Shown here: in pieces, positions 1 through 64,000 of the stretch | Numbering within the stretch: position 1 is the stretch's first letter | How the letters are laid out: every line of letters starts with the position of its first letter | Source of the DNA: Oculina patagonica | Lineage: Eukaryota | Reading direction: 5' to 3' | DNA: 64,000 nucleotides | Assembly (NCBI RefSeq): GCF_052425735.1 | Contig: NC_135761.1 | Span: forward strand, 9,734,001-9,798,000 | Program-made: the position numbers and the translations under genes | The notes under the pieces: generated by a model | The model's input: the letters and a program-made list of their open reading frames with translations, nothing else | What the model was told of the DNA's origin: nothing | The model's database searches: none

Positions 1-540
1 TGAGGCAAAGAGCACTGCAAGATAGGGTTAGGTGTTGCTCACTAGTTTTAAAGGATCTATGTTCCACTTTGGAACAAAGACGTTTAAATAAGTAAGTAAA
101 TGTGATGAAATGATTACACCCAAAGAAAAAATGACATATTGACGTCATTATGACGTTCCATTGTGTCAAAATCACTCAAGAGTCTATAGTTCACTCAACA
201 GAAGTCAATTCCAGCTTTATTCTTATAACCATAAGCGTCCAAGTGACAAAACGTTCTAAATGTCATGTTCCACGAGACAAAAATTCATTCTTACGTTTCA
301 TGTTGTGGAGCCTTTCTCACGAAAGCGAAATATGCCGTATTATGCCGTATTAGCTTCGAGGCGTTATCCGCGCAGACTGTCATACTGAACGATGATGTTT
401 TAAAATTTTATTGAATTTTTAAATTGTTGTTATAAAAGTGAATTTTGTTATCTTCTTAATATATTTTTAATTTGTACACGGCCCCACAAGCTTTTAGCTT
501 TAAAATTTTTTATTGGTTATTATAATTACGAAATACTTAC

Positions 541-660
541 CGAAATCTTTGCCTTGAGAGCAAAATAGTGATTTCCAGTGTGACCAAAATAAAGCCCATA
601 GCGCGGAGTCCCATGCTGCTGAGGAGGGGCGATAACTTTAACATATGAATCGGGCGTATC
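541..660 (-). CDS. OTU-module exon 3, copy A (His box); gene continues off the left edge
   Basis: ttgacag| acceptor and |GTAAGT donor; 120 nt, phase 0/0. Translates DTPDSYVKVIAPPQQHGTPRYGLYFGHTGNHYFALKAKIS. Paralogous to 11376-11495 and 61253-61372. Confidence 0.85.
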
Positions 661-1106
661 CTGTCAACAAAGAATTCGATAAAGTGGATTATAAAATAGC
701 TGAGATTCTTGGGTGAAAATCTCTTATGAAAATAAACGTGGTCACGCCATAAAAGAGAGATGTTGAAGATCCACAAAATTACTCAAGTGGATCAGCCACA
801 CAGCAATATCATTGTTTGTTTATGAAGTTACGATTGAAGAGACTTGGACTAACGTAACAATGTAAGCTATTGGGGAAAGGTATTGGGGAAAGATTCCTTA
901 AATATTTGAGTGGTTTGTAGGGGTTTTATCTCTGTAATCACTTATGTGCCAGGGAGTCGATAAATGAGTTAATGGTATGGTTACTGGTCGCGAGGTAGTT
1001 AAAGTGAGTAGTGACAGTGGTAGTTAGTAGTTGGAAGTAGCAAGTGGCAGTGTCAGTGGTAGTAGGTAGTAATAGTGGGTAGTGTTAGGAGCAGTAGTAG
1101 CAGGTG

Positions 1107-1142
<36 letters not shown>

Positions 1143-1671
1143 TTTATTATTGTATCAAATTTATTAACTGTACCTGAGGGGAAAAGTTCCCTCGCTAGAC
1201 ACCTAGCTTTAAATATAGCTATCAATCAAAAAGAACCCAATTAAAATAACAACAAAAGCAACAACCATTTCATTTTGCCAGAAATAAGTAGAAAAAATTA
1301 CAGCATAAAATAAGTTAACTAAAATAGGCAAAAAAACTACCAGTTACAAAAATTAAATTGCTTTGTCTAGGTGGTACATGATTACAGAAAGAAGACGAAG
1401 GTCAAATAAGACAAGTAATAAGCAATTAAGTACACTGTTACTAAGTATGTATAAATAGTTATTTCGATAAACAGCAGGAAAACATGTGAAAAAAAAGAAA
1501 AAGAAACAGTACCAGTTAGTGTTGTAACCAAAAATTGTTTATATAAGTTTACTACAAGCGGAAAGATAATTAACACACTTAGCCAGCAGTAGCTATAAGT
1601 ACTTCGATAATGCTTTTTCATGTACTATAAATAAGTAGTGGTAAGGGTAGTGGGTTATGAAAACGGCTTAC

Positions 1672-1848
1672 CCCAGAAGTTGTAATAATTGTTATTTTGC
1701 ATTGCAAGCATTCAGACATTGCTCTGATGACCATCTCGTTCGCCCAGCTGTTCCGTAACAAAGTAAGCGCTGCACTCCAGTCGGAGGGAACATCTTGGTT
1801 TTGAATATCGTCACTACATACAAAGTCGAGTCTGTTCTGTCCTAGCGA
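1672..1848 (-). CDS. OTU-module exon 2, copy A
   Basis: tttttag| ... |GTAAG; 177 nt, phase 0/0. SLGQNRLDFVCSDDIQNQDVPSDWSAALTLLRNSWANEMVIRAMSECLQCKITIITTSG contains the OTU W-[AG]-x-E...I-x-A motif. Confidence 0.85.
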
Positions 1849-2071
1849 CTAAAAAAAGTATGTTTTCGTGAAGTCTTGAAAATCTGAGTCATGAATGGTT
1901 TCAGCTTTATTTTCCTACGCAGCTACTGTATAATGTAACTCATACAATTTTATACTAAACGAATAAACTATAAAAAACAATTGTTCTTTAGACTTAAATT
2001 GACATTTTAAAATGACTAAAAATTTAGAACATTCCGGTTAGTATGAGATAAAATTGGATATGAGATGGTAG

Positions 2072-2104
<33 letters not shown>

Positions 2105-2114
2105 ATAACGATCA

Positions 2115-2145
<31 letters not shown>

Positions 2146-2360
2146 ATTTATTAAAAACGCAGGAAGAATTTCAATATTTGAACTTCCCAGCTATTTTCGT
2201 TGACGCGTATCGGCTTCCAAATTGTAGATAAATAATTATTTGATAAGAGATATTTCCTCTGCCACATACACTTCTCTCAAGCTTGTTCACGCAAGCTTGT
2301 TCATCTCTCAAGCTTGTTCACGCAATGTGACCAGTGAGGTGTCATTAAATGATAACTTAC

Positions 2361-2525
2361 ATCATATTGATTCTGGGCCAGATAGTCAAAAATTGAATTC
2401 TTTAGATCACTTCCATTTCTTCCCAGCTGAAAGGCTGCTGCCTTGTAGAAGCAGTCACCGTCACCTTCTGGTTCATAACATTTTTCAAATCCCTGTAACT
2501 CAATTCTTTGCGAAAGCAGGTCCAT
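2361..2525 (-). CDS. OTU-module exon 1, copy A (catalytic Cys box)
   Basis: MDLLSQRIELQGFEKCYEPEGDGDCFYKAAAFQL...NQYD then GTAAGT donor. GDGxC[FL] is the OTU Cys loop. Confidence 0.85.
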
Positions 2526-5500
2526 CTCGTAGCACTGGCTCTACAGATGACTGTGCCCAAATGTTACTGTCCAAAGAACATATCCTAACAGGAGCACACA
2601 ACAAGGAACTGTAGGCAAATGCCATGAAATGACATTTAGATATTTGCGTTAATTAACCGTTTAATCTGTGCGGATATTTTAGTTAGATATTTTAATTATA
2701 TGTTATATTACCCGAATTTGCGAGCTGTTTATTCCCTTGCAAAAATCGTAGCCGGCGTTAACTTGTACCCAAGACGACATTTTTGCCTCTCCGAAAACAA
2801 CATGCATTATATTTCGAATGGCAATTGACTGAAGAGAAATATACGGGATTGCTGGCCTTTCGAACAGATATATTTACCAGACCGATCAAATTAGACAATC
2901 CCAAATGCCTATACGCCAATCATAACAAGCAGAATGGCTTCACTATTGCCGCAGCGAGATTAAAGGTCATCGTAGAAATAGGACTTAGAAAAGGGAAAAG
3001 TACTTAAACCCGAAACAACGATATGATCAGCCACCGAAACGAAACATAAGCGAAAGGAAACAAAATCAACGTAAAAAGCGAAACCTATCACCATTATCCA
3101 GAGCTAACCGTAAACAGGCTAAGCTAACATGAAGCAAACGTTAGTCGGACTAACCAAAGAGATATTCAGACTGCAGACCTACAGACTGACATACAGTTAG
3201 CCTGCAGTTATGGTTAGCATGCGTTCCGCTCATTTCGGTGATTTCGTTTTGGTATTCTTCGTTTCGTTGTTTCGGATTTTAGTACATGCCATTAAATGGT
3301 CTATGAAAAGGCGAGAAGTTTGAGATAAAAGATAAGTGTTCAGAAACACGCTGTCGACTTGTGGGCAATGTCTCCCGGCCCAGCCTGAAATTTCCATTAC
3401 AACTGACCAAATAGATAAACCGATCGATGACTGACCGATTTAGAGACTTGCAAGATATTGCTCTGTATATTAATGATGAAAACAATGTAACTAAATATGA
3501 AATTGCACTCAAACCTGCTTCGGTGAGCTTTGCGATGTCTCTTCTCGATGAATTCTGATGCCCAGCTTTGGCTCAACTACTCATTGTAGTTATTTTAGTG
3601 CCGATAGGCTAGAAGCACTTGCCTAGGGCATTTTCCCTTGCCCCTGCTAGGAAAAAAAAACAGACGTTATTTCACTTGCTTGGGGCTTTTTCCCTTGCCC
3701 CCATCGTGACACGACATAACCGCATTTCTTTGTGTTCGTTTTGATTTGTGATGACTTATTTACATTGTAATACAATAGTGAACATATTTTAAGCCTAAAA
3801 GACAGTCGGCTTGAAGTTTTCTTAGAAAACCGGATGAGTTCACAAATATATATATTTATAACCCACTGATGAACTTCCCCGGCTCTCATTGGATCGGGAC
3901 AAAACAATGTCGCGTGGTATTAAATCAGACAACGGGTATTATAACTGAAGGTTTTTTCCCTCGAGCTGTTTAACAACGCTTTAATTGTTATTTGTTCCAC
4001 CAGGGGTCAGTACAGTTGCCGTTCTGACCGCCGTACCGATTTTGAAATGTAATCTTCTGGGAAACTATACTTTGGCTAGAATTCAAACAACTGAATAGTT
4101 TCACGGAAAACAATATCCTATTCTAGCCAAAAACTTTCTGATTACTATACCCTATCTCAGACTAAAGTGCTTGAAAATCATACTCTTCACAGGGGCACAT
4201 ACGTACATAGCTCATATATGGCAGTACCACTCCCACCCCACCACCCCCACCCCAACTGGGTTTTTCCCTTTTTACCATGATATCGCGCCTTGCAGAAATT
4301 GATTGGAGGGAAATAAATTGATAAAATAAAAAAAGCCTCATTCTACCTTGCTGGAGTATTGGAACACGATATGCTCCTTGCTGAAAGATTGTACTCAAAA
4401 CTTTATAATTACGGTTGCCCTCGAAGAGAAGAGAAAGCCAACTGTTCATTTTTCGGACAATCTTATTTAGTTTCGGCATTACTCTCCAATATGATTCTCC
4501 GCTTTCTAACAGTTAGCAATCATGCCGACTGAACTATTTATTGCAGGTTAATTGGCTAAAACTTTCACTACAAATGTTGTGGATAACTTTGAATTTAATT
4601 CTACGAAATGTCAAAAGATCGGCAAAACTGATCAAAGATCAGAGATAATTTAACTTAATTCCTTGGAAAGGTCCACAGCTGAATTAGGTTAATTTAAAGG
4701 TGGTATACTAAAGGTTTGAGGGGGTAAATGAGCAAACTTTTGATTTTTTTGTAAAATGTTAAGAAATGTTTTATCTTTCTCTAATTTTTCTAAAATTCTC
4801 TAAAATGCTAATACAAAATCAATAAACACCACCGGGTGTTATTAAATAGGGGACTGGGCACTAGTAGTTTAAATGGCGTTTTTCTCAAATTTACACGTAT
4901 GACCCCACCTCAAAATTTCAGAAATTAGCTCTGATTAAACATTCATGCAAAATTAAAAACAAATCTGTAAGACAGGATTTGAGCTATTTTCACAATTTCC
5001 TATTTTGCGAAAATAATAATAGAAAGATAAAACATTTCTGAACATTTCAAAAAAGAGTTAAAAGTTGGGCTCATTTAGGCCCCAAAAACTGTAGTAAGCC
5101 ACCTCAAAAACCGCTGATATTCTGACTACCCCTTTTCTGATTAAACAAAGAATAATAAGTCCAGTCTCGTTTCTGCTGAAATAAAACAGAAATTGAGATG
5201 AGAACCTAGTGATGAGGGAGTTAAACTGATAGCCAAGAATTGGTCAAAGTTTTAACTGTCAGCTGAAGCTAGCTGAGAAATGACCCATTTTGTAACTGTT
5301 GGCTGAGATATGACACCTGAAAAATTGACTGATAGCTGAGAAATCGCTAAAAATTTAACTCGTCAGTGAAAATTAAACACCCCCATGCAGACCCTCTTTG
5401 AATTTTTCAAGTCTTGTGATGGCCAAAAACATCTACAGGTAAGTAAAGCTAGCTATTCATTGGTCAAAGGTAAATAATCAGTCCAACAAAGTATTATTGT

Positions 5501-6858
5501 ACTTCTTATCGCAACGTCCTTGGCTGCAGATTCACACGGAGTTTTTGTATTTCTCCATAAATTGTTTACTAGTCCTGCGAGATGTCCACCACTTATACTT
5601 ACCTCGCTGCCGACAATTGAAAACAAGTGTTATGCGAGTTGGTCGGTGAATCCGGTCGATTTCCGCTCCTCTCTCGAGTCCAGTCTTTGTTCCTCTTTTC
5701 GGGGAGGGCTTATTTCCCGAGCAGCAGCTGGTAAATGTACCTAACCACAATTTAGCTTATTTGACTGTTAAAGGGAGCCTTGTCTTTGAGTAAGCCAGAG
5801 AAAAGGAGAGCAAACCGAAAAGAGTTAGCAAAAAAATTGATTGGGAAGAAAAGGTCGAAAGAGAGGTTTCGGGGAAAAGTGTATTCATATTGTATTTCCA
5901 AAGCAAAGAAAAGAGCAAGAAACAAGGGTATTGTTTTGATGACAGAATCCACATTTTAGTGCACAATCGTGGCTTCCAGAAAAGGATCTGGGATCTGGGA
6001 CGGGCGAATAGATACGAATAGGACTGGGGAGAGACGCCGCTCGCAAGGTCCGAGGACGAGCTTACTTGTGCTCAATATTAGCAAAACGATGAAAAGAATT
6101 TCGTTCGCTCCTACTTTTCTGTTTTTTGTATGTCAGTAACATGATCGTTCTTGATTCTATATGAAAGAAGCACAATGCTTACCCTACTACCAACAAACCG
6201 AGTGATAATCAATTTGAGCTTCGATCGGTTGGACGGAGAAAGTAACTTTTGACGGTCAAAATTGATCAGCATTGGCAATTGTCTTCCGTTAATGAAAAAG
6301 GACTTCCGTTAATAAAAAAAAGGAACAAAATAAATTTTAAAAAGGTCCTACAACGGTTTAAAACCTCTTAGCATGCGTTCTGTTCAAATCTTTATTTCAC
6401 ACAGTAAACAACTGTAAGTTTACAAAAAACCAATTTACTCACACTTTGCCATCAATACAAGAATTGAAAACATACAAAAAAGTTATTTACATATTTATTT
6501 AAGATATAAACACATGGAGTTAACAACACATGTAGTTGAAATAGATAAAAGCGTAAAATTTTACAAGTTACATCGAAGCCCGTTCTTTCTGTGATATGTC
6601 ATAAGTACTATTTCTTCATTTCACTTAATTACTATTACTTACAGCCAAAAGGGTACTTTACGCTGCTGACTACTTTACAACGTCTTTACACGGAAAACGC
6701 ACCAAGTTTGCATACCCAACACAAGCTTATTTTATCAAAGCTAATTTTTTGCATGTTTCGATTCTAGAGAAATTAAAACCAACAGCTTTTTTTCTCAATT
6801 TTTCCTATAAATACAAAAATTCGGCTGCTACATTTGCAGTTCGAGCGAAAAAAAATAC

Positions 6859-6859
<1 letters not shown>

Positions 6860-6933
<74 letters not shown>

Positions 6934-6972
6934 GATTTATATAGCGCCATATCCATGGCTCATGGCGCTTTA
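6860..6972 (-). repeat. (AAT)n microsatellite with adjoining retroposon-tail-like stub
   Basis: About 23 AAT units followed by agatttatatagcgcc...ggcgcttta, which resembles an L2/SINE 3' end. Another (TAA)n tract lies at ~1109-1140. Confidence 0.7.
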
Positions 6973-7203
6973 CTTTTCGCCGTTTGCCAAAACTTAGCCG
7001 TTCTCATTTCATACTGAAGAGTTCAGCTAGATTTATAGTTTAAACGGAAATTCCAGACGCGAAACAAGGGTATATTGAAACTGAACGGATTTCGTCATGT
7101 AGTGAGTATCCCAAAAAGAATACAATGTTCTCAACAACCAAATTGAATGCATATGCATAAATCAAGCGTTACAGCTACACATCAGCTACAGGGCTTTAAA
7201 TTT

Positions 7204-9510
7204 CTAGCTTTCAAAAGTTAGCAATTTATTGATCATCTCTATCAAACTGCTGAAAAAATCATCACTTAAAAATTTTTCCGCTAGGAAATTAGTTGTTTTC
7301 ACGGCCTTAACAGTTTCGTGAGCAATGCGCTGCTGAATTTCCTTTACTTGTTTCATGACAGTCGTTTCAGGGACGATTTGACATGAATCCCTTCCCATGA
7401 TCATTTCATCAAAAAACATGAGTGATAGTTTGATGAATTCTTCATCAAGGTGCAGTGCGTGGGGATAGCTTTTGATATCCTCTCTAACCAAACGAGTAAA
7501 TCTTTCCCTATCCTCAATATGCGCGCTTTGCTTTCCGTTTTTGGCAAACCATTGCTTGCAATAACTTCTTGCCAAAAGGGACTCATGAACGCGCAAAAGG
7601 AGAGGCGAGATTTCGCAAACACTAAGTTTTACGATATTTCCCAGCTGGCGCCAGTAATCTCTAATTGAATCTAACACCTTTTTTACGTTATGGTTTTCGA
7701 CAACAGAAACGAGTGCGTTGAGGACCCTGAACAGTCTGATTTCGTCTGTAACTTGCAATATCAAAGGCAAAATCTTCGTAAAAAAGTTCACAAGTTTGCT
7801 GGCACAGGGAGAATCGTACACCTCTCTTAAGACAATTAACATTTCTTGCATTGCATACCACCAGTGAACATTGAATAGGAAATCTTGTTCTGTGAACTGT
7901 GAAACATCAAAAACACTTTCTATTTTTGTCACCTCGATAACAAAGGCATCTTTGTATTTTGACCACAATGAACTGGAAAATGCTGGATCTGAAATATTCG
8001 AATTCAGAGAGGTCTGCGAAAATGCACTTTCCGAGAAAAACTGATCCAAAATGTCAAGAATACAAAGCATGCAATCGACGATTAGCTTCATTTGTTGACC
8101 TTTCATTGCATTTCTGTTCTTGTTTCTGTGTTCGCCTGCAATAACCTCTTTATAATGCTGACAGAGAGAATCTATCAACTCATTTGTTACCTCTTCTGTA
8201 ATCAGTTTGGTCTGGAATTTTGAGTCAAAAAAGCCGTTAGCAAATTCTCTTGACTGAAACATCATTGGCTGAAGTCTTGTCAAAAAACTAACTGCTTTTT
8301 CAAAAAGGTTTTCTCTCACTTCAAGAACTATTTTAGCCGCTTCATCTAGTTTTACTGTGTCGGCAGACATAAAAAGGTCACTATCTGGCATGATGTAATG
8401 GGGCAGGTGACGTTTCTTCAAACAGTCTACAAAGCGATCCAGCAATGACAGTAGACACTCGCAGGAGTTGTCCTCCCTCCAGAAATCATTCTCTCTGTTT
8501 TCGCATTCCCAGAAAAAAATATTTTTTAGATGGTACGTGGAGATCACATCATGATCATTCAGGTAGGCTTTCTTTATTATCTTTAGCAGAACGAAGATGT
8601 GTCGCTGCACTGGAGACAGGCTTTGACCAAGTTTATTTTCGGCCAACGAAAAGGATATTCGCCACTCATGTTCGTCCATAATTGGTCCTTCTACCTCTGG
8701 GCTTTGTGCACAGGTTGCTAACTCTGGATTTGCGAGGTTTTCACGTTTTCCTCTGCCGACAGGAGCCAAATGACACCCAGATTGAAGGATGTCCGAAACA
8801 AGTGCAGACGAAGGCCAATCACTTTTGAGGAGACGTCTCGGCCATTCCTTTGCAGACTCAGGCCATCCATTTGGGTATTTGAAGACAACTGTTTTATCTA
8901 ATGACACAAAAGCTTCATACAAAAAATATAATTTACGTGCGGGACCATGCAATCTGTCGAAGAGCAAATCCATAATCATTTTAACTTTCCCCGTCTTCAG
9001 TCCCGCTAGCGCTGGGTCAATAAAATTTTCAAAAATTCCAGTTGTCAAAAGAAATGAATGAGGAACAAAATCAGAGTTTTCAGAAGGTTTATGAAGTTTT
9101 TTCCACTGCTCGGTATAACGTAACAAGACATATCTGGGGTCATTTCCACTTTGGACAATATCGAAAATTGGTATTTTTTCGTTGCCGTTCATTTCAAAGG
9201 GTTCTTTGACTGACATTATGTCAAGATCAGCGGCTAACATTGGAAAAGATTCGTCAGAATCCGAAGAATCCAAAGAATCCGAAAAATTGTTTCCACTTTT
9301 ATGTAGAATACTGCGAGGAATGCAAAGCCCCTCAGCACAACTTCCAACTGGCAAAAGATGGTAGTATGAATCCAACTGCTTTGCTTCATTTATTTCTTGA
9401 AACCAGAACATTTCACCAATTAGATATTCCACTGGCAGAATAAAGTTGAGTGATGTAGAGAATAGCTGTGGCCAAACTTTAGATTTCTCGTCAAAGCCTG
9501 GTAGAGATGG
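7204..9510 (-). CDS. cGLR (Mab-21/cGAS-like nucleotidyltransferase) terminal exon of the OTU-cGLR fusion gene B
   Basis: 768-codon frame opening at polypyrimidine ccatag| (phase 0: PSLPGFDEKSKVW...). Motifs GSCAEG, ADLDIM, SLDKT, WP..A.EW, GCHLAPVG, EWRISFSLAE, ISTYHLKNIFFW and LPHYIMP, then a long helical C-terminal region. Confidence 0.93.
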   Translation of the reverse strand, partial: PSLPGFDEKSKVWPQLFSTSLNFILPVEYLIGEMFWFQEINEAKQLDSYYHLLPVGSCAEGLCIPRSILHKSGNNFSDSLDSSDSDESFPMLAADLDIMSVKEPFEMNGNEKIPIFDIVQSGNDPRYVLLRYTEQWKKLHKPSENSDFVPHSFLLTTGIFENFIDPALAGLKTGKVKMIMDLLFDRLHGPARKLYFLYEAFVSLDKTVVFKYPNGWPESAKEWPRRLLKSDWPSSALVSDILQSGCHLAPVGRGKRENLANPELATCAQSPEVEGPIMDEHEWRISFSLAENKLGQSLSPVQRHIFVLLKIIKKAYLNDHDVISTYHLKNIFFWECENRENDFWREDNSCECLLSLLDRFVDCLKKRHLPHYIMPDSDLFMSADTVKLDEAAKIVLEVRENLFEKAVSFLTRLQPMMFQSREFANGFFDSKFQTKLITEEVTNELIDSLCQHYKEVIAGEHRNKNRNAMKGQQMKLIVDCMLCILDILDQFFSESAFSQTSLNSNISDPAFSSSLWSKYKDAFVIEVTKIESVFDVSQFTEQDFLFNVHWWYAMQEMLIVLREVYDSPCASKLVNFFTKILPLILQVTDEIRLFRVLNALVSVVENHNVKKVLDSIRDYWRQLGNIVKLSVCEISPLLLRVHESLLARSYCKQWFAKNGKQSAHIEDRERFTRLVREDIKSYPHALHLDEEFIKLSLMFFDEMIMGRDSCQIVPETTVMKQVKEIQQRIAHETVKAVKTTNFLAEKFLSDDFFSSLIEMINKLLTFES

Positions 9511-9902
9511 CTATGGCAGAATATAAATAAAACAGGAAATGTAAAAACAAAGTGAACCCTACAATTTACGGTAGATCATCTTAAAAGTATTCAAATATAT
9601 TAAGCTTAAAAACGGTTGCAGCTTTCATGTAACCTGACTGCACAAAGTGTGAGGAGTGCAAAGTTAAATACGCAGGGGCTGATCCAGGTTTTATGAACTT
9701 AAAAGCGACGGCAGTTGCTGTGATTAATAATAATTTAATAAGTTAATATTTGTAACACGCGGTTTCCATCGCGGGTATGACCGTACATACTTGATATTTT
9801 AATTGGTTTACAAATTTCGATTGAGATTTCTGATGTATGAAAACCTTTGATGGGCATGCGAGTATGAGGTTTCCAATAATTGATTTCCTGAAATAATTAA
9901 AG

Positions 9903-10850
9903 ATTATTTAACAAATAAAGAAGCCTAAGCCATGTTTTATACTGTCATAAAACACGACGGGCATTTGAGAACACGAGGGAAATGTAGAAAACATGAGCCG
10001 CAGGCGAATGTTTTCTACATTTCTCGAGTGTTCTCAAATGCCCGGAGTGTTTTATGACAGAATAAAACATGGCTTAGGCTTCTTTATTTGCTTTATGATA
10101 TAGATTTTAGACACCGCGAGTGAAACGTTTAATTAAAAATATGCACAACAAGAGCGAGTAAACAAAGATGAAAAGCAGAAAATAGTTTACGGGAAGACCA
10201 GAAAACTGACACAATTTCATTTAGTGTTCGACATAAAATAAGGCTAAACATTCAGGTAAATTTGTTTACCTTTCAATCTTGGTCTTGTCTTTATGAACTT
10301 CAATAAACTTCACCGACTCTGAATGCAATTTCGTCTCAGCATAATATAATAGTCTCGATGGCAGCCGTCCCTTGCTTCGTTCGGCTTGAACAAGCCGTAT
10401 AATTTCCAAAAAAGCTATTGCTTCGGATCTTCCCGTAAACCATAATTGTTGTCACAATCAAGTTCCAGCATGAATAGACGATTTAAGTAGAGATTGTTGA
10501 AGCAAATCTTCGAAAGAAAACTCTCTCGCTCGCTTTCCTTGCGAGTTTCATTCAACTCAAGAAGTGAACACCGCGGCACAAATTTTCCCGCCTCATAATT
10601 TCACTTCGTTTACATCAAAATGAAATGTCCAGTGGATTTATACTTAAAAAGGAATTCGATAAAACAATTATTCCATTCTACCTTGTTGGATACGAGTGGT
10701 TATAGCCAACGAACAGTCAACGACGCGCGAAGCACTCGAGGAAAGCTGACGAAAAACAATAAAACATGATTTTTCTATGTTTTATACTCTGATAAAACAT
10801 AGGTTTTTAGCCAATCAGAGCGCGCGTAGACTCCTATCTATATTATAAAA
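9903..10850. mobile_element. Probable non-autonomous repeat with a ~180-bp palindromic end
   Basis: 9911-10090 is a near-perfect hairpin (aaataaagaagcctaagccatgttttat ... ataaaacatggcttaggcttctttattt). The right boundary is approximate. Confidence 0.55.
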
Positions 10851-11375
10851 TGATTTTCTAATTATTTGATAAAAATGTGAAAATGAAAGGACTGCGTTAA
10901 TTTTAAGGAAGAGATGTCTTATTTTGGAAGTGGCCGTCAATTTGTAGTTATGTCCTCACAATCCGTTAAAGTATAACTGAACAATTAAGAACACTCATTT
11001 TTTTTTTCTCGACAGTGACATGACCACCTATGCATGGCCAACGTATGTACCTCGGCCTGAGAAGCTCCTTTCTTTACGAGACTTTTGTCCAGTAAAAATT
11101 CAGTTCATTTGTCTCAGTTGATTTCAGTTCTTATAAATATTTCAATTACTTTTGTGCAGGTTGCTATTAATACATCAGGGTGCCTTCCAGTGAAATGGTC
11201 TTACGCGCGATTTCTTTCACTTTTAAAAAGAAGCCACATAAACTGTATAAGGTGAATCTTTTATGATAATCATAGAGATTAAGAGCCGTGTTAATCCGTG
11301 ACTTCAAAATTAATTGATTAATTTGTTATTTCAAGTAAGATCCTGTAATACACACAATTGGATATAAATACCTAC

Positions 11376-11495
11376 CGAATATTTTTCCCTGAGAGCAAAG
11401 TAGTGATTTCCAGTGTGACCGAAATAGAGCTCATGGTGTGGTGTCCCATCTTGTTCAGGAGGGTCAATAACCTTAATATATGAATCTGGTGTTTC
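11376..11495 (-). CDS. OTU-module exon 3, gene B
   Basis: ttacag| ETPDSYIKVIDPPEQDGTPHHELYFGHTGNHYFALREKYS |GTAGG; 120 nt, phase 0/0. Confidence 0.87.
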
Positions 11496-11610
11496 CTGTA
11501 AACAAAAGTTTCTAATTTAAGAATAAAAGAATCGCTGACATTTTCGCGCAAAACTCCTAACAAAAAGCTAGTCATGCGAACGAGGCTCCCGTTCTTTATG
11601 ATATTATGTA

Positions 11611-12088
11611 CCTTATTCTCACTAAATTTCGCGAGTACTTAATTTCGCGAAAAATCAAGAGCCATATTTCGCGAGTACTTAATTTCGCGATTTTGAGAGA
11701 AAGGTACAGTTGGAGTGTATTAAATTTCGCGATTTTTATCTATTCTTTAATATGAAGCTTTGACCTCGAAACTGTAACACAATAATTTATATGAGATTTT
11801 GAGGAACTTGGCGGCAGAGATCAGTTCGAACAGTGCGACTGAAATACTGGGAGATGACTAATGGACAAAATTAAACATAAAACTCTTAAACATGAAGCTC
11901 ACACATGTTAGAATAACTATGATAAAACACATCGAGTTTCATTATTTTTTTATATTATCAGTACGATATTAAATTTCGCGATTTTAAACTTCGCGTGTCC
12001 TATATTTCGCGAGTATTAAATTTCGCGATTTTTTCAAAATCGCGAAAATCGCGAAATTTAGTACTCGCGAAATTAAGTGAGAATAAGG
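11611..12088. mobile_element. MITE with TA target duplication (Tc1/mariner-type)
   Basis: TA|ccttattctcact ... agtgagaataagg|TA, with repeated aaatttcgcga sub-terminal motifs. Confidence 0.8.
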
Positions 12089-12136
12089 TAGATCATGCCA
12101 GGCTTACTCAAATGGATCGTTCGCACTTGGCAATAC

Positions 12137-12480
12137 CGTATTTACTCGAATAAGCGCCGCCCCCGAATAAGCGCCGCCCTCGAATAAGCGCCGCATTTGG
12201 AACTAAAAAGTTAATAAGCGCCGCCCCGAATAAGCGCCGCAGTCCCGATGCGGCGCTTATTCGAGGAATTCTGTTATACTAAAAACAGCACTTCAAAGCA
12301 TCTCTAAAAGTGATTGTGATTGTTTCACTGCTCGCCCATAAAATTTCTATCCAACATTCTTACAATACGTAGTTCTGTAAATGTTGTGAAGGCCGCGAAC
12401 TTTGCCAGGACAGCTAGCAAAACTTCTCTCTTCAGCAAGAGACGAATTGTGACAATCAAAAGACGCTATTTTCAATAACT
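12137..12480. mobile_element. Truncated copy of the ccgtatttactcgaataagcgcc MITE
   Basis: Same family as the complete copy at 28400-28912; the right end is missing. Confidence 0.7.
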
Positions 12481-12528
12481 TTAAAAGATTAGATTGTATT
12501 GAAGTTTAGAAAAGAGTAAATTGCTTAC

Positions 12529-12705
12529 CCCGGAAGTTGTAATAATTGTTATTTTACAATGCAAGCATTCAGACAATGCTCTGATGACCAACTCGTTTGC
12601 CCAGTTGTTGCGTAACAAAGTAAGAGCTTCAGTCCAGTCAGAAGGCACATCTTGATTTTGAATATCACCATTATATATAAAATCGAGTCTGTTCTGTCCT
12701 CTTGA
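12529..12705 (-). CDS. OTU-module exon 2, gene B
   Basis: ttcttag| SRGQNRLDFIYNGDIQNQDVPSDWTEALTLLRNNWANELVIRALSECLHCKITIITTSG |GTAAG; 177 nt, phase 0/0. Confidence 0.87.
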
Positions 12706-13177
12706 CTAAGAAAAAATGGAATTTTTGTGGAGAAAGTAGAGAATTATAAATGATTGAATGACCAATGAGAACACTATACAAGAAACGATGACAGAAAAAA
12801 ACTGCGTGGACTCGAAATCAGACGCCATTTTCTATGCTCAACCTTAATTCAGCTTAGCTTTTGTTGGCCAATTGCACTTTCTATGTGAGATTGCCTTCGT
12901 TCAAAGCATGCGAATTCTAAACCCAAATATCTTTTTAACGGAGGGTTATATTATGTTTATCACAAATTTTGAAATATGTTTGTTTATCCTGTTTATCGTA
13001 TTTCGAATTAATAAATCTAAATTCTTAGGTTGAACATTACGTTTTTATCGAACTTTCACATGCACCTTCATGCACTACTCATAATCTTCCGTTCTCACTG
13101 CGCCATGGAATGCAAAGGTCCTCTTGCACTATTAACAACAATTAAAAAGGGCCGAGCTGATAATAAATATAACTTAC

Positions 13178-13342
13178 ATCATATTGGTTATGGGCCAGAT
13201 AGTCAAAAATTTCATTTTTTAAGTCACTTGCATCTCTTCCCAGTTGGAAAGCAGCTGCGTTGTAGAAGCAGTCACCGTCCCCTTCAGGGTCATAGGATTT
13301 TTCAAATCCATGTATCTCAATTCTTAAAGTTAGCAGGTCCAT
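13178..13342 (-). CDS. OTU-module exon 1, gene B (catalytic Cys)
   Basis: MDLLTLRIEIHGFEKSYDPEGDGDCFYNAAAFQL...NQYD|GTAAGT. An acceptor 25 nt upstream of the ATG (13368-13369) implies further 5' exons. Confidence 0.87.
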
Positions 13343-15899
13343 CTTGCTTTTCAGGTAAGCGCTGGATCTAAAAAAGAATAGCTTGTATGAAAAAAAACTA
13401 TGCCTGAAAAAGAATTTTAAGTGGTTGTCTACCTACATGACTTAATCCATTAGGGTTTATCCAATATATTTAACGGTAAACCTCTTTTATAATGATCTAA
13501 ATGAGGCAAGTTCATCGAAGGAGAGGAAATTGTCAGTAATCATAAGGTCAGATATCCAGTAGAATTCATCTAGTGCAGACATCCTCCAATTTCTTAAACG
13601 GCTATGCCGGTCATGATGGAAGTGACAGCTTATTGACAGCAGCACTGGTCGAAAAGTAACAATAGTAGAATTTAGTTGACACTTGAATTTGGGACCACTT
13701 AGTTTGATGTTTTAACCTGTGATATACCTCCACAGTGAAACGTGTTTAAGCTGTTATTACTCAAGGGAAATATTCCCATCGCGAGATTATTCGTTCGCCT
13801 CCACTTAAACAATGCACGAATAATGTATATGCGATGTGATACAACGAATTCGGTTAAGTATAGACAAAATTCAACGTATTGTTTTCTCTAGGGGAAAAAG
13901 ACAAGTTAACGAAGTAAATAATCAAAAAAGGTCAAAAAAGTTCCCTCCGTGGAAGGGATCCTCTCCTCACAAATGTAAAATGAAAATTTATAAATTCTTC
14001 CATCCTGGTACATTATGGAATCGTCGTCATCTCGTGAAACTAATATTGACTCTAAATTGTTATGTAAGTTGTCGCCATGAAGGGACGATAAATGTTAGTC
14101 ACCTTAACTTCTCAAACATTCCTCAGTCAATGCCGTTCATCAGTTGTCTTATTTAATGCAGTTTCATCTAGCTAAATGTTTGTGGATACTCTTGAAACAC
14201 TTTCTCAAAATGTCCACAGTAAGATACCATATCTGACATAAATAAATGTCTAAAAAAGGATTCGAGCTGAACGTGAGCTGAGGTAGTCACAGCTTCATTA
14301 ATAATGAATAATATGCTTGAGAACTTTGAGCTGAATTCTAATTACTTCTGATGCTGAATTCACTTGCAGAAAAATCAAGAAAAAAATAACTAAAACAGAG
14401 AGCTTTACCACTAAAACATTTGTAGACCTTGGGACGAAATGTTAATCACTCTTTTAATCACTTTCTTAAAATTATGAGTGTTAAAAACTTTTCGGGCGAA
14501 TAAAAAACGAGAAGCTTTCACGTTATAAAGTAGAAGAAAAAATAAATTGGTGTCAGAAAACAAACTTTATTGGCAGAAACTATTCTTGAACCTAAACAGA
14601 CGATTAACAGGCTTAAAAAATCTCATGGAACTAAAAACTGAAGCTAAAAACTACAGCACCTGAATGTTAACAAGTTTGATAAAACTATAGAACCGTGACA
14701 TTGGGATGACATAACTTCAATAATTGTTCAACAACAGTTTTACAGATACACTTTAACAGCATTCTGTTTGAAGGACATTTCTTCCCATGAAGTTTTATCT
14801 GGGGGATCATGTTATAACCTAATAATTTATCAGCACAAACAAGTTTCAATACGCTTACCTAGACCAGGCTTACACAGGGCTGTAGCATTTCTCCAAAATT
14901 AGTTCTGCGGCGTGGAACGACTAGCAACTGATGAGATTACGACTGTTATCAACCCTTCTGAAAAATAAATCACGTGCATGAGTTTATTAGCCAATCAATA
15001 CTGCTGGATTAAAATTTAACCATTATGTTATAGGGAACACCTTTCGGTTTCATTTTTGTTTTTCATTTTTCATTTTTGCATTTTGTAAAAAATTCTAGCG
15101 GCTTTGCTGGTTAAGCAGATATTACACAGAAAAGACGTTTTGTTGTAGAAAAGCTCGGTTAAGCTTGGAGATGTTTGTGGATACTTTTGAAACAAGTTGT
15201 TGGAAATGTCAAGATATTATGCTGACTGCGACGTGACCAAATAATTCCTAGAAAAGGACTCCAGCTGGGAACAGCTGAAATTATTGTACGAAAAAAAATT
15301 CCAGAACCTTCGCCAAAAATTGTCTCCATGAATAGGTTTATACAAGGGACGAATCGCAAGTTTTTCGTTTTTTTTGGTGGTGGTGATTTTCATTGATGCA
15401 TACGATAAAATGATGTTTGGTATACACCGTTTATGTTCATTGAATTTTTATCCTAAAACCTTATACGAGCTGATTAAGAATTAGACTAGAAAAAATATAC
15501 TTTTTAACGAGCATTTGCAAATTTCCAATAAAAAACTAAGATAGAAAGTATCTACTGGTAGATATAGAGCCTAAATAATGTTTTGTAATGATGGTCTCGA
15601 TGCAAGAACAGGCAACGAACTTGTCTGACAGGTTTTCTTTTGGGTCTCAATGCTGTTTCGTCAGTTAACAGGCCTAAACAGCTAGTAAACACGAAAAAAC
15701 AGATTAAAACATTGAAATGGTTCTGGATTCGCATAATCTTAAAAAAAGGTACCGATCTTTTTAATGCAAATTAAGATGCCAAGTCTGTGATATAGGCAGA
15801 TTCCAAGGAAAACAAGTTAAAACTAAAGACCACACATCTTTAATAATTGAAACAGTTTTAAAAAGATGCTTAAAGCGTGTAAGGTTGTTGGTGAATGCA

Positions 15900-17385
15900 A
15901 ATCCGTGGCACTTTCCGCCATTTCGTTTTTCGCTTGGTTAGTAGGGTTCGTAAAACTGAATGTCTCTTTATTTTATATTTTCCGTTCTCGATAGTGCGAT
16001 AAAGTTTTGAAAATTTTATCCTGTGCTTTATCCATTTTTTCTCTTTCCTTTTTATTAAATTATCATATTCCTTTTTCTGGTTCAATTTTATCCTTTTCTT
16101 TATTCCTTTTTCGATTTTTCATTTATCTTTTTTTCTTTTTTAGTTTTTCTTTATTTCTATTTTCCTTTTTCCTTTATTCCTTTTTCCTTAGTTCCGTTTT
16201 TCGTTTTACCTTTTTCCTTTTTACTATTTTCTTTTCTATTTATTTCTTTTTCTTTTCTCCTTTATTCTATCGTTGATTCAGAGGCATATTCTCAAACCCT
16301 TGTTATCGAGCAGCATGACACGTGTTCTAACCTCCTCTTCAACCGGCCACCATTCGTGTGACTTGCTCGAACGATGCTGTTTCATTTACTGAGAGTGAGG
16401 TATATCTGATAGATGGGTAAAGGTTTACCATCCACAACTTCAGAGATAATAATATTCTTGCGCCATTTCTAAGTTTAAACATGTTCTCTGCTTGACTTGA
16501 AAGTAAATTCCCGTCACGAGGGAAGCGACTGTTTCTTACTGCAGCTGGTTTCTCTCTTTTTGCCGCTTGTGCCGGCGGCCAAATAAGATGATTGGTACGA
16601 ATAACGATTTCCAAAGGGAACGGGTAACTTGTCGATGGGGTCGTGCTTGCCAGTTATTTGCTGTCCATGTACTTCGTATGTGACAGATTAAGGATAATAT
16701 GCCCGCAACATTGAAAACCATTGTGTCTGGATCGGGCATTACCACACTGTCATCACCGATTAGATAGATCGTTTCGGCCTGCAGGCTAAACACCTTGGAC
16801 AACACAGTAATCGTGCTATTATTAAGCTTTACTTTAAGAACTTGTTCTTTGCTTTGGACTTGCACAAAGTTCTTCACGTCAGAATTTGATCATGAAGACC
16901 ACTAGGCACCAAATGAAGCTCACATGGAAATGGCGAAAAATGGCGCGAAATTTGCGAGCAAAGGTTACTGGGTAAGCGATTGAAAGAAAAGAAAAAATGA
17001 CAGAAAGGAAAAGGAAAAAGGTAAAATGAAAAAGAAATACAGAAAAAGAAACAGGAAGAAAAAGAATAAAGAAAAAAGTAAAAAGGAAGAAGGTAAAATG
17101 AAAAAAGAAATAGAGAAAAAAAGAAAAAAGTTAAAGAGAAAAAGGAAAAAAGAAAAACAAAATATTGATAAAGGGAAAATAGAAATTTGAATAAAGAAAA
17201 GGGTAAAAGGATAAATGATTAGACGGTACTAGAAAAAAGAAATATGAAAAACGGAGAAAGCGCAGGATAAAATAAACAAAGATAATCCAACTATCGAAAA
17301 CAGAAAATATAAAATGAAGAGATATTCAATTTTACCAACCAAATGAATCAAACGAAAAACGAAATGGCGGAAAGTGCCACGGATT
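15900..17385. mobile_element. Unclassified non-autonomous DNA transposon with 5-bp TSD
   Basis: TIR aatccgtggcactttccgccatttcgttttt at both ends; ATGCA duplicated at 15895-15899 and 17386-17390; T-rich and A-rich sub-terminal tracts. Confidence 0.75.
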
Positions 17386-17461
17386 ATGCATACTCCTCTT
17401 TAAAACATTTAATGCCTCAATCAATACCGTTTATTAATATCTTACAAAATGCAGATACACT

Positions 17462-18490
17462 AATCCGTGAGCTTCATTTGGTGCCTAGTGGTCTTCATGA
17501 TCAAATTCTGACGTGAAGAACTTTGTGCAAGTCCAAAGCAAAGAACAAGTTCTTAAAGTAAAGCTTAACAATAGCACGATTACTGTGTTGTCCAAGGTGT
17601 TTAGCCTGCAGGCCGAAACGATCTATCTAATCGGTGATGACAGTGTGGTAATGCCCGATCCAGACACAATGGTTTTCAATGTTGCGGGCATATTATCCTT
17701 AATCTGTCACATACGAAGTACATGGACAGCAAATAACTGGCAAGCACGACCCCATCGACAAGTTACCCGTTCCCTTTGGAAATCGTTATTCGTACCAATC
17801 ATCTTATTTGGCCGCCGGCACAAGCGGCAAAAAGAGAGAAACCAGCTGCAGTAAGAAACAGTCGCTTCCCTCGTGACGGGAATTTACTTTCAAGTCAAGC
17901 AGAGAACATGTTTAAACTTAGAAATGGCGCAAGAATATTATTATCTCTGAAGTTGTGGATGGTAAACCTTTACCCATCTATCAGATATACCTCACTCTCA
18001 GTAAATGAAACAGCATCGTTCGAGCAAGTCACACGAATGGTGGCCGGTTGAAGAGGAGGTTAGAACACGTGTCATGCTGCTCGATAACAAGGGTTTGAGA
18101 ATATGCCTCTGAATCAACGATAGAATAAAGGAGAAAAGAAAAAGAAATAAATAGAAAAGAAAATAGTAAAAAGGAAAAAGGTAAAACGAAAAACGGAACA
18201 AAGGAAAAAGGAATAAAGGAAAAAGGAAAATAGAAATAAAGAAAAACTAAAAAAGAAAAAAAGATAAATGAAAAATCGAAAAAGGAATAAAGAAAAGGAT
18301 AAAATTGAACCAGAAAAAGGAATATGATAATTTAATAAAAAGGAAAGAGAAAAAATGGATAAAGCACAGGATAAAATTTTCAAAACTTTATCGCACTATC
18401 GAGAACGGAAAATATAAAATAAAGAGATATTCAGTTTTACGAACCCTACTAACCAAGCGAAAAACGAAATGGCGGAAAGTGCCACGGATT
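17462..18490. mobile_element. Inverted, internally deleted second copy of the 15900 element
   Basis: 17468-18490 is the near-identical reverse complement of 15900-16923, with identical 113-aa and 91-aa ORFs. The left end keeps only aatccgtg of the TIR. Confidence 0.8.
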
Positions 18491-20092
18491 TGTCCATAGT
18501 AAGATTCCTAAAATAAGAACATAAGTGAATTCCTAGAATAAAGGCCTCAAGTTGAGGTTGTCACAGCTTTATCAATATTTTAAGAGATGATTGAGAACTT
18601 TAGGGCGAGTCTTAGCTATTCCAAAACAAGATGCTGAATCTACTTTCAGAAAATTTCAGAAAAAATAAAACATGCTAAAGACCTTTAGGCGGAATTTTAC
18701 TAACTTTCTTGCTCGAAAACATTTTTATAAGTGCGAAAAAACCGTTTGGAGTTAGTAAAAATTAAAGCTTTAAGGTTGCAAGATAAAAGGAAAATAAATT
18801 GGTGTCAGAAAATAAAATCTTCTGGTAGAAATTATTCTTGAACCTAACGGGCTTAAAAAATTCCATGAAACAAAAATGTAGTAGCGATAGAATATTAACA
18901 GTACAATAAAACTGAAGACCTGTGACAATGGGCTGGAAAACGTGAATAATATTTCAACAGCAATATTACAGATAGACTTTAGCAGCATTCACCCATATTT
19001 CTTTTCGATTTTTTTTCTAAGGGGTCATGTTATTTTAATCTAAAAAGGGATCAGCACAAACAACTTTCAATACTCTTACCTTAACCAGGCTTACTCAGGG
19101 AGGTAGAATATCTAAAACGTAGTTCTGCGACAAAAGAACTACGACTATCAACTGATGAGATTTTGACTTTTATTAACCCTTCTGAAAAAAAAATTACGTG
19201 AGTTTATAAACCGATCAATACTACTAGAATAAAAACTATTCACCCTTCATTTTAATGTTTGCACTTTGTAAAAGATTTTATGCCGCTTTGCTGGTAAATT
19301 GATTATTATGTAGAAAGTTTCGACATTTAAGGAATAGTTTCTAAAAAAAGTAGTTAAAGATGGTCAATATAGATGCTAAATCTGAGATGAGCAAATTCAC
19401 AGAAAAGGAACTCAAGCTGAGGACAGCTATTATAATTGAAAACGTGTTCTAGACTTTTCACCGAAACTTAAAATACCCAGCCTCCTATTTCCACGAAAAT
19501 CTTCATAAGGCAAAGGAATCATAAGTTTTTGATATTCCGGGAACAAAAATTTAAACTAAAATGAGGAATGGGGAATGAAGAATTGAAGTTTTGTAAACTT
19601 CTACTGGCTCGACACTGGAGTAAACTATCCATACATCTTAGAAATGATGTGTGATACATACAGTACATGTATATGGCATTTATACCCCAAACCCTGACAA
19701 GAGCTGATAAAGAAGAATTCAAGAAAAAAGATTTAAAAAGATTAAAATTGAAACGTCCACAAACTTTTGATGAAAACGAGAAAAAATATTGAAAAGGATG
19801 TACACTTAAAAAGGTCTTTACTATGCAAATTAGGAAGCTAAGTCCAAAATATGAGCATATTACAAGAAAAAGTAATAATTCAGAAGCTAAAGAACACACA
19901 GCACAGAACACACATAACTTGAATAATTTACCAAGAATATGCTATCAATGAGCACGTCTGTAGCTTTGTGTCCAGGATATATTTCATTTTCTTGACTGAG
20001 GACTAATGTTACAATCTTACAAGTTATCAGCCCAACAAACGTTCAACATTCGTACGTACCAAAAGCGAACTTGTACTGACACAGTGTTGTAA

Positions 20093-21430
20093 GTGAGGTG
20101 AGGTGAGGTAAGGTTAAATCTTTAATTTAAGTTTCAACTTATTATGTCCGACTGGGCTAACTGGGACACTAAACAAGAATTCAAATAAACCCGTTAAAAT
20201 ACTTTAACATACATTAAACTATTTTATGTATGCAGCGCGGGACAGAGTGACATATACATGTACTCCAGTGTTAAAATGGGGTACATGTATTATGTCAGCG
20301 TGTCTGTCGCCATTCTTATTTCTATTTATAACATTTCTGCCAGCTTTTTATACTGAACTTGTCAAACACACTTTACTCTAAAAGATGACTTCTTGTTGTC
20401 TTTACGTTTTTACTTCAATTTTTAGGTGACGTGAGGTGAGGTGAGGTAAAAACCTTAGTTAACTGGGGAACTAAACAAGAATTCAAATAAACCCACAATA
20501 CTAAATACGTTAAACGATTTGATGTATGCTTGTCAACTCAGCGTGAGACAGAGTGACATATACATGTACTCCAGTATTAAAATGGGGTACATGTATTATG
20601 TCATCGTGTCTCTCGCCAATCTTAATTCCCTTATGGCATTTTTCCAGCTTTTTCTACCTAACTTGTCAAACACACTTTACTCTTAAAAAATGATTTCTTG
20701 TTGTCTTTACCTTTTTTACTTTACTTTTTAGGTGAGGTGAGGTAAAAACCCTTATTTTTAAAGCGTCAACGTATTAAGCTCGACTAGGCTAACTGGGGAC
20801 ACTAAACAATAATTCAAATATACCCGTTAAAATACTTTAACATGTGTCAAACTATTTGATGTATGCTTGTCAACTCAGCACGAGACAAAGTGACATATAC
20901 ACGTACTCCACTAACTCCAGTGTTAAAATGGGGTACATGTATTATGTCAGCGTGTCTGTCGCCATTCGTATTTCCATTTATAACAATTCTACCAGCTTTT
21001 TATACTGAACTTGTCAAACACACTTAATTCTAAAAGATGACTTCTTGTTGTCTTTACGTTTTTATTTCAATTTTTAGGTGAGGTGAGGTCAGGTGAGGTC
21101 AGGTCAGGTAAAAACCCTAATTTTTAAAGCGTCAACGTATTAAGACGACTAGGCTAATTGGGGACACTAAACAAAAATTCAAATAAACCCGTTACAATAC
21201 TTAAAAATACGTTGAACTATTTGACGTAGGCGGGTCATGTAAGCGTGAGACAAAGTGACATATACATATACACCAGTATAAAATGGGGCACATGTATTAT
21301 GTCATCGTGTCCCTCGCGATTCTTAATTCCATTTATGGCATTTTTCCAGCTTTTTCTAATTAACTTGTCAAACACACTTAACTCAAAAAAATGACTTTTT
21401 GTTGACTTACCGTTTTACTTAACTTTTAGG
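20093..21430. repeat. Tandem repeat of 4 units, ~305-365 bp each
   Basis: Each unit: (gtgag)n ... gggacactaaacaagaattcaaataaaccc ... hairpin tgacatatacatgtac/gtacatgtattatgtca ... cttgtcaaacacact ... tttttag. Confidence 0.9.
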
Positions 21431-22229
21431 TCCCTTCTTCTGAAGTGACAAGTTCTTGGCCTTTCCTATGTTAAATATTGTATTGTATAACTATTCCTTT
21501 CTTCAAAGCGTATTTAATTATGTTTGTGTACGTGTGCCATATGAAACAATTGAAATGGCCTCGAAAATGTCCGATACCAAATTTGTGTGAAAAATTCATG
21601 TCGAAAACTGCCAACGATTACGAACTACGCGTTGGAACTAACCTCGGAAATTTTTGAAACCGACGTATAATTCGAAATGGTTTCGTAATTTTCTGCGACC
21701 GCATTTAGCAGAAATAGTGTCAGAAATTTCTGAAGGCACGTTCACTAGAAATGGTGACTATCTGGGAAATTTTTTACAATTCGGATAACTTAAAATAGGT
21801 TTGGAAATTTTCGAAACCACGTTAGCTTAATATACATAGTTTCATAAATTTTTGAACCCGAAGGTTTATTTTAATGTTTTGAAAAATTTCCTTGACCACA
21901 CTAATAAGAGATGGACCCAGAAATTTCTGAAACAAAACATTACCAAAGAATTTGTGATTTAGGAAAAAATTGGTATCAGATACTATGGAAAACGTTTGAG
22001 TTGTCAAAAACGGAAAATATTAAGGTTAGTTTAATAGAAAGTGGACGCTACCAGGAAAAAAGACACTGTTTAAAGAAATTTTAGACGGATTCTCTTATTT
22101 AGTCTAACAATTCAAACAATTGTCAAATTTCAGAAGAACTTCTCTCTCTTTGAAACACTCCACTTGAGTTTGAAACGTGGTCTAACTAAAGCAAGTGAGT
22201 AAATTAATAATCGTTACTGGAATGGTTAA

Positions 22230-23726
22230 GGTGACTCGATCAAAATAAATGACGTGCTGTATGACTGTCAAAAATGTCCAACAACTTCACCATTCCTGAC
22301 TCGATTTCCTTCACACTTTCGCATTTTACTCGAAATTTATCGAAGAATAATACGCACGTCAATATGGTGATGTAATTATCGTGAGTTTTGCGCGATGTTA
22401 ACTTTATTGAACACACCTATTTGGATAAAACTGCTATTTACAGAAAGTTGAGCGCTAGGATTTCGTTTAAACTACTGCAATTAGCTCATTATAACATCTT
22501 ATTATGACTCTCCAAGTTTCCGAGAAATCGTCGGAACAGAAACCTCGATACAATTTGATCATCAAAAAGTTAATCTCGAGCAAACTTCGAGGCTGGGAAT
22601 GCTCCAGCGCTTCCACATTTCGCCCAAAAGTACCATAACCGAAGACAAAGAAAGTTCAATTCATCAGGTTTGTTAGCTCCAAATCACATTTAGCTATTTG
22701 CAGCGATGAAAAAGTTTGAGCAAATACTATAAACTCACCATTTGCGCCAAAATGTAGGAAGGTCGCCAAATTAACGTTTTTCTCATTACATGAAAACTAA
22801 CCGTACGAATTGCTTAAAACCACCAGACCATTAAATTGAACATCTTACACAAACTTTGCGCTACTTTACGTTTCTGGAGCTGCCTTTATATGGACGAATT
22901 AATTTTTAAAGTGAAGCACCCCCCTTATCCATGTGCAAATTTTTCAAATTCTTATAAATTCCAAGGAAATTTGCATAGCGTTAGCTGCAGAATCTAAACA
23001 ACAACATAGCCGTGTTCACAATAGGGTTGGAGTAGTGCTTCACTTTAAAACATTATTTCATCCAAATCAAGGCAGCTCCAGAAACGTAAAGCAGCGCAAA
23101 GTTTGCGTAAGATGTTTAATTTAATGGTCCGGTTGTTTTAAGCAATTCGTACGGTTAGTTTTCATGTAATTTAGAAAAACGTTAATTTGGCGACCTTCCT
23201 ACATTTTGGCGCAAATGGTGAGTTTATAGTATTTGCTCAAACTTTTTCATCGCTGCAAATAGGTGAATGTGATTTAGAGCTAACAAAACTGATGAATTGA
23301 ACTTTCTTTGCCGCCGGTTATGGTACTTTTGGGCGAAATGTGGAAGCGCTGGAGCATTCCCAGCCTCGAAGTTTGCTCGAGATTAACTTTTTGATGATCA
23401 AATTGTATCGAGGTTTCTGTTCCGACGATTTCTCGGAAACTTGGAGAGTCATAATAAGATGTTATAATGAGCTAATTGCAGTAGTTTAAACGAAATCTTA
23501 GCGCTCAGTTTTCTGTAAATAGCAGTTTTATCCAGATAGGTGTGTTCAATAAAGTTAACATCGCGCAAAACTCACGATAGTTACATCGCCATATTGACGT
23601 GCGTATTATTCTTCGATAAATTTCGAGTAAAATGCGAAAGTTTGAAGGAAATCGAGTCAGAAATGGTGAAGTTATTAGACATTTTTGACAGGCATACAGC
23701 ACGTCATTTATTTCGATCGAGTCACC
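22230..23726. mobile_element. Non-autonomous DNA transposon with ~655-bp TIRs and TTAA TSD (Kolobok-like)
   Basis: TTAA|ggtgactcgatc ... gatcgagtcacc|TTAA; 22230-22885 pairs with 23070-23726. Superfamily inferred from TTAA plus GG termini only. Confidence 0.8.
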
Positions 23727-26700
23727 TTAATATAAGTTTAAATATCTGACCAACACTGCCGTCTAGAATTATTTCTTATCTACTTCTAACTTGTCATGTG
23801 TCTTTTGTCAAGCTAATGGATACACGGTTTTAATAATTTATAAGATATACCTCAGCAATCAAAAGGAAAAGCCAGTAAACACGAATGAACAGGCTGTAAG
23901 TTTTGAAATGTTGGTGGATACGTATTCTTCAAAGAAGTCTTAAAAATGTTAAAAGGGAAATAGTAAGTCCGATCGAGATAAACGAATTCCAGGAAAACTA
24001 ATTTAGGATAGGAGCACACATCTTTAATGGTAAACATAATCAACATGGTCACGTTTAAGCACATAAAAATATTTTAGTAGCTGAAACGATTTGCAAATTT
24101 TAAAGTTTATACAAGGAAGAAGAAAATTACTCGAAGGAGAAAACATCTTCTGATAGAAAGATTTATGAACCTACACAACTGATTAGCAGATCTAAGAATG
24201 CCTTCAAATTTTCCCTTTATGACGAGATCAGACGCCAGCATATATGTTAGTAAAGAAAGCATTTTCACAAAATATCTGACCCTGGCAGTGCTATCGAAAA
24301 CAACTTTTTATTTACTTTTTACTTCTTATTTGTTATACATGTAGCTCAATGTTCAGTCATGCCCATAAATATTATATTTAAAATATTTCAAAATATTTCA
24401 AAAGTTTGATAATGAATTTAAAATAAGAAAATTCCAAGAAAAAGATGACTGGAAAACACAGTTCTAATAAACCTTGAGCGGAATTTTAATTACCTTATGT
24501 TGTTAAAGAGAAAAGCATTTTGGCGAATAAAAAAATTAGTTCACCAACATTCGGATCAAAATATATTTCTAATTTCTTATATTAGGTTGGGCTCAAATTA
24601 TATCCCACCAGGTTATCAGGAAAAAATCAATTATTGTATAGGAAAACTTCTAGCCTCCTAGCCACCTAGTCTGCTAGTCGTAAAACTATTTTATATGCTG
24701 AATCCGGCGTGGGCGAATTCCTAGAAATGGACTCAAACTGAGAGCAGCAGTAATACGTTTTAAACAATTCTTCTAGAACCTTCGCCGAAATTTTTAATAA
24801 CTTCTGTTTCCTTGAATATATTCAAAAAGAAAAAGAATGAGGTTTTTTTATTTTAAAAAAAGTTAAAATAAAAAATTAGGCGTCAAATTTAAAATGGAGT
24901 TTCAAACATCTACATGATCGATACTGGCGAGAACTATATAATTCATTCAGAAAGAAAACACTGAGATGATTTATGGTATACACATGTATATGGCATATGT
25001 TAGCCAAACCCTGATAAAAACTGATGAAGAATAAAATAAGAAAAAATTAAAACAAGCAGTTAAAACGCACACAAATTTCCCACGAAACTAAAGTATCTAC
25101 AGGTGAAAACTATTCTATTAACACAATTTAAATCTGATGAAACTAAAATGTAGATCAATATATCACCAAATTATGTTTTATGATGATGGTATTACAAGAA
25201 CAGAAAACTGACTTATCTTTCCTGCTCAGTCATTACCACATCAATGATGTTTCGTCAGTAATCAGGCTGAAAAGCTAGAAAACAAGAATAATATAAACGC
25301 GTCCATGAAATGTTTTGGGATCCATACTCTTTAACAAAGCTTTTCTAATGCAAAATAAGAAGCTGATTCCGAGATATCAGCAATTCGAAGAAAAACTTAC
25401 AATTTAAGCGTAAGGTCGAAATTCTTATTAACTTGTTTTTTCGTAAAGCTCTGGGAATAAAAGAAACATCTTGGGCATATAAAGAGTCTCTAAAATGATT
25501 AACAATATTAAAATCGCATGTAAGAAGAAAAATGAATTGCTGGAAGAACAAATCTTCTGTTAAAAATTATTCATGAACCTATACAGCCCATAAACAGGCC
25601 TAAACATGCCATAAAACGTAAGTGTAGCACCACGACAGCAACTTAATGTTACAACAGAAAGTTCTTAAAAAATCTAAAAGATGAGTTCCAACCGGCTGCC
25701 AAACTTGAATACTATAACAAAAATATGCTATCGAGAAGCATTTCAGCAGTACTCTGTCTAAGGTCTATTTCTTTTTGTTTCTGAGGGATCATGTTACTAT
25801 AATCTGACAACTTATCACCACAACAAACTTACAAGATGAATCTTACCAAAAGCGGGCTTGTGCAGGATTGTAGTTCTCTAAACTCCTTTGTTAGTTCTGC
25901 GAAATGTCTGCAACTGTCATCAACCCTTCGGAAAAATAAGCACGCACGAGTTTATTGGCGAATGGAACTGATTATTTCAATCGAATTAATCAGCGAACCC
26001 GAAAGTTATCAAAACCAAATGTGAAGGCTTGTTTAGTTTTTACTTGTGAGATTGTTGGAGACACGACAATGTTTCTTGGAATCTGAAAAGTCTTCCAATG
26101 TTACAAGCCCTGTGGGGCGAAAATTTTCCCCAAAACAAAACGTTGCTTGGACACTGGTCTGTATGAAACATTAAAATAAATAAAAACTTTCACACAATCT
26201 ATAATATGTAACAAGGGTCAAAAACGTTAAAATAAAATACAGTATTATCAAAATGCTAGTCTACCGTAAGCATTTAAGCTGCAAGAAATGAAAATATTAC
26301 TTCACATTAGGGTTGTTGGAAACATGTTTTCTTATACATTTATTAATCGTGAATGACTATGAGTTCGTGCCCAACAACCAGTAGGGCAAACATTCTCCGC
26401 GAGACAAAACGTTTGCTTGGAAACTGGAAATTTTCCATAGACAATAATAGACGCATTTTGTCTAGCTGATTAATTAAAATAAACAAACACTTGCATTATA
26501 CAAAAGATTTACTAAAGCATAAAAATGCAAAAATGCAAAAATGCGTATTCAAGACGCCATTATCAAGCCTGAGTAACAATTAAAATGCAATGTGTTTAAA
26601 TATCGGTTTCAAAGTCTCTAGATTTGCATAACAACAACCATAAAGATTCCCTAGACAAATACTTTCGCCCGGACAGAGTCAGCTTGCACGTTGAAGTTCG

Positions 26701-28399
26701 GCTAAAGCTTGCTAATAAAAAGCACCTCTTCGATGTGAAATGCAGTCCAAGTTTTAATGTGCTATAACTTGAATGCTATCAAGGATATGCAATCGAGAAG
26801 AATTTCAGCAGCATTGAGCATTCTGTCCAGGATAAATTTCGTCTCCTTATCTAAGGGCTCATGTTTTAATATTAAAACTTACCAGCACAACAAAGTTCAG
26901 TGTTCTTACCAAAAGCGGACTTGCATAGAGTTGTAGTTCTCTAAACTTCTTTGTTAGTCCTTTTAAATGTCTGGAAACTATCGTCAACCTTTCCGAAGAA
27001 ACAGCATGTGAGTTTATTGGTTAATGCATACTGCTGCATTTTATGGGTCAGTCAAACGGTTATCAAAGATACATCGGGCTAAATGGTTGTGGATACTCGA
27101 ACTTCAAACACTCTCAGCAATTTGAAATAAGTCAACTCCAAGAATTATGGCCGCAAGTTGTGGTAGTCACAGCTTTATCAATATTTTAAAAGATTATTGA
27201 GAGCTTTGAGCCGAATTTTAATTACTTCCAAAATAAGGTGCTGAATCCACTTTCAGAACATTTCAGGAAAATAACTTAAATTGAAACAAATAGTTTTAAT
27301 AATCCAAAACATTCTTTAGACGTTTCGGACGAATTTTGGTCACTTTCTATCCGCCACTTGAACTCACAGTAAAAAAAAACTTCTTAGGTGAATAAAAAGT
27401 TCCTCAAGTTGCAAAGTAGAATAAAAAATAAATGGGTATCAGAAAATAAGATCTGCTAGTAGAAACTATTCTTGAACCTAAACAGTAGACTATCGGGCTT
27501 AAAAATCTCATAAAACTAAAATATAGCGCATAACAGTTCAATAAAACTGAAAACCTGTTAACAAAAATGCCTGGCACAACTTGAACAGCGTTACAGATTT
27601 ACTTAAGCAGCATTCTGTTTGAACTATATCCCTTTTCAGGGTTTCGGCTGAGGGCTCATGTTATAATCTAACAAGTTATCAGCACAAACATTTTTCAATA
27701 TTCTTACCTAAAGCAGGCTTACGCAGGGCTTGAGCCTATCTCTCAACGTAGGTTTGCGGTGTTAAACGACTAGTTCTAGCAACTAATAAGTTTGCAACTA
27801 TTATCAACCCTTCTGAAAAACAAATCACGTGATATTATAGGCCAATCAATACTGCTGGAATATATATTGTCCATTATATTATAGGGAACACCCTTCAGTG
27901 TAGTTTTTACACTTTGTAAAAATAGATTTTATGCCGTTATGCTGGCCAATCAGTAGCCTGCGAACGCAGAAGTATTTCCAGCTGTCACTAATCAGGTAGA
28001 AAATGCTTTTTATTATAGAAAATGTAGGTTAAAGGTAGAGAATTTTGGGAATAGCTTCGAACTAAGTTGTTACAGATAGGTCAATATAAGATACTGAATC
28101 CGAGATGAGCAAATTCCCAGAAGAGGAACTCAAGCTGAGGGCAGCTGTTATAATTAAAGAGTTTTTCTAGAATCTTCGCCGACACTTTGAATACCTCCTC
28201 TGTTAACAAAAAGTGTTCATCAAGGAAAGGAATCATAACTTTTTATTCTTTTAATATAAAATAAGAACTAATATGGGGATGCGAGGAGACAACTGAGATT
28301 ACGGTACATCGAATTTTGTAAACATCTACTGGCTCAATACTGGTGAAAACTATTCATTCTTACATTCTATGGAGATGATCAGTATGGTGTACACATGTA

Positions 28400-28912
28400 C
28401 CGTATTTACTCGAATAAGTGCCGCATTTAGGGCCAAAAAGTTAATAAGCGCCGCCCCGAATGAGCGCCGCAGTCCCGACAACCTCGTTCCCAGGGTCTCT
28501 CTCTGGAACAAGGTCTGGAGCAACATCGGGACTGCTCTGGATCAGTCCCGATGCGGCGTTTTTTTTAGGAATTCTGTTAAACTAAAAACAGCACAACAAA
28601 GCCACTCTAAAACAAACTAAGACATTTCTTTCCATCACAAGCGTTGTTTTTCAGTTCAAAGTGATTGTTTTTCTGCTCTCCCATTAGTTTTTCTATCCAA
28701 CATTCTTACAATACGTAGTTCTGTAAATGCTGTAAAGGCCGCGAACTTTGCTAGGACAGCTAGCGCTACTTCTCTCTTCAGCAAGAGACGAAGACTGACA
28801 GTCAAAAAACGCAATTTTTAATTACTGTAATGAAATCCTTTGTGGCGTCCAAATTTTAAATAAGCGCCGCACTTGAGGAGCGAAAAATTTGCGCTTATTT
28901 GAGTAAGTACGG
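28400..28912. mobile_element. MITE, TA TSD (Tc1/mariner/pogo-type)
   Basis: TA|ccgtatttactcgaataag ... cttatttgagtaagtacgg|TA. Confidence 0.8.
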
Positions 28913-30570
28913 TACATGACATTTGCAACCCAAGACATGTTACGTGTTGGTAGAGAATAATTCAAGAAAAAAAAATTGAAACGTAGAAAACCTTTTGATG
29001 AAAACTAAAATAAAAGAGTCTTATTCTTGTGAAAACAGTTTATAATTATCGAGTCTATTTAAACACGCTTTAAATCTGATGAAACTAAATTTAGTTCTAA
29101 TTATCACCGAAATGTTGTTTTATTTTATGTTGTATTTCTGAAGAGTTTTGTACCTCAATGCTTAAAGGTAGTAAACAAGGATATATAAACAGGTCAAAAT
29201 ATTGGAATGATTGTGGCCTGGCTCAGGGGAGAAGAAAGTCGGCACTTTTATTTGACGGCATAGCGGTGCCTGGAAACAGGGCAAGCCTGTGTCAATCAAG
29301 CCGTTGCTACGAAAGACGTCACCCAAAGTTTGTTTTTCTCAGAAAGATTTAAATATCAATGACTGTATGCGTGTGAAATGCGAATAGTGGCGGTTTTTGC
29401 GTTTGATGTTTCACGCAGCTGAGATCAGTGTTTTGCATTTTCATCCAGATTTCTCACCTGATGTTTCACGTCACTGAGAATGTTTTGGTGGCGTGGAATA
29501 ACAAGAGAAAATTTGTCACTGTTGACATTTATAATTAACAACCAAAAATGGTAAATCATTTCAAATTAAGGAGCAAACAAAATGCAAATAGCTACTGTAT
29601 TGTGTTTTGAGCACGGTCAAGACCAAAACATGCGAACTAAACAATAAACTTTGTCAAGCTATTCACTACGCTCTTTGCAACCATTCGATAGCTACTGCGC
29701 ACGCTCGGTTGCCCGGCACCGCTATGAAATGATTGACAATGAAACAAAAAATTTGGGGCAAGTAAAAAATGCTTTAAATAAAATATGTAGAAATATTTTA
29801 TGCCGCGATGCTAACTCTAGATCATCCTTTAAGGGCAATCTTCAATATGGAGGTCAGAGAATTGACATGACTAGCAAAGATCAGTGTAACACAGCATAGA
29901 CACTATACAATTTAATCATAAACAATAAAGTTACAAATGGCAGTAAAAGATGTACAAGTAATGCTTTTCAACAGCCACGACATCTGCAATCAGGTTAATT
30001 GTTCACTCTGTAGTCTATGATTTGGAATTATTACAGTATCGGGGTCGTGCGAAAGGTTGTAGACTCAACTCTCAACGGGGAATCGGACTTTTAGTCCTAT
30101 ACCTTTGCAAAACTTTTTTAAACTTTCTTAAATTTCTTACTAATGCTGTTCATATTAAAGAAAAACAGGGAGTTGTTACTTCAAAAGGGCGGTACCCCAG
30201 TGGCTTTACACCGCAGTTTATTATCTACTTACAGACTAACTAATTTCAAAACGTTCGTGTACTGGAAAACCAGTAAACGTTCGACCTAAATGTCCTGGTT
30301 CAACGGTTCCAAGACATCGTTCAAAACAGTGGTAAAATTATCTCCTAGGTGAAATAGTGGTAAAATAAATATCAAACAAGAGTAGTAGATAAGTTCTCCT
30401 TGTATGTTTGTTACTTTATTGTTTCTTAAATTATGACTTAGTCCATAATTGAGCGCCTCCGTTTTGGGTTACTAATACTTTGTAATAAATTCCGACTTGC
30501 TTGTAAGTCAATTTTTGTTAATGCCAATGTTTTTTCCATTTAGTTAACTGTCATTAAAAACTATTCCTTT

Positions 30571-32538
30571 TTATTCCTTGATTCTTTCTTCAAAAATCGC
30601 TGCAAGCTCCTCATTAAAAAACCTCAAAACTTCCTCGTTTGTAACTGTCATAAAGTCCACCTCATCTCGGAGTTTCTTCGAAACGTTCTTTCCGATCTTC
30701 TCGAGATCACTCCTCTTGAGCCAATCCCACAACATTTCTTTCGATGCCTCATGTGCTTTCTCCATGCCCTCTTTGGCTATTCTCATCTGTTCCTCTCTCA
30801 GAAGATTCATTACTCTTGTATAAGGAATTGCCAATGAGGGCTCCATTCCATTCCTAGCTTTGGCAAAGAAAACAAGCGCCGATGCAAAGAAGTCTTCATC
30901 AAAGGAAATATCTTTAACTTCCTCCTTCACGAATAATTGGAACTCGTCCTCACTCTTTCTCTGGTCGTTGCGTTCATTAGTTTGTAGAAGCCACAGTTTA
31001 CACAGAGTTCTTGAAAGCGTAGATTGGTAAGCATACAAAGACACATTTACCAACTTTTCTATCTTTTGGCGCTCCGCAGGCGAGATTCTTTGTAAATCTG
31101 CTATAACGTCTTTGCACTTGCCAACAAAAACTGAGTGGAGAGAGCTTAGCAGCTGTCTGTGATCTTCACTGGAGATATTTCTGTCTTGCATCTTTAGGAG
31201 ATGGTCCCCCAATAGCAAACCAAGACCTTGAAGATATGAGTTTGACTGATAAGTCAGAGACTGAAGGCGTTTCAGTAAATTCACCGTCTTTGGCAAAATT
31301 TTTCTTCTCACTTCAGCGACAATGGTAGCGGCTTCATTCATTTTGGATGGATCTTCATATTCCAGAGTGTTGCTCCGTGGAATGAAGAAATGGGGCAGCC
31401 GATGTGCCTGCAAACACTCTTGGAGACGATCCAAAATCAACAGAAGACAGTTAGCGGAGTTATCCTCTCTCCAAAAATCTGCCTGTTTCCTCTCGCTTTC
31501 CCAAAAGAGCAAGTGCTTCAAGCAGTACGTTGATATCACCTTCGGAAAGTAACATTTCTTAATCATTTTCAACAAAACCATGACATGTCGTTGCACTGAA
31601 GACACACTCTCGCCAAGTTTATTTTCGGCCACTGAAAAGGACGTTTTCCATTCTGTGTTGTCCATCGTCATTTTTCCTTCTTTGCATTCCTCCTGTAGAC
31701 CTGCGGAACTAGCACCTGACAGCTCCGGATTTTGGCAATAACTGAGCAAATCAACGGGATCACCAATACGCTTTCCTCTGCCAACCGGGGCCAAATGACA
31801 ACCAGCGTCAAATATTTCCTGGACAAGTTCGGGTGAGGGCCAACCACTTGGCCTCGGTCGGACCAACCATTCCATAGCAGGTTCTGGCCACGCTATTGGA
31901 TATTTGAAAACGCCTGTCTGATCTTCCTCGTAACTTGGAAAACCTCCGGACTCAAGTTTACGCACAGGACCGTGGAGATCGTATGACCACGAACCCTTTT
32001 CGCCATCAAATTGATTTGATTCAAGGCCAGCCATGGAATGATATTCATCCGCTGAAGGAAGCAAAAAAGAATGGTGCAGATAGGAAACGTTCTTGTAACG
32101 CGGTCGATGATCTTTCCATTCTTTGGTCAGCCTGAGCTTTGCATACTTTGGGTCGTCCTCGATATGTTCAACAGTGAATATGGGTATCAGTTTCTTTTCA
32201 CTATTTTCAACAAAAGAATCATTAGCTTCCATCCTATCAAGATCAGGCTGCCAATGTTCAAGCACACTGCCACGAAAATCAACCACACTACCGCGTTCAA
32301 CATCAGTTTTTCGAAGGAAAAACTGAGGGATACAAAATCCTTCAACTCGACTTCCAGCCACTATGGTTGCTTCCGATGGACTGACGAGAGATTCTTGATC
32401 TTCCCGCTGTGCTTCGTTCCATGTTTGCCACCCAAACCAATCTGCGTACACATATTCTACAGGAAACATGCAGTTGATCAGCGCAGAAAACGGCTGAACC
32501 CATATGTTTGACGTTTCATCAAAGCCTTGCGGGTGATT
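30571..32538 (-). CDS. cGLR C, main exon (Mab-21/cGAS-like NTase)
   Basis: Starts at ttttctacag| in phase 0 (NHPQGFDETS...). Motifs AGSRVEG, PDLDRM, EEDQT, GCHLAPVG, EWKTSFSVAE, ISTYCLK and LPHFFIP. Confidence 0.93.
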   Translation of the reverse strand, partial: NHPQGFDETSNIWVQPFSALINCMFPVEYVYADWFGWQTWNEAQREDQESLVSPSEATIVAGSRVEGFCIPQFFLRKTDVERGSVVDFRGSVLEHWQPDLDRMEANDSFVENSEKKLIPIFTVEHIEDDPKYAKLRLTKEWKDHRPRYKNVSYLHHSFLLPSADEYHSMAGLESNQFDGEKGSWSYDLHGPVRKLESGGFPSYEEDQTGVFKYPIAWPEPAMEWLVRPRPSGWPSPELVQEIFDAGCHLAPVGRGKRIGDPVDLLSYCQNPELSGASSAGLQEECKEGKMTMDNTEWKTSFSVAENKLGESVSSVQRHVMVLLKMIKKCYFPKVISTYCLKHLLFWESERKQADFWREDNSANCLLLILDRLQECLQAHRLPHFFIPRSNTLEYEDPSKMNEAATIVAEVRRKILPKTVNLLKRLQSLTYQSNSYLQGLGLLLGDHLLKMQDRNISSEDHRQLLSSLHSVFVGKCKDVIADLQRISPAERQKIEKLVNVSLYAYQSTLSRTLCKLWLLQTNERNDQRKSEDEFQLFVKEEVKDISFDEDFFASALVFFAKARNGMEPSLAIPYTRVMNLLREEQMRIAKEGMEKAHEASKEMLWDWLKRSDLEKIGKNVSKKLRDEVDFMTVTNEEVLRFFNEELAAIFEERIKE

Positions 32539-33097
32539 CTGTAGAAAAGAAGGCAATATGGTTGCGTTACACTCAGAGGGTCACACGATCTTTTCTTCCT
32601 AACCAGGACGTGCGCCTTACTTGTATCTAACTGGAAAAATGTTACTCTACAACTCAAAAAGATAAAACCAACTAATAAAGCTAAAGCTATCAAGAAAAAA
32701 AAAACTCCAAAACCTTATATAAGAACGCTAGCTAATTCTGAACACATTTGTCATGAAGTTACAGGGTAACTGTTTATGTAATGCAATTTTACACAATTCT
32801 GAGCTACCTTAGATTTATGGATACAAACCCTTTTTAATAAAGTGTTGGTAAAGTTCAGTTCCCAAGTTAGCCTTATATTCGAAAACTAATTAATGCTCAT
32901 TGTTCAAAATTAAATAGTTACACAAAAAACACACATTTAAATTAAGGATGTTGTGGCTATTATCCTTTTTGCTGTCAAGGTTCAATTCAGATTAAAAGTC
33001 AGATTTTCAGTTTTATCTGGATCAGACACAAACACAAGTACAAAGGAAAATATCAACATAACAAAGAAACACTGTGGTTTCCGCAGACGCTACATAC

Positions 33098-33115
33098 CGA
33101 TACTGCCACAACCAT
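33098..33115 (-). CDS. Putative start micro-exon of cGLR C (MVVAVS)
   Basis: 46-nt exon 33098-33143 with ttttacag| acceptor, caaaATGG start context and TCG|GTATGT phase-0 donor. Conserved in the mirror copy. Confidence 0.6.
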
Positions 33116-33797
33116 TTTGACTGCAAGTGATTAGATCTCAGGCCTGTAAAAGTAAGTTGTGATATTGTTTGCGTCAGCATTGTCAGGGATTGTAAGCTAG
33201 GATGTTTATTGTTTTCGATTTACATAGTTACGTGCAACTAGTAAATGAAACTGGCGTAGAAAGGGGAATAAGAGGAAGACTGAAACGGATTTTCTACCTT
33301 CAAAAATTAAGGCACATAATTTTTTGTGATCCGCCATTCGTGACAGTGAAAAGAAGAAGTACTTCAGGTAGAATTTAAACAGAAACTTTCCGCCACACTT
33401 GTTAATCGTCTATGTTCTTGATTTTGATCCCGATCACGAGCGTGGAGAGGGGGTGGGTTGAACGGTTTTGAACGAAGAACCTCAACGGGTTGTGTTATTT
33501 AAAGCACCTCAACTTTCAAAATAGCCGCAAGAGCATTTTCCCATACCCACTTGCAGAACTACGTACACCTTCGGCACGGCACATGTTATTACCATCGCAA
33601 AAGTAAATGTAAACCCCTACATACCCCGTGCGCCTTAATCCTGCGTGAGTTTTGTTAAGATAAATCAAATGTTCCGTGAGCTTCAACATACAAAAGTACT
33701 TTGGTTTTACCTGAACCGTAAGGTAATACTCGAGAATACACAAACCACCTATAATATAAACAGTGAAAAGAATTGTTTCTCGCTTATACAAGACCAT

Positions 33798-35028
33798 ACA
33801 CCGAATGCAAATATGGCGGACCACTCGGTTGTTGCCTGGGACGAGCTGCATGAAAGCGAGGCTAGTCAGGCTTCGGTGTTGTGTTCATTCTCGTCCCCAT
33901 AGCCCTTTCGTTTCTCTTAGCCGGCTGGGCCTTGGCACGAGGAAACAAAGGGCTCTGGGGACACAGGATTTCCAGTCCTAGATTCTAGGACTTCCGGTCT
34001 TCATGTATGCAGTCATGACGTTTCAAAAGAATGTATGAGAGAGTCGTTACATTTTCGACTTCCGTTTAGGAATTCTTTGTTCGAAACAGCCAATCAAAAA
34101 AATTCGAATTAATTCAAAAATCATATGTCCCCAGAGCCCTCCGTTTTCTCGTGCCAATCCGGCTAAGAGAATCGAAAGGGCTATGGGGACGAGAATGTGT
34201 TGTGTTTTGACAATGCTTTCGTACAGAAGTCTTGCTTATTCATCGATCTGGTGTGTTTCTTTTCGCTGCTGCTACGAGTTGCTGTGTTTCTAGAAGTGTT
34301 CACTGTTTGCCTCTAAGGGAAAAAGTGGATCAATGCAATTCGTTGAGACGAAACAAAGGAGTTCGCGATCGCCGCGGGAACTACCGGTATTGAGGTTTGT
34401 TCGCTACATTTCAGGTTCGAAGATCTTAGAAAATTTCGTTTAAATGACGAGCTTATGTGGTGTCTGGTGGTGTTGCAGCACGAGTTACATGGCCAGGACC
34501 TTTCCCAAGGTAAAGGAAAGCTCCACTTCCAAGACATCCTCTGTCTCAAAAGAAGATGTTCATGTCCGGCTTTGTTCGCGTACGATCCACTCGCACGGAA
34601 TCGCACGATCAAATACTAACCAAGTGAATAAAATTCAACGGCCCCGATAGTTAAAGCTAGTGAAAACATTGAGCCAAATAAGAAAGACTTGGAGCTAAAT
34701 GTGATCGCTTACACATTTTTCTAAGATCTTCTAACCTGAAACATAGCGAACAAATTAACAGTTCTCGCGGCGATCGTGAACTCCTTTGTACTCCTTTCTT
34801 TCGTCTCAGCGAATTGCATTGATCCAATTTTTCCCTAAGAGGCAAACAGTGAACACTTCTATCACTTCTCGTGGCATTCAGAAACACAGCAACTCATAGG
34901 AGTAGCGAAAAGAGACACACCAGAACGAAAGCATTGTCAAAACAAAACACCGAAGCCTGACTAGCCTCGCTTTTATGCAGCTCGTCCCAGGCACCAACCG
35001 AGTGATCCGCCATATTTGCATTCGGTGT
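33798..35028. mobile_element. ISL2EU-like non-autonomous element with THAP remnant, AT TSD (left arm only)
   Basis: Long TIRs acaccgaatgcaaatatggcgga. The empty site is visible in the right arm at ~47980. Degenerate KKWINAIR*...VCSLHF (THAP-like) at ~34320-34420. Confidence 0.75.
33886..34197. mobile_element. Nested MITE with 9-bp TSD
   Basis: tgttgtgtt|cattctcgtccccatagccctttcg ... cgaaagggctatggggacgagaatg|tgttgtgtt. Confidence 0.85.
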
Positions 35029-36683
35029 ATGGGTTCAATATTAACAGTCATCAAGTTGAAAACACATTACATTCTTCTCTTTCCTCCCTTTTCCTCTATC
35101 GGTGTTGTATTAATGAAGCGAAGGGAAAAAAGTGTACGCGAAAGCCAATCTGGAAATATTGGTCTCTAGAAAGTAGTCGCGTTTGCTCGGTTCGATGACA
35201 TATGATTGGAGATTTGAACTAACCAAGCAAACACGCTGCTGTTTTCAAGTTTAGCTATTTTCAAATAAGAGCAAATAAAATAACGTCTATAACTGTGTTA
35301 TAATTGTTATACATACTAATACTTATCTGAAACTAACACCGCCAAACCCGCAGACAGAACACCTTGAATAGATTCGGTACCCTTAATCACAACTGAATAC
35401 AAGACTTAAGATTAAACTAAATAAGAAATTTAGAACTTCAACCATGTTTTAAAAAGGGAATGACAGGTGTTAGTAGCATATAGGGGAAGTATAAACAGGC
35501 GAATACTTGCAATAAAGCAGATCTACATATTATTTGCGACTGCTTTTTGCAACTTTTTATAAAGCGAACTAGATTACCAAGCTGTTAATGTATTACATTC
35601 TTATATCTTACTTCAATGGAGACTTCACGCTCACTGTTGTCTAAGCTTAAATTCTTTGGTACCCCTTTCTGCAGGTTTCCGCGTTTAAGTGGATCTGATC
35701 CTTGCAGGCAATTCTCTCTTTTATTGCGGTCTTAATGATATAATGATACTGCAATAGCTTACTAATAGCACAAGCGTGCAGTTGCTTCAGCTCCTTAATT
35801 TTTTTCGTGGAGCTAAAAAAGGAAATATAAAACGTTACTCAAGAGATTATTTTTAGCAACCACTGACGCCACCCATGCAAAAGAGTCTGAAAACCAAGAC
35901 TCATTCCAGCTTTTCTCAGCGTAAATTTAAGCTTATGTCGGGAATTAAACGTTCGCTCTAAATTTACAAATTGAGCAAAGGATGACAAAGGCTACGTAGT
36001 GGAGATGAGTAGAATTATTTATTCTAGGTTTCAGCTTCCAGTTAGCGACATCAAGGCATTCAGTTTCGGAAATTTAGGAGTTTACCTTTCAGTTTTTAGT
36101 GTTACATTGTTAGCTGTTTTTTTTTCGAATTTGGCTTTGAAGGGGTTACGTTTTAGATTTCAGTTTTCAACATGTAGGTTTAAGCTGCAGTTTTCTGCAT
36201 TAAGCCACGGTTAAATTTTAGTTTTGACACGGGCGACAGCCAGGACAGCCGAAAGGGGAGAGAAGATGATAGAGATAGTCCACGTGCTGTTATCCCCGCT
36301 ATATCAACAACGGGAAATTGAAATCTACTAAGCTTCCAGTGAGCTTGTGCCGGCAACATTTATAGAACCAAACGCATTTTTTATTTAAAGAACTATCAGT
36401 TGACCTAATAACCATTCTCTGACGCATTTTAAACACAAAGAAACCACTGAAAAAGGTCTTTCGATGAAGACAGAGCAAAATAAATTAATCTAACCGCGTC
36501 CTCGATCATTTCCAGGTCTTTTAATCCTTTAAGTATGCTATCTTTATCGATATTTTCAATCATGGTACAAAACATTGTTTTTAACTCAGAAGAAACATCA
36601 AAATAATGCATAGTACCGCATAGAAAGAGCTATCACTGAGTAGTTCCGAAAGGAAATTATGTAACTATGATAATCGCAATAAA

Positions 36684-36984
36684 CCGTAAAATTCCGATTA
36701 TAAGCCCTGGGCTTATACAGCTTCGTAAGGGGTTTTGGGTGGGCTTATAAACGGAGGGGCTTATATCGGAGGGGGACAAAAGTCTTAATAAAAGCATTTA
36801 TGTTTAGCCCTGTTCAATGCTGTTATCCAGCAGTGAAGGGCTTATATCTGTGGGGGGGGGGGGGGAATTATGACCGGATATATTTTTTGTTGTTGTTTCC
36901 AGGTAGATGAGCCTATACTGACCAGGGAGGCTTCAGTAATTATAAGCGAATGGGGGGGGGGGGCTATAACCGGAATTTTACGGT
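36684..36984. mobile_element. MITE (ccgtaaaattcc TIR); mirrored at ~45496-45794
   Basis: ccgtaaaattccg ... cggaattttacgg with ataagccc/gggcttat repeats. Present in both arms. Confidence 0.75.
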
Positions 36985-37468
36985 ATGCTGCAGTTCCTGT
37001 AAGGACCTTTCTACGTTAAAATGTTTGACTACAAATAATAAAAGGAACGAATCTGGAACAAGCGTTGAATCGGGTGCAGCTCAATCCTTTAAAATTGGTT
37101 CACGCATAAAAGTTGGCTTTATATCAAATAAAATTGATGAATCATTCATTCTTTTTTTCATCAGGAAAGCTAACATACCTATTACTGATTTATGCTTAAG
37201 GCTTGTTTTCATCCTTGTACTTGCTTTGCGACCGTTTTGACCGCTTGTGACCGCTTACTTCGTGAAACGGTTACCGCAACGGTAGTTGCCTCACAGGATT
37301 ATAAACTAAGCGTAATACGCGATCATCGAGTCCATTTTATACCTTTGCCTCGTCGTGTTTTCGACACTACTGATTCTCTCGGGATTTATTAAATTTTTCC
37401 TTTCTTCAAAATTGTTCTTATTTTTCTGTTCTTACTTGTTCTTTTACTTAGCTGTCTTCAAAAATGTC

Positions 37469-39409
37469 TCATTGTTTGTCTTTCATTCGCTCTTGAAATA
37501 TCGCTGTAATTTCCCTATTAAATAACCTCTCCATGTCTTCTTGCGTAATGATAGCCTCTGTGCTTTCCAACTTTCCTTGGAATTCTTTGGATAATTTTTC
37601 TGTAACATCCTTTAAGTCGCTTCTCTTCAGCAAATCCAAAATTCCTTTAAATTGTGCTTTTCCTTCTTCCACGTTCTCCTTGGCTATTTGCATCTGTTCC
37701 TCTCTCAGGAGCTTCATCACTCTTGTAGTCGGAATTTCCAACGAGGGCTCAGCTCCATTTTTCGCTCTGTCGAGGAAGACAAGTGCCAGTGCAAGAAATG
37801 CATCATCAAAGGAAAGATCCTTGACTTCTTTCTTTACGAATGACTTGAATTCGTCCTCACTCTCGTCATGGTATTCATCAAGCTGCCACAATTTGTACAG
37901 ATTTCTTGCCAGTATCGATTGGTAAGCATTTAAAGCTACATTTAACTCCCTTTCGATGTCTGTCGAGCTCTCCTGAATTCTTCGTATACTTGCTATGACA
38001 TCCTTGCACTTGCCCACAAAACGTGAGTGGAGAGATCTTAGGAGTACCTTTTGATCTTTGTGGTTTTGTTCTTGCATTCTTAGGAGATCGCCTTCCAATT
38101 GCAGACCAATATCTTTAAGGTATGTGCTTGACAGATAACTCATTGACTGAAGCCTTTTCAGTAAGCTGACTGTCTTTGGTAAAATGTTACTTCTTACTTC
38201 ACCAACAATCACAGCAGCTTCCTTAAGACTGGCAGGATCTTCATACTGTAAAAGGTTACTCTCGGGCATGATGTAATGTGGCAGATGATGTGCCTTCAAA
38301 CACTCTTGGAGACGATCCAACAGGAACAAAAGGCAATTGGCGGAGTTTTCTTCTTTCCAAAAGACCTCTTCTTGTTTCTCGCATTCCCAAAACAACAGAT
38401 TCTTCAAATAATACGTTGAAATCACATCGGGAAAGTAAAACTTCTTGATCATCTTTAACAAAACCATGACGTGTCGTTGCACGGGAGTGACACTCTCTCC
38501 AAGTCTATTTTCGGCCAGGGAAAAGGATATCCTCCATTCCGTTTCATCCATGGCATCTTTTCCTCCGTTGTCACTCGCAGATGGCACTGTGGAACTGGTT
38601 ACTGACAGTTCCGGCTTTTGGCAATAATACAGTGTTTCTACCGGCTCATCAGCGCGCTTTCCTCTCCCAACAGGGGCCAAATGACATCCAGCGTCAAATA
38701 TTTCCTGTATCAGTTCAGGTGAGGGCCAGCCACTTGGACGCTGTCGGATCAACCATTCCATAGCAGGCTCTGGCCACGCGATTGGATATTTGAAAACGCC
38801 TGTCTGGTCTTCCTCATAACTTGAAAAACCTCCGGACTCAAGTTTACGTACAGGACCGTGGAGATCGTAGGACCACGCGCTCTTTTGGCCGTCGAAACGC
38901 GTTTCTTCAAGGCCTTTCATTGAATGTTCTGCTGAAGGCAGCAGAAACGAATGGTGAAGAAAGGAAACATTCTTGTAACGCGGTCGATGATCTTTCCACT
39001 CCTTGGTCAGTCTGAGCTTTGCGTATCTTGGGTCGTCTTCGGCATGTTCAGCAGTAAAAATAGGTATCAGTTTCTTTTCATTATTTTCCACAAAGGGATC
39101 ATTTGCTGTCATCGTGTCACGATCAGGCTGCCAATGTTCTTGTAAGACCTGAAGAGGGTTGACATGGTCAATGTCACTTTTTCTGAGTACAAGTTGAGGG
39201 ATACAGAATCCTTCAACGCGACTTCCAGCCTCTTTTGTGGCATCCGATGGACTTGTGAGACATTCTGGATCTGCCCGCTGTGCTTCGTTGTTTGTTTGCC
39301 ATCCAAGCCAATCTGCGTAGACATACTCCACAGGAAACATACAGTTAATCAACGCAGAAAATGGCTGAAGCCATATGTTTGATGTTTGATCAAAGTCAAA
39401 CGAGGAGTG
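37469..39409 (-). CDS. cGLR D, main exon
   Basis: Phase-0 acceptor ctctacag|CACTCC (HSSFDFDQTS...); 646 codons. Motifs AGSRVEG, PDRDTM, EEDQT, GCHLAPVG, EWRISFSLAE, ISTYYLK and LPHYIMP. Confidence 0.93.
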   Translation of the reverse strand, partial: HSSFDFDQTSNIWLQPFSALINCMFPVEYVYADWLGWQTNNEAQRADPECLTSPSDATKEAGSRVEGFCIPQLVLRKSDIDHVNPLQVLQEHWQPDRDTMTANDPFVENNEKKLIPIFTAEHAEDDPRYAKLRLTKEWKDHRPRYKNVSFLHHSFLLPSAEHSMKGLEETRFDGQKSAWSYDLHGPVRKLESGGFSSYEEDQTGVFKYPIAWPEPAMEWLIRQRPSGWPSPELIQEIFDAGCHLAPVGRGKRADEPVETLYYCQKPELSVTSSTVPSASDNGGKDAMDETEWRISFSLAENRLGESVTPVQRHVMVLLKMIKKFYFPDVISTYYLKNLLFWECEKQEEVFWKEENSANCLLFLLDRLQECLKAHHLPHYIMPESNLLQYEDPASLKEAAVIVGEVRSNILPKTVSLLKRLQSMSYLSSTYLKDIGLQLEGDLLRMQEQNHKDQKVLLRSLHSRFVGKCKDVIASIRRIQESSTDIERELNVALNAYQSILARNLYKLWQLDEYHDESEDEFKSFVKKEVKDLSFDDAFLALALVFLDRAKNGAEPSLEIPTTRVMKLLREEQMQIAKENVEEGKAQFKGILDLLKRSDLKDVTEKLSKEFQGKLESTEAIITQEDMERLFNREITAIFQERMKDKQ

Positions 39410-39979
39410 CTGTAGAGGAAAAAGGAAATTGCTGAGTTACACAACGCTAGCACGCAGTGGGATTTGGCATTGTGTGACGAATCAAAAACAAAAGGTTGAG
39501 CAAAAACACTTGGGACACTCGTTGCTCACCGTTGCTCTACAGAGATCTGTAGAGAAACGTGAAATGTTGGCCTGTGCTCTCGGTAGTAGTATTATGTTTA
39601 TGTAAATTTTCACTGAATTTATGGCCAAGCATACTTTTGTATGTGCGTATCACCACCGGCCTCGCTCTTGACTGTCTTTAATACGTTTGTGCCAACTTGC
39701 ACGTTAACTGTAGTTGTAATTGAAGACTAATTGACCTCGTACCTCCAGTCATCAAATTCTAAAGTTTCTGCTTAATAAAGGAAGTAAATTCGGACTTCAA
39801 ACAACGAAATGAACTACCATTTTGTAAAGCAAAGTTTCCTTTTTTTCTAATATGTGTGAATATAGTTCAATTTAGCTCGTTTATTAAACATAATGTGTTC
39901 AGAGAACTCGATTGCTCAAAATGCGGCTTTTTGTAAGCAAAATAAGTCAGTCTATAAATTGACGACCAATGACCCTTAA

Positions 39980-41616
39980 GGTGGATTTCCACTGACGCGT
40001 AAATATTTACGTACGTAAAACGTGCGTAAAAAAAGATACGTAGGCAAATTTCCACTGTCGCGTAAAAAGTAATAAAAAGCGTTTCCTTTTTACGCGCGTT
40101 GAACGTGCGTAAATGCCCGCCATACTGAATTATCAAGTTGGTTAATAGAGTGCGTGATTGTCGGCCATATTGGAGGAGTATAACAATAAATTGTTTTTCC
40201 TTTGGGAAAAAAATCATTAACATTTTTATGCAAATATCTCGTTGCTTGACTCTTCCAACATGGCTGACATGAAAACACTTTGTACCACACGCTAGTAAGA
40301 AATGCGTGAATATGATCAAGAGGCATTTTATAAATACTTCCGAAAGACACCATCAAGTAAAAATAGATTTGAAGCGACCTTCCCGGATTGCCGTTTCAAC
40401 GCCTACGTGACCTAACGCCAGGCGTTTTCTTTCACCACTGCGTTCGTGTAATTTGGTTCTGTAGTCAGTTCTATAGATTATTGCTGGAAATGTTCAAACT
40501 TTTTTCGATGAGAAGTGCTTTTACATCTGAATGTTTTCTCAAGTAAATCGACGGCAATTAAAAACAAAATGGTTTTTCACATGGTAAGTGGTGTCATGTG
40601 ACAAAATCCAAGAGTATGATTGGGTAAATCGCTGCGTAACCGCAGACAGCCGCGAAAAAAGTTAAACTCAGTTCAACTTTTTTGAAAACACTCGCGATCG
40701 CTACGTGCGTATACGTGCGTGTAGCGAACGTAAATACCAAGAAAAAAACGTGGCACTGGAAATTGGACAACGTAAATTCGACGCACGTAATCGCGCGCGT
40801 AAAATTTCATATTTAAGTACGTTTACAGTTCTTACGTACGTTAACACGCGTCAACANNNNNNNNNNNNNNNNNNNNNNNNNNNNNNNNNNNNNNNNNNNN
40901 NNNNNNNNNNNNNNNNNNNNNNNNNNNNNNNNNNNNNNNNNNNNNNNNNNNNNNNNNNNNNNNNNNNNNNNNNNNNNNNNNNNNNNNNNNNNNNNNNNNN
41001 NNNNNNNNNNNNNNNNNNNNNNNNNNNNNNNNNNNNNNNNNNNNNNNNNNNNNNNNNNNNNNNNNNNNNNNNNNNNNNNNNNNNNNNNNNNNNNNNNNNN
41101 NNNNNNNNNNNNNNNNNNNNNNNNNNNNNNNNNNNNNNNNNNNNNNNNNNNNNNNNNNNNNNNNNNNNNNNNNNNNNNNNNNNNNNNNNNNNNNNNNNNN
41201 NNNNNNNNNNNNNNNNNNNNNNNNNNNNNNNNNNNNNNNNNNNNNNNNNNNNNNNNNNNNNNNNNNNNNNNNNNNNNNNNNNNNNNNNNNNNNNNNNNNN
41301 NNNNNNNNNNNNNNNNNNNNNNNNNNNNNNNNNNNNNNNNNNNNNNNNNNNNNNNNTTTTTACGTGCGTTTACGTGTGTGAAAAAATTTAGAGGCAATTT
41401 ATGAACGGCTTGCGTAAACGTGTGCGGAAGTTGTTTATTCATTGTCTCTAATGGTGGATTTCCACTGACGCGTATTTTTTTACGGGCGTTTACGTGGGTG
41501 AAAACATTTAGAGACAATGTATGAACGACTCGCGTAAACGTGCACGCAAGTGGTTCATACATTATCTCTAAATGTTTTGACGCACGCAAAAATTTACGCG
41601 TCAGTGGAAATTCACC
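39980..41616. mobile_element. PIF/Harbinger-derived element(s) at the palindrome axis (spans an N gap)
   Basis: TIR ggtggatttccactgacgcgt after TAA. Plus-strand transposase N-terminal remnant YHTLV/EMREYDQEAFYKYFRKTP (~40283-40352, frameshifted). Minus-strand MADF/Myb-SANT remnant PNYTNAVVKENAWR* (~40410-40460). Confidence 0.75.
40857..41356. other. Scaffold gap (N run)
   Basis: Run of n. Confidence 0.99.
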
Positions 41617-42113
41617 TTAAGGGTCATTGGTCGTCAATTTATAGACTGACTTATTTTGCTTACAAAAAGCCGCATTTTGAGCAATCGAGTTCTCTGAACA
41701 CATTATGTTTGATAAACGAGCTAAATTGAACTATATTCACACATATATTAGAAAAAAAGGAAACTTTGTTTTACAAAATGGTAGTTCATTTCGTTGTTTG
41801 AAGTCCGAATTTACTTCCTTTATTAAGCAGAAACTTGAATTTGATGACTGGAGGTACGAGGTCAATTAGTCTTCAATTACAACTATAGTTAACGTGCAAG
41901 TTGGCACAAACGTATTAAAGACAGTCAAGAGAGAGGCCAGTGGTGCTAGATATGCACATACAAAAGTAGTATGTTTGGCCATAAATTCAGTGAAAATTAC
42001 ATAAACAGAATACTACTACCGAGAGCACAGGCCAACATTTCACGTTTCTCTACAGATCTCTGTAGAGCAACGGTGAGCAACGAGTGTCCCAAGTGTTTTT
42101 TTGCTCAACCTTT

Positions 42114-42903
42114 GGGCGCTTTCCATTTGACCAAAAATTCTGGTTTGAGTTTCCGGAAAATTCCAGTGGCAAATGGAACAGTATTTTCCAACTTTTCCGG
42201 TTGACTGCACGGAAGGCAAAACAAAATTTGCATATGGTCAGGTAGTGCGTCTACTATGGAAATTTCTACGGTGCATTAAAATAATGCACTGTGGCCAGTT
42301 TCCTGCAAATATAACTCGATATTTTTGTAAATAAAAAGCATTCCGAGCACTGAATATAAACGCCATGAATGACATCGTGGTGACAAATACAGGGACCTTT
42401 CAAAAGGCACACTACAAGCAACGAAAACGTCCCCAACCCAAAATGTTTGATGAGCAAAACGTAGCCTGCACGCGCGTTATAAATATTTGTACATTTCAGT
42501 TTGCTGCCGCCTGCAAAGCAACAACGAAAAACAACCGAGTTCACCTACATTTTTTTTGGAGTTTCAAGAATGCTTCCTTAACACATGTAGCTGCTTTCAG
42601 CTGCACAAATCGCTAAATTTTCTGCCGAAGGAACTTAGGCTGAGTGTAAAATGGTAGCTTTTTCCAAAATTTTCTGAAAAGAGGACAACCTCGCAAGGTA
42701 GACCCAAATTTTCGAACACAATTTCCGGGAACTTTCAGTTCCATTTGATTTTGCTTCTGGAATTTCCGGGGGTTTCGGTTGAATGGTTCGCATTTCGGAA
42801 TGTCACCACTTTCCGGATTTTCTGGAAACTTTTCCAGGAAATTTCTGTACCATTTGTCCTTGTTCCGAAATTTCCGGAATTTTTGGTCGAATGGAAAGCG
42901 CCC
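42114..42903. mobile_element. Harbinger-type MITE (right arm only)
   Basis: ttt|gggcgctttccatt ... aatggaaagcgccc|ttt. Absent at the mirrored site ~39490. Confidence 0.8.
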
Positions 42904-42986
42904 TTTGTTTTTGATTCGTCACACAACGCCAAATCCGACTGCGTGCCAGCGTTGTGTAACTCAGCAATTTCCTTTTACCTCTACAG

Positions 42987-44927
42987 CACTCCTCGTTTGA
43001 CTTTGATCAAACATCAAACATATGGCTTCAGCCATTTTCTGCGTTGATTAACTGTATGTTTCCTGTGGAGTATATCTACGCAGATTGGCTTGGATGGCAA
43101 ACAAACAACCAAGCACAGCGGGCAGATCCAGAATGTCTCACAAGTCCATCGGATGCCACTAAAGAGTCTGGAAGTCGCGTTGAAGGATTCTGTATCCCTC
43201 AACTTGTACTCAGAAAAAGTGACATTGACCATGTCAACCCTCTTCAGGTCTTACAAGAACATTGGCAGCCTGATCGTGACACGATGACAGCAAATGATTC
43301 CTTTGTGGAAAATAATGAAAAGAAACTGATACCTATTTTTACTGCTGAACATGCCGAAGACGACCCAAGATACGCAAAGCTCAGACTGACCAAGGAGTGG
43401 AAAGATCATCGACCGCGTTACAAGAATGTTTCCTTTCTTCACCATTCGTTTCTGCTGCCTTCAGCAGAACATCCAATGAAAGGCCTTGAAGAAACGCGTT
43501 TCGACGGCCAAAAGAGCGCGTTGTCCTACGATCTGCACGGTCCTGTACGTAAACTTCAATCAGGCAGTTTTCCAAGTTACGAGGAAGATCAGACAGGCGT
43601 TTTCAAGTATCCAATCGCGTGGCCAGAGCCTGCTATGGAATGGTTGATCCGACAGCGTCCAAGTGGTTGGCCCTCACCTGAACTGGTACAGGAAATATTT
43701 GACGCTGGATGTCATTTGGCCCCTGTTGGGAGAGGAAAGCGCGCTGATGAGCCGGTAGAAACACTGTATTATTGCCAAAAGCCGGAACTGTCAGTAACCA
43801 GTTCCACAGTGCCATCTGCGAGTGGCAACGGAGGAAAAGATGCCATGGATGAAACGGAATGGAGGATATCCTTTTCCCTGGCCGAAAATAGACTTGGAGA
43901 GAGTGTCACTCCCGTGCAACGACACGTCATGGTTTTGTTAAAGATGATCAAGAAGTTTTACTTTCCCGATGTGATTTCAACGTATTATTTGAAGAATCTG
44001 TTGTTTTGGGAATGCGAGAAACAAGAAGAGGTCTTTTGGAAAGAAGAAAACTCCGCCAATTGCCTTTTGTTCCTGTTGGATCGTCTCCAAGAGTGTTTGA
44101 AGGCACATCATCTGCCACATTACATCATGCCCGAGAGTAACCTTTTACAGTATGAAGATCCTGCCAGTCTTAAGGAAGCTGCTGTGATTGTTGGTGAAGT
44201 AAGAAGTAACATTTTACCAAAGACAGTCAGCTTACTGAAAAGGCTTCAGTCAATGAGTTATCTGTCAAGCACATACCTTAAAGATATTGGTCTGCAGTTG
44301 GAAGGCGATCTCCTAAGAATGCAAGAACAAAACCACAAAGATCAAAAGGTACTCCTAAGATCTCTCCACTCACGTTTTGTGGGCAAGTGCAAGGATGTCA
44401 TAGCAAGTATACGAAGAATTCAGGAGAGCTCGACAGACATCGAAAGGGAGTTAAATGTAGCTTTAAATGCTTACCAATCGATGCTGGCAAGAAATCTGTG
44501 CAAATTGTGGCAGCTTGATGAATACCATGACGAGAGTGAGGACGAATTCAAGTCATTCGTAAAGAAAGAAGTCAAGGATCTTTCCTTTGATGATGCTTTT
44601 CTTGCACTGGCACTTGTCTTCCTCGACAGAGCGAAAAATGGAGCTGAGCCCTCGTTGGCAATTCCGACTACAAGAGTGATGAAGCTCCTGAGAGAGGAAC
44701 AGATGCAAATAGCCAAGGAGAACGTGGAAGAAGGAAAAGCACAATTTAAAGGAATTTTGGATTTGCTGAAGAGAAGCGACTTAAAGGATATTACAGAAAA
44801 ATTATCCAAAGAATTCCAAGGAAAGTTGGAAAGCACAGAGGCTATCATTACGCAAGAAGACATGGAGGGCTTATTTAATAGGGAAATTACAGCGATATTT
44901 CAAGAGCGAATGAAAGACAAACAATGA
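42987..44927 (+). CDS. cGLR D', main exon (inverted copy of D)
   Basis: Phase-0 acceptor ctctacag|CACTCC. About 16 aa differences from D by manual comparison; catalytic motifs intact. Confidence 0.93.
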   Translation, partial: HSSFDFDQTSNIWLQPFSALINCMFPVEYIYADWLGWQTNNQAQRADPECLTSPSDATKESGSRVEGFCIPQLVLRKSDIDHVNPLQVLQEHWQPDRDTMTANDSFVENNEKKLIPIFTAEHAEDDPRYAKLRLTKEWKDHRPRYKNVSFLHHSFLLPSAEHPMKGLEETRFDGQKSALSYDLHGPVRKLQSGSFPSYEEDQTGVFKYPIAWPEPAMEWLIRQRPSGWPSPELVQEIFDAGCHLAPVGRGKRADEPVETLYYCQKPELSVTSSTVPSASGNGGKDAMDETEWRISFSLAENRLGESVTPVQRHVMVLLKMIKKFYFPDVISTYYLKNLLFWECEKQEEVFWKEENSANCLLFLLDRLQECLKAHHLPHYIMPESNLLQYEDPASLKEAAVIVGEVRSNILPKTVSLLKRLQSMSYLSSTYLKDIGLQLEGDLLRMQEQNHKDQKVLLRSLHSRFVGKCKDVIASIRRIQESSTDIERELNVALNAYQSMLARNLCKLWQLDEYHDESEDEFKSFVKKEVKDLSFDDAFLALALVFLDRAKNGAEPSLAIPTTRVMKLLREEQMQIAKENVEEGKAQFKGILDLLKRSDLKDITEKLSKEFQGKLESTEAIITQEDMEGLFNREITAIFQERMKDKQ

Positions 44928-45798
44928 AACATTTTTGAAGACAGCTAAGTAAAAGAACAAGTAAGAACAGAAAAATAAGAACAATTTTGAAGAAAGGAAA
45001 AATTTAATAAATCCCGAGAGAATCAGTAGTGTCGAAAACACGACTAGGCAAAGGTATAAAATGGACTCGATGATCGCGTATTACGCTTAGTTTATAATCC
45101 TGTGAGGCAACTACCGTTGCGGTAACCGTTTCACGAAGCAAAAACATCTGAAAACACATCTGAATTCTGGTCCAGGGAAGCATTATTTGACCAATTAGGG
45201 CGCGCGGTGAACAATACGAGATTTCTTCAAACAAGCGGTCAAAACGTTCGCAAAGCTAGTACAAGGATGAAAGAAAGTCTTAAGCATAAATCAGTAATAG
45301 GTATGTTAGCTTTCCTGATGAAAAAAAGAATGAATGATTCATCAATTTTATTTGATATAAAGCCAACTTTTATGCGTGAACCAATTTAAAAGGATTGAGC
45401 TGCACCCGATTCAACGCTTGTTCCAGATTCGTTCCTTTTATTATTTGTAGTCAAACATTTTAACGTAGAAAGGTCCTAACAGGAACTGCAGCATACCGTA
45501 AAATTCCGGTTCTAGCCCCCCCCCCATTCGCTTATAATTACTGAAGCCTCCCTGGTCAGTATAGGCTCATCTACCTGGAAACAACAACAAAAAATATATC
45601 CGGTCATAATCCCCCCCCCCCCCCCCCACAGATATAAGCCCTTCACTGCTGGATAACAGCATTGAACAGGGCTAAACATAAATGCTTTTATTAAGACTTT
45701 GTCCCCCTCCGATATAAGCCCCTCCGTTTATAAGGCCACCCAAAACCCCTTACGAAGTTGTATAAGCCCAGGGCTTATAATCGGAATTTTACGGTATA

Positions 45799-46327
45799 CA
45801 GTCAACTCTCGCCTTGCGGACACCCCGCTATTGCGGACACTCGCTATTACGGACAAAATCCAGATCCCCGGCGAATAAGGTTCGACTGGAAATGACTCCC
45901 GCTATTACGGACTCTCGCTATAACGGACATTAAACGACGCCCCGAGCGTGTCCGCTATAACGAGAGTTGACTGTACAGTCAACTCTCGCCTTGCGGACAC
46001 CCCGCTATTGCGGACACTCGCTATTACGGACAAAATCCAGATCCCCGGCGAATAAGGTTCGACTGGAAATGACTCCCGCTATTACGGACTCTCGCTATAA
46101 CGGACATTAAACGACGCCCCGAGCGTGTCCGCTATAACGAGAGTTGACTGTACAGTCAACTCTCGCCTTGCGGACACCCCGCTATTGCGGACACTCGCTA
46201 TTACGGACAAAATCCAGATCCCCGGCGAATAAGGTTCGACTGGAAATGACTCCCGCTATTACGGACTCTCGCTATAACGGACATTAAACGACGCCCCGAG
46301 CGTGTCCGCTATAACGAGAGTTGACTG
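45799..46327. mobile_element. Three tandem copies of a 175-bp MITE separated by TA
   Basis: TA|cagtcaactctcg...cgagagttgactg|TA three times, period 177. Absent from the left arm (~36682). Confidence 0.9.
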
Positions 46328-48078
46328 TATTGCGATTATCATAGTTACATAATTTCCTTTCGGAACTACTCATTGATAGCTCTTTCTATGCGGTACTATG
46401 CATTATTTTGATGTTTCTTCTGAGTTAAAAACAATGTTTTGTACCATGATTGAAAATATCGATAAAGATAGCATACTTAAAGGATTAAAAGACCTGGAAA
46501 TGATCGAGGACGCGGTTAGATTAATTTATTTTGCTCTGTCTTCATCGAAAGACCTTTTTCAGTGGTTTCTTTGTGTTTAAAATGCGTCAGAGAATGGTTA
46601 TTAGGTCAACTGATAGTTCTTTAAATGAAAAATGCGTTTGGTTCTATAAATGTTGCCGGCACAAGCTCACTGGAAGCTTAGTAGATTTCAATTTCCCGTT
46701 GTTGATATAGCGGGGATAACAGCACGTGGACTATCTCTATCATCTTCTCTCCCCTTTCGGCTGTCCTGGCTGTCGCCCGTGTCAAAACTAAAATTTAACC
46801 GTGGCTAAATGCAGAAAACTGCAGCTTAAACCTACATGTTGAAAACTGAAATCTAAAACGTAACCCCTTCAAAGCCAAATTCGAAAAAAAAAAACAGCTA
46901 ACAATGTAACACTAAAAACTGAAAGGTAAACTCCTAAATTTCCGAAACTGAATGCCTTGATGTCGCTAACTGGAAGCTGAAACCTAGAATAAATAATTCT
47001 ACTCATCTCCACTACGTAGCCTTTGTCATCCTTTGCTCAATTTGTGAATTTAGAGCGAACGTTTAATTCCCGACATAAGCTTAAATTTACGCTGAGAAAA
47101 GCTGGAATGAGTCTTGGTTTTCAGACTCTTTTGCATGGGTGGCCTTAGTGGTTGCTAAAAATAATCTCTTGAGTAACGTTTTATATTTCCTTTTTTAGCT
47201 CCACGAAAAAAATTAAGGAGCTGAAGCAACTGCACGCTTGTGCTATTAGTAAGCTATTGCAGTATCATTATATCATTAAGACCGCAATAAAAGAGAGAAT
47301 TGCCTGCAAGGATCAGATCCACTTAAACGCGGAAACCTGCAGAAAGGGGTACCAAAGAATTTAAGCTTAGACAACAGTGAGCGTGAAGTCTCCATTGAAG
47401 TAAGATATAAGAATGTAATACATTAACAGCTTGGTAATCTAGTTCGCTTTATAAAAAGTTGCAAAAAGCATTCGCAAATAATATGTAGATCTGCTTTATT
47501 GCAAGTATTCGCCTGTTTATACTTCCCCTATATGCTACTAACACCTGTCATTCCCTTTTTAAAACATGGTTGAAGTTCTAAATTTCTTATTTAGTTTAAT
47601 CTTAAGTCTTGTATTCAGTTGTGATTAAGGGTACCGAATCTATTCAAGGTGTTCTGTCTGCGGGTTTGGCGGTGTTAGTTTCAGATAAGTATTAGTATGT
47701 ATAACAATTATAACACAGTTATAGACGTTATTTTATTTGCCCTTATTTGAAAATAGCTAAACTTGAAAACAGCAGCGTGTTTGCTTGGTTAGTTCAAATC
47801 TCCAATCATATGTCATCGAACCGAGCAAACGCGACTACTTTCTAGAGACCAATATTTCCAGATTGGCTTTCGCGTACACTTTTTGCCTTCGCTTCATTAA
47901 TACAACATCGATAGAGGAAAAGGGAGGAAAGAGAAGAATGTAATGTGTTTTCAACTTGATGACTGTTAATATTGAACCCATGGTCTTGTATAAGCGAGAA
48001 ACAATTCTTTTCACTGTTTATATTATAGGTGGTTTGTGTATTCTCGAGTATTACCTTACGGTTCAGGTGACCAAAGTA

Positions 48079-48397
48079 CTATTCACAACACTAATAATGA
48101 TATGCGAAGTTGAAATACACTTAATAATGGGTATTTCATGGCTTATTTAGCAGTCTCACGTGCAATTACGTAACTGCCAATGATAAATTCTGGTTTGGCG
48201 CGAAAATAATTCATTCTAGCTCAGTTTTCAGCGGAGCCACGAAGAGGTGAACGGCCCACCCTCCCACCCAAAAATCGCGTGGGTCGTATCTTGAACACCT
48301 CCTAAGCCAAGCTGTTCCAGCTTGGCTTAATCCGCTGATCAATCATTTTTCCCACACCTTATTACAACTGAGCATGAATATGAATGTTGCTGAATAG
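48079..48397. mobile_element. Small insertion with short TIRs (right arm only)
   Basis: ctattca ... tgaatag. Absent at the mirrored site ~33698. Confidence 0.6.
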
Positions 48398-48968
48398 AAT
48401 ACTTTTGTATGTTGAAGCTCACGGAACATTTGATTTATCTTAACAAAACTCGCGCAGGATTAAGGCGCACGGCTGGTTTAAATAGGGGTTTACATTTACT
48501 TTTGCGATGGTAATAACATGTGCCGTGCCGAAGGTGTACGTAGCTCTGTAAGTGGGTATGGGAAAATGCTCTTGCGGCTATTTTGAAAGTTGAGGTGCTT
48601 TAAATAACACAACCCGTTGAGGTTCTTCGTTCAAAACCGTTCAAGCCCACCCGGGATTAAAATCATGAGCTTAGACGATTAACAAGTGTAGCGAAAGGTT
48701 TCTGTTTAAATTCTCTCTGAAGTACTGCTTCTTTTCACTGTCACGAATGGCGGATCACAAAAAATTATGTGCCTTAATTTTTGAAGGTAGAAAATCCGTT
48801 TCAGTCTTCCTCTTATTCCCCTTTCTACGCCAGTTTCATTTACTAGTTGCACGTAACTATGTAAATCGAAAACAATAAACATCCTAGCTTACAATCCCTG
48901 ACAATTCTGATGCGAACAATATCACAACTTACTTTTACAGGCCTGAGATCTAATCACTTGCAGTCAAA

Positions 48969-48986
48969 ATGGTTGGGGCAGTATCG
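48969..48986 (+). CDS. Putative start micro-exon of cGLR C' (MVGAVS)
   Basis: Exon 48941-48986: ttttacag|...caaaATGGTTGGGGCAGTATCG|GTATGT, phase 0. Confidence 0.6.
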
Positions 48987-49514
48987 GTATGTAGTGTCTG
49001 CGGAAACCACAGTGTTTCTTTTTATGTTGATATTTTCCTTTGTACTTGTGTTTGTGTCTGATCCAGATAAAACTGAAAATCTGACTTTTAACTGTCTGAA
49101 TTGAACCTTAATTTAAATGTGTGTTTTTTGTGTAACTATTTAATTTTGAACAATGAGCATTAATTAGTTTTCGAATATAAAGCTAACTTGGGAACTGAAC
49201 TTTACCAACACTTTATTAAAAAGGGTTTGTATCCATAAATCTAAGGTAGCTCAGAATTGTGTAAAATTGAATTACATAAACAGTTACCCTGTAACTTCAT
49301 GACAAATGTGTTCAGAATTAGCTAGCGTTCTTATATAAGGTTTTGGAGTTTTTTTTTTCTTGATAGCTTTAGCTTTATTAGTTGGTTTTAGCTTTTTAAG
49401 TTGTAGAGTAACATTTTTCCAGTTAGATACAAGTAAGGCGCACGTGCTGGTTGGGAAGAAAAGTTCGTGTGACCCTCTGAGTGTAACGCAACCATATTGC
49501 CTTCTTTTCTACAG

Positions 49515-51476
49515 AATCGCCCGCAAGGCTTTGATGAAACGTCAAACATATGGGTTCAGCCGTTTTCTGCGCTGATCAACTGCATGTTTCCTGTAGAATA
49601 TGTGTACGCAGATTGGTTTGGGTGGCAAACATGGAACGAAGCACAGCGGGAAGATCAAGAATCTCTCGTCAGTCCATCGGAAGCAACCATAGTGGCTGGA
49701 AGTCGAGTTGAAGGATTTTGTATCCCTCAGTTTTTCCTTCGAAAAACTGATGTTGAACGCGGTAGTGTGGTTGATTTTCGTGGCAGTGTGCTTGAACATT
49801 GGCAGCCTGATCTTGATAGGATGGAAGCCAATGATTCTTTTGTTGAAAATAGTGAAAAGAAACTGATACCTATATTCACTGTTGAACATATCGAGGACGA
49901 CCCAAAGTATGCAAAGCTCAGGCTGACCAAAGAATGGAAAGATCATCGACCGCGTTACAAGAACGTTTCCTATCTGCACCATTCTTTTTTGCTGCCTTCA
50001 GCGGATGAATATCATTCCATGGCTGGCCTTGAATCAAATCAATTTGATGGCCAAAAGGGTTCGTGGTCATACGATCTCCACGGTCCTGTGCGTAAACTTG
50101 AGTCCGAAGGTTTTCCAAGTTACGAGGAAGATCAGACAGGCGTTTTCGAATATCCAATAGCGTGGCCAGAACCTGCCATGGAATGGTTGGTCCGACCGAG
50201 GCCAAGTGGTTGGCCCTCACCCGAACTTGTCCAGGAAATATTTGACGCTGGTTGTCATTTGGCCCCGGTTGGCAGAGGAAAGCGTATTGATGATCCCGTT
50301 GATTTGCTCAGTTATTGCCAAAATCCGGAGCTGTCAGGTGCTAGTTCCGCAGGTCTACAGGAGGAATGCAAAAAAGGAAAAATGACTATGGACAACACAG
50401 AATGGAAAACGTCCTTTTCAGTGGCCGAAAATAAACTTGGCGAGAGTGTGTCTCCAGTGCAACGACATGTCGTGGTTTTGTTGAAAATGATTAAGTCATG
50501 TTACTTTCCTAAGGTGATATCAACGTACTGCTTGAAGCACTTGCTCTTTTGGGAAAGCGAGAGGAGACAGGCGGTCTTTTGGAGAGAGGACAACTCCGCT
50601 AACTGCCTTCTGTTGATCTTGGATCGTCTCCAAGAGTGTTTGGAGGCACATCGGCTGCCGCATTTCTTCATTCCACGGAGCAACACTCTGGAATATGAAG
50701 ATCCGTCCAAAATGAATGAAGCCGCTGCCATTGTCGCTGAAGTTAGAAGAAATATTTTGCCGAAGACAGTGAATTTACTGAAACGGCTGCAGTCTCTGAC
50801 TTATCAGTCAAACTCATATCTTCAGGGTCTCGGTTTGCTGTTGGAGGACCATCTCCTAAAGATGCAAGACAGAAATATCTCAAATAAAGATCACAGACAG
50901 CTGCTATGCTCTCTCCACTCAGTCTTTGTTAGCAAGTGCAAAGACGTGATAACAGATTTACAAAGAATCTCGCCTGCGGAGCGCCAAAAGATAGAAAAGT
51001 TGGTAAACGTGTCTTTGTATGCTTACCAATCGACGCTTTCAAGAACTATGTGTAAATTATGGCTTCTCCATACTGATGAACGCAACGACCAGAGGAAGAG
51101 TGAAGACGAGTTCAAATTATTCGTGAAGGAGAAAGTTAGAGATCTTTCCTTTGATGAAGACTTCCTTGCATTGGCGCTCGTTTTCTTTGCCAGAGCTAGG
51201 AATGGCATGGAGCCCTCATTGGCAATTCCTTATACAAGAGTAATGAATCTTCTGAGAGAGGAACAGATGGGAATCGCCAAAGAGGGCATGGAAGAAGTAC
51301 ATAAGTTCTTGAAAGGAACTTTGTTCGATTCGCTAAAGAGGAGTGATCTCGAGAAGATCGAAGAGAAAGTTTCGAAGAAACTCCAAAATGAGGTAGACTT
51401 TATGACAGTTACAAATGAGGAAGTTTTGAGGTTTTTCAGTGAGGAGCTTGCAACGCTTTTTGAAGACAAGATGTAG
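49515..51476 (+). CDS. cGLR C', main exon (inverted copy of C)
   Basis: ttttctacag|AATCGC, phase 0; same NTase and Mab-21 motifs as C. N-terminus nearly identical to C, C-terminus diverged. Confidence 0.93.
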   Translation, partial: NRPQGFDETSNIWVQPFSALINCMFPVEYVYADWFGWQTWNEAQREDQESLVSPSEATIVAGSRVEGFCIPQFFLRKTDVERGSVVDFRGSVLEHWQPDLDRMEANDSFVENSEKKLIPIFTVEHIEDDPKYAKLRLTKEWKDHRPRYKNVSYLHHSFLLPSADEYHSMAGLESNQFDGQKGSWSYDLHGPVRKLESEGFPSYEEDQTGVFEYPIAWPEPAMEWLVRPRPSGWPSPELVQEIFDAGCHLAPVGRGKRIDDPVDLLSYCQNPELSGASSAGLQEECKKGKMTMDNTEWKTSFSVAENKLGESVSPVQRHVVVLLKMIKSCYFPKVISTYCLKHLLFWESERRQAVFWREDNSANCLLLILDRLQECLEAHRLPHFFIPRSNTLEYEDPSKMNEAAAIVAEVRRNILPKTVNLLKRLQSLTYQSNSYLQGLGLLLEDHLLKMQDRNISNKDHRQLLCSLHSVFVSKCKDVITDLQRISPAERQKIEKLVNVSLYAYQSTLSRTMCKLWLLHTDERNDQRKSEDEFKLFVKEKVRDLSFDEDFLALALVFFARARNGMEPSLAIPYTRVMNLLREEQMGIAKEGMEEVHKFLKGTLFDSLKRSDLEKIEEKVSKKLQNEVDFMTVTNEEVLRFFSEELATLFEDKM

Positions 51477-54055
51477 GAATAAAAAGGAAGAGTTTGTAAT
51501 GACAGTTAACTAACTGGAAAAACATCTCATTAACAAAAATGACTTACAAGCAAGTCGGAATTTATTAGAAAAGCTACCCAAAACGGAGGGGCTGAAAAGG
51601 CCAGGTTATAATCTAAGACCTATAAAGGTAACAAACATACAGGAGAACTTTTTTGAACGATGCCAAGGAACCGTTGAACCAGGACATTTATGTCGAAATT
51701 TTACTGGTATTCTTGTGCATAAACGTCTTTAAATTAGTTAGTGTGTAAGTAGATAATCAACTGCGGTGACATATCCCAGTCCACCCATTTATAGCTATCA
51801 AGCCAAACGTCCACTATTGAAGTAACCACTCCCTATGTTTTTTGTATACACAACATTAGTAAGAAATGTAAGAAAGTTTTATGGATTTTTGTATGGGACA
51901 AAAATTCTAATTCTCCGTTGAGAGTTGAGTCTACAACCTTCCACACTGCCCCGATACTCTAATCATTGGGTTATAGGAGATTTGTGACGAGCTAGGCCAT
52001 TTACTGGTTTTTAAATAAATGTGAAATACCTCCCTCGTGCTGATAGGAACAAGAATGTGAAAAGCTATGGTCGAGTATGGTAAAAAGCATGATGAATAAA
52101 TACAAAGTTTAAGCTCGTTCATTTTGTGGTTACTTGTTATCAGAGAATGAATTAACCCAGTGAAGACGCGGAGTGTAACCGAAAGCTAAAGCAAGTAACA
52201 AAGACATTAGCCAAAAAGAGATTTTTTTTCCGATCACCTTTCCTGGTGCTCCGAGGATGCGCTCATGCAATACCTCCGCTCGCTTGTTTTTACACATTTT
52301 GTGCAATTATTACACAGCCTTCTATACCGTGTTTTTCTGTAAATTGCGCAATGGTTCTACTGCTGTTAGAGTCATCTTTGAGCAAGCATATTTGATAATG
52401 GGTACAGTTTTGAAAGCATTCAAGGTCATAGACTACAGAGTAGACAATGTGATTGTAGATGACGCGGTTGTTGAAAAACGTGACTTGTACATCTTTTCTG
52501 CTTTTTGTTGCTTTATTGTTTATGATTTAGCTGTATAGTGTCTATACTGCGTTGCACTGATGTTTTATCGTCATGTGAATTCTATACATATTCCATATCA
52601 AAAATGACGTTAAAGGATGGCCCTATCGTGGTAAAATCGATTACTTCGCCATCCCACACTTCTGATTCTTTATTGTCGATAATAATTCGGACTCACAGGC
52701 AGTTAAAAATAGAACGTGTTATTGGATTGTATGTACCAATTGTTTTCGTGCTTAGGTTGTTAAAATTATGTGTTTCGGAAGGGATGATGACAGTCGAAAT
52801 TTGAAACTTTTAAGTTACTTAAAAGTTACATTTGGAACTACTGACCTGTGTGCAAACCCGTTTAGGTGAGAATACTGATACAGTGGAATACCGATTTCTC
52901 GAGCCTTCCATTTCCAGAAAAACTTCCTGACGATTCGAGCCAAAATTCCTTTGCTTTGGTTTTGCTTTACTGAATTTTACTTCCTATTTTTCAAGTCAAT
53001 TTTTGTTTCCCTATTTGGGAACTAATGGAGGACTGAGAGATCGGGATTCCACTGTCGTTTGCTTTTTTGATAACTTGTAAGATAATATTGTGAGTGCCTC
53101 AATGGTGTGGTGACTTTTACAGGGAATTCACGCGAAAATGTGGATTACGCCATCAAACAATGCTTTTGTTACTAGCTCTTTACCTTTGCTTTGAAAATAA
53201 CTGAAACATGTATATTTTATCTCCTTGGATGCTTGCGCACCCTTGTTGGCGGTCACTGAGATAAGAGTCAAACCACTTAAGGGCCTTATGATCAACTCCA
53301 AAGTTTGCTAACTTTTATAACATTATCTTGTGGTCTATTGTGTGGAAAGCGTTTTTAAATCCCTTGATTAAAAAATATGCGCATGTCCTGCTTAAGATCG
53401 TTCAACCTCGACCAGGACATGCACATTATATGATGCCATTAAATTATATTCCCATAAATAAATTCCATTTCCCAGCCTATTGTTTGCCCAAATTTTCCCA
53501 AATCCCAGTCCCAGTCCTTTTTTGTGTGTAATCCCAGCTACAGAGACCCAAATATCATTTTCCAAGGCCCCTTTCTACGGAAGATATTTTGAGTTAATTC
53601 ACTACCAGATCGAGATATGTTTTACATCAGTTCGGAACATTTATGACTCAGTTTCTTATTTACATGTTTTCCATTTTTATTTCTTTCATGCACGTGCTTG
53701 AGATAGAAGGTAATTTCGGTCCAGGCTCTACCTTTTTCTAGGAATTAGTTCATCTCGCATATTTAGCATCCCATTTTGACATTTCCATGTAAGAACTTGT
53801 CTCAAGGGTATCTAGAAACATTTTTCAAGATAGCTTTTCTGGCCTGAGCACAGATGAAACATCACTGAGGGACTATATCTGCGAAAAACAGACTGAGATA
53901 ACAAAGGAGCTTTCGAATAGCGTCATTTGATGTTTTTCATGCAGCAGTTGAATTCGACGATACTAAAATCACAAATAATCCCATTTCTGCCGAGATAGTT
54001 CTCGACGGCAGACTTGATTTGATTTTTAAAATTTATAGGCCCGCGGCAGTTACAG

Positions 54056-55078
54056 TTTTTTTTTTTATTTTTTAATTTTTTTTATTTATTTAATTATAAA
54101 TTGACACTTGACATTTGACGTTATTACATTACAATATAATAAATACGTTACAAAAACTTTTACAAATGCTACGTTACGTTATTACATTACAATATAATAA
54201 ATACGTTTCAAAAATTTTTACAAATGCTACGTTACGTTATTACGTTACAATATAATAAATACGTTACAAACATTTTTACAAATATTCTTATTCTACATGT
54301 GGAAGGAAAACATAAATAAATAAATTATAATATGTGGAGAAAAAAAGAGAGGGATGAAGCAGACGTGACGTGCTCAGATTGTACAATTATACACAAAGTG
54401 TAGTCCATTTTGATGTATATTTCATAAGCGTGTTGTTTCTCATAGCGACTTCTTTTTCGCTTTGAATTTTATCATTGAGGAGGATGTAGAAAGCCTCGAA
54501 GGACAGAGGGTGATTGGCTTGTTTAGCTTGAAAGATGAAAAATTTCGCTATCAAAAGATAATGGTTAAAGGTACACGTAGAAGAAGATTCAGGTTTGTAA
54601 CCATACAAGATATCGCTTGAAGTTACGGTTACGTCATCCGCTCTTTTTTTGTTCCACCAGTCAATAACCTTTAGCCAAAATTGCTTTACTCTAGGGCATT
54701 CAAAAAACATATGTGTTAAAGTTTCACAAGTAGACTCACAATAATTACTCATTGGATCTGGCTTAATTTTCATTTTATGAAGTATATCGTTTGTGGGGAG
54801 TATATTGTTTATTACCTTATATTGAAAGCATCTCAATCTATTTTCTACTGTTATTTTGAAAGGCAACTTGTAAGTGGAAGTTGGATTTCGATGCATATTT
54901 ATGAGATTAAATTCTACGTTTGGCGGGGTGAAAGCATCATTGGCGAGCACAAAGCGGGTTCTTTTAGCGGTGACATTTGCAATGGAGAGATTATTCTTAG
55001 TGGTGTTAATGTTTTGAGGAGTGATGGAACGCTTTTGAAAGGAATCCTTCCAAAAGCGTTCCATCACTCCTCAAAGTA
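54056..55078 (-). mobile_element. 5'-truncated L1/Tx1-clade LINE (ORF2 C-terminus with zf-RVT, 3' UTR, A-rich tail)
   Basis: ORF 54387-55067 has FQYKVINNILPTN...ETLTHMFFECP...FW...HYLLIAKFFI. Poly-T at ~54056, three ~59-bp UTR repeats, agttacag on both flanks. Confidence 0.88.
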
Positions 55079-56456
55079 GTTACAGTTACAGTTACCGATT
55101 TAATACCACGCGATATTGTTTTGTCCCGATCCAATGAGAGCCGCGGAAATTCATCAGTGAGCTATAAATATATATTTTTGTAAACTCGTCTGGTTTTCTA
55201 AGAAACGGCTGTCTTTTAGGTTAAAATATGTTCACTATTGTTTTACAATGTAAATACGTCACCACAAAATCAAGACGAACACAAAGAAATGTTATGTCGT
55301 GTCACGGTGGGGGCAAGGGAAAAAGCCCTAAGCAACAGTGGAATTTTCCTGACACGGGCAAAGAAAAATGCCCTAAGCAAGTGAAATAACGTCTATTTTT
55401 CCTTCTAGTGATCGGCACTAAAATGACTACAATGAGTACCTGAGAAAGCTCGGACATCCGAATTCATCGAGAAGAGACATCGCAATGCGCACCGAAGCAG
55501 GTTTTAGTGGAATTTCATATTTAGTTACATTGTTTTCATCATTAATATCACCATAGCATATACAGAGCAATAACTTGTTAGTCTCTAAATGCCATTGTTC
55601 GGTTCATCTATTCGGTTTGTAATGGCAATTTCAGGCTGGGCCGGAAGACATTGCACACAACAGTTGACACAAGTTTACAGCGTGTTTATCTCAAACTTCT
55701 CAGCTTTTTGTAGACCATTAAATGGCATGTACTAAAATCCAAAAAAACGAAACGAAAACTCCAAAAGGAAATCACCGAAATAAGCGAAACGAATTTACCA
55801 ATGTTGAAAGCTAACTATGAACAGGGTAACCGGAGTGCTTTTCAGGCTAACCGGATTGTCAGCCCGGGATTGTCAGCCTGTAAATCTGTAGTCTGCTTGA
55901 GCTTCAGTTGGCCTGAATAGCGCTCCGGTAGTCTGAATAACGCTTAGCTTAGCGTGTTTATGGTTACGCTCTCAATATAATGTGTTTCCCTCGTTCTGGT
56001 GATTTTGTTTCCGTTCTCTCGGTTTGCCCGTTTCGCTTGTTTCCGTATTTCGGCGGTTTCGTTTCGTTTGTTCCCTCGTTTCGTTTACGAGCTTTCGCGA
56101 TATGCGAAATATAATGCCTTTTGTTCTTGGAGAAAACGAAAATGCCGTCATGAAGAGTGAAACGCCTGCTTCGATTTTCGGAAGGGAATTAACAGCTCGC
56201 AAATTCGGATAATAAGATTTCGTTACCGACACCTTTCTACCACTTTAAAATTCAGCTAAAAATCCGAGCAAGTAAAACTGTTAATCTACGCAAATAACTA
56301 AATGATATTGGAAAGTACTGAAGAATGACATTCCATGCTTGATTGCTCTACTTGTTGGGTGCTCCTTTAATGCCATGATCATGATTTTTAGACAGAGCCA
56401 TCTAGACAGAGTCATTTACAGAGTGCTACAGCTGGAACTTAACAGTCACAAGCAAG

Positions 56457-56621
56457 ATGGACCTGCTTTCTCAGAGAATTGAGTTGCAGGGGTTTGAGAA
56501 ATCTTATGACCCTGAAGGGGACGGTGACTGCTTCTACAAGGCAGCTGCTTTCCAGTTAGGAAGAGATGGAACTGAGTTGAAGAAGGAAATATTTGACTTT
56601 CTGGCCCAGAACCAATATGAT
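56457..56621 (+). CDS. OTU-module exon 1, gene A' (OTU-PUB)
   Basis: MDLLSQRIELQGFEKSYDPEGDGDCFYKAAAFQL...NQYD|GTAAGT. Confidence 0.87.
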
Positions 56622-56835
56622 GTAAGTAATCATTTGTTATCACTTCACTGACTGTACTGCACAAACATTTAACATTACTTAGCTTTAAAGTTTACAGTAT
56701 TACATCCATGCTTGGGCAAAAACAGTTTGACATATAAGAAGGGTGTGTGGCAATGAAAAAAATCTTTCTCATGTGTCTGTTTATATAATGGTCGCTCCTT
56801 TGTAAAGACAATTTTATCTCTATCTTACTGTACTG

Positions 56836-57718
56836 TAGCCTGAATTTCAGACATCCCTCTGTGCTCGCCTGCTTGCCAGAAGGAACGTCTGAACACATTT
56901 GAGCCTAATGCCGTCCGGTGACGTCACTACACTTTGGTTGTAATTCATGCGGAAAAGTTTCTGTCGAGGCCATGAAATTGTGAAAGAAAAATCGCTTCAA
57001 TAAAGGATTGCAGGGTATAAAATTGTTTTAATAGTAAACTATTGAAAACTTGAGACAAATGAATAAGATTTTAATCGCATGCAGGCTATATTCTTTTACG
57101 GAACCGATTTAATCTGAACTGAAGCTTATCTAGCGATCAAAATATAATATGTTACGCAGCGAGCAAATACAACACACTCGTGAGTACTTAAATGAATCAA
57201 TTTAGACGGTTACTGAGGCATCAAGAAACGGAATTCAATACAAAAATATCCTACTTGACTATGGGCACTGAGTTCAGAAATCACTGGCTCATCGAGGCTG
57301 CAGGACATAAGCGTCGAGCGGCTTTGTTGACAAAACAAGAATACATATATAAATTTGGCAAAACACTGCATGTCGAAGCGACGAATGCCGCCAACTTAAA
57401 ACCTACCGATTTCCATTACTATTCTTCATCCGTAGGTAAACTAATAAAGTAATAAACTCAAGGTAAATGACTAATAAATTCATTTCTGGGAAGGTAACTC
57501 CTTCGAACTCTTTCCAAACGTTTTCAAATTACAATCCTCGCGCGGTAAAATTCAGTCATAATTTCACATAATTATGCAAATAATTTTAAAATCAACCAAT
57601 CAAAATCACTACCCGGTTTTCGGGTAGTGACGTCACCGGACGGCATCAGGCTCAAATGTGTTCAGACGTTCCTTCTGGCAAGCAGGCGAGCACAGAGGGA
57701 TGTCTGATATTCAGGCTA
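56836..57718. mobile_element. Non-autonomous DNA transposon, ~95-bp TIR, 9-bp TSD (possibly Academ-type)
   Basis: actgtactg|tagcctgaatttcagacatcc ... ggatgtctgatattcaggcta|actgtactg. Confidence 0.85.
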
Positions 57719-58475
57719 ACTGTACTGTATTGCATGTTGTTTTGTCATTTTGGCATGCGAATGGGTTAATATAGGTCTACAGAATTAAACTGTTTTTACG
57801 GCTGTAGGACAATGTAATCAACAGTTTCAATTTTACTTGAAATAAATTGTGTAAGGTGTCTCGCTAATAAAGGGATATTATCAATCTAACCTGATACTTA
57901 TGACGCTCATGCTGTATATTTGCTCAATATTCTGAGTAATCTCAAATGTAAAACTACTGGCTCGTCTCTGGCCGTCTAGATTTATATTAATAGTATTAAT
58001 AATACCCACTGTATGTTTTAAATGGGTCAATATAAGTCTAGAGAATTAAATTGATTTTAATTTTTCGTTTTGTGTAAAATTACACGATTTAAATTATAAA
58101 GTGGGTGCGTACGAAAACGAAGCTGAAACCATTTATGATCTCACATTCTCAAACTCATTAATAATTCATCAGGTCAAAACAAAGAAAATCATAACCGTGA
58201 CGGTGGTTTGGATACCCGATCTTAATTAGCATAGATTTTTACGATTTTATTTCTCCGTTTACTCCGTAGTTTTTGCTTCGATTGAGAAGATATATCAAAC
58301 ACTCGAGACAGTGTTTAATTGGCTATCCAAACACTTCGAATTTCGTCAAAAATACTCCGCTGCGCGTCGTATCTTCAACTCTCTTCTCGGTGTTTGGATA
58401 TCCCGATGAAACACTGTCTCTCGTGTTTGATATATTACTTTACAAGACTACGAAAACATACAATTTTTGTTTTAG

Positions 58476-58652
58476 TTCCAGGAACAGAACAGGCTCGACT
58501 TTGTTTGTAGTGGCGATATTCAAAATCAAGATGTTCCCTCCGACTGGTGTGAAGCTCTCACTTTGTTACGCAAAAGCTGGGCAAACGAGATGGTCATCAG
58601 AGCATTGTCTGAAAGCTTGCACTGCAAAATAACAATAATTACAGCTTCTGGG
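58476..58652 (+). CDS. OTU-module exon 2, gene A'
   Basis: gttttag| FQEQNRLDFVCSGDIQNQDVPSDWCEALTLLRKSWANEMVIRALSESLHCKITIITASG |GTAAG; 177 nt. Confidence 0.87.
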
Positions 58653-58739
58653 GTAAGCTGTTTTCACGTTTCCTAAATGTAATATAGAAATGATTCCTAG
58701 CACTATCTTTAGCTCTGGCACTGGTCCCACAAGTGCCAC

Positions 58740-60490
58740 TATCACTTCTGTCACTTCTACACCACCACTGTCACTTCCTACATTGACGTCCACTTCCATT
58801 ACCATAGTTCCTCTTACTCTATCCACAAGCTACCCATTACCCACTACCTATTACTCACTACCACTACCCAGTAGCACTACTACTACCAACTACCCACTAC
58901 CACTGCAACTACCACTACACTAATACAACCACTACCACTACTACGACTACCACTACACACTTCCCCTAATCACTACCACTGACACTACCCACTGCCACTA
59001 CCACTAATCACTTACCACTACCACTACCACTACCACTACCACTGCCACTACCCTCTACCACAGCCACTGCCACTGCCACTGCCACTGCCACTACCCTCTA
59101 CCACTGCCACTGCCACTACCACTGCCACTACCCTCTACCACTGCCACTGCCACTGCCACTACCACTACCACCGCCACTGCCACTGCCACTGCCACTACCA
59201 CTGCCACTACCCTCTACCACTGCCACTGCCACTGCCACTGTCACTGCCACTGTCACTGCCACTGCCACTGCCACTGCCACCGCAACTGCCACTGTCACTG
59301 CCACTGCCACTGCCACTGCCACTGTCACTGTCACTGCCACTGCCACTGCCACTGCCACTGCCACTGTCACTGTCACTGCCACTGNNNNNNNNNNNNNNNN
59401 NNNNNNNNNNNNNNNNNNNNNNNNNNNNNNNNNNNNNNNNNNNNNNNNNNNNNNNNNNNNNNNNNNNNNNNNNNNNNNNNNNNNNNNNNNNNNNNNNNNN
59501 NNNNNNNNNNNNNNNNNNNNNNNNNNNNNNNNNNNNNNNNNNNNNNNNNNNNNNNNNNNNNNNNNNNNNNNNNNNNNNNNNNNNNNNNNNNNNNNNNNNN
59601 NNNNNNNNNNNNNNNNNNNNNNNNNNNNNNNNNNNNNNNNNNNNNNNNNNNNNNNNNNNNNNNNNNNNNNNNNNNNNNNNNNNNNNNNNNNNNNNNNNNN
59701 NNNNNNNNNNNNNNNNNNNNNNNNNNNNNNNNNNNNNNNNNNNNNNNNNNNNNNNNNNNNNNNNNNNNNNNNNNNNNNNNNNNNNNNNNNNNNNNNNNNN
59801 NNNNNNNNNNNNNNNNNNNNNNNNNNNNNNNNNNNNNNNNNNNNNNNNNNNNNNNNNNNNNNNNNNNNNNNNNNNNNNNNNNNNNNNNNNNNNNNNNNNN
59901 NNNNNNNNNNNNNNNNNNNNNNNNNNNNNNNNTCACCGCCACTGCCACTGCAATAGCCACTGCCACTGCCACTGTCACTGCCACTACCACTGCCACTACC
60001 CACAACTACTTCCACCTTCATTGCCACTGCTATTGCCACTGCCACTCCACTACCCACTTCTCACTGCCACTGCCACTACCGCTGGCACTGGCACTGGCAC
60101 TGCCACTACCCACTACCCACTTCCCACTACCACTAATCACTGCCACTGTCACTGCTACTTCCACTACACACTTCCACTTATTATTACCACTCCAACTACC
60201 CACTGCCACTGCCCACTACCCACTACTCACTACCATTACCACTGCCACTGCCACTACACACTACTCACTACCATTACCACTGCCACTGCCACTACACACT
60301 TCCACTAAATCGCTACCACTGCAGCTATCCACTGCCACTGCCCACTTCTACTAAACACTACCTCTGCCACTTCCACTACCCACTGCATCCTTCCCAATAC
60401 CACTGGCACTATCCACTACCACTACCACTTCACAATGCCACTAACCATTACCACTGCCACTACCCACTCTTACAACCTACTATCTATTAC
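58740..60490. repeat. (CCACTG/CCACTA)n low-complexity microsatellite, including N gap ~59385-59931
   Basis: Direct reading of the hexamer repeat; lies in OTU intron 2. Confidence 0.95.
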
Positions 60491-60498
60491 CAACTTCG

Positions 60499-60885
60499 AT
60501 AACATAACATAACATAACATGAACTTTATTTAAACTTGAATTTTAGAGTAGCCTAAAAAGGCTAATATCTTAGAGAACATAAATTGTATACAATTGAAAT
60601 TTACATTCAAAATCTATTTACATCTATTTACATGAAAAAAATGTTAAGATATACCATTATGCCTGAAAGGAGATTACTTTTAGGAGTCTTCTAAAACCAG
60701 TTAAAGTAGGCTCAGATCTTACATTATTAGGTAAGGAGTTCCAGGTCTTAGATGCCAAATAATGAAAAGAGTTGAGGCCATAAGTAGTTGTAACAACAGG
60801 TTTACATAGTGATAAAATATTAGTTCCTCTTAAAGAGTATTCAGACTGACGCAAAGTAAGCATGTCTTTAAGATACTTAGGAAAA
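60499..60885 (-). mobile_element. 3' fragment of a CR1/L2-group LINE
   Basis: PKYLKDML...YSLRG...TTTYGLNSFHYLASKTWNSLP...FRRLLK is a typical RT C-terminal tail; (ataac)n tail at 60499-60520. Confidence 0.8.
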
Positions 60886-61252
60886 CTGTCACCACTACCC
60901 ACTACTATTGCCACTACCAATAGCCATGCCATTTCCACATTTCTTGACTCGCTGACACAAAATGGAAAGGAAGTCCTCTTAACCACTCAAACATTTGAGG
61001 AGCCTTAAGCATTTACCTCTCCCCAGTAGCTTATATTGTTGCGTTGGTCCAAGTCTTCTTGATCGTAACTACTTGTCTTGTAAACAAACACTAATATCGC
61101 TGTGTGTGACTGAACCCTTTTGAGTGAGCTTGCATGACGCTTGTGTGATCATAATTGTTTTATGACATGACCTGCCTTTTTTCATTCGAAATTTTCGCGC
61201 AAGAATCTCAGATATTTTATAACCCACTATATCGAAACTTTTCTATTGACAG

Positions 61253-61372
61253 GATACACCCGATTCGTATGTTAAAGTTATTGTCCCTGCTCAGCAACGT
61301 GGGACTCCGCCCCATGTGCTTTATTTCGGTCACACTGGAAATCACTACTTTGCTCTCAAGGAAAAGATTTCA
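61253..61372 (+). CDS. OTU-module exon 3, gene A'
   Basis: ttgacag| DTPDSYVKVIVPAQQRGTPPHVLYFGHTGNHYFALKEKIS |GTAAGT; 120 nt, phase 0. Confidence 0.87.
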
Positions 61373-62514
61373 GTAAGTATTTCGTGACAAACGCCGCCAC
61401 ACGTAAACCGACAGAGTAAGTTAACGAGACAAATTCACAGAAGTAAATTTTTGTCTCGTAAAAGAATAAACCCATAACATTTAAAACTTTTTGTCACTAG
61501 TGTGCTCTTTTGCTCCCTATGATGCTAGTTCAATAAAGTTAATTAAAGCCCTATTCTTATATAACTTTTGTAATGATTTTTAAACGCAATGTAGTCATTA
61601 CGACGCATTTTGGATTTTGTAGGCTGAAATCATCTTATCAATATTTCAATTACATATGAATCTGTAGCCACAAAACTTTAAAAGGAACGTGTCTGATAAC
61701 ATTGGGATGTCTGCTAACATTTTGGTTGTCGTTAGCAGCATACAACAATGGCATCATAAGACACCATATGTACTTAAATATCGGCCACTTAAAATTTCTC
61801 TAGATTTATTTAGTTCATTTATAGCCAAGCAAAACCAAGTAAGTGGAATGAATGAAAGTTCCTTATGAATAATAAGTTTCATCATAGAAGGATATAGACC
61901 ACTAGAAAAAGTTCAAAGAGAAATGATCCTGTTACAAGATCAATCTGCCACCTTGGACTTTTAAGTTCACATCAAGTTCCTCAAGTTAGCGTTAAAGGGC
62001 CTAGTCAGCCTCTGCCATTTTCGATGCCATCGAAATTATGAAAACTGCACAGCGAAGCAAAAGCTTATTGCATTGCTGTAAGCTGTGTTACTGGAAGTCT
62101 GTTTAATTAAATTTAGCAGTTGCACAGTGATCTATTTTGTTTAGACACGCTCTGCGCAAAAATATAATACCGAAATTCCCGTATGTAAACAAAAACAAAG
62201 GCGTGGCTGACAAGGGTCCTTTAAATAACCTGAACTAATAAACAATGGTTTTAGAAATACAAACACAATTATAAAGCATAGAAATTATACAATTTTAAAA
62301 AATAGCTATCAAACCAGGTCGCCATGGAACGTCAAAATTGGTGAGCATGCGATACAACATGAACAATTTCCAGACATCAGCAGCCCCCTTTTCCCTTCTA
62401 AATAGAGTAATCCATCAAGGGTGGAGTAGTATGAAGCACAGTTTGTTTTGTTGAAATGAATACTTTCTTTTATTAATTTTGAAGATACAAATTAACACGA
62501 ATTCTTTTTACCAG

Positions 62515-62609
62515 CGTTGTAATGGAGACTCCTTGATTTCCTGTTGTTCATTGATGTACTTGAACGAAGATAAGGACAAGGTGAAGGCATGTGTCGACAC
62601 ACTTTGTAG
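62515..62609 (+). CDS. PUB-domain exon 1 (UBXN6-like), gene A'
   Basis: tttttaccag| RCNGDSLISCCSLMYLNEDKDKVKACVDTLC(R) |GTAAG; phase 0 in, phase 2 out. Confidence 0.8.
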
Positions 62610-62729
62610 GTAAGCACTGATAATATATTCAACATATCCAGTTCTGCAAGAAACTAACTTCTAACGGGCGCATTAGGTAGCCGTCTCACAACAGTTCTCT
62701 CATCTCTGAAAAAAAAAATTCTAAGATCA

Positions 62730-62990
62730 TTTTCCTTCAGTTTTCACAGCCTTCAGCGACTAGGAGTATTCCTTGCTTGTCCATCACAAAGTTACCCCCA
62801 CTCATAGTTGTAGAGGGGACCCCTTTACTAACTATGCCCCAGCATTAAATTTGCCGGTACCCATTTATACACCTGGGGTAGAGGGAGGCACTGTGAGTGT
62901 CAAGTGTCTTGCCGAACAACGCAACGGAAAGACCCCCTTCTGAGTTCGAATCCGGACCTCTAGATCAAGAGTCCAGCGGGCTATCGCGCT
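62730..62990 (-). mobile_element. tRNA-derived SINE fragment
   Basis: ccggtacccatttatacacctggg...aagtgtcttgcc...ttcgaatcc core, resembling invertebrate SINE2 families; B-box-like sequence on the minus strand. Confidence 0.65.
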
Positions 62991-63047
62991 TCCTATAAAT
63001 TAACATATTTTGGAAAATTAAAATATTCGATTGCTCCGTCTTCCTAG

Positions 63048-63123
63048 ATACCTTGACAACATCCGCAAGGATCCTGAAGAGGAAAAGTATCAAAAAATAA
63101 AACAAAGCAATAAAATCTTTCAG
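63048..63123 (+). CDS. PUB-domain exon 2, gene A'
   Basis: ttcctag| (R)YLDNIRKDPEEEKYQKIKQSNKIFQ |GTAAG matches the PUB signature YL.NI...P.EEKY.KI...NK.FQ. Confidence 0.88.
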
Positions 63124-63858
63124 GTAAGATGTCGAGATTATTATCGATTTACAGCAGCCCCTCTCAAACCATCAAGTAAAGAGAAAATATGGGAAAAAAT
63201 TTCTAACACGCCGCTTTATTCCTCTCACTTAACAACCTATTCATTTGCATTTTCCATGTCTAGGTCAGTGATCCGTTGTGGGGGGGGGGGGGGGGCGGGG
63301 TGTTGGTGGGGGTGGGGAAGGTGTGTTTACTAAACAAAATCAGATAAGCCCAGGTAAAGCACGTAAAACTCTTGAAATAAAATATTGAATAAAAAAGTAA
63401 AAGAAAAAAATAAGTCTTAGAAATACTGTACGTGCTTCCGAGTTGAAAGTTATCTCGAGCGTTAGTGCACAGGAGAAGCCATTGTTTACACAGCAAAGTG
63501 AAAAAAGAACAACAGCAGCAACTACAACAATACCAACAACAGCGACAACTGTAAGTTTTCTTTTCATTAATTATTATCAAGCACTAGACTAGCACGACTT
63601 AAGGTCTAGCCCATTGATCAAAGATCTTTAATAAACCCATTAATTGCGCAGTTCATTACGGGAATTTAGCCTTGATGTATTGTGGGCTGCCTCATTTGAA
63701 CTTGTTATGTGATGAATCACCTCTAAATAAAACCTTTTAGGCTCGATTACCAGTCTCTGTTTGGGAAAGACCTTAATTTGTCATGCGCGAATTGTGGTGT
63801 ATCAACTGCATTCTATGTCAGTTTGTTTTTGCTGACTTTTTCTTGTTTGTTCTTTTAG

Positions 63859-63937
63859 GAGCGTGTGGCGCCCGTCAAAGGAGCAACTGAATTTCTTCTC
63901 GCCTGTGGTTTTAAATACAAAGGTTTTCCAGATGAAG
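63859..63937 (+). CDS. PUB-domain exon 3, gene A'; gene continues off the right edge
   Basis: cttttag| ERVAPVKGATEFLLACGFKYKGFPDE |GT contains the PUB G..EFL...GF motif. Confidence 0.82.
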
Positions 63938-64000
63938 GTACAATTACGAAATGTTTAAATATTGTTCCATGTCAAGTGGCAGATTATAAACTCCACAACT

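Follow-up and report, generated by a model that had tools for sequence, protein, structure and literature searches.

In the present study, a window of 64,000 nt from the coral Oculina patagonica (NC_135761.1:9,734,001-9,798,000, forward strand; GCF_052425735.1) was analysed. It forms the core of a cluster in which eight cGLR (cGAS-like receptor) loci were counted within about 140 kb of one chromosome, and its features are collected in Table 1. Two anciently separated types of gene lie in this cluster. In the type B/C genes (B, C, C' and B') the coding sequence is divided between two exons, of which the first is a tiny start exon and the second is large. The type-A genes, of which A lies inside the window and L and R extend past its left and right ends, have a large cGLR exon as in type B/C, with a three-exon OTU cysteine-protease cassette 5' of it. 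In addition, L and R have an extra four-exon PUB cassette between the OTU cassette and the cGLR exon.

Table 1. Features of the window (positions count from its first letter)
Feature	Position	Strand	Details
OTU cassette 'l'	541..2525	(-)	exons 2361-2525, 1672-1848, 541-660; 55+59+40 codons, phase 0-0; exact map of RefSeq XP_078365102; Pfam OTU 31.5 bits
cGLR exon A	7207..9510	(-)	768 codons, type-A clade; stop 7204-7206; Pfam Mab-21 and Mab-21_C; 100% match to XP_078365086
OTU cassette 'a'	11376..13342	(-)	exons 13178-13342, 12529-12705, 11376-11495; Pfam OTU 27.6 bits against a cut-off of 23.3
Inverted duplication (palindrome)	30391..51650		self-BLAST; left arm 30391-40020, right arm 51650-41576, about 93-99.2% identical; carries B/C and C'/B'
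Two-exon cGLR B	30574..33115	(-)	start exon 33098-33115 (MVVAVS), main exon 30574-32538; XP_078365087
cGLR exon C	37472..39409	(-)	646 codons from acceptor; Pfam Mab-21/Mab-21_C
Assembly gap	40857..41356		spacer at centre of inverted duplication; non-coding on both sides
cGLR exon C'	42987..44924	(+)	RefSeq 'cyclic GMP-AMP synthase-like receptor 2', XP_078365090
Two-exon cGLR B'	48969..51473	(+)	start exon 48969-48986 (MVGAVS), main exon 49515-51473
OTU cassette 'r'	56457..61372	(+)	exons 56457-56621, 58476-58652, 61253-61372
Assembly gap	59385..59932		intron 2 of OTU cassette 'r', inside CACTGC/CCACTA hexamer minisatellite (58834-60468)
PUB cassette exons 1-3, right gene	62515..63937	(+)	62515-62609, 63048-63123, 63859-63937; exact map of ACROYT_G011998

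The five stop-free cGLR frames (655-768 codons; 7207-9510(-), 30574-32580(-), 37472-39436(-), 42960-44924(+) and 49473-51473(+)) all match Pfam Mab-21 and Mab-21_C. Ahead of each frame a pyrimidine tract and YAG were found, at 9510, 32538, 39409, 42987 and 49515, and in all five the exon opens with a whole codon (phase 0), five codons 5' of the FD(E/Q) motif. The initial annotation had proposed phase-0 acceptors at a homologous position for these five frames, and this was confirmed at exact coordinates, with seven of seven acceptors falling in one alignment column. The residues up to the acceptor are conserved as far as Nematostella, and the acceptors are used by both the GenBank submitter and the RefSeq annotations. 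The shared acceptor is an inherited intron older than the coral/anemone split, and it gives no evidence of a shuffling hotspot. Agreement of phase is by itself weak evidence, since only about four or five of the phase-0 introns are independent; the chance of such agreement is of the order of 0.02-0.04 (a rough, uncomputed estimate that assumes about 45% of introns in phase 0).

The tree separated the type-A clade and the B/C clade, each with support of 100/100. The nearest solved structure to the cGLR part was cGLR1 (8gjy). Nematostella and the corals have the same GS, DxD and D residues without exception; the spacings from GS to DxD (about 25-38) and from DxD to D (about 104 residues) are wider than in the published cGLR motif, and sequence alignment of the N-terminal half of the core to solved cGAS structures fails. 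Omega of the type-A cGLR exon was 0.53. Six-codon start exons, both ending TCG/GTATGT, serve the exons at 32538 and 49515. A six-residue start exon of this kind had earlier been assigned to C and C', labels that may have meant this pair; for the pair at 39409 and 42987 no comparable exon was found between the acceptor and the gap, and the RefSeq N-terminus of that pair (MAES) found no placement in the DNA.

Each of the three OTU cassettes has three exons and both opens and closes in phase 0. Their phase-0 donors, also claimed by the initial annotation for all three copies, were verified as splice sites at 11376 (TCG/GTAGGT), 541 (TCG/GTAAGT) and 61372 (TCA/GTAAGT). The same annotation had one OTU module serving five cGLR exons, which does not hold, since there are three cassettes and each lies directly upstream of its own type-A exon. 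Cys25 and His145 of the OTU domain are invariant, omega is 0.11-0.25, and the AF2 model (pLDDT 90) has OTUD3 as its best structural match (TM 0.70/0.76). In gene A, an OTU-cGLR gene without PUB, the donor at 11376 is joined to 9510 in gene models, and RefSeq XP_078365086 (922 aa) maps exactly; no PUB remnant was found in the intron. Contigs of two probable RNA runs, of low depth, cover 7501-8336 and 9142-9430 of cGLR exon A. In OTU 'a', ends of contig pieces coincide with the donor of exon 1 (13178) and with both ends of exon 2 (12528-12705 spanned); exons of gene A are covered and unique intron sequence is not.

PUB and UBX domains are combined in UBXN6/UBXD1, an adaptor of p97. In the cluster, the PUB cassette has four exons with outer phases 0/0 and inner phases 2, 0 and 1, and its start in phase 0, as claimed before, was seen at 62515. 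It was recognised by Pfam PUB (91.4 bits) and by the PUB domain of human UBXN6 (E 6e-24), and omega is 0.27-0.36. Gene R continues past the window end with PUB exon 4 at 64977-65101 and cGLR exon R at 66973-69213 (747 codons). ACROYT_G011998 corresponds to OTU exon 3, PUB and cGLR R; an assembly gap falls within the gene, whose OTU exons 1-2 are connected to the remainder in neither annotation. The PUB exons of gene L lie left of the window, followed at about -8122 to -10337 by a cGLR exon with frameshifts; this left OTU-PUB-cGLR copy is decaying. The L and R proteins are about 72% identical. The three architectures first described for the window were OTU+cGLR, OTU+PUB and bare cGLR. The first stands for gene A and the last for the cGLRs with their own short start exon, while OTU+PUB is a truncation at the window edge: both such genes run on to a cGLR exon outside it, and therefore the architecture is OTU-PUB-cGLR.

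We considered whether the OTU (or OTU and PUB) exons might be independent small genes upstream of the cGLRs, with the fusions being read-through models. RefSeq places the left OTU cassette in a separate short gene, LOC144649483 (185 or 220 aa, alternative 3' ends), and thus transcription of an OTU cassette need not include a cGLR; the left gene is likewise split in the submitter annotation (G011992 and G011991). Furthermore, no contig or read over the junction of OTU exon 3 and the cGLR (11376 to 9510) occurred among the low-depth RNA contigs, and among the annotated proteins of 507-1613 aa no other carries this OTU cassette. However, the split copy is the one with the frameshifted cGLR exon, and cassettes 'a' and 'r' have no terminal exon or stop of their own. 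The type-A cGLR exon has its first ATG at codon 33, and the residues preceding it are conserved. The OTU 'a' to cGLR A join is made by two independent gene-prediction pipelines and agrees with conserved collinearity, as six loci, spread over three assemblies, have OTU exons directly upstream of a cGLR, with strand shared and phases compatible. Independent small genes are in our view quite improbable, and the fused genes are the reading that we adopt.

At least two further coral assemblies have genes of both fused architectures beside two-exon cGLRs. In ERZ25067872, a complete OTU-PUB-cGLR gene lies downstream of C-like and B-like cGLRs, with order and strand as in the right arm of the window. 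A contig of GCA_044670265 has PUB exons and then a cGLR placed by the tree as the sister of A (90/98), and ERZ25067556 has OTU-cGLR without PUB twice, with B-type genes interleaved. Fusion of a cGLR with OTU and PUB is thus, by predicted gene structure, also present in other coral genomes, and the linkage of OTU and cGLR in related genomes, on which the initial annotation had staked its proposal, was found. We found no description of an OTU(-PUB)-cGLR fusion in the literature searched.

The initial annotation had interpreted the locus as an exon-shuffling hotspot. In the strong form of this reading, OTU, PUB and start-exon modules are now exchanged or spliced in combination among many cGLR exons, with a single 5' module shared by several 3' exons. 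In its favour, module boundaries are in phase 0 throughout, which would preserve the frame whichever modules were joined; a complete cassette distinguishes L and R from gene A, and the left OTU gene has alternative 3' ends in RefSeq. Against this, each OTU cassette is paired on the same strand with the one type-A exon that it precedes, the B/C-type exons are set apart by start exons of their own and by a separate clade, and no cross-gene joint was seen in the RNA contigs, which cover gene A only. The three OTU cassettes differ from one another by dS of about 0.5, and the same architectures and gene order recur in other corals, by which they are old and stable. The absence of PUB from gene A is the sole change of architecture within the locus. 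Hence, of the earlier proposal, shuffling as the origin of the genes stood and the local hotspot did not, and ongoing exchange at this place is very improbable. We consider it probable that the locus is an old fusion family multiplied through tandem and inverted duplication, in view of the origins of the PUB and OTU cassettes and the fused genes of the other assemblies.

The present layout would have arisen by tandem duplication and an inverted duplication centred on the first assembly gap. Both gaps are clear of exons, and the open reading frames called over these gaps arise artificially from the N letters. With a scaffold gap at its centre, the inverted duplication could partly be a haplotype mis-join; on the corresponding alternative reading, the inner palindrome (B/C against C'/B') would be two haplotypes of one B-C segment joined inverted at the gap; the true copy number of the window would therefore be three and not five. 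In favour of this, the centre of symmetry falls exactly on the gap, parts of the arms are 98-99% identical, and dS between C and C' is only 0.029. On the other hand, dS of 0.107 between B and B' and the patchy arm identity (93.5-99.2%) make paralogues with gene conversion likelier than alleles. The outer flanks are non-allelic, with gene A and 17 kb more on the left and with L and R as divergent as given above, and the right arm by itself matches the gene order of ERZ25067872. A join of haplotypes is accordingly unlikely, though it deserves more weight than the two alternatives above, and a true inverted duplication is preferred.

All four intron positions of the PUB cassette, and their phases, coincide exactly with those of a PUB+UBX (UBXN6-like) gene of the same coral at C2:39.91 Mb, on another chromosome, with 72-83% identity per exon, dS of 0.40 and omega of 0.34. 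Only the PUB-encoding exons are copied and UBX is absent. Ahead of multi-copy MULE/SWIM transposase-like ORFs, the OTU cassette occurs again with its introns at identical positions, and it is found at the N-terminus of a kinase in another organism; OTU domains also occur in Helitron-size ORFs of the Oculina patagonica genome. These comparisons support exon shuffling of phase-compatible cassettes as the process that built the genes, probably prior to the split of these coral lineages. The PUB cassette would have been copied, at the DNA level, from four internal exons of the coral UBXN6-like gene, and the OTU cassette would belong to a cassette family also found ahead of MULE-type transposase ORFs. 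For the missing PUB of gene A, the simplest explanation would be a later deletion, which keeps the frame because the cassette is in phase 0 at both ends.

Among metazoan cGLRs, expanded repertoires in corals have been described, together with proteins of several cGLR units and with ankyrin, death or TPR domains as fusion partners (Li et al. 2023, PMC9980059). The genes described here share with them the enzyme family (Mab-21 core and helix bundle), the stony-coral expansion and occasional domain fusion, but their partners are OTU, a cysteine protease, and PUB of the UBXD1 type, and the Oculina patagonica receptors differ further by an unassigned, all-helical C-terminal extension of about 250-370 residues. 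The words OTU and PUB are absent from its text and the supplementary files examined. Tandem duplication of innate-immune receptors in corals has been described for TIR, NACHT and lectin-type receptors (Noel et al. 2023, PMC10236652), with no mention there of cGAS/Mab-21 or OTU; the cluster is likewise a local array of recent and ancient receptor duplicates, hard to assemble and annotate, and differs in its inverted duplication. Among DNA transposons, OTU has been reported for Ginger1 and Helitron, and Ulp1 for Mutator elements (PMC2836005), and similarly the nearest paralogues of the cGLR-linked OTU cassette precede MULE/SWIM transposase-like ORFs. Neither OTU beside a MULE transposase nor the reuse of such a cassette in an immune receptor was found in the transposon literature searched. 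In type II CBASS, Cap2 (E1/E2-like) and Cap3 (JAB isopeptidase) regulate a CD-NTase (PMC10097602, PMC11153139). Both systems couple a cGAS-family nucleotidyltransferase genetically to a deconjugating protease of the ubiquitin world, whereas the coral protease is an OTU cysteine protease and not a JAB metalloprotease, the locus has no E1/E2 partner, and the coupling is by fusion and not by operon. The coral OTU-cGLR would be an independent eukaryotic invention by exon shuffling, and its likeness to CBASS is one of analogy only.

In human cells, OTUD3 deubiquitinates and stabilises cGAS, acting in trans (PMC13194595). The coral genes are predicted to share this control of a cGAS-family sensor by an OTU-family deubiquitinase, with one polypeptide in place of two proteins; the coral OTU has only 19% sequence identity to OTUD3, and its nearest relatives are transposon-linked OTUs and not OTUD3 orthologues. 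In the proposed mechanism, the cGLR part would sense a ligand and make a cyclic dinucleotide, and the OTU attached in cis would trim ubiquitin or a ubiquitin-like modifier off the receptor or its partners and so control stability or activation. The UBXD1-type PUB would dock the tail of p97/VCP. From the identity of the domains, it is plausible that these proteins combine ubiquitin editing with p97 recruitment.

The locus proved to be real, conserved and mechanistically suggestive, and it is not the dynamic exon-shuffling hotspot that the initial annotation had proposed. In the present study, the annotated proteins were examined together with the flanks of the window, 30 kb to either side. The architectures found were OTU-PUB-cGLR in the genes that run off its left and right ends (L and R), OTU-cGLR in gene A (cGLR exon 7207-9510, minus strand) and a start exon joined to a cGLR exon in genes B and B' (acceptors at 32538 and 49515); the 5' exon of genes C and C' (acceptors at 39409 and 42987) was not located. 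L and R had been taken for OTU+PUB genes ending there, but both continue to a cGLR exon beyond the window. The OTU had been treated as one module shared at the locus, but three cassettes exist, and each immediately precedes a cGLR exon of its own on that strand. In the right gene, ACROYT_G011998 (949 aa) contains OTU exon 3, the four PUB exons and a cGLR exon of 747 codons. The left gene has the same order with at least two frameshifts in the cGLR exon; RefSeq divides it between LOC144649483, in which the OTU is followed by the first PUB exon or by an alternative junk exon, and LOC144651387. Gene A is an OTU+cGLR protein of 922 aa in RefSeq (XP_078365086), and no PUB remnant was found in its intron. 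The submitter's model of gene A omits OTU exon 2, a skip that is possible because this exon is in phase 0 at either end. A Pfam search of seven further window ORFs for other domains returned only a zf-RVT fragment, from a retroelement at 54390-55070 (minus strand, E 7e-13) just upstream of the right OTU cassette. About 70 kb to the left of the window, the submitter model ACROYT_G011988 (G000:C4:~9664000; P0113, P0024) fuses a cGLR with the C-terminal domain of a Lon protease, which the RefSeq model of the gene does not have; this is probably a merger of neighbouring genes, and fusion models in the submitter annotation should be read with caution.

Exons of the OTU cassettes and of gene R (window coordinates; positions beyond 64,000 lie in the right flank)
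Feature	Exon coordinates	Strand	Source
OTU cassette a (gene A)	13178-13342/12529-12705/11376-11495	-	self-tblastn
OTU cassette l (gene L)	2361-2525/1672-1848/541-660	-	self-tblastn
OTU cassette r (gene R)	56457-56621/58476-58652/61253-61372	+	self-tblastn
PUB exons of R	62515-62609, 63048-63123, 63859-63937, 64977-65101	+	ACROYT_G011998 mapping
cGLR exon R	66973-69213	+	ACROYT_G011998 mapping

The splice signals described earlier were mostly found in place (a slash marks the splice site below). All five cGLR frames of the window begin at a homologous phase-0 acceptor, with a pyrimidine tract and YAG at 9510, 32538, 39409, 42987 and 49515, and each exon opens with a whole codon five codons ahead of the FD(E/Q)xS..W motif. 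A phase-0 donor ends all three OTU copies (TCG/GTAGGT, TCG/GTAAGT and TCA/GTAAGT), and the PUB cassette likewise opens in phase 0, at 62515. The six-codon start exon ending in TCG/GTATGT was confirmed for the acceptors at 32538 and 49515, but none was located for those at 39409 and 42987, and the MAES start that RefSeq gives to C' was not located in 124 kb. In the alignment of Nematostella, Actinia and coral relatives, conservation extends over the whole stretch from the acceptor to the first internal Met, which argues against translation from internal ATGs. The transcript data were assembled contigs, presumed to be RNA, from two runs of one study, and they lie over gene A only. Low-depth contigs cover parts of cGLR exon A (7501-8336 and 9142-9430), OTU exon 2 (12528-12705, where 39 and 32 letters at the ends of the record remained unplaced) and OTU exon 1, starting at its donor (13178-13330, 26 letters unplaced), and the unique intron sequence of gene A has no contig coverage. 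This is the pattern expected if the OTU cassette is spliced and cGLR exon A is expressed. Contig joints fall mostly in intronic repeats (11653-12495), and one joint, 11508-12518, was disregarded as non-canonical. The OTU-cGLR fusion of gene A at the RNA level is thus predicted by the gene models, the joint from OTU exon 3 to 9510 not being displayed in the contigs.

Membership of the cGLR family was examined by profiles and motifs. Pfam Mab-21 and Mab-21_C were found in all five stop-free window frames (655-768 codons); PF03281 and PF20266 both match the five exons, the latter with 58-68 bits against a cut-off of 24.1, and PF03281 reaches its curated cut-off in gene A only. A profile of 17 relatives retrieved cGLR1 (8gjy) at E 7e-28, followed by MAB21L1, MB21D2 and cGAS. 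The homology extends over the NTase core and the C-terminal helix bundle, as in the family defined by Li et al. 2023; no sequence alignment to solved structures was obtained for the N-terminal half of the core. G68-S69, D105-x-D107 and D212 (gene B numbering) are invariant in 17 of 17 sequences, from Nematostella to corals, and D212 pairs with the SVDLT Asp of 8gjy in the alignment. The motifs are spaced by about 25-38 and about 104 residues, which exceeds the intervals of the published active-site pattern (h[QT]GS-X8-20-[DE]h[DE]h-X50-90-h[DE]h; Li et al. 2023), and A, V or T precedes GS. Given this longer spacing, the catalytic competence of these cGLRs is likely rather than certain. A C-terminal extension of 250-370 residues (e.g. 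30574-31330 and 7207-8300, both on the minus strand) is present on every cGLR here and on relatives back to Nematostella; it has no Pfam or Atlas match, and in the AF2 model (pLDDT 72) it is all-alpha and has no fold match in the PDB. Genome-wide, about 98 Mab-21_C matches were observed, many of them packed into arrays (C11:18.54-18.68 Mb, C4:55.2-55.3 Mb, C10:16.36-16.58 Mb and C12:2.40-2.45 Mb); the expansion in Oculina equals or exceeds the one reported for Stylophora.

The OTU cassettes were found by self-tblastn, and a genome-wide Pfam OTU scan did not list the window copies because they are split between exons and outscored by more than 140 transposon OTUs. All exons of the cassettes are in phase 0 at either end. 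After splicing, the OTU scores 27.6 bits (P0107) and 31.5 bits (P0209) with PF02338 (cut-off 23.3), the matches spanning profile positions 2-119 and 2-128; single exons alone stay below this cut-off. An alignment of 11 sequences shows C25 (GDGDCFY) and H145 (GNHYFAL) as invariant, and all three window copies have both residues. The AF2 model (pLDDT 90) has the OTUD3 OTU domain as its best PDB match (TM 0.70/0.76), and OTUD3, OTUD5, OTUD1 and nairovirus vOTUs as its top matches, at probability 1.00. The profile match and the catalytic Cys and His with the fold mark the cassette as a predicted OTU deubiquitinase (MEROPS C85-like). Between the three copies and one from another species, omega was 0.11-0.25 at dS 0.44-0.57, a strong constraint; such purifying selection is consistent with function and is neutral as to activity or substrate.

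The closest paralogues of the cassette (43-50% identity) agree with it in their three exons and in the phases of these, and a MULE-linked copy has boundaries identical to those of the window cassette, with three 0-0 exons. These paralogues precede long MULE/SWIM transposase-like ORFs of the same strand at distances from about 150 nt to a few kb. Cassettes just ahead of such ORFs, of 825-908 codons, were observed at L010:9443-10000 with L011:1-3119 (G000:C4:10257443-10261119), C9:10841294-10846854, C4:37579543-37589660 and C2:26916930-26923716. The ORFs are multi-copy: at least 49 matches lie in the genome, and two copies from different chromosomes share 99% identity. In those that follow an OTU cassette, a convincing phase-0 acceptor was not found. 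Many genomic OTU matches lie in ORFs of at least 2,000 aa. OTU is a known passenger of Ginger1 and Helitron transposons (PMC2836005), and the literature found places OTU in Ginger1 and Helitron and Ulp1 in Mutator, with no OTU beside a MULE transposase. In Logan contigs of another organism (P0116/P0210), the cassette (43% identity) opens one continuous ORF in which two internal repeats and then a domain of the protein kinase type follow; this is another innate-immunity-like architecture using the cassette.

The PUB cassette scores 91.4 bits with PF09409 (cut-off 34.3), and residues 159-273 of human UBXN6 match it at E 6e-24. The profile match and the similarity to the p97-complexed PUB of the UBXD1 type identify it as a PUB domain; the UBXN6 entries 8fcl-8fct of the PDB are p97-UBXD1 complexes. 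Its four exons match, exon by exon and at 72-83% identity, a gene at C2:39.91 Mb which has a UBX domain in its next exon and which we assign as the UBXN6/UBXD1-like gene of the coral. All boundaries and phases are identical (0, 2, 0, 1, 0), and the boundary match extends to ...TGTAG/GTAAG and ...CTAAAG/GTAAG. Divergence from this gene is dS 0.40 with omega 0.34, and omega of 0.27-0.36 for PUB indicates moderate constraint. Judged from the sequence, the cassette is a DNA-level copy of internal UBXN6-like exons set in the OTU-cGLR intron. The proposal that these genes were built by exon shuffling therefore holds, since both the PUB and the OTU cassettes are phase-symmetrical, with equal end phases, and keep internal intron positions, those of the donor gene for PUB and those of the MULE-linked copy for OTU. 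It is an unusually clear case, in which the PUB donor gene is identified with every intron intact and the OTU cassette is common to transposon genes.

In a maximum-likelihood tree of 24 proteins, genes A, L and R and ten proteins from other assemblies formed a type-A clade (100/100). The other clade (100/100), with B, C, C' and B', also contains a protein from Montipora, and both C and the neighbouring gene G011988 have clear orthologues in it. The Nematostella and Actinia proteins likewise open with a few residues and then FDE. We infer that the intron at the acceptor position predates the coral/anemone split, in which case the common phase-0 acceptor is inherited rather than the result of repeated insertion. 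A local plug-and-play hotspot is not supported: each clade has one architecture, kept in other assemblies, with a single difference in the presence or absence of PUB; no cross-gene joints were seen in the contigs, which covered gene A only.

Linkage of OTU and cGLR was also found in related genomes, so that the refuting condition set in the initial annotation, unlinked OTU and cGLR genes, does not apply. On one 1.1-Mb contig of the ENA assembly ERZ25067872, G011988-like, C-like and B-like cGLRs follow in that order on one strand, and after them come OTU exons 1-3, a PUB cassette of four exons and a cGLR exon of type A, the arrangement of the right arm of the window. In ERZ25067556, two members of a deeper type-A subclade consist of OTU exons 1-3 and then a cGLR exon without PUB, and B-type genes are interspersed with them. 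In GCA_044670265, a contig of 7 kb carries a cGLR exon sister to gene A (90/98), which comes immediately after PUB exons. Among annotated proteins (5.8 billion protein clusters, queried with OTU exon 3 plus PUB and with the OTU cassette), the cassette was found in Oculina's own models only, and an exhaustive HMMER search gave 95 matches, mostly exon-sized ORFs, with no annotated OTU-cGLR from other named species. In the simplest history, OTU-cGLR would have come first, PUB would have been inserted at the base of a nine-member subclade, and gene A would later have lost it.

The window (G000:C4:9734001-9798000) is part of a 529-Mb genome, which identical proteins in the databases assign to the stony coral Oculina patagonica, and has two runs of N, neither of which touches an exon; ORFs spanning them are translations of N and were rejected. 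The gap at 40857-41356 falls in unique sequence that separates the two arms of an inverted duplication (30391-40020 and 51650-41576), whose blocks are 93.5, 99.2, 97.0, 98.4 and 95.0% identical. The lowest value is over B/B' (30391-33698 against 48400-51650), the 99.2% block is the adjoining intergenic one (35029-36681 against 46328-47981) and the 98.4% block is over C/C'. This patchiness suggests arm-to-arm gene conversion or a faster divergence of B. The central position of the gap raises a haplotype mis-join in place of a true palindrome, which we consider unlikely, and the patchy identity fits a palindrome with gene conversion. The pairs within such a palindrome are young, with dS of 0.107 for B/B' and 0.029 for C/C'. 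The type-A cGLR exon evolves faster than OTU and PUB (omega 0.53 for A against R). The second gap (59385-59932) is inside an intron and flanked on either side by a CACTGC/CCACTA hexamer array (58834-59384 and 59934-60468). This minisatellite of at least 1.6 kb (58834-60468, intron 2 of the right OTU cassette) probably caused the gap. Between A and B, two 1,026-bp inverted repeats (15898-16923 and 17467-18492) are 99.7% identical and about 540 bp apart; they may be a foldback or hairpin element, and their ORFs have no Pfam match. A 745-bp block, 80% identical between 3219-3926 and 55097-55794, lies about 700 bp upstream of the left and right OTU start codons.

As to function, the cGLR part would make a cyclic dinucleotide upon ligand binding, the cis-linked OTU would strip the receptor or its partners of ubiquitin or a related modifier, and the PUB, from its domain identity, would dock p97/VCP. 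What the sequence gives directly is the domain identities, the intact OTU catalytic residues, the invariant GS, DxD and D of the cGLR core and the purifying selection. More speculatively, and with low confidence, a transposon-borne OTU cassette, like those that now precede MULE transposase ORFs in this genome, captured upstream of a cGLR exon, together with PUB exons copied from UBXN6, might form a self-regulating immune sensor in which the OTU removes the receptor's own ubiquitin or ubiquitin-like modifier and the PUB recruits p97. If true, this would amount to an animal equivalent, on one polypeptide, of the bacterial cGAS under Cap2/Cap3 control, and its introns would still record how it was assembled. 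It is also conceivable, as pure speculation, that the OTU is an integrated decoy. The nearest precedents are OTUD3, which stabilises human cGAS (PMC13194595), and Cap2/Cap3, which act on the cyclase in type II CBASS (PMC10097602, PMC11153139). These proteins act in trans, whereas the coral OTU is predicted to be in cis on the cGLR. Type II CBASS has an E1/E2-like Cap2 and a JAB-type Cap3, whereas OTU and PUB are the only accessory domains found at the coral locus, and its likeness to CBASS is best regarded as analogy, not membership.

Expanded coral cGLR repertoires and fusions with ankyrin and death domains have been published (PMC9980059); fusion with OTU or PUB is absent from the text and seven supplementary files of that study, and no report of a cGLR with OTU or PUB was found in the literature. 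Coral immune receptors are known to be tandemly amplified (PMC10236652), and the cGLRs join these families. Ubiquitin-type control of cGAS-family sensors, in bacteria (Cap2/Cap3) and in mammals (OTUD3 and others), always uses separate proteins. The combination of a cGLR with an apparently active OTU and a p97-docking domain, both as predicted, conserved under purifying selection in several coral genomes, points to hard-wired control. Oculina patagonica is used for bleaching and Vibrio infection studies, and the locus offers a compact system for testing the effects of deubiquitination and p97 on a cGLR.

Follow-up and report, generated by a model that had tools for sequence, protein, structure and literature searches.

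The question raised by this stretch of DNA, a 64,000-nucleotide window from the coral Oculina patagonica, is whether an OTU domain and a cGAS-like enzyme (cGLR) encoded one after the other on its minus strand belong to a single protein or to two. Window positions 7204-13342 on the minus strand hold a four-exon gene in which the two are joined, with exons at 13342-13178, 12705-12529, 11495-11376 and 9510-7204 (165, 177, 120 and 2307 nt), AG and GT at each exon boundary, and canonical GT-AG introns that are all in phase 0. Splicing gives a 922-aa protein (P0182) with 922 of 922 codons open, which is letter-for-letter identical to RefSeq XP_078365086.1, "uncharacterized protein LOC144649475". The initial annotation had proposed these exons, splice sites and length, and every motif it named (GDGDCF, WANE in exon 2, GNHY, GS, DLD and a third Asp) is located in the spliced gene; its last exon of 768 codons does hold 768 sense codons, the stop at 7204-7206 being additional to them. 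It had also called the gene hidden, which is true only of the submitter's GenBank model KAL9974893.1 (863 aa), where the OTU signature is lost because exon 2 is skipped; RefSeq already annotates the gene, as an unnamed protein. The features of the locus are the following.

13178..13342, minus strand: exon 1, 55 codons, with the start codon and the OTU Cys box GDGDCF (codons at 13265-13282, Cys25 codon at 13268-13270), followed by a GT donor
12529..12705, minus strand: exon 2, 59 codons, with the central OTU helices and the WANE motif, present in RefSeq and absent from KAL9974893.1
11376..11495, minus strand: exon 3, 40 codons, with the OTU His box GHTGNHYF (11397-11420, His145), no stop and a phase-0 GT donor
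9511..11375, minus strand: intron 3, 1865 nt, repeat-rich
7204..9510, minus strand: exon 4, 768 codons plus stop, with a linker, the cGLR/Mab-21 nucleotidyltransferase (NTase) core and a C-terminal all-helical domain
9220..9345, minus strand: putative NTase active-site motifs, Gly-Ser at 9340-9345 (G210/S211 of P0182) and Asp-Leu-Asp at 9220-9228 (D249/D251)
8896..8898, minus strand: predicted third catalytic Asp, D205 of exon 4 or D359 of P0182, within SLD (8896-8904)
7207..8196, minus strand: C-terminal helical domain of ~330 aa, all helices in the AlphaFold model (exon-4 residues 439 to 767)

Taken as one reading, we consider it probable that positions 7204-13342 are a single protein-coding gene, RefSeq LOC144649475; that it is a member of a tandem array of cGLR genes, where the three OTU exons, alone or followed by a PUB cassette, are spliced onto the acceptor of the cGLR-only paralogs; and that its product has three parts, the OTU domain (residues 1-154) being followed, after a flexible linker of ~15 residues, by the cGLR core and a helical C-terminus of ~330 residues.

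The identity of the amino-terminal part as an OTU-family cysteine protease, as initially claimed, is supported by a profile score and by a predicted fold. Pfam PF02338 matches P0182 residues 1-160 with 31.8 bits over profile positions 2-127 of 128 (27.6-31.8 bits for the domain, curated cut-off 23.3); exon 2 alone matches the same profile with an E-value of 0.008, and its inclusion raises the domain over the cut-off. The AlphaFold model of the domain (pLDDT 88.9) matched OTU deubiquitinases in a Foldseek search of the PDB, with OTUD3 at the top (E 2.6e-7, TM 0.67/0.75) followed by DUBA, OTUD1, a Wolbachia OTU, the CCHFV vOTU and yeast Otu2. With respect to sequence the closest relatives are viral: in the Atlas they are viral clusters, and in the PDB a nairovirus L-protein OTU. 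Among solved structures the nearest in sequence, that of Tacheng tick virus 1 (PDB 7Y5M), aligns end to end from the Cys box through the central helix to the His box with an E-value of only 0.004-0.04, and differs from the present OTU in that the latter is a spliced three-exon host gene. Cys25, in the Asp-Gly-x-Cys box, and His145 are retained in every copy. The third catalytic residue of OTUs is Asp or Asn, usually at His+2; this position is Phe147 here, Val in P0114, and Phe or Val family-wide. As Phe147 is neither acidic nor an amide, the OTU would either function with a dyad or take its third residue from another position. Some OTUs are active without an acid at His+2. Fusions of OTU modules with further domains of immune type also occur, P0114 with its kinase being an example.

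For exon 4, Pfam gave 37.2 bits for Mab-21 (PF03281) and 67.4 bits for Mab-21_C (PF20266), against a cut-off of 24.1 for both. Its sequence matches in the PDB are Sp-cGLR1 (8gjy), MAB21L1 and cGAS, and the AlphaFold model of the NTase retrieved MAB21L1 (E 4e-11), Sp-cGLR1 8gjy (E 1.6e-10) and human and mouse cGAS with Foldseek. Among 28 family members, D95/D97 of exon 4 (D249/D251 of P0182) and D359 are invariant and G56/S57 (G210/S211) are at least 90% conserved. The counterparts of D359 in the alignments are the Asp of human cGAS 'SVDITLAL', which we take to be catalytic D319, and that of Sp-cGLR1 'SVDLTL'. The DLD motif opens a predicted strand. The Gly-Ser loop and a 28-residue insert before Asp-x-Asp have pLDDT values below 50, and no sequence alignment to solved structures spans this lobe, so that the Gly-Ser/Asp-x-Asp assignment is putative. 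These profile scores, models and conserved residues support the claim of a cGLR that keeps a third Asp and, as putative active-site motifs, GS and DLD. The C-terminal helical domain has no Pfam match, and its conservation in the cGLR-only paralogs is weak, at 25-33% identity.

Whether exon 3 is joined to exon 4, its donor to the acceptor at 9510 as initially proposed, is the critical point for a fusion. The exon 1-2 splice (12705 to 13178) is present in RNA contigs of runs X1, X2 and X4, and the exon 2-3 joint in a 93%-identical RNA contig. The 11376 to 9510 junction is crossed by no RNA contig, and the only indexed run with words from 9300-9510 has a contig that ends at 9430; the fusion therefore stands on the RefSeq model and on comparative evidence. 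Exon 4 itself is covered by RNA contigs of 99% identity at 7420-8336 and 9142-9430, at a low level of expression (contig depth ~4-9), and within intron 3 contig depth is high and repeat-like over 9820-11019. One contig resembling OTU exon 3 runs on into sequence absent from the entire window. An in-frame TAG lies directly 5' of exon 4 and coding conservation begins at its codon 1 in all relatives, so that exon 4 requires a coding exon upstream. In the cGLR-only paralogs a first exon of 4 codons, ~0.55 kb upstream, is spliced to this same phase-0 acceptor. Intron 3 showed neither homology to those paralogs' first-exon regions nor a mini-exon with an ATG and a strong donor, and tblastn with PUB gave no PUB exons in it. 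Given the RefSeq model and the conserved collinearity at eight loci described below, the proposed splice of exon 3 to the cGLR exon is supported, even though the junction itself is not seen in the RNA contigs.

The comparative evidence comes from paralogs and from other assemblies. The triplet of 165, 177 and 120-nt OTU exons occurs in three copies in the window and in five more in loci of two other assemblies, with identical boundaries and with the exon 3 donor position and its phase 0 conserved in all copies. At eight loci in three assemblies the triplet is co-oriented directly upstream of a cGLR exon, separated from it by a gap of 0.4-3.7 kb or by PUB, some of these loci having a four-exon PUB (p97-binding) cassette between the two. 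In locus L005 just 395 nt of intron separate OTU exon 3 from the cGLR exon, the PUB-less layout is found in both other assemblies as well, and related corals share the OTU-cGLR layout. Pairwise dN/dS values of the OTU are 0.17-0.29, with 0.51 in one within-assembly pair (~0.2 overall), which indicates that the OTU is under purifying selection. With a repeated exon triplet, identical boundaries and low dN/dS, the observed gene structure is far beyond chance. The two other copies in the window are listed below.

541..2525, minus strand: paralogous OTU module A, exons 2525-2361, 1848-1672 and 660-541, with the downstream PUB and cGLR exons past the left window edge
56457..63951, plus strand: paralogous OTU module C, exons 56457-56621, 58476-58652 and 61253-61372, with PUB exons at ~62407-63951 and the cGLR exon past the right edge

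PUB (PF09409, cut-off 34.3) is found in paralogs A and C only, with 93.4 bits in GenBank protein P0004 (residues 1-230; module C), where Mab-21_C follows, and 73.1 bits in P0183. The three exons of module A are spliced in RefSeq XP_078365101-3 (P0109, P0177), P0109 matching PF02338 over the full profile with 32.2 bits. RefSeq divides paralog A between a PUB-Mab21 gene and short products of 185-220 aa that hold the OTU alone or with part of a PUB; OTU-only transcripts may therefore exist. The Mab-21 part of this paralog is apparently truncated.

These short models bear on the possibility of two transcription units, or of mainly separate isoforms, in which exons 1-3 encode a small OTU protein (by read-through or with another terminal exon), an unannotated short first exon starts a cGLR-only protein, and the 922-aa fusion is a prediction artefact or a rare isoform. 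The first exon of the cGLR-only paralogs, the RefSeq split of paralog A (OTU products of 185 and 220 aa), the junction unseen in RNA contigs and the read-through past the exon 3 donor, which adds only 14 codons before a stop, could all be taken in its favour. However, RefSeq models the present copy as a fusion, intron 3 lacks a recognisable counterpart of such a first exon, the two parts are only 395 nt apart in L005, and arrangement and phases are kept at eight loci in three assemblies with the OTU under purifying selection, so that we regard separate units as improbable. Far less probable still is a decaying copy that has lost its PUB cassette, received transposons in its introns and is becoming a pseudogene. 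The repeat-laden intron 3 without PUB and the apparent truncation in neighbouring paralog A would fit such decay, but an open frame of 922 codons with intact catalytic residues, a dN/dS of ~0.2, the 99%-identity RNA contigs over exon 4 and the occurrence of the same PUB-less layout in two other assemblies all argue for a maintained gene.

The fusion could also be real while its OTU is not a working deubiquitinase, its role being instead ubiquitin binding or recruitment, or that of an integrated decoy through which an attack by pathogen factors is reported. The replacement at His+2 across the family, the viral nature of the nearest sequence relatives and the kinase fusion of P0114 are in line with such a role, which we consider unlikely given that every copy, under purifying selection, retains Cys25, the Asp-Gly-x-Cys motif before it and His145. 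For the fused protein that we prefer, we put forward only as a tentative possibility that the NTase would sense a ligand and make a cyclic-dinucleotide-type signal, and that the tethered OTU would work as an isopeptidase on ubiquitin or on a ubiquitin-like modifier, stripping conjugates off the sensor itself or off nearby partners. Such removal would set the stability or the activation threshold of the sensor, and a link from the sensor to p97 would be made by the same module in those paralogs that bear PUB. A deubiquitinase acting in cis on its own sensor is what we infer rather than what we observed, and the self-stabilisation, ubiquitin gating or decoy role put forward in the initial annotation is likewise conjecture. 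We presume that the OTU-PUB paralogs resemble p97-associated OTU enzymes of the YOD1/OTUD2 type, which combine an OTU protease with a p97-binding module. YOD1 itself has a UBX-like domain, not PUB, and no NTase.

In regards to precedents, ubiquitin-type control of this enzyme class is known from two systems, which speaks in favour of our preferred explanation. In bacterial type II CBASS a CD-NTase is encoded with Cap2 (E1/E2) and Cap3 (a JAB isopeptidase) (PMC10097602, PMC11153139), so that a cGAS-family cyclase is under reversible ubiquitin-like conjugation with a dedicated isopeptidase at hand, as may be the case here. This is an analogy of logic and not homology: Cap3 is a JAB metalloprotease from a separate gene, the OTU a cysteine-protease domain of one and the same chain as the NTase, and for the present gene an E1/E2 partner was not found. 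In vertebrates, cGAS is controlled in trans by deubiquitinases including OTUD3 (PMC13194595, PMC10566363), an OTU enzyme acting on a cGAS-family sensor as we propose here; OTUD3 and cGAS are separate proteins, and the top structural match of our OTU to OTUD3 is at the family level only (~19% identity).

Among cGLRs, the best PDB sequence match (E 4e-32 with the family profile) is Sp-cGLR1 (PDB 8GJY; Li et al. 2023, PMC9980059) from Stylophora pistillata, likewise a coral, whose cGLR repertoire is expanded. It shares the Mab-21 NTase plus Mab-21_C core and the conserved, predicted catalytic Asp residues. Identity is ~23%, and the present protein adds the N-terminal OTU, the ~330-aa helical C-terminus and the 28-residue insert between Gly-Ser and Asp-x-Asp. 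Li et al. (2023) describe cGLRs fused to TPR, ankyrin, death domain or a tandem cGLR, with stony corals among the carriers, and thus NTase cores similarly extended by additional modules; those named are interaction domains, in contrast to the ubiquitin-system enzyme found here and the PUB of its paralogs. No OTU is named in the text of that paper, the Table S2 entries covered being those that precede 'O'.

The initial annotation did not recall this architecture as described, and our literature search found no paper describing an OTU-cGLR layout or testing its function. The layout recurs in the paralogs and in other coral-type assemblies. In the ESM Atlas, a cluster with 81 members of ~1036 aa, mostly from Mollusca, has Mab-21_C in 100% and OTU in 99%. 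This cluster combines the same two families and is the best named whole-protein feature match (score 0.86, 172 shared features), serving as a lead only, given that it belongs to a different phylum and is likened by shared features rather than by alignment or domain order. The mollusc-rich combination of OTU and Mab-21_C suggests that the layout is not unique to corals.

Four minus-strand exons of the window (13342-7204) splice into a protein of exactly 922 aa, using canonical sites and phase 0 throughout, much as the initial annotation had proposed, and the OTU and cGAS-like receptor (cGLR) motifs that it named all lie where expected in the spliced gene.

Exons of the gene under study (copy B)
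13342-13178, minus strand: exon 1, 165 nt, open, canonical splice site, phase 0
12705-12529, minus strand: exon 2, 177 nt, open, canonical splice sites, phase 0
11495-11376, minus strand: exon 3, 120 nt, open, canonical splice sites, phase 0
9510-7204, minus strand: exon 4 (cGLR exon), 2307 nt including the stop, canonical acceptor, phase 0

Residue for residue, the product is RefSeq XP_078365086.1 ("uncharacterized protein LOC144649475", Oculina patagonica, a stony coral). The submitter's GenBank model, KAL9974893.1 (863 aa), runs from exon 1 to exon 3 to exon 4 without exon 2, and already has the contested 11376 to 9510 junction. The OTU scored below the Pfam threshold in single exons, and the RefSeq protein settled the OTU call. 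Since this exon-2-less model also stays below the threshold, the gene is hidden in the submitter's annotation only; its earlier description as hidden is right for that model but not for RefSeq, where the exact 922 aa are present. The GenBank models of copies A (left window edge, minus strand) and B both skip OTU exon 2, leaving the domain invisible to users who rely on them. The model of copy C (right edge, plus strand), KAL9974898.1, lacks OTU exons 1-2 and starts in an exon inside OTU intron 2 (60862-60972), which adjoins an assembly gap (N run 59385-59932). The submitter's pipeline appears to break the OTU domain of these copies systematically.

The identity of both domains, as initially claimed, was borne out by profile scores above the curated cut-offs and by predicted structure.

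Profile matches of the whole protein
OTU, PF02338: 27.6 bits (31.8 bits for residues 1-160), cut-off 23.3, profile positions 2-127 of 128
Mab-21, PF03281: 37.2 bits, cut-off 24.1
Mab-21_C, PF20266: 67.4 bits, cut-off 24.1

The AlphaFold model of residues 1-160 (mean pLDDT 88.9) finds its best PDB matches in OTUD3, DUBA/OTUD5, OTUD1, a Wolbachia OTU, nairovirus OTUs and yeast Otu2. Among solved structures the OTU of Tacheng tick virus 1 is closest in sequence, and the alignment spans the GDGDCF Cys box to the GHTGNHY His box, so that Cys25 and His145 are in place. The exon-4 product (pLDDT 75, pTM 0.79) matches MAB21L1, the coral (Stylophora pistillata) receptor Sp-cGLR1 (8GJY) and cGAS. In an alignment of 28 relatives its Asp-x-Asp pair and third Asp are invariant and its Gly-Ser is at least 90% conserved, in agreement with the residues (GS, DLD and a third Asp) first reported as retained; the third Asp aligns with that of human cGAS "SVDITLAL". 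Model confidence is low over the Gly-Ser loop and over an unusual 28-residue insert ahead of the Asp-x-Asp, and this part of the active site is therefore assigned from conservation alone. Residues 439-767 of the exon-4 product form an all-helical domain in the model, without any family match.

Whether the OTU and the cGLR are read as one transcript or two was approached from RNA and from the logic of the exons. The RNA check initially proposed was answered in part: the exon 1-exon 2 splice (joint 12705 to 13178) is present in RNA-derived contigs of three runs and an exon 2-exon 3 splice in one contig of 93% identity, but the 11376 to 9510 splice was not observed in the contigs searched. Contigs of 99% identity span a good part of exon 4, with depth equally low here and on the OTU exons. 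No contig reached acceptor 9510, either among those of RNA runs X1-X4 aligned to the window or in a targeted run search for 9300-9510, a segment whose words are present in only one indexed run, and the junction is thus unseen in RNA. The exact 27-nt pattern of the spliced exon 3-exon 4 junction had no match in JGI metagenome contigs, and protein-database searches for annotated OTU-cGLR or junction-spanning ORFs (P0001 residues 1-95; P0182, the RefSeq protein, residues 1-220) yielded nothing beyond O. patagonica models and fragments of exon 1. Two Logan contigs (L001 and L002) were discarded as splice evidence; both carry intron sequence ahead of the cGLR exon and are uninformative on splicing.

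The alternative of two separate genes would give the cGLR exon a start of its own. An in-frame TAG abuts the exon-4 acceptor, the first Met of the exon lies 34 codons in, and coding conservation starts at codon 1-7 against every relative; read from the sequence, exon 4 cannot begin a protein alone. Exon 3 lacks a stop codon and ends in a phase-0 donor that every copy retains. A first exon for the cGLR within intron 3, part of the outcome that had been named as refuting the fusion, was searched for and none was found: the intron has neither homology to the first-exon regions of cGLR-only paralogs nor an ATG mini-exon with a good donor. PUB (p97-binding domain) remnants were likewise looked for there and none were found. 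This indirect case for a single gene, to which the recurrence of the arrangement at other loci (below) belongs, is strong, and we consider the fusion gene probably real.

Introns 2 and 3 contain short repeats (11508-12500 and 9820-11019), with cgcgaaatttaata and ggcgcttattcg among their units; around 9932-10070 there is also a palindromic element with mirror ORFs. RNA-contig depth over these repeats is very high, rising to about 10,000, and they probably belong to abundant transposon or MITE families and not to the gene.

The OTU exons recur elsewhere in the window and at other loci.

OTU exon triplets in the window
2525-541, minus strand: copy A
13342-11376, minus strand: copy B (gene under study)
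56457-61372, plus strand: copy C, PUB exons next

In copy C the PUB exons follow the OTU, and its GenBank protein runs on into Mab-21_C. One locus of ENA assembly ERZ25067872 has OTU, four PUB exons and the cGLR exon in that order; a second goes from OTU to cGLR exon across an intron of only 395 nt. ERZ25067556 holds two loci with OTU then cGLR exon, their nucleotidyltransferase (NTase) parts only 41-44% identical to that of the gene under study. Both assemblies are treated as other corals, since among the matches listed none of their proteins falls into a 90% cluster with one of O. patagonica. The sizes, boundaries and phases of the exons are common to all OTU copies, and pairwise OTU dN/dS is 0.17-0.29, with 0.51 for one within-assembly pair. 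Transposon cargo as the source of the OTU exons was rejected for the gene under study, given its conserved introns, purifying selection and no Rep or helicase nearby. One ERZ25067556 locus has a reverse-transcriptase (RVT_1) ORF (L008:7507-9111) in the intron that leads from OTU exon 3 to the cGLR exon; the flanking exons are intact.

cGLRs have only recently been recognised as a large family of animal pattern-recognition receptors, and to our knowledge little has been established about what restrains them in invertebrates. A sensor with a ubiquitin-system protease in its own chain, and with a p97-binding PUB in sister genes, is a concrete genetic hint: it suggests that outside vertebrates cGLR signalling is under the control of ubiquitin or ubiquitin-like modification. 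Judged by sequence, the OTU and NTase domains look intact and are both under purifying selection, with a short linker of low model confidence between them. The NTase would signal as other cGLRs do, the OTU would act in cis to take ubiquitin or a ubiquitin-like modifier off the sensor or its partners, and PUB, in the paralogs, would tie the assembly to p97. We put this cis-deubiquitinase mechanism forward tentatively, at somewhat less than even odds. Its main rival is an OTU without catalysis, in a ubiquitin-binding or decoy role; the His+2 position is Phe, whereas many OTUs have Asp or Asn there. Precedents in logic come from Cap2/Cap3, which conjugate bacterial CD-NTases reversibly (PMC10097602, PMC11153139), and from OTUD3, which acts on vertebrate cGAS (PMC13194595). 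The gene could also serve as a compact test system for ubiquitin control, with one recombinant protein and one Cys mutant. A conserved cGLR subfamily, in anthozoans and possibly molluscs, that has a virus-like OTU isopeptidase built in and, in some members, a p97-binding PUB cassette as well, some animal cGLRs being switched by reversible ubiquitin or ubiquitin-like conjugation in cis, seems to us unlikely on present evidence; if true, it would be a eukaryotic counterpart of Cap2/Cap3 control, convergent or inherited in logic.

In Li et al. 2023 (PMC9980059), cGLRs are described as fused to TPR, ankyrin or death domains or to one another in tandem, and the rarer architectures are grouped under "Other"; OTU is absent from the text of that paper, Table S2 having been compared for names before "O". 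Full-text literature searches for cGLR or Mab-21 in combination with OTU, PUB or deubiquitinase returned nothing relevant. The best named whole-protein match is an ESM Atlas cluster of 81 members, mostly mollusc, annotated with both Mab-21_C and OTU, a lead without alignment. The initial view that the architecture was undescribed therefore stands for the papers searched but not for databases, since RefSeq has the protein and the ESM Atlas a cluster with the same pair of families. The protein is an accessory-domain cGLR with a ubiquitin-system protease as the accessory, publicly annotated and, as far as we found, undiscussed and uncharacterised in the literature searched.

In a maximum-likelihood tree, the eleven closest NTase relatives of the gene fall outside a clade with 99/99 support, which contains the window's cGLR-only paralogs and the OTU-linked group of ERZ25067556; all seven of the eleven with upstream regions examined are OTU- or PUB-linked. 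A PUB-less copy in ERZ25067872 groups with a PUB-bearing one, pointing to repeated changes in PUB presence or to gene conversion among copies. The cGLR-only paralogs P0052 and P0188 open with a first exon of four codons that lies some 0.55 kb upstream (48969 and 33115, the big exons starting near 49509 on the plus and 32544 on the minus strand), spliced to an acceptor homologous to 9510, so that one junction serves an OTU, a PUB or a bare start exon. Such cassettes with a common phase-0 junction indicate how an immune gene family swaps N-terminal modules.

The OTU exons also extend beyond cGLRs, and four observations speak against a simple picture. OTU exon-1-like fragments, in 69 clusters at 50% identity, all end at the same boundary, a D followed by "gtaagt". 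Two Logan transcript ORFs (P0114 and P0178, 574-616 aa) combine the same type of OTU (42% identical, same "GHTGNHY" box) with a protein kinase domain and two internal repeats, and the cassette is thus used by a kinase gene family too. A contig of run X4 over 11375-11417 matches the last part of OTU exon 3 at 91% identity and continues with 28 nt unmatched in the window or fetched loci, which suggests a further paralog whose OTU is followed by some other exon. RefSeq divides paralog A between two genes, one with short OTU products of 185 and 220 aa, the other PUB-Mab21. On these four observations the OTU triplet is a mobile N-terminal cassette of several gene families; OTU-only isoforms are plausible. 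The Mab-21 part of paralog A (P0025 and P0183, 424-446 aa, at the left window edge and beyond) ends soon past the start of Mab-21_C and seems truncated, and the copy may be degenerating.

Two mirror-oriented pairs of cGLR-only genes lie in a large inverted duplication (30391-39495 and 42901-51650, arms 95-99% identical), whose centre coincides with an assembly gap (N run 40857-41356); it is a genuine palindrome or else a fold-back of the assembly. Between the gene under study and the next cGLR there is a 1-kb inverted repeat pair (15898-16923 and 17467-18492) of 99.7% identity.

Follow-up and report, generated by a model that had tools for sequence, protein, structure and literature searches.

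We analysed a 64,000-nt stretch of Oculina patagonica DNA (hereafter, the window), at the end of which lie six exons of a predicted gene that runs beyond the last base. The six are bordered by AG acceptors and GT donors, with exon 1 opening at an ATG, and their lengths of 165, 177, 120, 95, 76 and 79 nt add up to a single open frame of 237 codons. Its translation is the peptide quoted in the original prediction, and the six in-phase exons described there were recovered at their coordinates. That prediction had left the gene open-ended, with a cGLR exon as a possible ending, and the downstream DNA (G000:C4) bears this out, as exon 7, read from there, completes the PUB domain and exon 8 supplies a cGLR module. 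All eight exons have AG/GT borders and mutually compatible phases. The joined frame comprises 1026 codons and one terminal stop, with all 3081 nt intact and 14 of 14 splice dinucleotides canonical. The predicted protein of 1026 aa has the order OTU-PUB-cGLR, the OTU module occupying residues 1-154, the PUB module residues 155-279, and the cGLR module with its helical tail of ~330 aa residues 280-1026. Coordinates of the exons and of neighbouring features are collected in Table 1.

Table 1. Exons of the OTU-PUB-cGLR gene and associated features. Positions are those of the window unless another sequence is named.
Feature	Position	Strand	Description
Exon 1	56457..56621	+	OTU start, 55 codons; D-G-D-C motif (Cys25); GTAAGT donor, phase 0
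Exon 2	58476..58652	+	Mid-OTU, 59 codons; AG/GT, phase 0-0
Hexamer satellite (CCACTG/CCACTA)n	58834..60468		Intron 2; Tandem Repeats Finder arrays on both sides of the gap
First exon of model KAL9974898.1	60862..60972	+	37 codons, spliced to exon 3 in P0001
Exon 3	61253..61372	+	OTU end, G-H-T-G-N-H-Y His motif; AG/GT; ends in phase 0
Exon 4	62515..62609	+	First exon of the UBXN6-derived PUB cassette; AG/GT; phase 0 to 2
Exon 5	63048..63123	+	PUB core, KYQKIKQSN motif; Pfam PUB 35.2 bits alone
Exon 6	63859..63937	+	More PUB (Pfam PUB profile positions 39-59); ends in phase 1
Intron 6 start	63938..64000	+	Gene continues beyond the window end
Exon 7	L004:3978-4102 (= window 64977-65101)	+	PUB completed; AG/GT; phase 1 to 0
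Exon 8	L004:5974-8217 (= window 66973-69216)	+	~2.2 kb; Mab-21/cGLR, helical tail and stop codon; CCCATAG acceptor, phase 0
Copy C, OTU-cGLR sister gene (RefSeq LOC144649475)	13342-7222	-	Oculina paralogue

The exon-intron structure was compared with existing gene models and with related copies. In the deposited model P0001 (KAL9974898.1), exon 3 is spliced to the PUB exons through the junction 61372->62515, and these in turn to the cGLR exon, whereas OTU exons 1 and 2 are missing. Within its first exon, the sequence from 60912 on is homologous to an intron in paralogue B and in locus L014 (ENA ERZ25067872), and this exon most likely represents part of intron 2 annotated in error. In the protein collection no RefSeq protein was found for the window copy, which is represented by the submitter's model only. 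For paralogue B, one RefSeq isoform contains the equivalent of the junction 61372->62515, linking OTU exon 3 with PUB exon 4, and the RefSeq entry for sister copy C (P0247, 922 aa) contains a full OTU joined to the cGLR in one protein. Exon 1 is 85% and 80% identical to paralogue exons at window positions 2525-2361 and 13342-13178, respectively; exon 2 forms one aligned block with transposable element (TE)-borne and paralogue OTU domains; exon 3 is present in P0001, in paralogues B and C and in loci L014, L017, L036 and L037; and exon 6 shares its GTAC donor with B, L014 and L017. Such comparative evidence supports the predicted splicing of the eight-exon gene, in which, as originally proposed, the OTU exons and a UBXN6-type PUB are colinear and in phase.

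An assembly gap (59385-59932) falls in intron 2, within the CCACTG/CCACTA satellite. The sequences flanking it (58466-58723 and 60912-61400) align in a colinear manner with the corresponding intron of paralogue B, L014 and L017. As there is satellite on both sides of the gap and the flanks are colinear, the gap leaves the coding sequence uninterrupted, and the exons on either side of it have the expected order, strand and phase. The homologous flanks are only ~110 nt apart in L014, indicating that the satellite is an insertion specific to the window copy.

The OTU exons of the window copy score 14-16 bits each against Pfam OTU (PF02338), with 14.3 for exon 2, below the cut-off of 23.3; the paralogue B protein P0095, which is 83% identical over 154 aa, reaches 32.2 bits against the same cut-off and covers profile positions 2-128. 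An AlphaFold2 model of P0095 residues 1-154, and thus of paralogue B rather than of the window copy, had a pLDDT of 89.6, and its top PDB matches were OTUD3, OTUD5, OTUD1 and tick-virus/nairovirus OTUs (probability 1.00). With OTUD3, OTUD5/DUBA, OTUD1 and the CCHFV and tick-virus OTUs, the coral module shares a minimal fold of ~150 aa (TM 0.62-0.74), the D-G-x-C Cys loop and the H-Y His motif. It differs from them in that identity is only 16-24%, a Phe replaces Asp/Asn at His+2, and the coral domain is encoded by three exons as part of a fusion with further modules. The predicted catalytic Cys lies in D22-G-D-C25 (exon 1) and the predicted catalytic His in G-H-T-G-N-H-Y (exon 3), both motifs aligning with those of TE-borne OTUs and a nairovirus OTU. 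Because the residue two positions past the His is Phe, and neither Asp nor Asn, the third triad residue is not assignable by sequence. We infer that the module is a minimal OTU-family cysteine deubiquitinase. Outside the cluster, its nearest relatives in the same genome are OTU domains within very long transposon-type open frames.

The PUB domain had been described as UBXN6-like, and running Pfam PUB (PF09409) gave 91.4 bits for residues 97-180 of P0001 (cut-off 34.3; profile positions 1-80 of 82), with exon 5 passing the same cut-off by itself. Its closest relatives are ~440-aa UBXN6-type PUB+UBX proteins (49-55% identity). Of the 22 PUB columns that are at least 80% conserved among 46 UBXN6-type proteins, 21 are identical in the coral PUB, including N190, K199 and N207. 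A separate true UBXN6 locus was sought and is present, complete, on another contig (G000:C2:39910858-39916685). The four PUB exons (4-7) have splice positions identical to those of this gene, and they form a symmetric cassette of 375 nt (phase 0-0) within the phase-0 OTU-cGLR intron. We also looked for an ordinary UBXN6 gene at the PUB exons themselves: no UBXN6 N-terminal or UBX exon was found from window position 51500 to 20 kb downstream, where only UBXN6-type residues ~164-298 match. Relative to UBXN6/UBXD1, a p97 adaptor with VIM, PUB and UBX, the PUB type, conserved columns and exon borders are the same, but the coral fusion has the four PUB exons alone, without the VIM-type N-terminus, the lariat or the UBX exon. 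Since only these four exons were copied and the full UBXN6 lies on a different contig, the fusion gene is not a UBXN6 orthologue, and this assignment was rejected. The Oculina p97 C-terminus is DDDLYS, a hydrophobic-Tyr-X tail, and in the human complex the UBXD1 PUB binds the p97 C-terminal tail (PMC10716044); conservation suggests that the coral PUB may dock on p97 as well. Taken together, the observation made in the original prediction is confirmed and its interpretation as an OTU-PUB fusion is partly supported. OTU and PUB do lie in one gene, but they are not the whole protein: because the gene continues into the cGLR exon, the order is OTU-PUB-cGLR, with the PUB in the middle.

Exon 8 scores 76.5 bits against Pfam Mab-21_C (cut-off 24.1) and 22.1 bits against the Mab-21 nucleotidyltransferase half, just below the cut-off of 24.1; sister copy C reaches 37.4 bits. 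A Foldseek search with the predicted structure of the cGLR module (pLDDT 81.3, pTM 0.85) returned MAB21L1 as the top match, together with Sp-cGLR1, cGAS and MB21D2 (E 5e-12 to 1e-9). The module has the Mab-21 fold in common with Stylophora pistillata Sp-cGLR1 (PDB 8GJY; Foldseek E about 6e-12), and HMMER gave 5.8e-18 for the single sequence and 2.1e-33 for the profile. The G-S, DxD and third-Asp motifs are likewise shared with cGLRs and cGAS, to which the coral gene adds the N-terminal OTU and PUB and the helical C-terminal tail. Across 53 homologues, drawn from corals, anemones and molluscs, the corresponding residues (G61-S62, D93-x-D95 and D198) hardly vary. The predicted structure places G61-S62 after strand 1 and D93-L-D95 where strand 2 begins, both sites being assigned by motif and predicted secondary structure rather than by residue-level structural alignment. 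A 30-residue insertion separates them, with residues 77-81 modelled at low confidence. D198 aligns with Sp-cGLR1 and with the Asp in the cGAS stretch S-V-D-I-T-L, which we take to be human D319. The gene belongs to a large coral cGLR expansion and lies among clustered Mab-21 exons, seven in all, of which five fall completely inside the window; the cluster begins shortly before the window and finishes shortly beyond it. In a cGLR survey, Sp-cGLR1 is an active enzyme and cGLRs occur fused to TPR, ankyrin and death domains and as tandem cGLRs, and neither the survey text nor the examined part of its domain table mentions OTU or PUB (PMC9980059).

Related loci were found in the same genome and in other assemblies. 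L014, which comes from an assembly of another organism, matches the window gene exon for exon, all eight being present with unchanged order and phases, AG/GT borders and an intact frame of 1052 codons. PUB exons 6-7 lie directly upstream of the cGLR exon in L013 and L015 (GCA_044670265.1), L036 and L037 (ERZ25067556) carry OTU exons and the cGLR without PUB, and exon 4 was not detected in L017. Paralogue B is arranged like the window copy, yet its exon 4 carries a 2-bp deletion and its cGLR exon at least two frameshifts, which break the gene and indicate that copies of OTU-PUB-cGLR can decay. Order, strand and phases from OTU to cGLR are kept at seven loci in three assemblies, namely the window copy (A), C, L014, L017, L036, L037 and the broken B. 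Against L014, dN/dS was 0.18 for the OTU, 0.36 for the PUB, 0.40 for the cGLR core and 0.53 for the tail, all below 1, at a dS of about 0.45-0.5. In the phylogenetic tree, the OTU-linked cGLRs form one clade (support 100/100), within which the PUB-bearing copies are a subclade (100/99). Copy C resembles the window gene in its three OTU exons (75-84% identical) and in its single large cGLR exon (54% identical), which is likewise entered through a phase-0 junction, whereas the PUB cassette is absent. These comparisons show that an older OTU-cGLR gene, whose three OTU exons were joined across a phase-0 intron to a single large cGLR exon, gained a DNA-level copy of four internal UBXN6 exons.

We consider it probable that the six exons open a gene of eight exons, in which an OTU deubiquitinase, a UBXN6/UBXD1-type PUB and a cGLR nucleotidyltransferase are joined. 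It is unlikely that they instead belong to two transcription units, a stand-alone small OTU gene (exons 1-3) and a separate PUB-cGLR gene, joined only by prediction. Such an arrangement would fit isoform X1 of paralogue B in RefSeq (P0244), in which an unrelated 3' exon follows OTU exon 3. It would also fit the more distant OTU copies, likewise of three exons, at other places in the genome, where no cGLR exon lies within about 8 kb, and the start of the deposited model of the window copy after exon 2. However, the phase-0 end of exon 3 fits exon 4 exactly, as it does the cGLR exon in PUB-less copies. The OTU-to-cGLR layout conserved across the seven loci, the intact frame of L014, the single clade of OTU-linked cGLRs and the RefSeq model of copy C as one OTU-cGLR protein likewise argue for one gene. 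The frame and splice sites of the window copy are intact, the predicted catalytic and binding residues are all retained, and the dN/dS values of 0.18-0.53 indicate constraint along at least part of the path to L014. It is improbable that the window copy is a young pseudogene, a duplicate that is decaying or not expressed and whose frame is open for lack of time, even though its neighbour B is broken in three places, L017 has no detectable exon 4, the window copy has no RefSeq protein in the collection and a satellite of about 2.2 kb with an assembly gap has grown within intron 2.

A doubtful but somewhat more plausible reading keeps the single gene and treats the Mab-21 module as a non-enzymatic, ligand- or partner-binding scaffold, a role that has been proposed for MAB21L1, with the deubiquitinase as the effector. 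If this were true, the protein would be a ligand-targeted deubiquitinase and p97 adaptor and not a second-messenger synthase. MAB21L1 is the top fold match, and we know of no report of nucleotidyltransferase activity for it; the sub-threshold Pfam score of the nucleotidyltransferase half and the insertion between G-S and DxD, with its low-confidence residues, point in the same direction. Against a scaffold stand the near-invariance of G-S, DxD and the third Asp across the 53 homologues and the alignment of that Asp with the catalytic Asp stretch of cGAS and with Sp-cGLR1, an active enzyme (PMC9980059).

The combination of OTU, PUB and cGLR occurs in none of the literature searched. Its pairings are known from mammals, where an OTU deubiquitinase works with the UBXD1 PUB and p97 in the YOD1-UBXD1-PLAA-p97 lysophagy complex (PMC10716044) and the OTU deubiquitinase OTUD3 stabilises and activates cGAS (PMC10566363). 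In those systems the partners are separate proteins that associate non-covalently, whereas the coral gene encodes the same pairings as a covalent fusion in one predicted chain. Bacterial CBASS with Cap2/Cap3 genetically links a cGAS-family nucleotidyltransferase to ubiquitin-type conjugation and deconjugation enzymes, Cap3 being a JAB-type protease with its own separate gene. The coral protease is OTU-type and fused, and the likeness lies in a nucleotidyltransferase linked to ubiquitin-type enzymes. Under the OTU-PUB-cGLR model that we favour, the cGLR module would sense a ligand and synthesise a nucleotide second messenger, the OTU module would free the receptor, or its signalling partners, of ubiquitin or of a ubiquitin-like modifier, and the PUB module would dock on the p97/VCP unfoldase by binding the Leu-Tyr-Ser tail at its C-terminus. 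OTU and PUB together may thus act as the sensor's built-in editing and extraction unit, stabilising or resetting the cGLR.

The six OTU and PUB exons of the window gene (copy A in the 529-Mb genome, G000, of the stony coral Oculina patagonica; window at C4:9734001-9798000) are all flanked by AG and GT splice sites at the coordinates originally predicted, and splicing them gives a single 237-codon open frame that matches the predicted peptide exactly. The gene had been left open-ended, with a cGLR exon as a possible end, and the downstream DNA indeed supplied two further exons, the second of which encodes a Mab-21 protein and lies ~1.9 kb beyond the first. Under the predicted splicing, the eight exons form a 1026-codon frame with one stop, at its end. 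Exon 8 scored 76.5 bits for Mab-21_C (Pfam) and 22.1 bits for the nucleotidyltransferase half, slightly below the cut-off of 24.1. Intron 4 also holds a ~145-nt repeat, possibly a SINE, with at least 35 copies at ~80-90% identity on many Oculina contigs. A lone OTU exon 1 fragment with an in-frame stop, probably a remnant of another copy, lies ~10 kb past the stop codon of the window gene.

Locations of the OTU-PUB-cGLR gene, its paralogues and associated sequence features (positions are those of the window unless a locus or contig is named; exons 7 and 8 on L004 and the fragment on L007 lie downstream of the window)
Feature	Location	Details
Copy A exon 1 (OTU)	56457-56621 (+)	165 nt; opens with ATG
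Copy A exon 2 (OTU)	58476-58652 (+)	177 nt
Copy A exon 3 (OTU)	61253-61372 (+)	120 nt
Copy A exon 4 (PUB)	62515-62609 (+)	95 nt
Copy A exon 5 (PUB)	63048-63123 (+)	76 nt
Copy A exon 6 (PUB)	63859-63937 (+)	79 nt
Copy A exon 7 (PUB)	L004:3978-4102	AG/GT borders; phase 1 to 0; completes PUB domain
Copy A exon 8 (Mab-21)	L004:5974-8217	2244 nt; phase 0; acceptor CCCATAG
Assembly gap, intron 2	59385-59932	
CCACTG/CCACTA hexamer satellite	58834 up to gap; 59934-60468	borders gap
Colinear intron-2 flanks	58466-58723; 60912-61400	
First exon of KAL9974898.1	60862-60972	37 codons
Intron-4 repeat	62837-62983	
OTU exon 1 fragment	L007:4457-4519 (G000:C4:9809456-9809518, +)	
Paralogue B, OTU exons	2525-541 (-)	
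Paralogue B, extension	G000:C4:9723700-9730900	
Copy C	13342-7222 (-)	
Inverted repeat arms	30391-40021; 41574-51650	
Second assembly gap	40857-41356	
Distant three-exon OTU copies	C4:10257k; C9:10846k; C4:37585k; C2:26922k	
Intronless OTU examples	C1:40575203-40575565; C2:33694482-33694841; C10:13657355-13657714	
UBXN6 locus	C2:39910858-39916685	
PUB-like exon	G000:C11:20827878-20828099	
RVT_1 open frame	L036:7507-9111	assembly ERZ25067556

The possibility that the assembly gap in intron 2 breaks the gene was ruled out by the satellite on both of its sides and by the intron-2 flanks, which are colinear with the same intron of paralogue B and of two loci from one other assembly. In L014, a locus of ENA assembly ERZ25067872, the homologous flanks are just ~110 nt apart. 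This colinearity and spacing place the gap within a copy-specific satellite expansion that leaves the coding sequence untouched; the junction of exons 2 and 3 is in phase 0.

The proposed junction 61372->62515 was found to be present already in a deposited protein, KAL9974898.1 (949 aa), which links exon 3 through the four PUB exons to the Mab-21 exon. For paralogue B, RefSeq LOC144649483 isoform X2 (P0095) joins PUB exon 4 to OTU exons 1-3, while for copy C, RefSeq LOC144649475 (P0247, 922 aa) joins the Mab-21 exon directly to the full OTU. No RefSeq protein for copy A was seen in the protein collection. The first exon of KAL9974898.1 starts just past the gap, is partly satellite sequence and, from position 60912 onward, is homologous to the intron of the other copies. 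The model bears no OTU annotation and lacks OTU exons 1 and 2, and with them the first 114 residues of the domain, probably owing to the satellite and gap that interrupt intron 2; domain surveys using that annotation will therefore miss the OTU. Two Logan contigs (L011 and L012), together with P0242 and P0243, were rejected as spliced transcripts, the contigs being genomic and the latter two single-exon read-throughs.

The predicted PUB domain was recovered by Pfam: exon 5 by itself passed the cut-off of 34.3 bits with 35.2, exon 6 extends the same profile and the whole domain reached 91.4 bits. In an exhaustive HMMER search, the best relatives of exon 3 plus PUB were ~440-aa proteins with the PUB at residues ~160-280, which carry Pfam PUB and UBX domains, the layout of UBXN6/UBXD1. 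An ordinary UBXN6 gene could supply such exons, but the true UBXN6 locus, with N-terminal, PUB and UBX exons, is a separate one on C2, and no UBXN6 N-terminal or UBX exon was found from window position 51500 to 20 kb downstream, which rules out that alternative for the PUB exons of copy A. In alignment, the splice positions of these four exons are identical to those of four UBXN6 exons. The four total 375 nt, making the cassette phase 0-0, and it occupies the phase-0 intron that links OTU exon 3 to the Mab-21 exon in PUB-less copies. The PUB cassette is the product of DNA-level exon shuffling of four UBXN6 exons, and the locus provides a clean case of a symmetric phase 0-0 cassette placed into a phase-0 intron. 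The intron that took up the PUB cassette in one lineage carries, in the PUB-less locus L036 (assembly ERZ25067556), an open frame for a reverse transcriptase (RVT_1), downstream of OTU exon 3 and ahead of the cGLR exon. A further PUB-like exon on C11, 34% identical to the UBXN6-type PUB, may be part of NGLY1 or another PUB protein.

All three modules retain intact motifs. The window OTU has the catalytic motifs D22-G-D-C25 and G-H-T-G-N-H-Y. Its exons taken singly gave weak Pfam matches; the Pfam OTU profile was passed by the paralogue protein P0095, which is 83% identical to the window OTU, a pass that belongs to P0095 and not to copy A. An AlphaFold2 model, again of P0095 and not of copy A (pLDDT 89.6), best matched OTUD3, OTUD5, OTUD1 and tick-virus/nairovirus OTUs, and viral-type OTUs were also indicated, weakly, by sequence and language-model searches of the OTU module. 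The window PUB keeps 21 of the 22 columns conserved among 46 UBXN6-type domains. Oculina p97 ends in DDDLYS, a tail of the hydrophobic-Tyr-X type that serves as a PUB-domain ligand (PMC10716044). Complex prediction with the window PUB and the C-terminal 33 residues of Oculina p97 scored 0.27 against a mark of 0.34, and is evidence neither way. The model of the cGLR module (pLDDT 81.3) best matched MAB21L1, the active coral enzyme Sp-cGLR1 (8GJY), cGAS and MB21D2. Nearly invariant among 53 homologues are G61-S62 and D93-x-D95, assigned on the basis of motif and predicted secondary structure, and D198, which a profile search aligned with the matching Asp of Sp-cGLR1 and with the Asp of cGAS S-V-D-I-T-L, which we take to be human D319. 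For the ~330-aa helical tail, a feature search returned nothing above 0.8 except other Mab-21 proteins, and no informative relative.

Two related copies are present. Paralogue B lies inverted at the window start, with its PUB and Mab-21 exons upstream of the window, and has the same eight-exon OTU-PUB-cGLR layout as copy A. A 2-bp deletion in exon 4, which puts a TAG at the end of that exon, and at least two frameshifts in the Mab-21 exon break paralogue B; RefSeq divides it into LOC144649483 and LOC144651387. Copy C contains OTU and Mab-21 without PUB. Four further Mab-21-only exons in the window are arranged as two mirrored pairs. Around the second assembly gap lies a ~10-kb inverted repeat whose arms, 94-99% identical, each hold two Mab-21-only genes; either a genuine palindromic duplication or a folded-in haplotype could account for it. 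Another four OTU copies, more distant and likewise with three exons, showed no cGLR exon in the sequence covered, up to ~9 kb past their OTU exons, and may be stand-alone OTU genes. OTU domains that lack introns and share 27-35% identity with the window OTU are also numerous in the genome; they lie within open frames of 2300-2500 codons that look like transposon (Helitron/Helentron-type) proteins.

Three other assemblies hold all or part of the gene. In ERZ25067872, L014 has all eight exons in the same order and phases, all with AG/GT borders, with 3 nt more in exon 4 and an intact 1052-codon frame, and L017 has this layout with exon 4 not found. In GCA_044670265.1 (L013 and L015), PUB exons 6-7 lie immediately upstream of the Mab-21 exon, on short contigs that limit the view to these exons. 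In ERZ25067556 (L036 and L037), the Mab-21 exon is downstream of OTU exons 1-3, with no PUB. In a maximum-likelihood tree built from the Mab-21 parts, every OTU-linked gene fell into one clade (100/100), distinct from the Mab-21-only genes found in the window and in Montipora, Actinostola and Nematostella. Loci with a PUB form one subclade (100/99) that includes copy C and is poorly resolved internally; copy C may have lost the PUB cassette. For the window gene against L014, possibly a pair of paralogues, pairwise dN/dS (Nei-Gojobori) stayed below 1 throughout: 0.18 for the OTU module, 0.36 for PUB, 0.40 for the Mab-21 core and 0.53 for the helical tail. Among 522-1660-aa proteins, OTU exon 3 plus PUB had no homologue beyond the deposited protein itself, and among 102-324-aa proteins the homologues of the full OTU were Oculina proteins and two fragments, nothing more.

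Among the pattern-recognition receptors of animals, cGLRs form a major family, one that is greatly expanded in corals. The fusions in a survey of the family include TPR, ankyrin, death-domain and tandem-cGLR proteins, and neither OTU nor PUB appears in its text or in the examined portion of its domain table (PMC9980059). No relevant paper emerged from full-text literature searches pairing cGLR or Mab-21 with OTU or PUB. The three-module gene is a cGLR with an undescribed accessory domain pair, OTU and PUB. In mammals, partnerships of such modules involve separate proteins: cGAS is deubiquitinated and activated by OTUD3 (PMC10566363), and UBXD1 acts in lysophagy together with p97 and YOD1, an OTU enzyme (PMC10716044). 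On the model of these OTUD3-cGAS and UBXD1-p97-YOD1 partnerships, we infer that the window protein would be a cGLR sensor that carries its own unit for ubiquitin editing and p97 recruitment. A bolder reading, which we consider unlikely, treats the fusion as a Rosetta stone for a conserved regulatory circuit: animal cGLRs would be switched through covalent attachment of ubiquitin or a ubiquitin-like modifier and through p97-driven extraction, with the coral receptor itself carrying the OTU eraser and the PUB dock. If so, the coral fusion would be a natural one-chain version of what OTUD3-cGAS and YOD1-UBXD1-p97 achieve as separate partners, and the circuit would mirror, in animals, the control of bacterial CD-NTases by Cap2/Cap3. 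That a cGLR has been joined to a deubiquitinase and a predicted p97 dock, in a fusion that is conserved and under selection, leads to the testable prediction of a direct action of ubiquitin editing and p97 on cGLR sensors.
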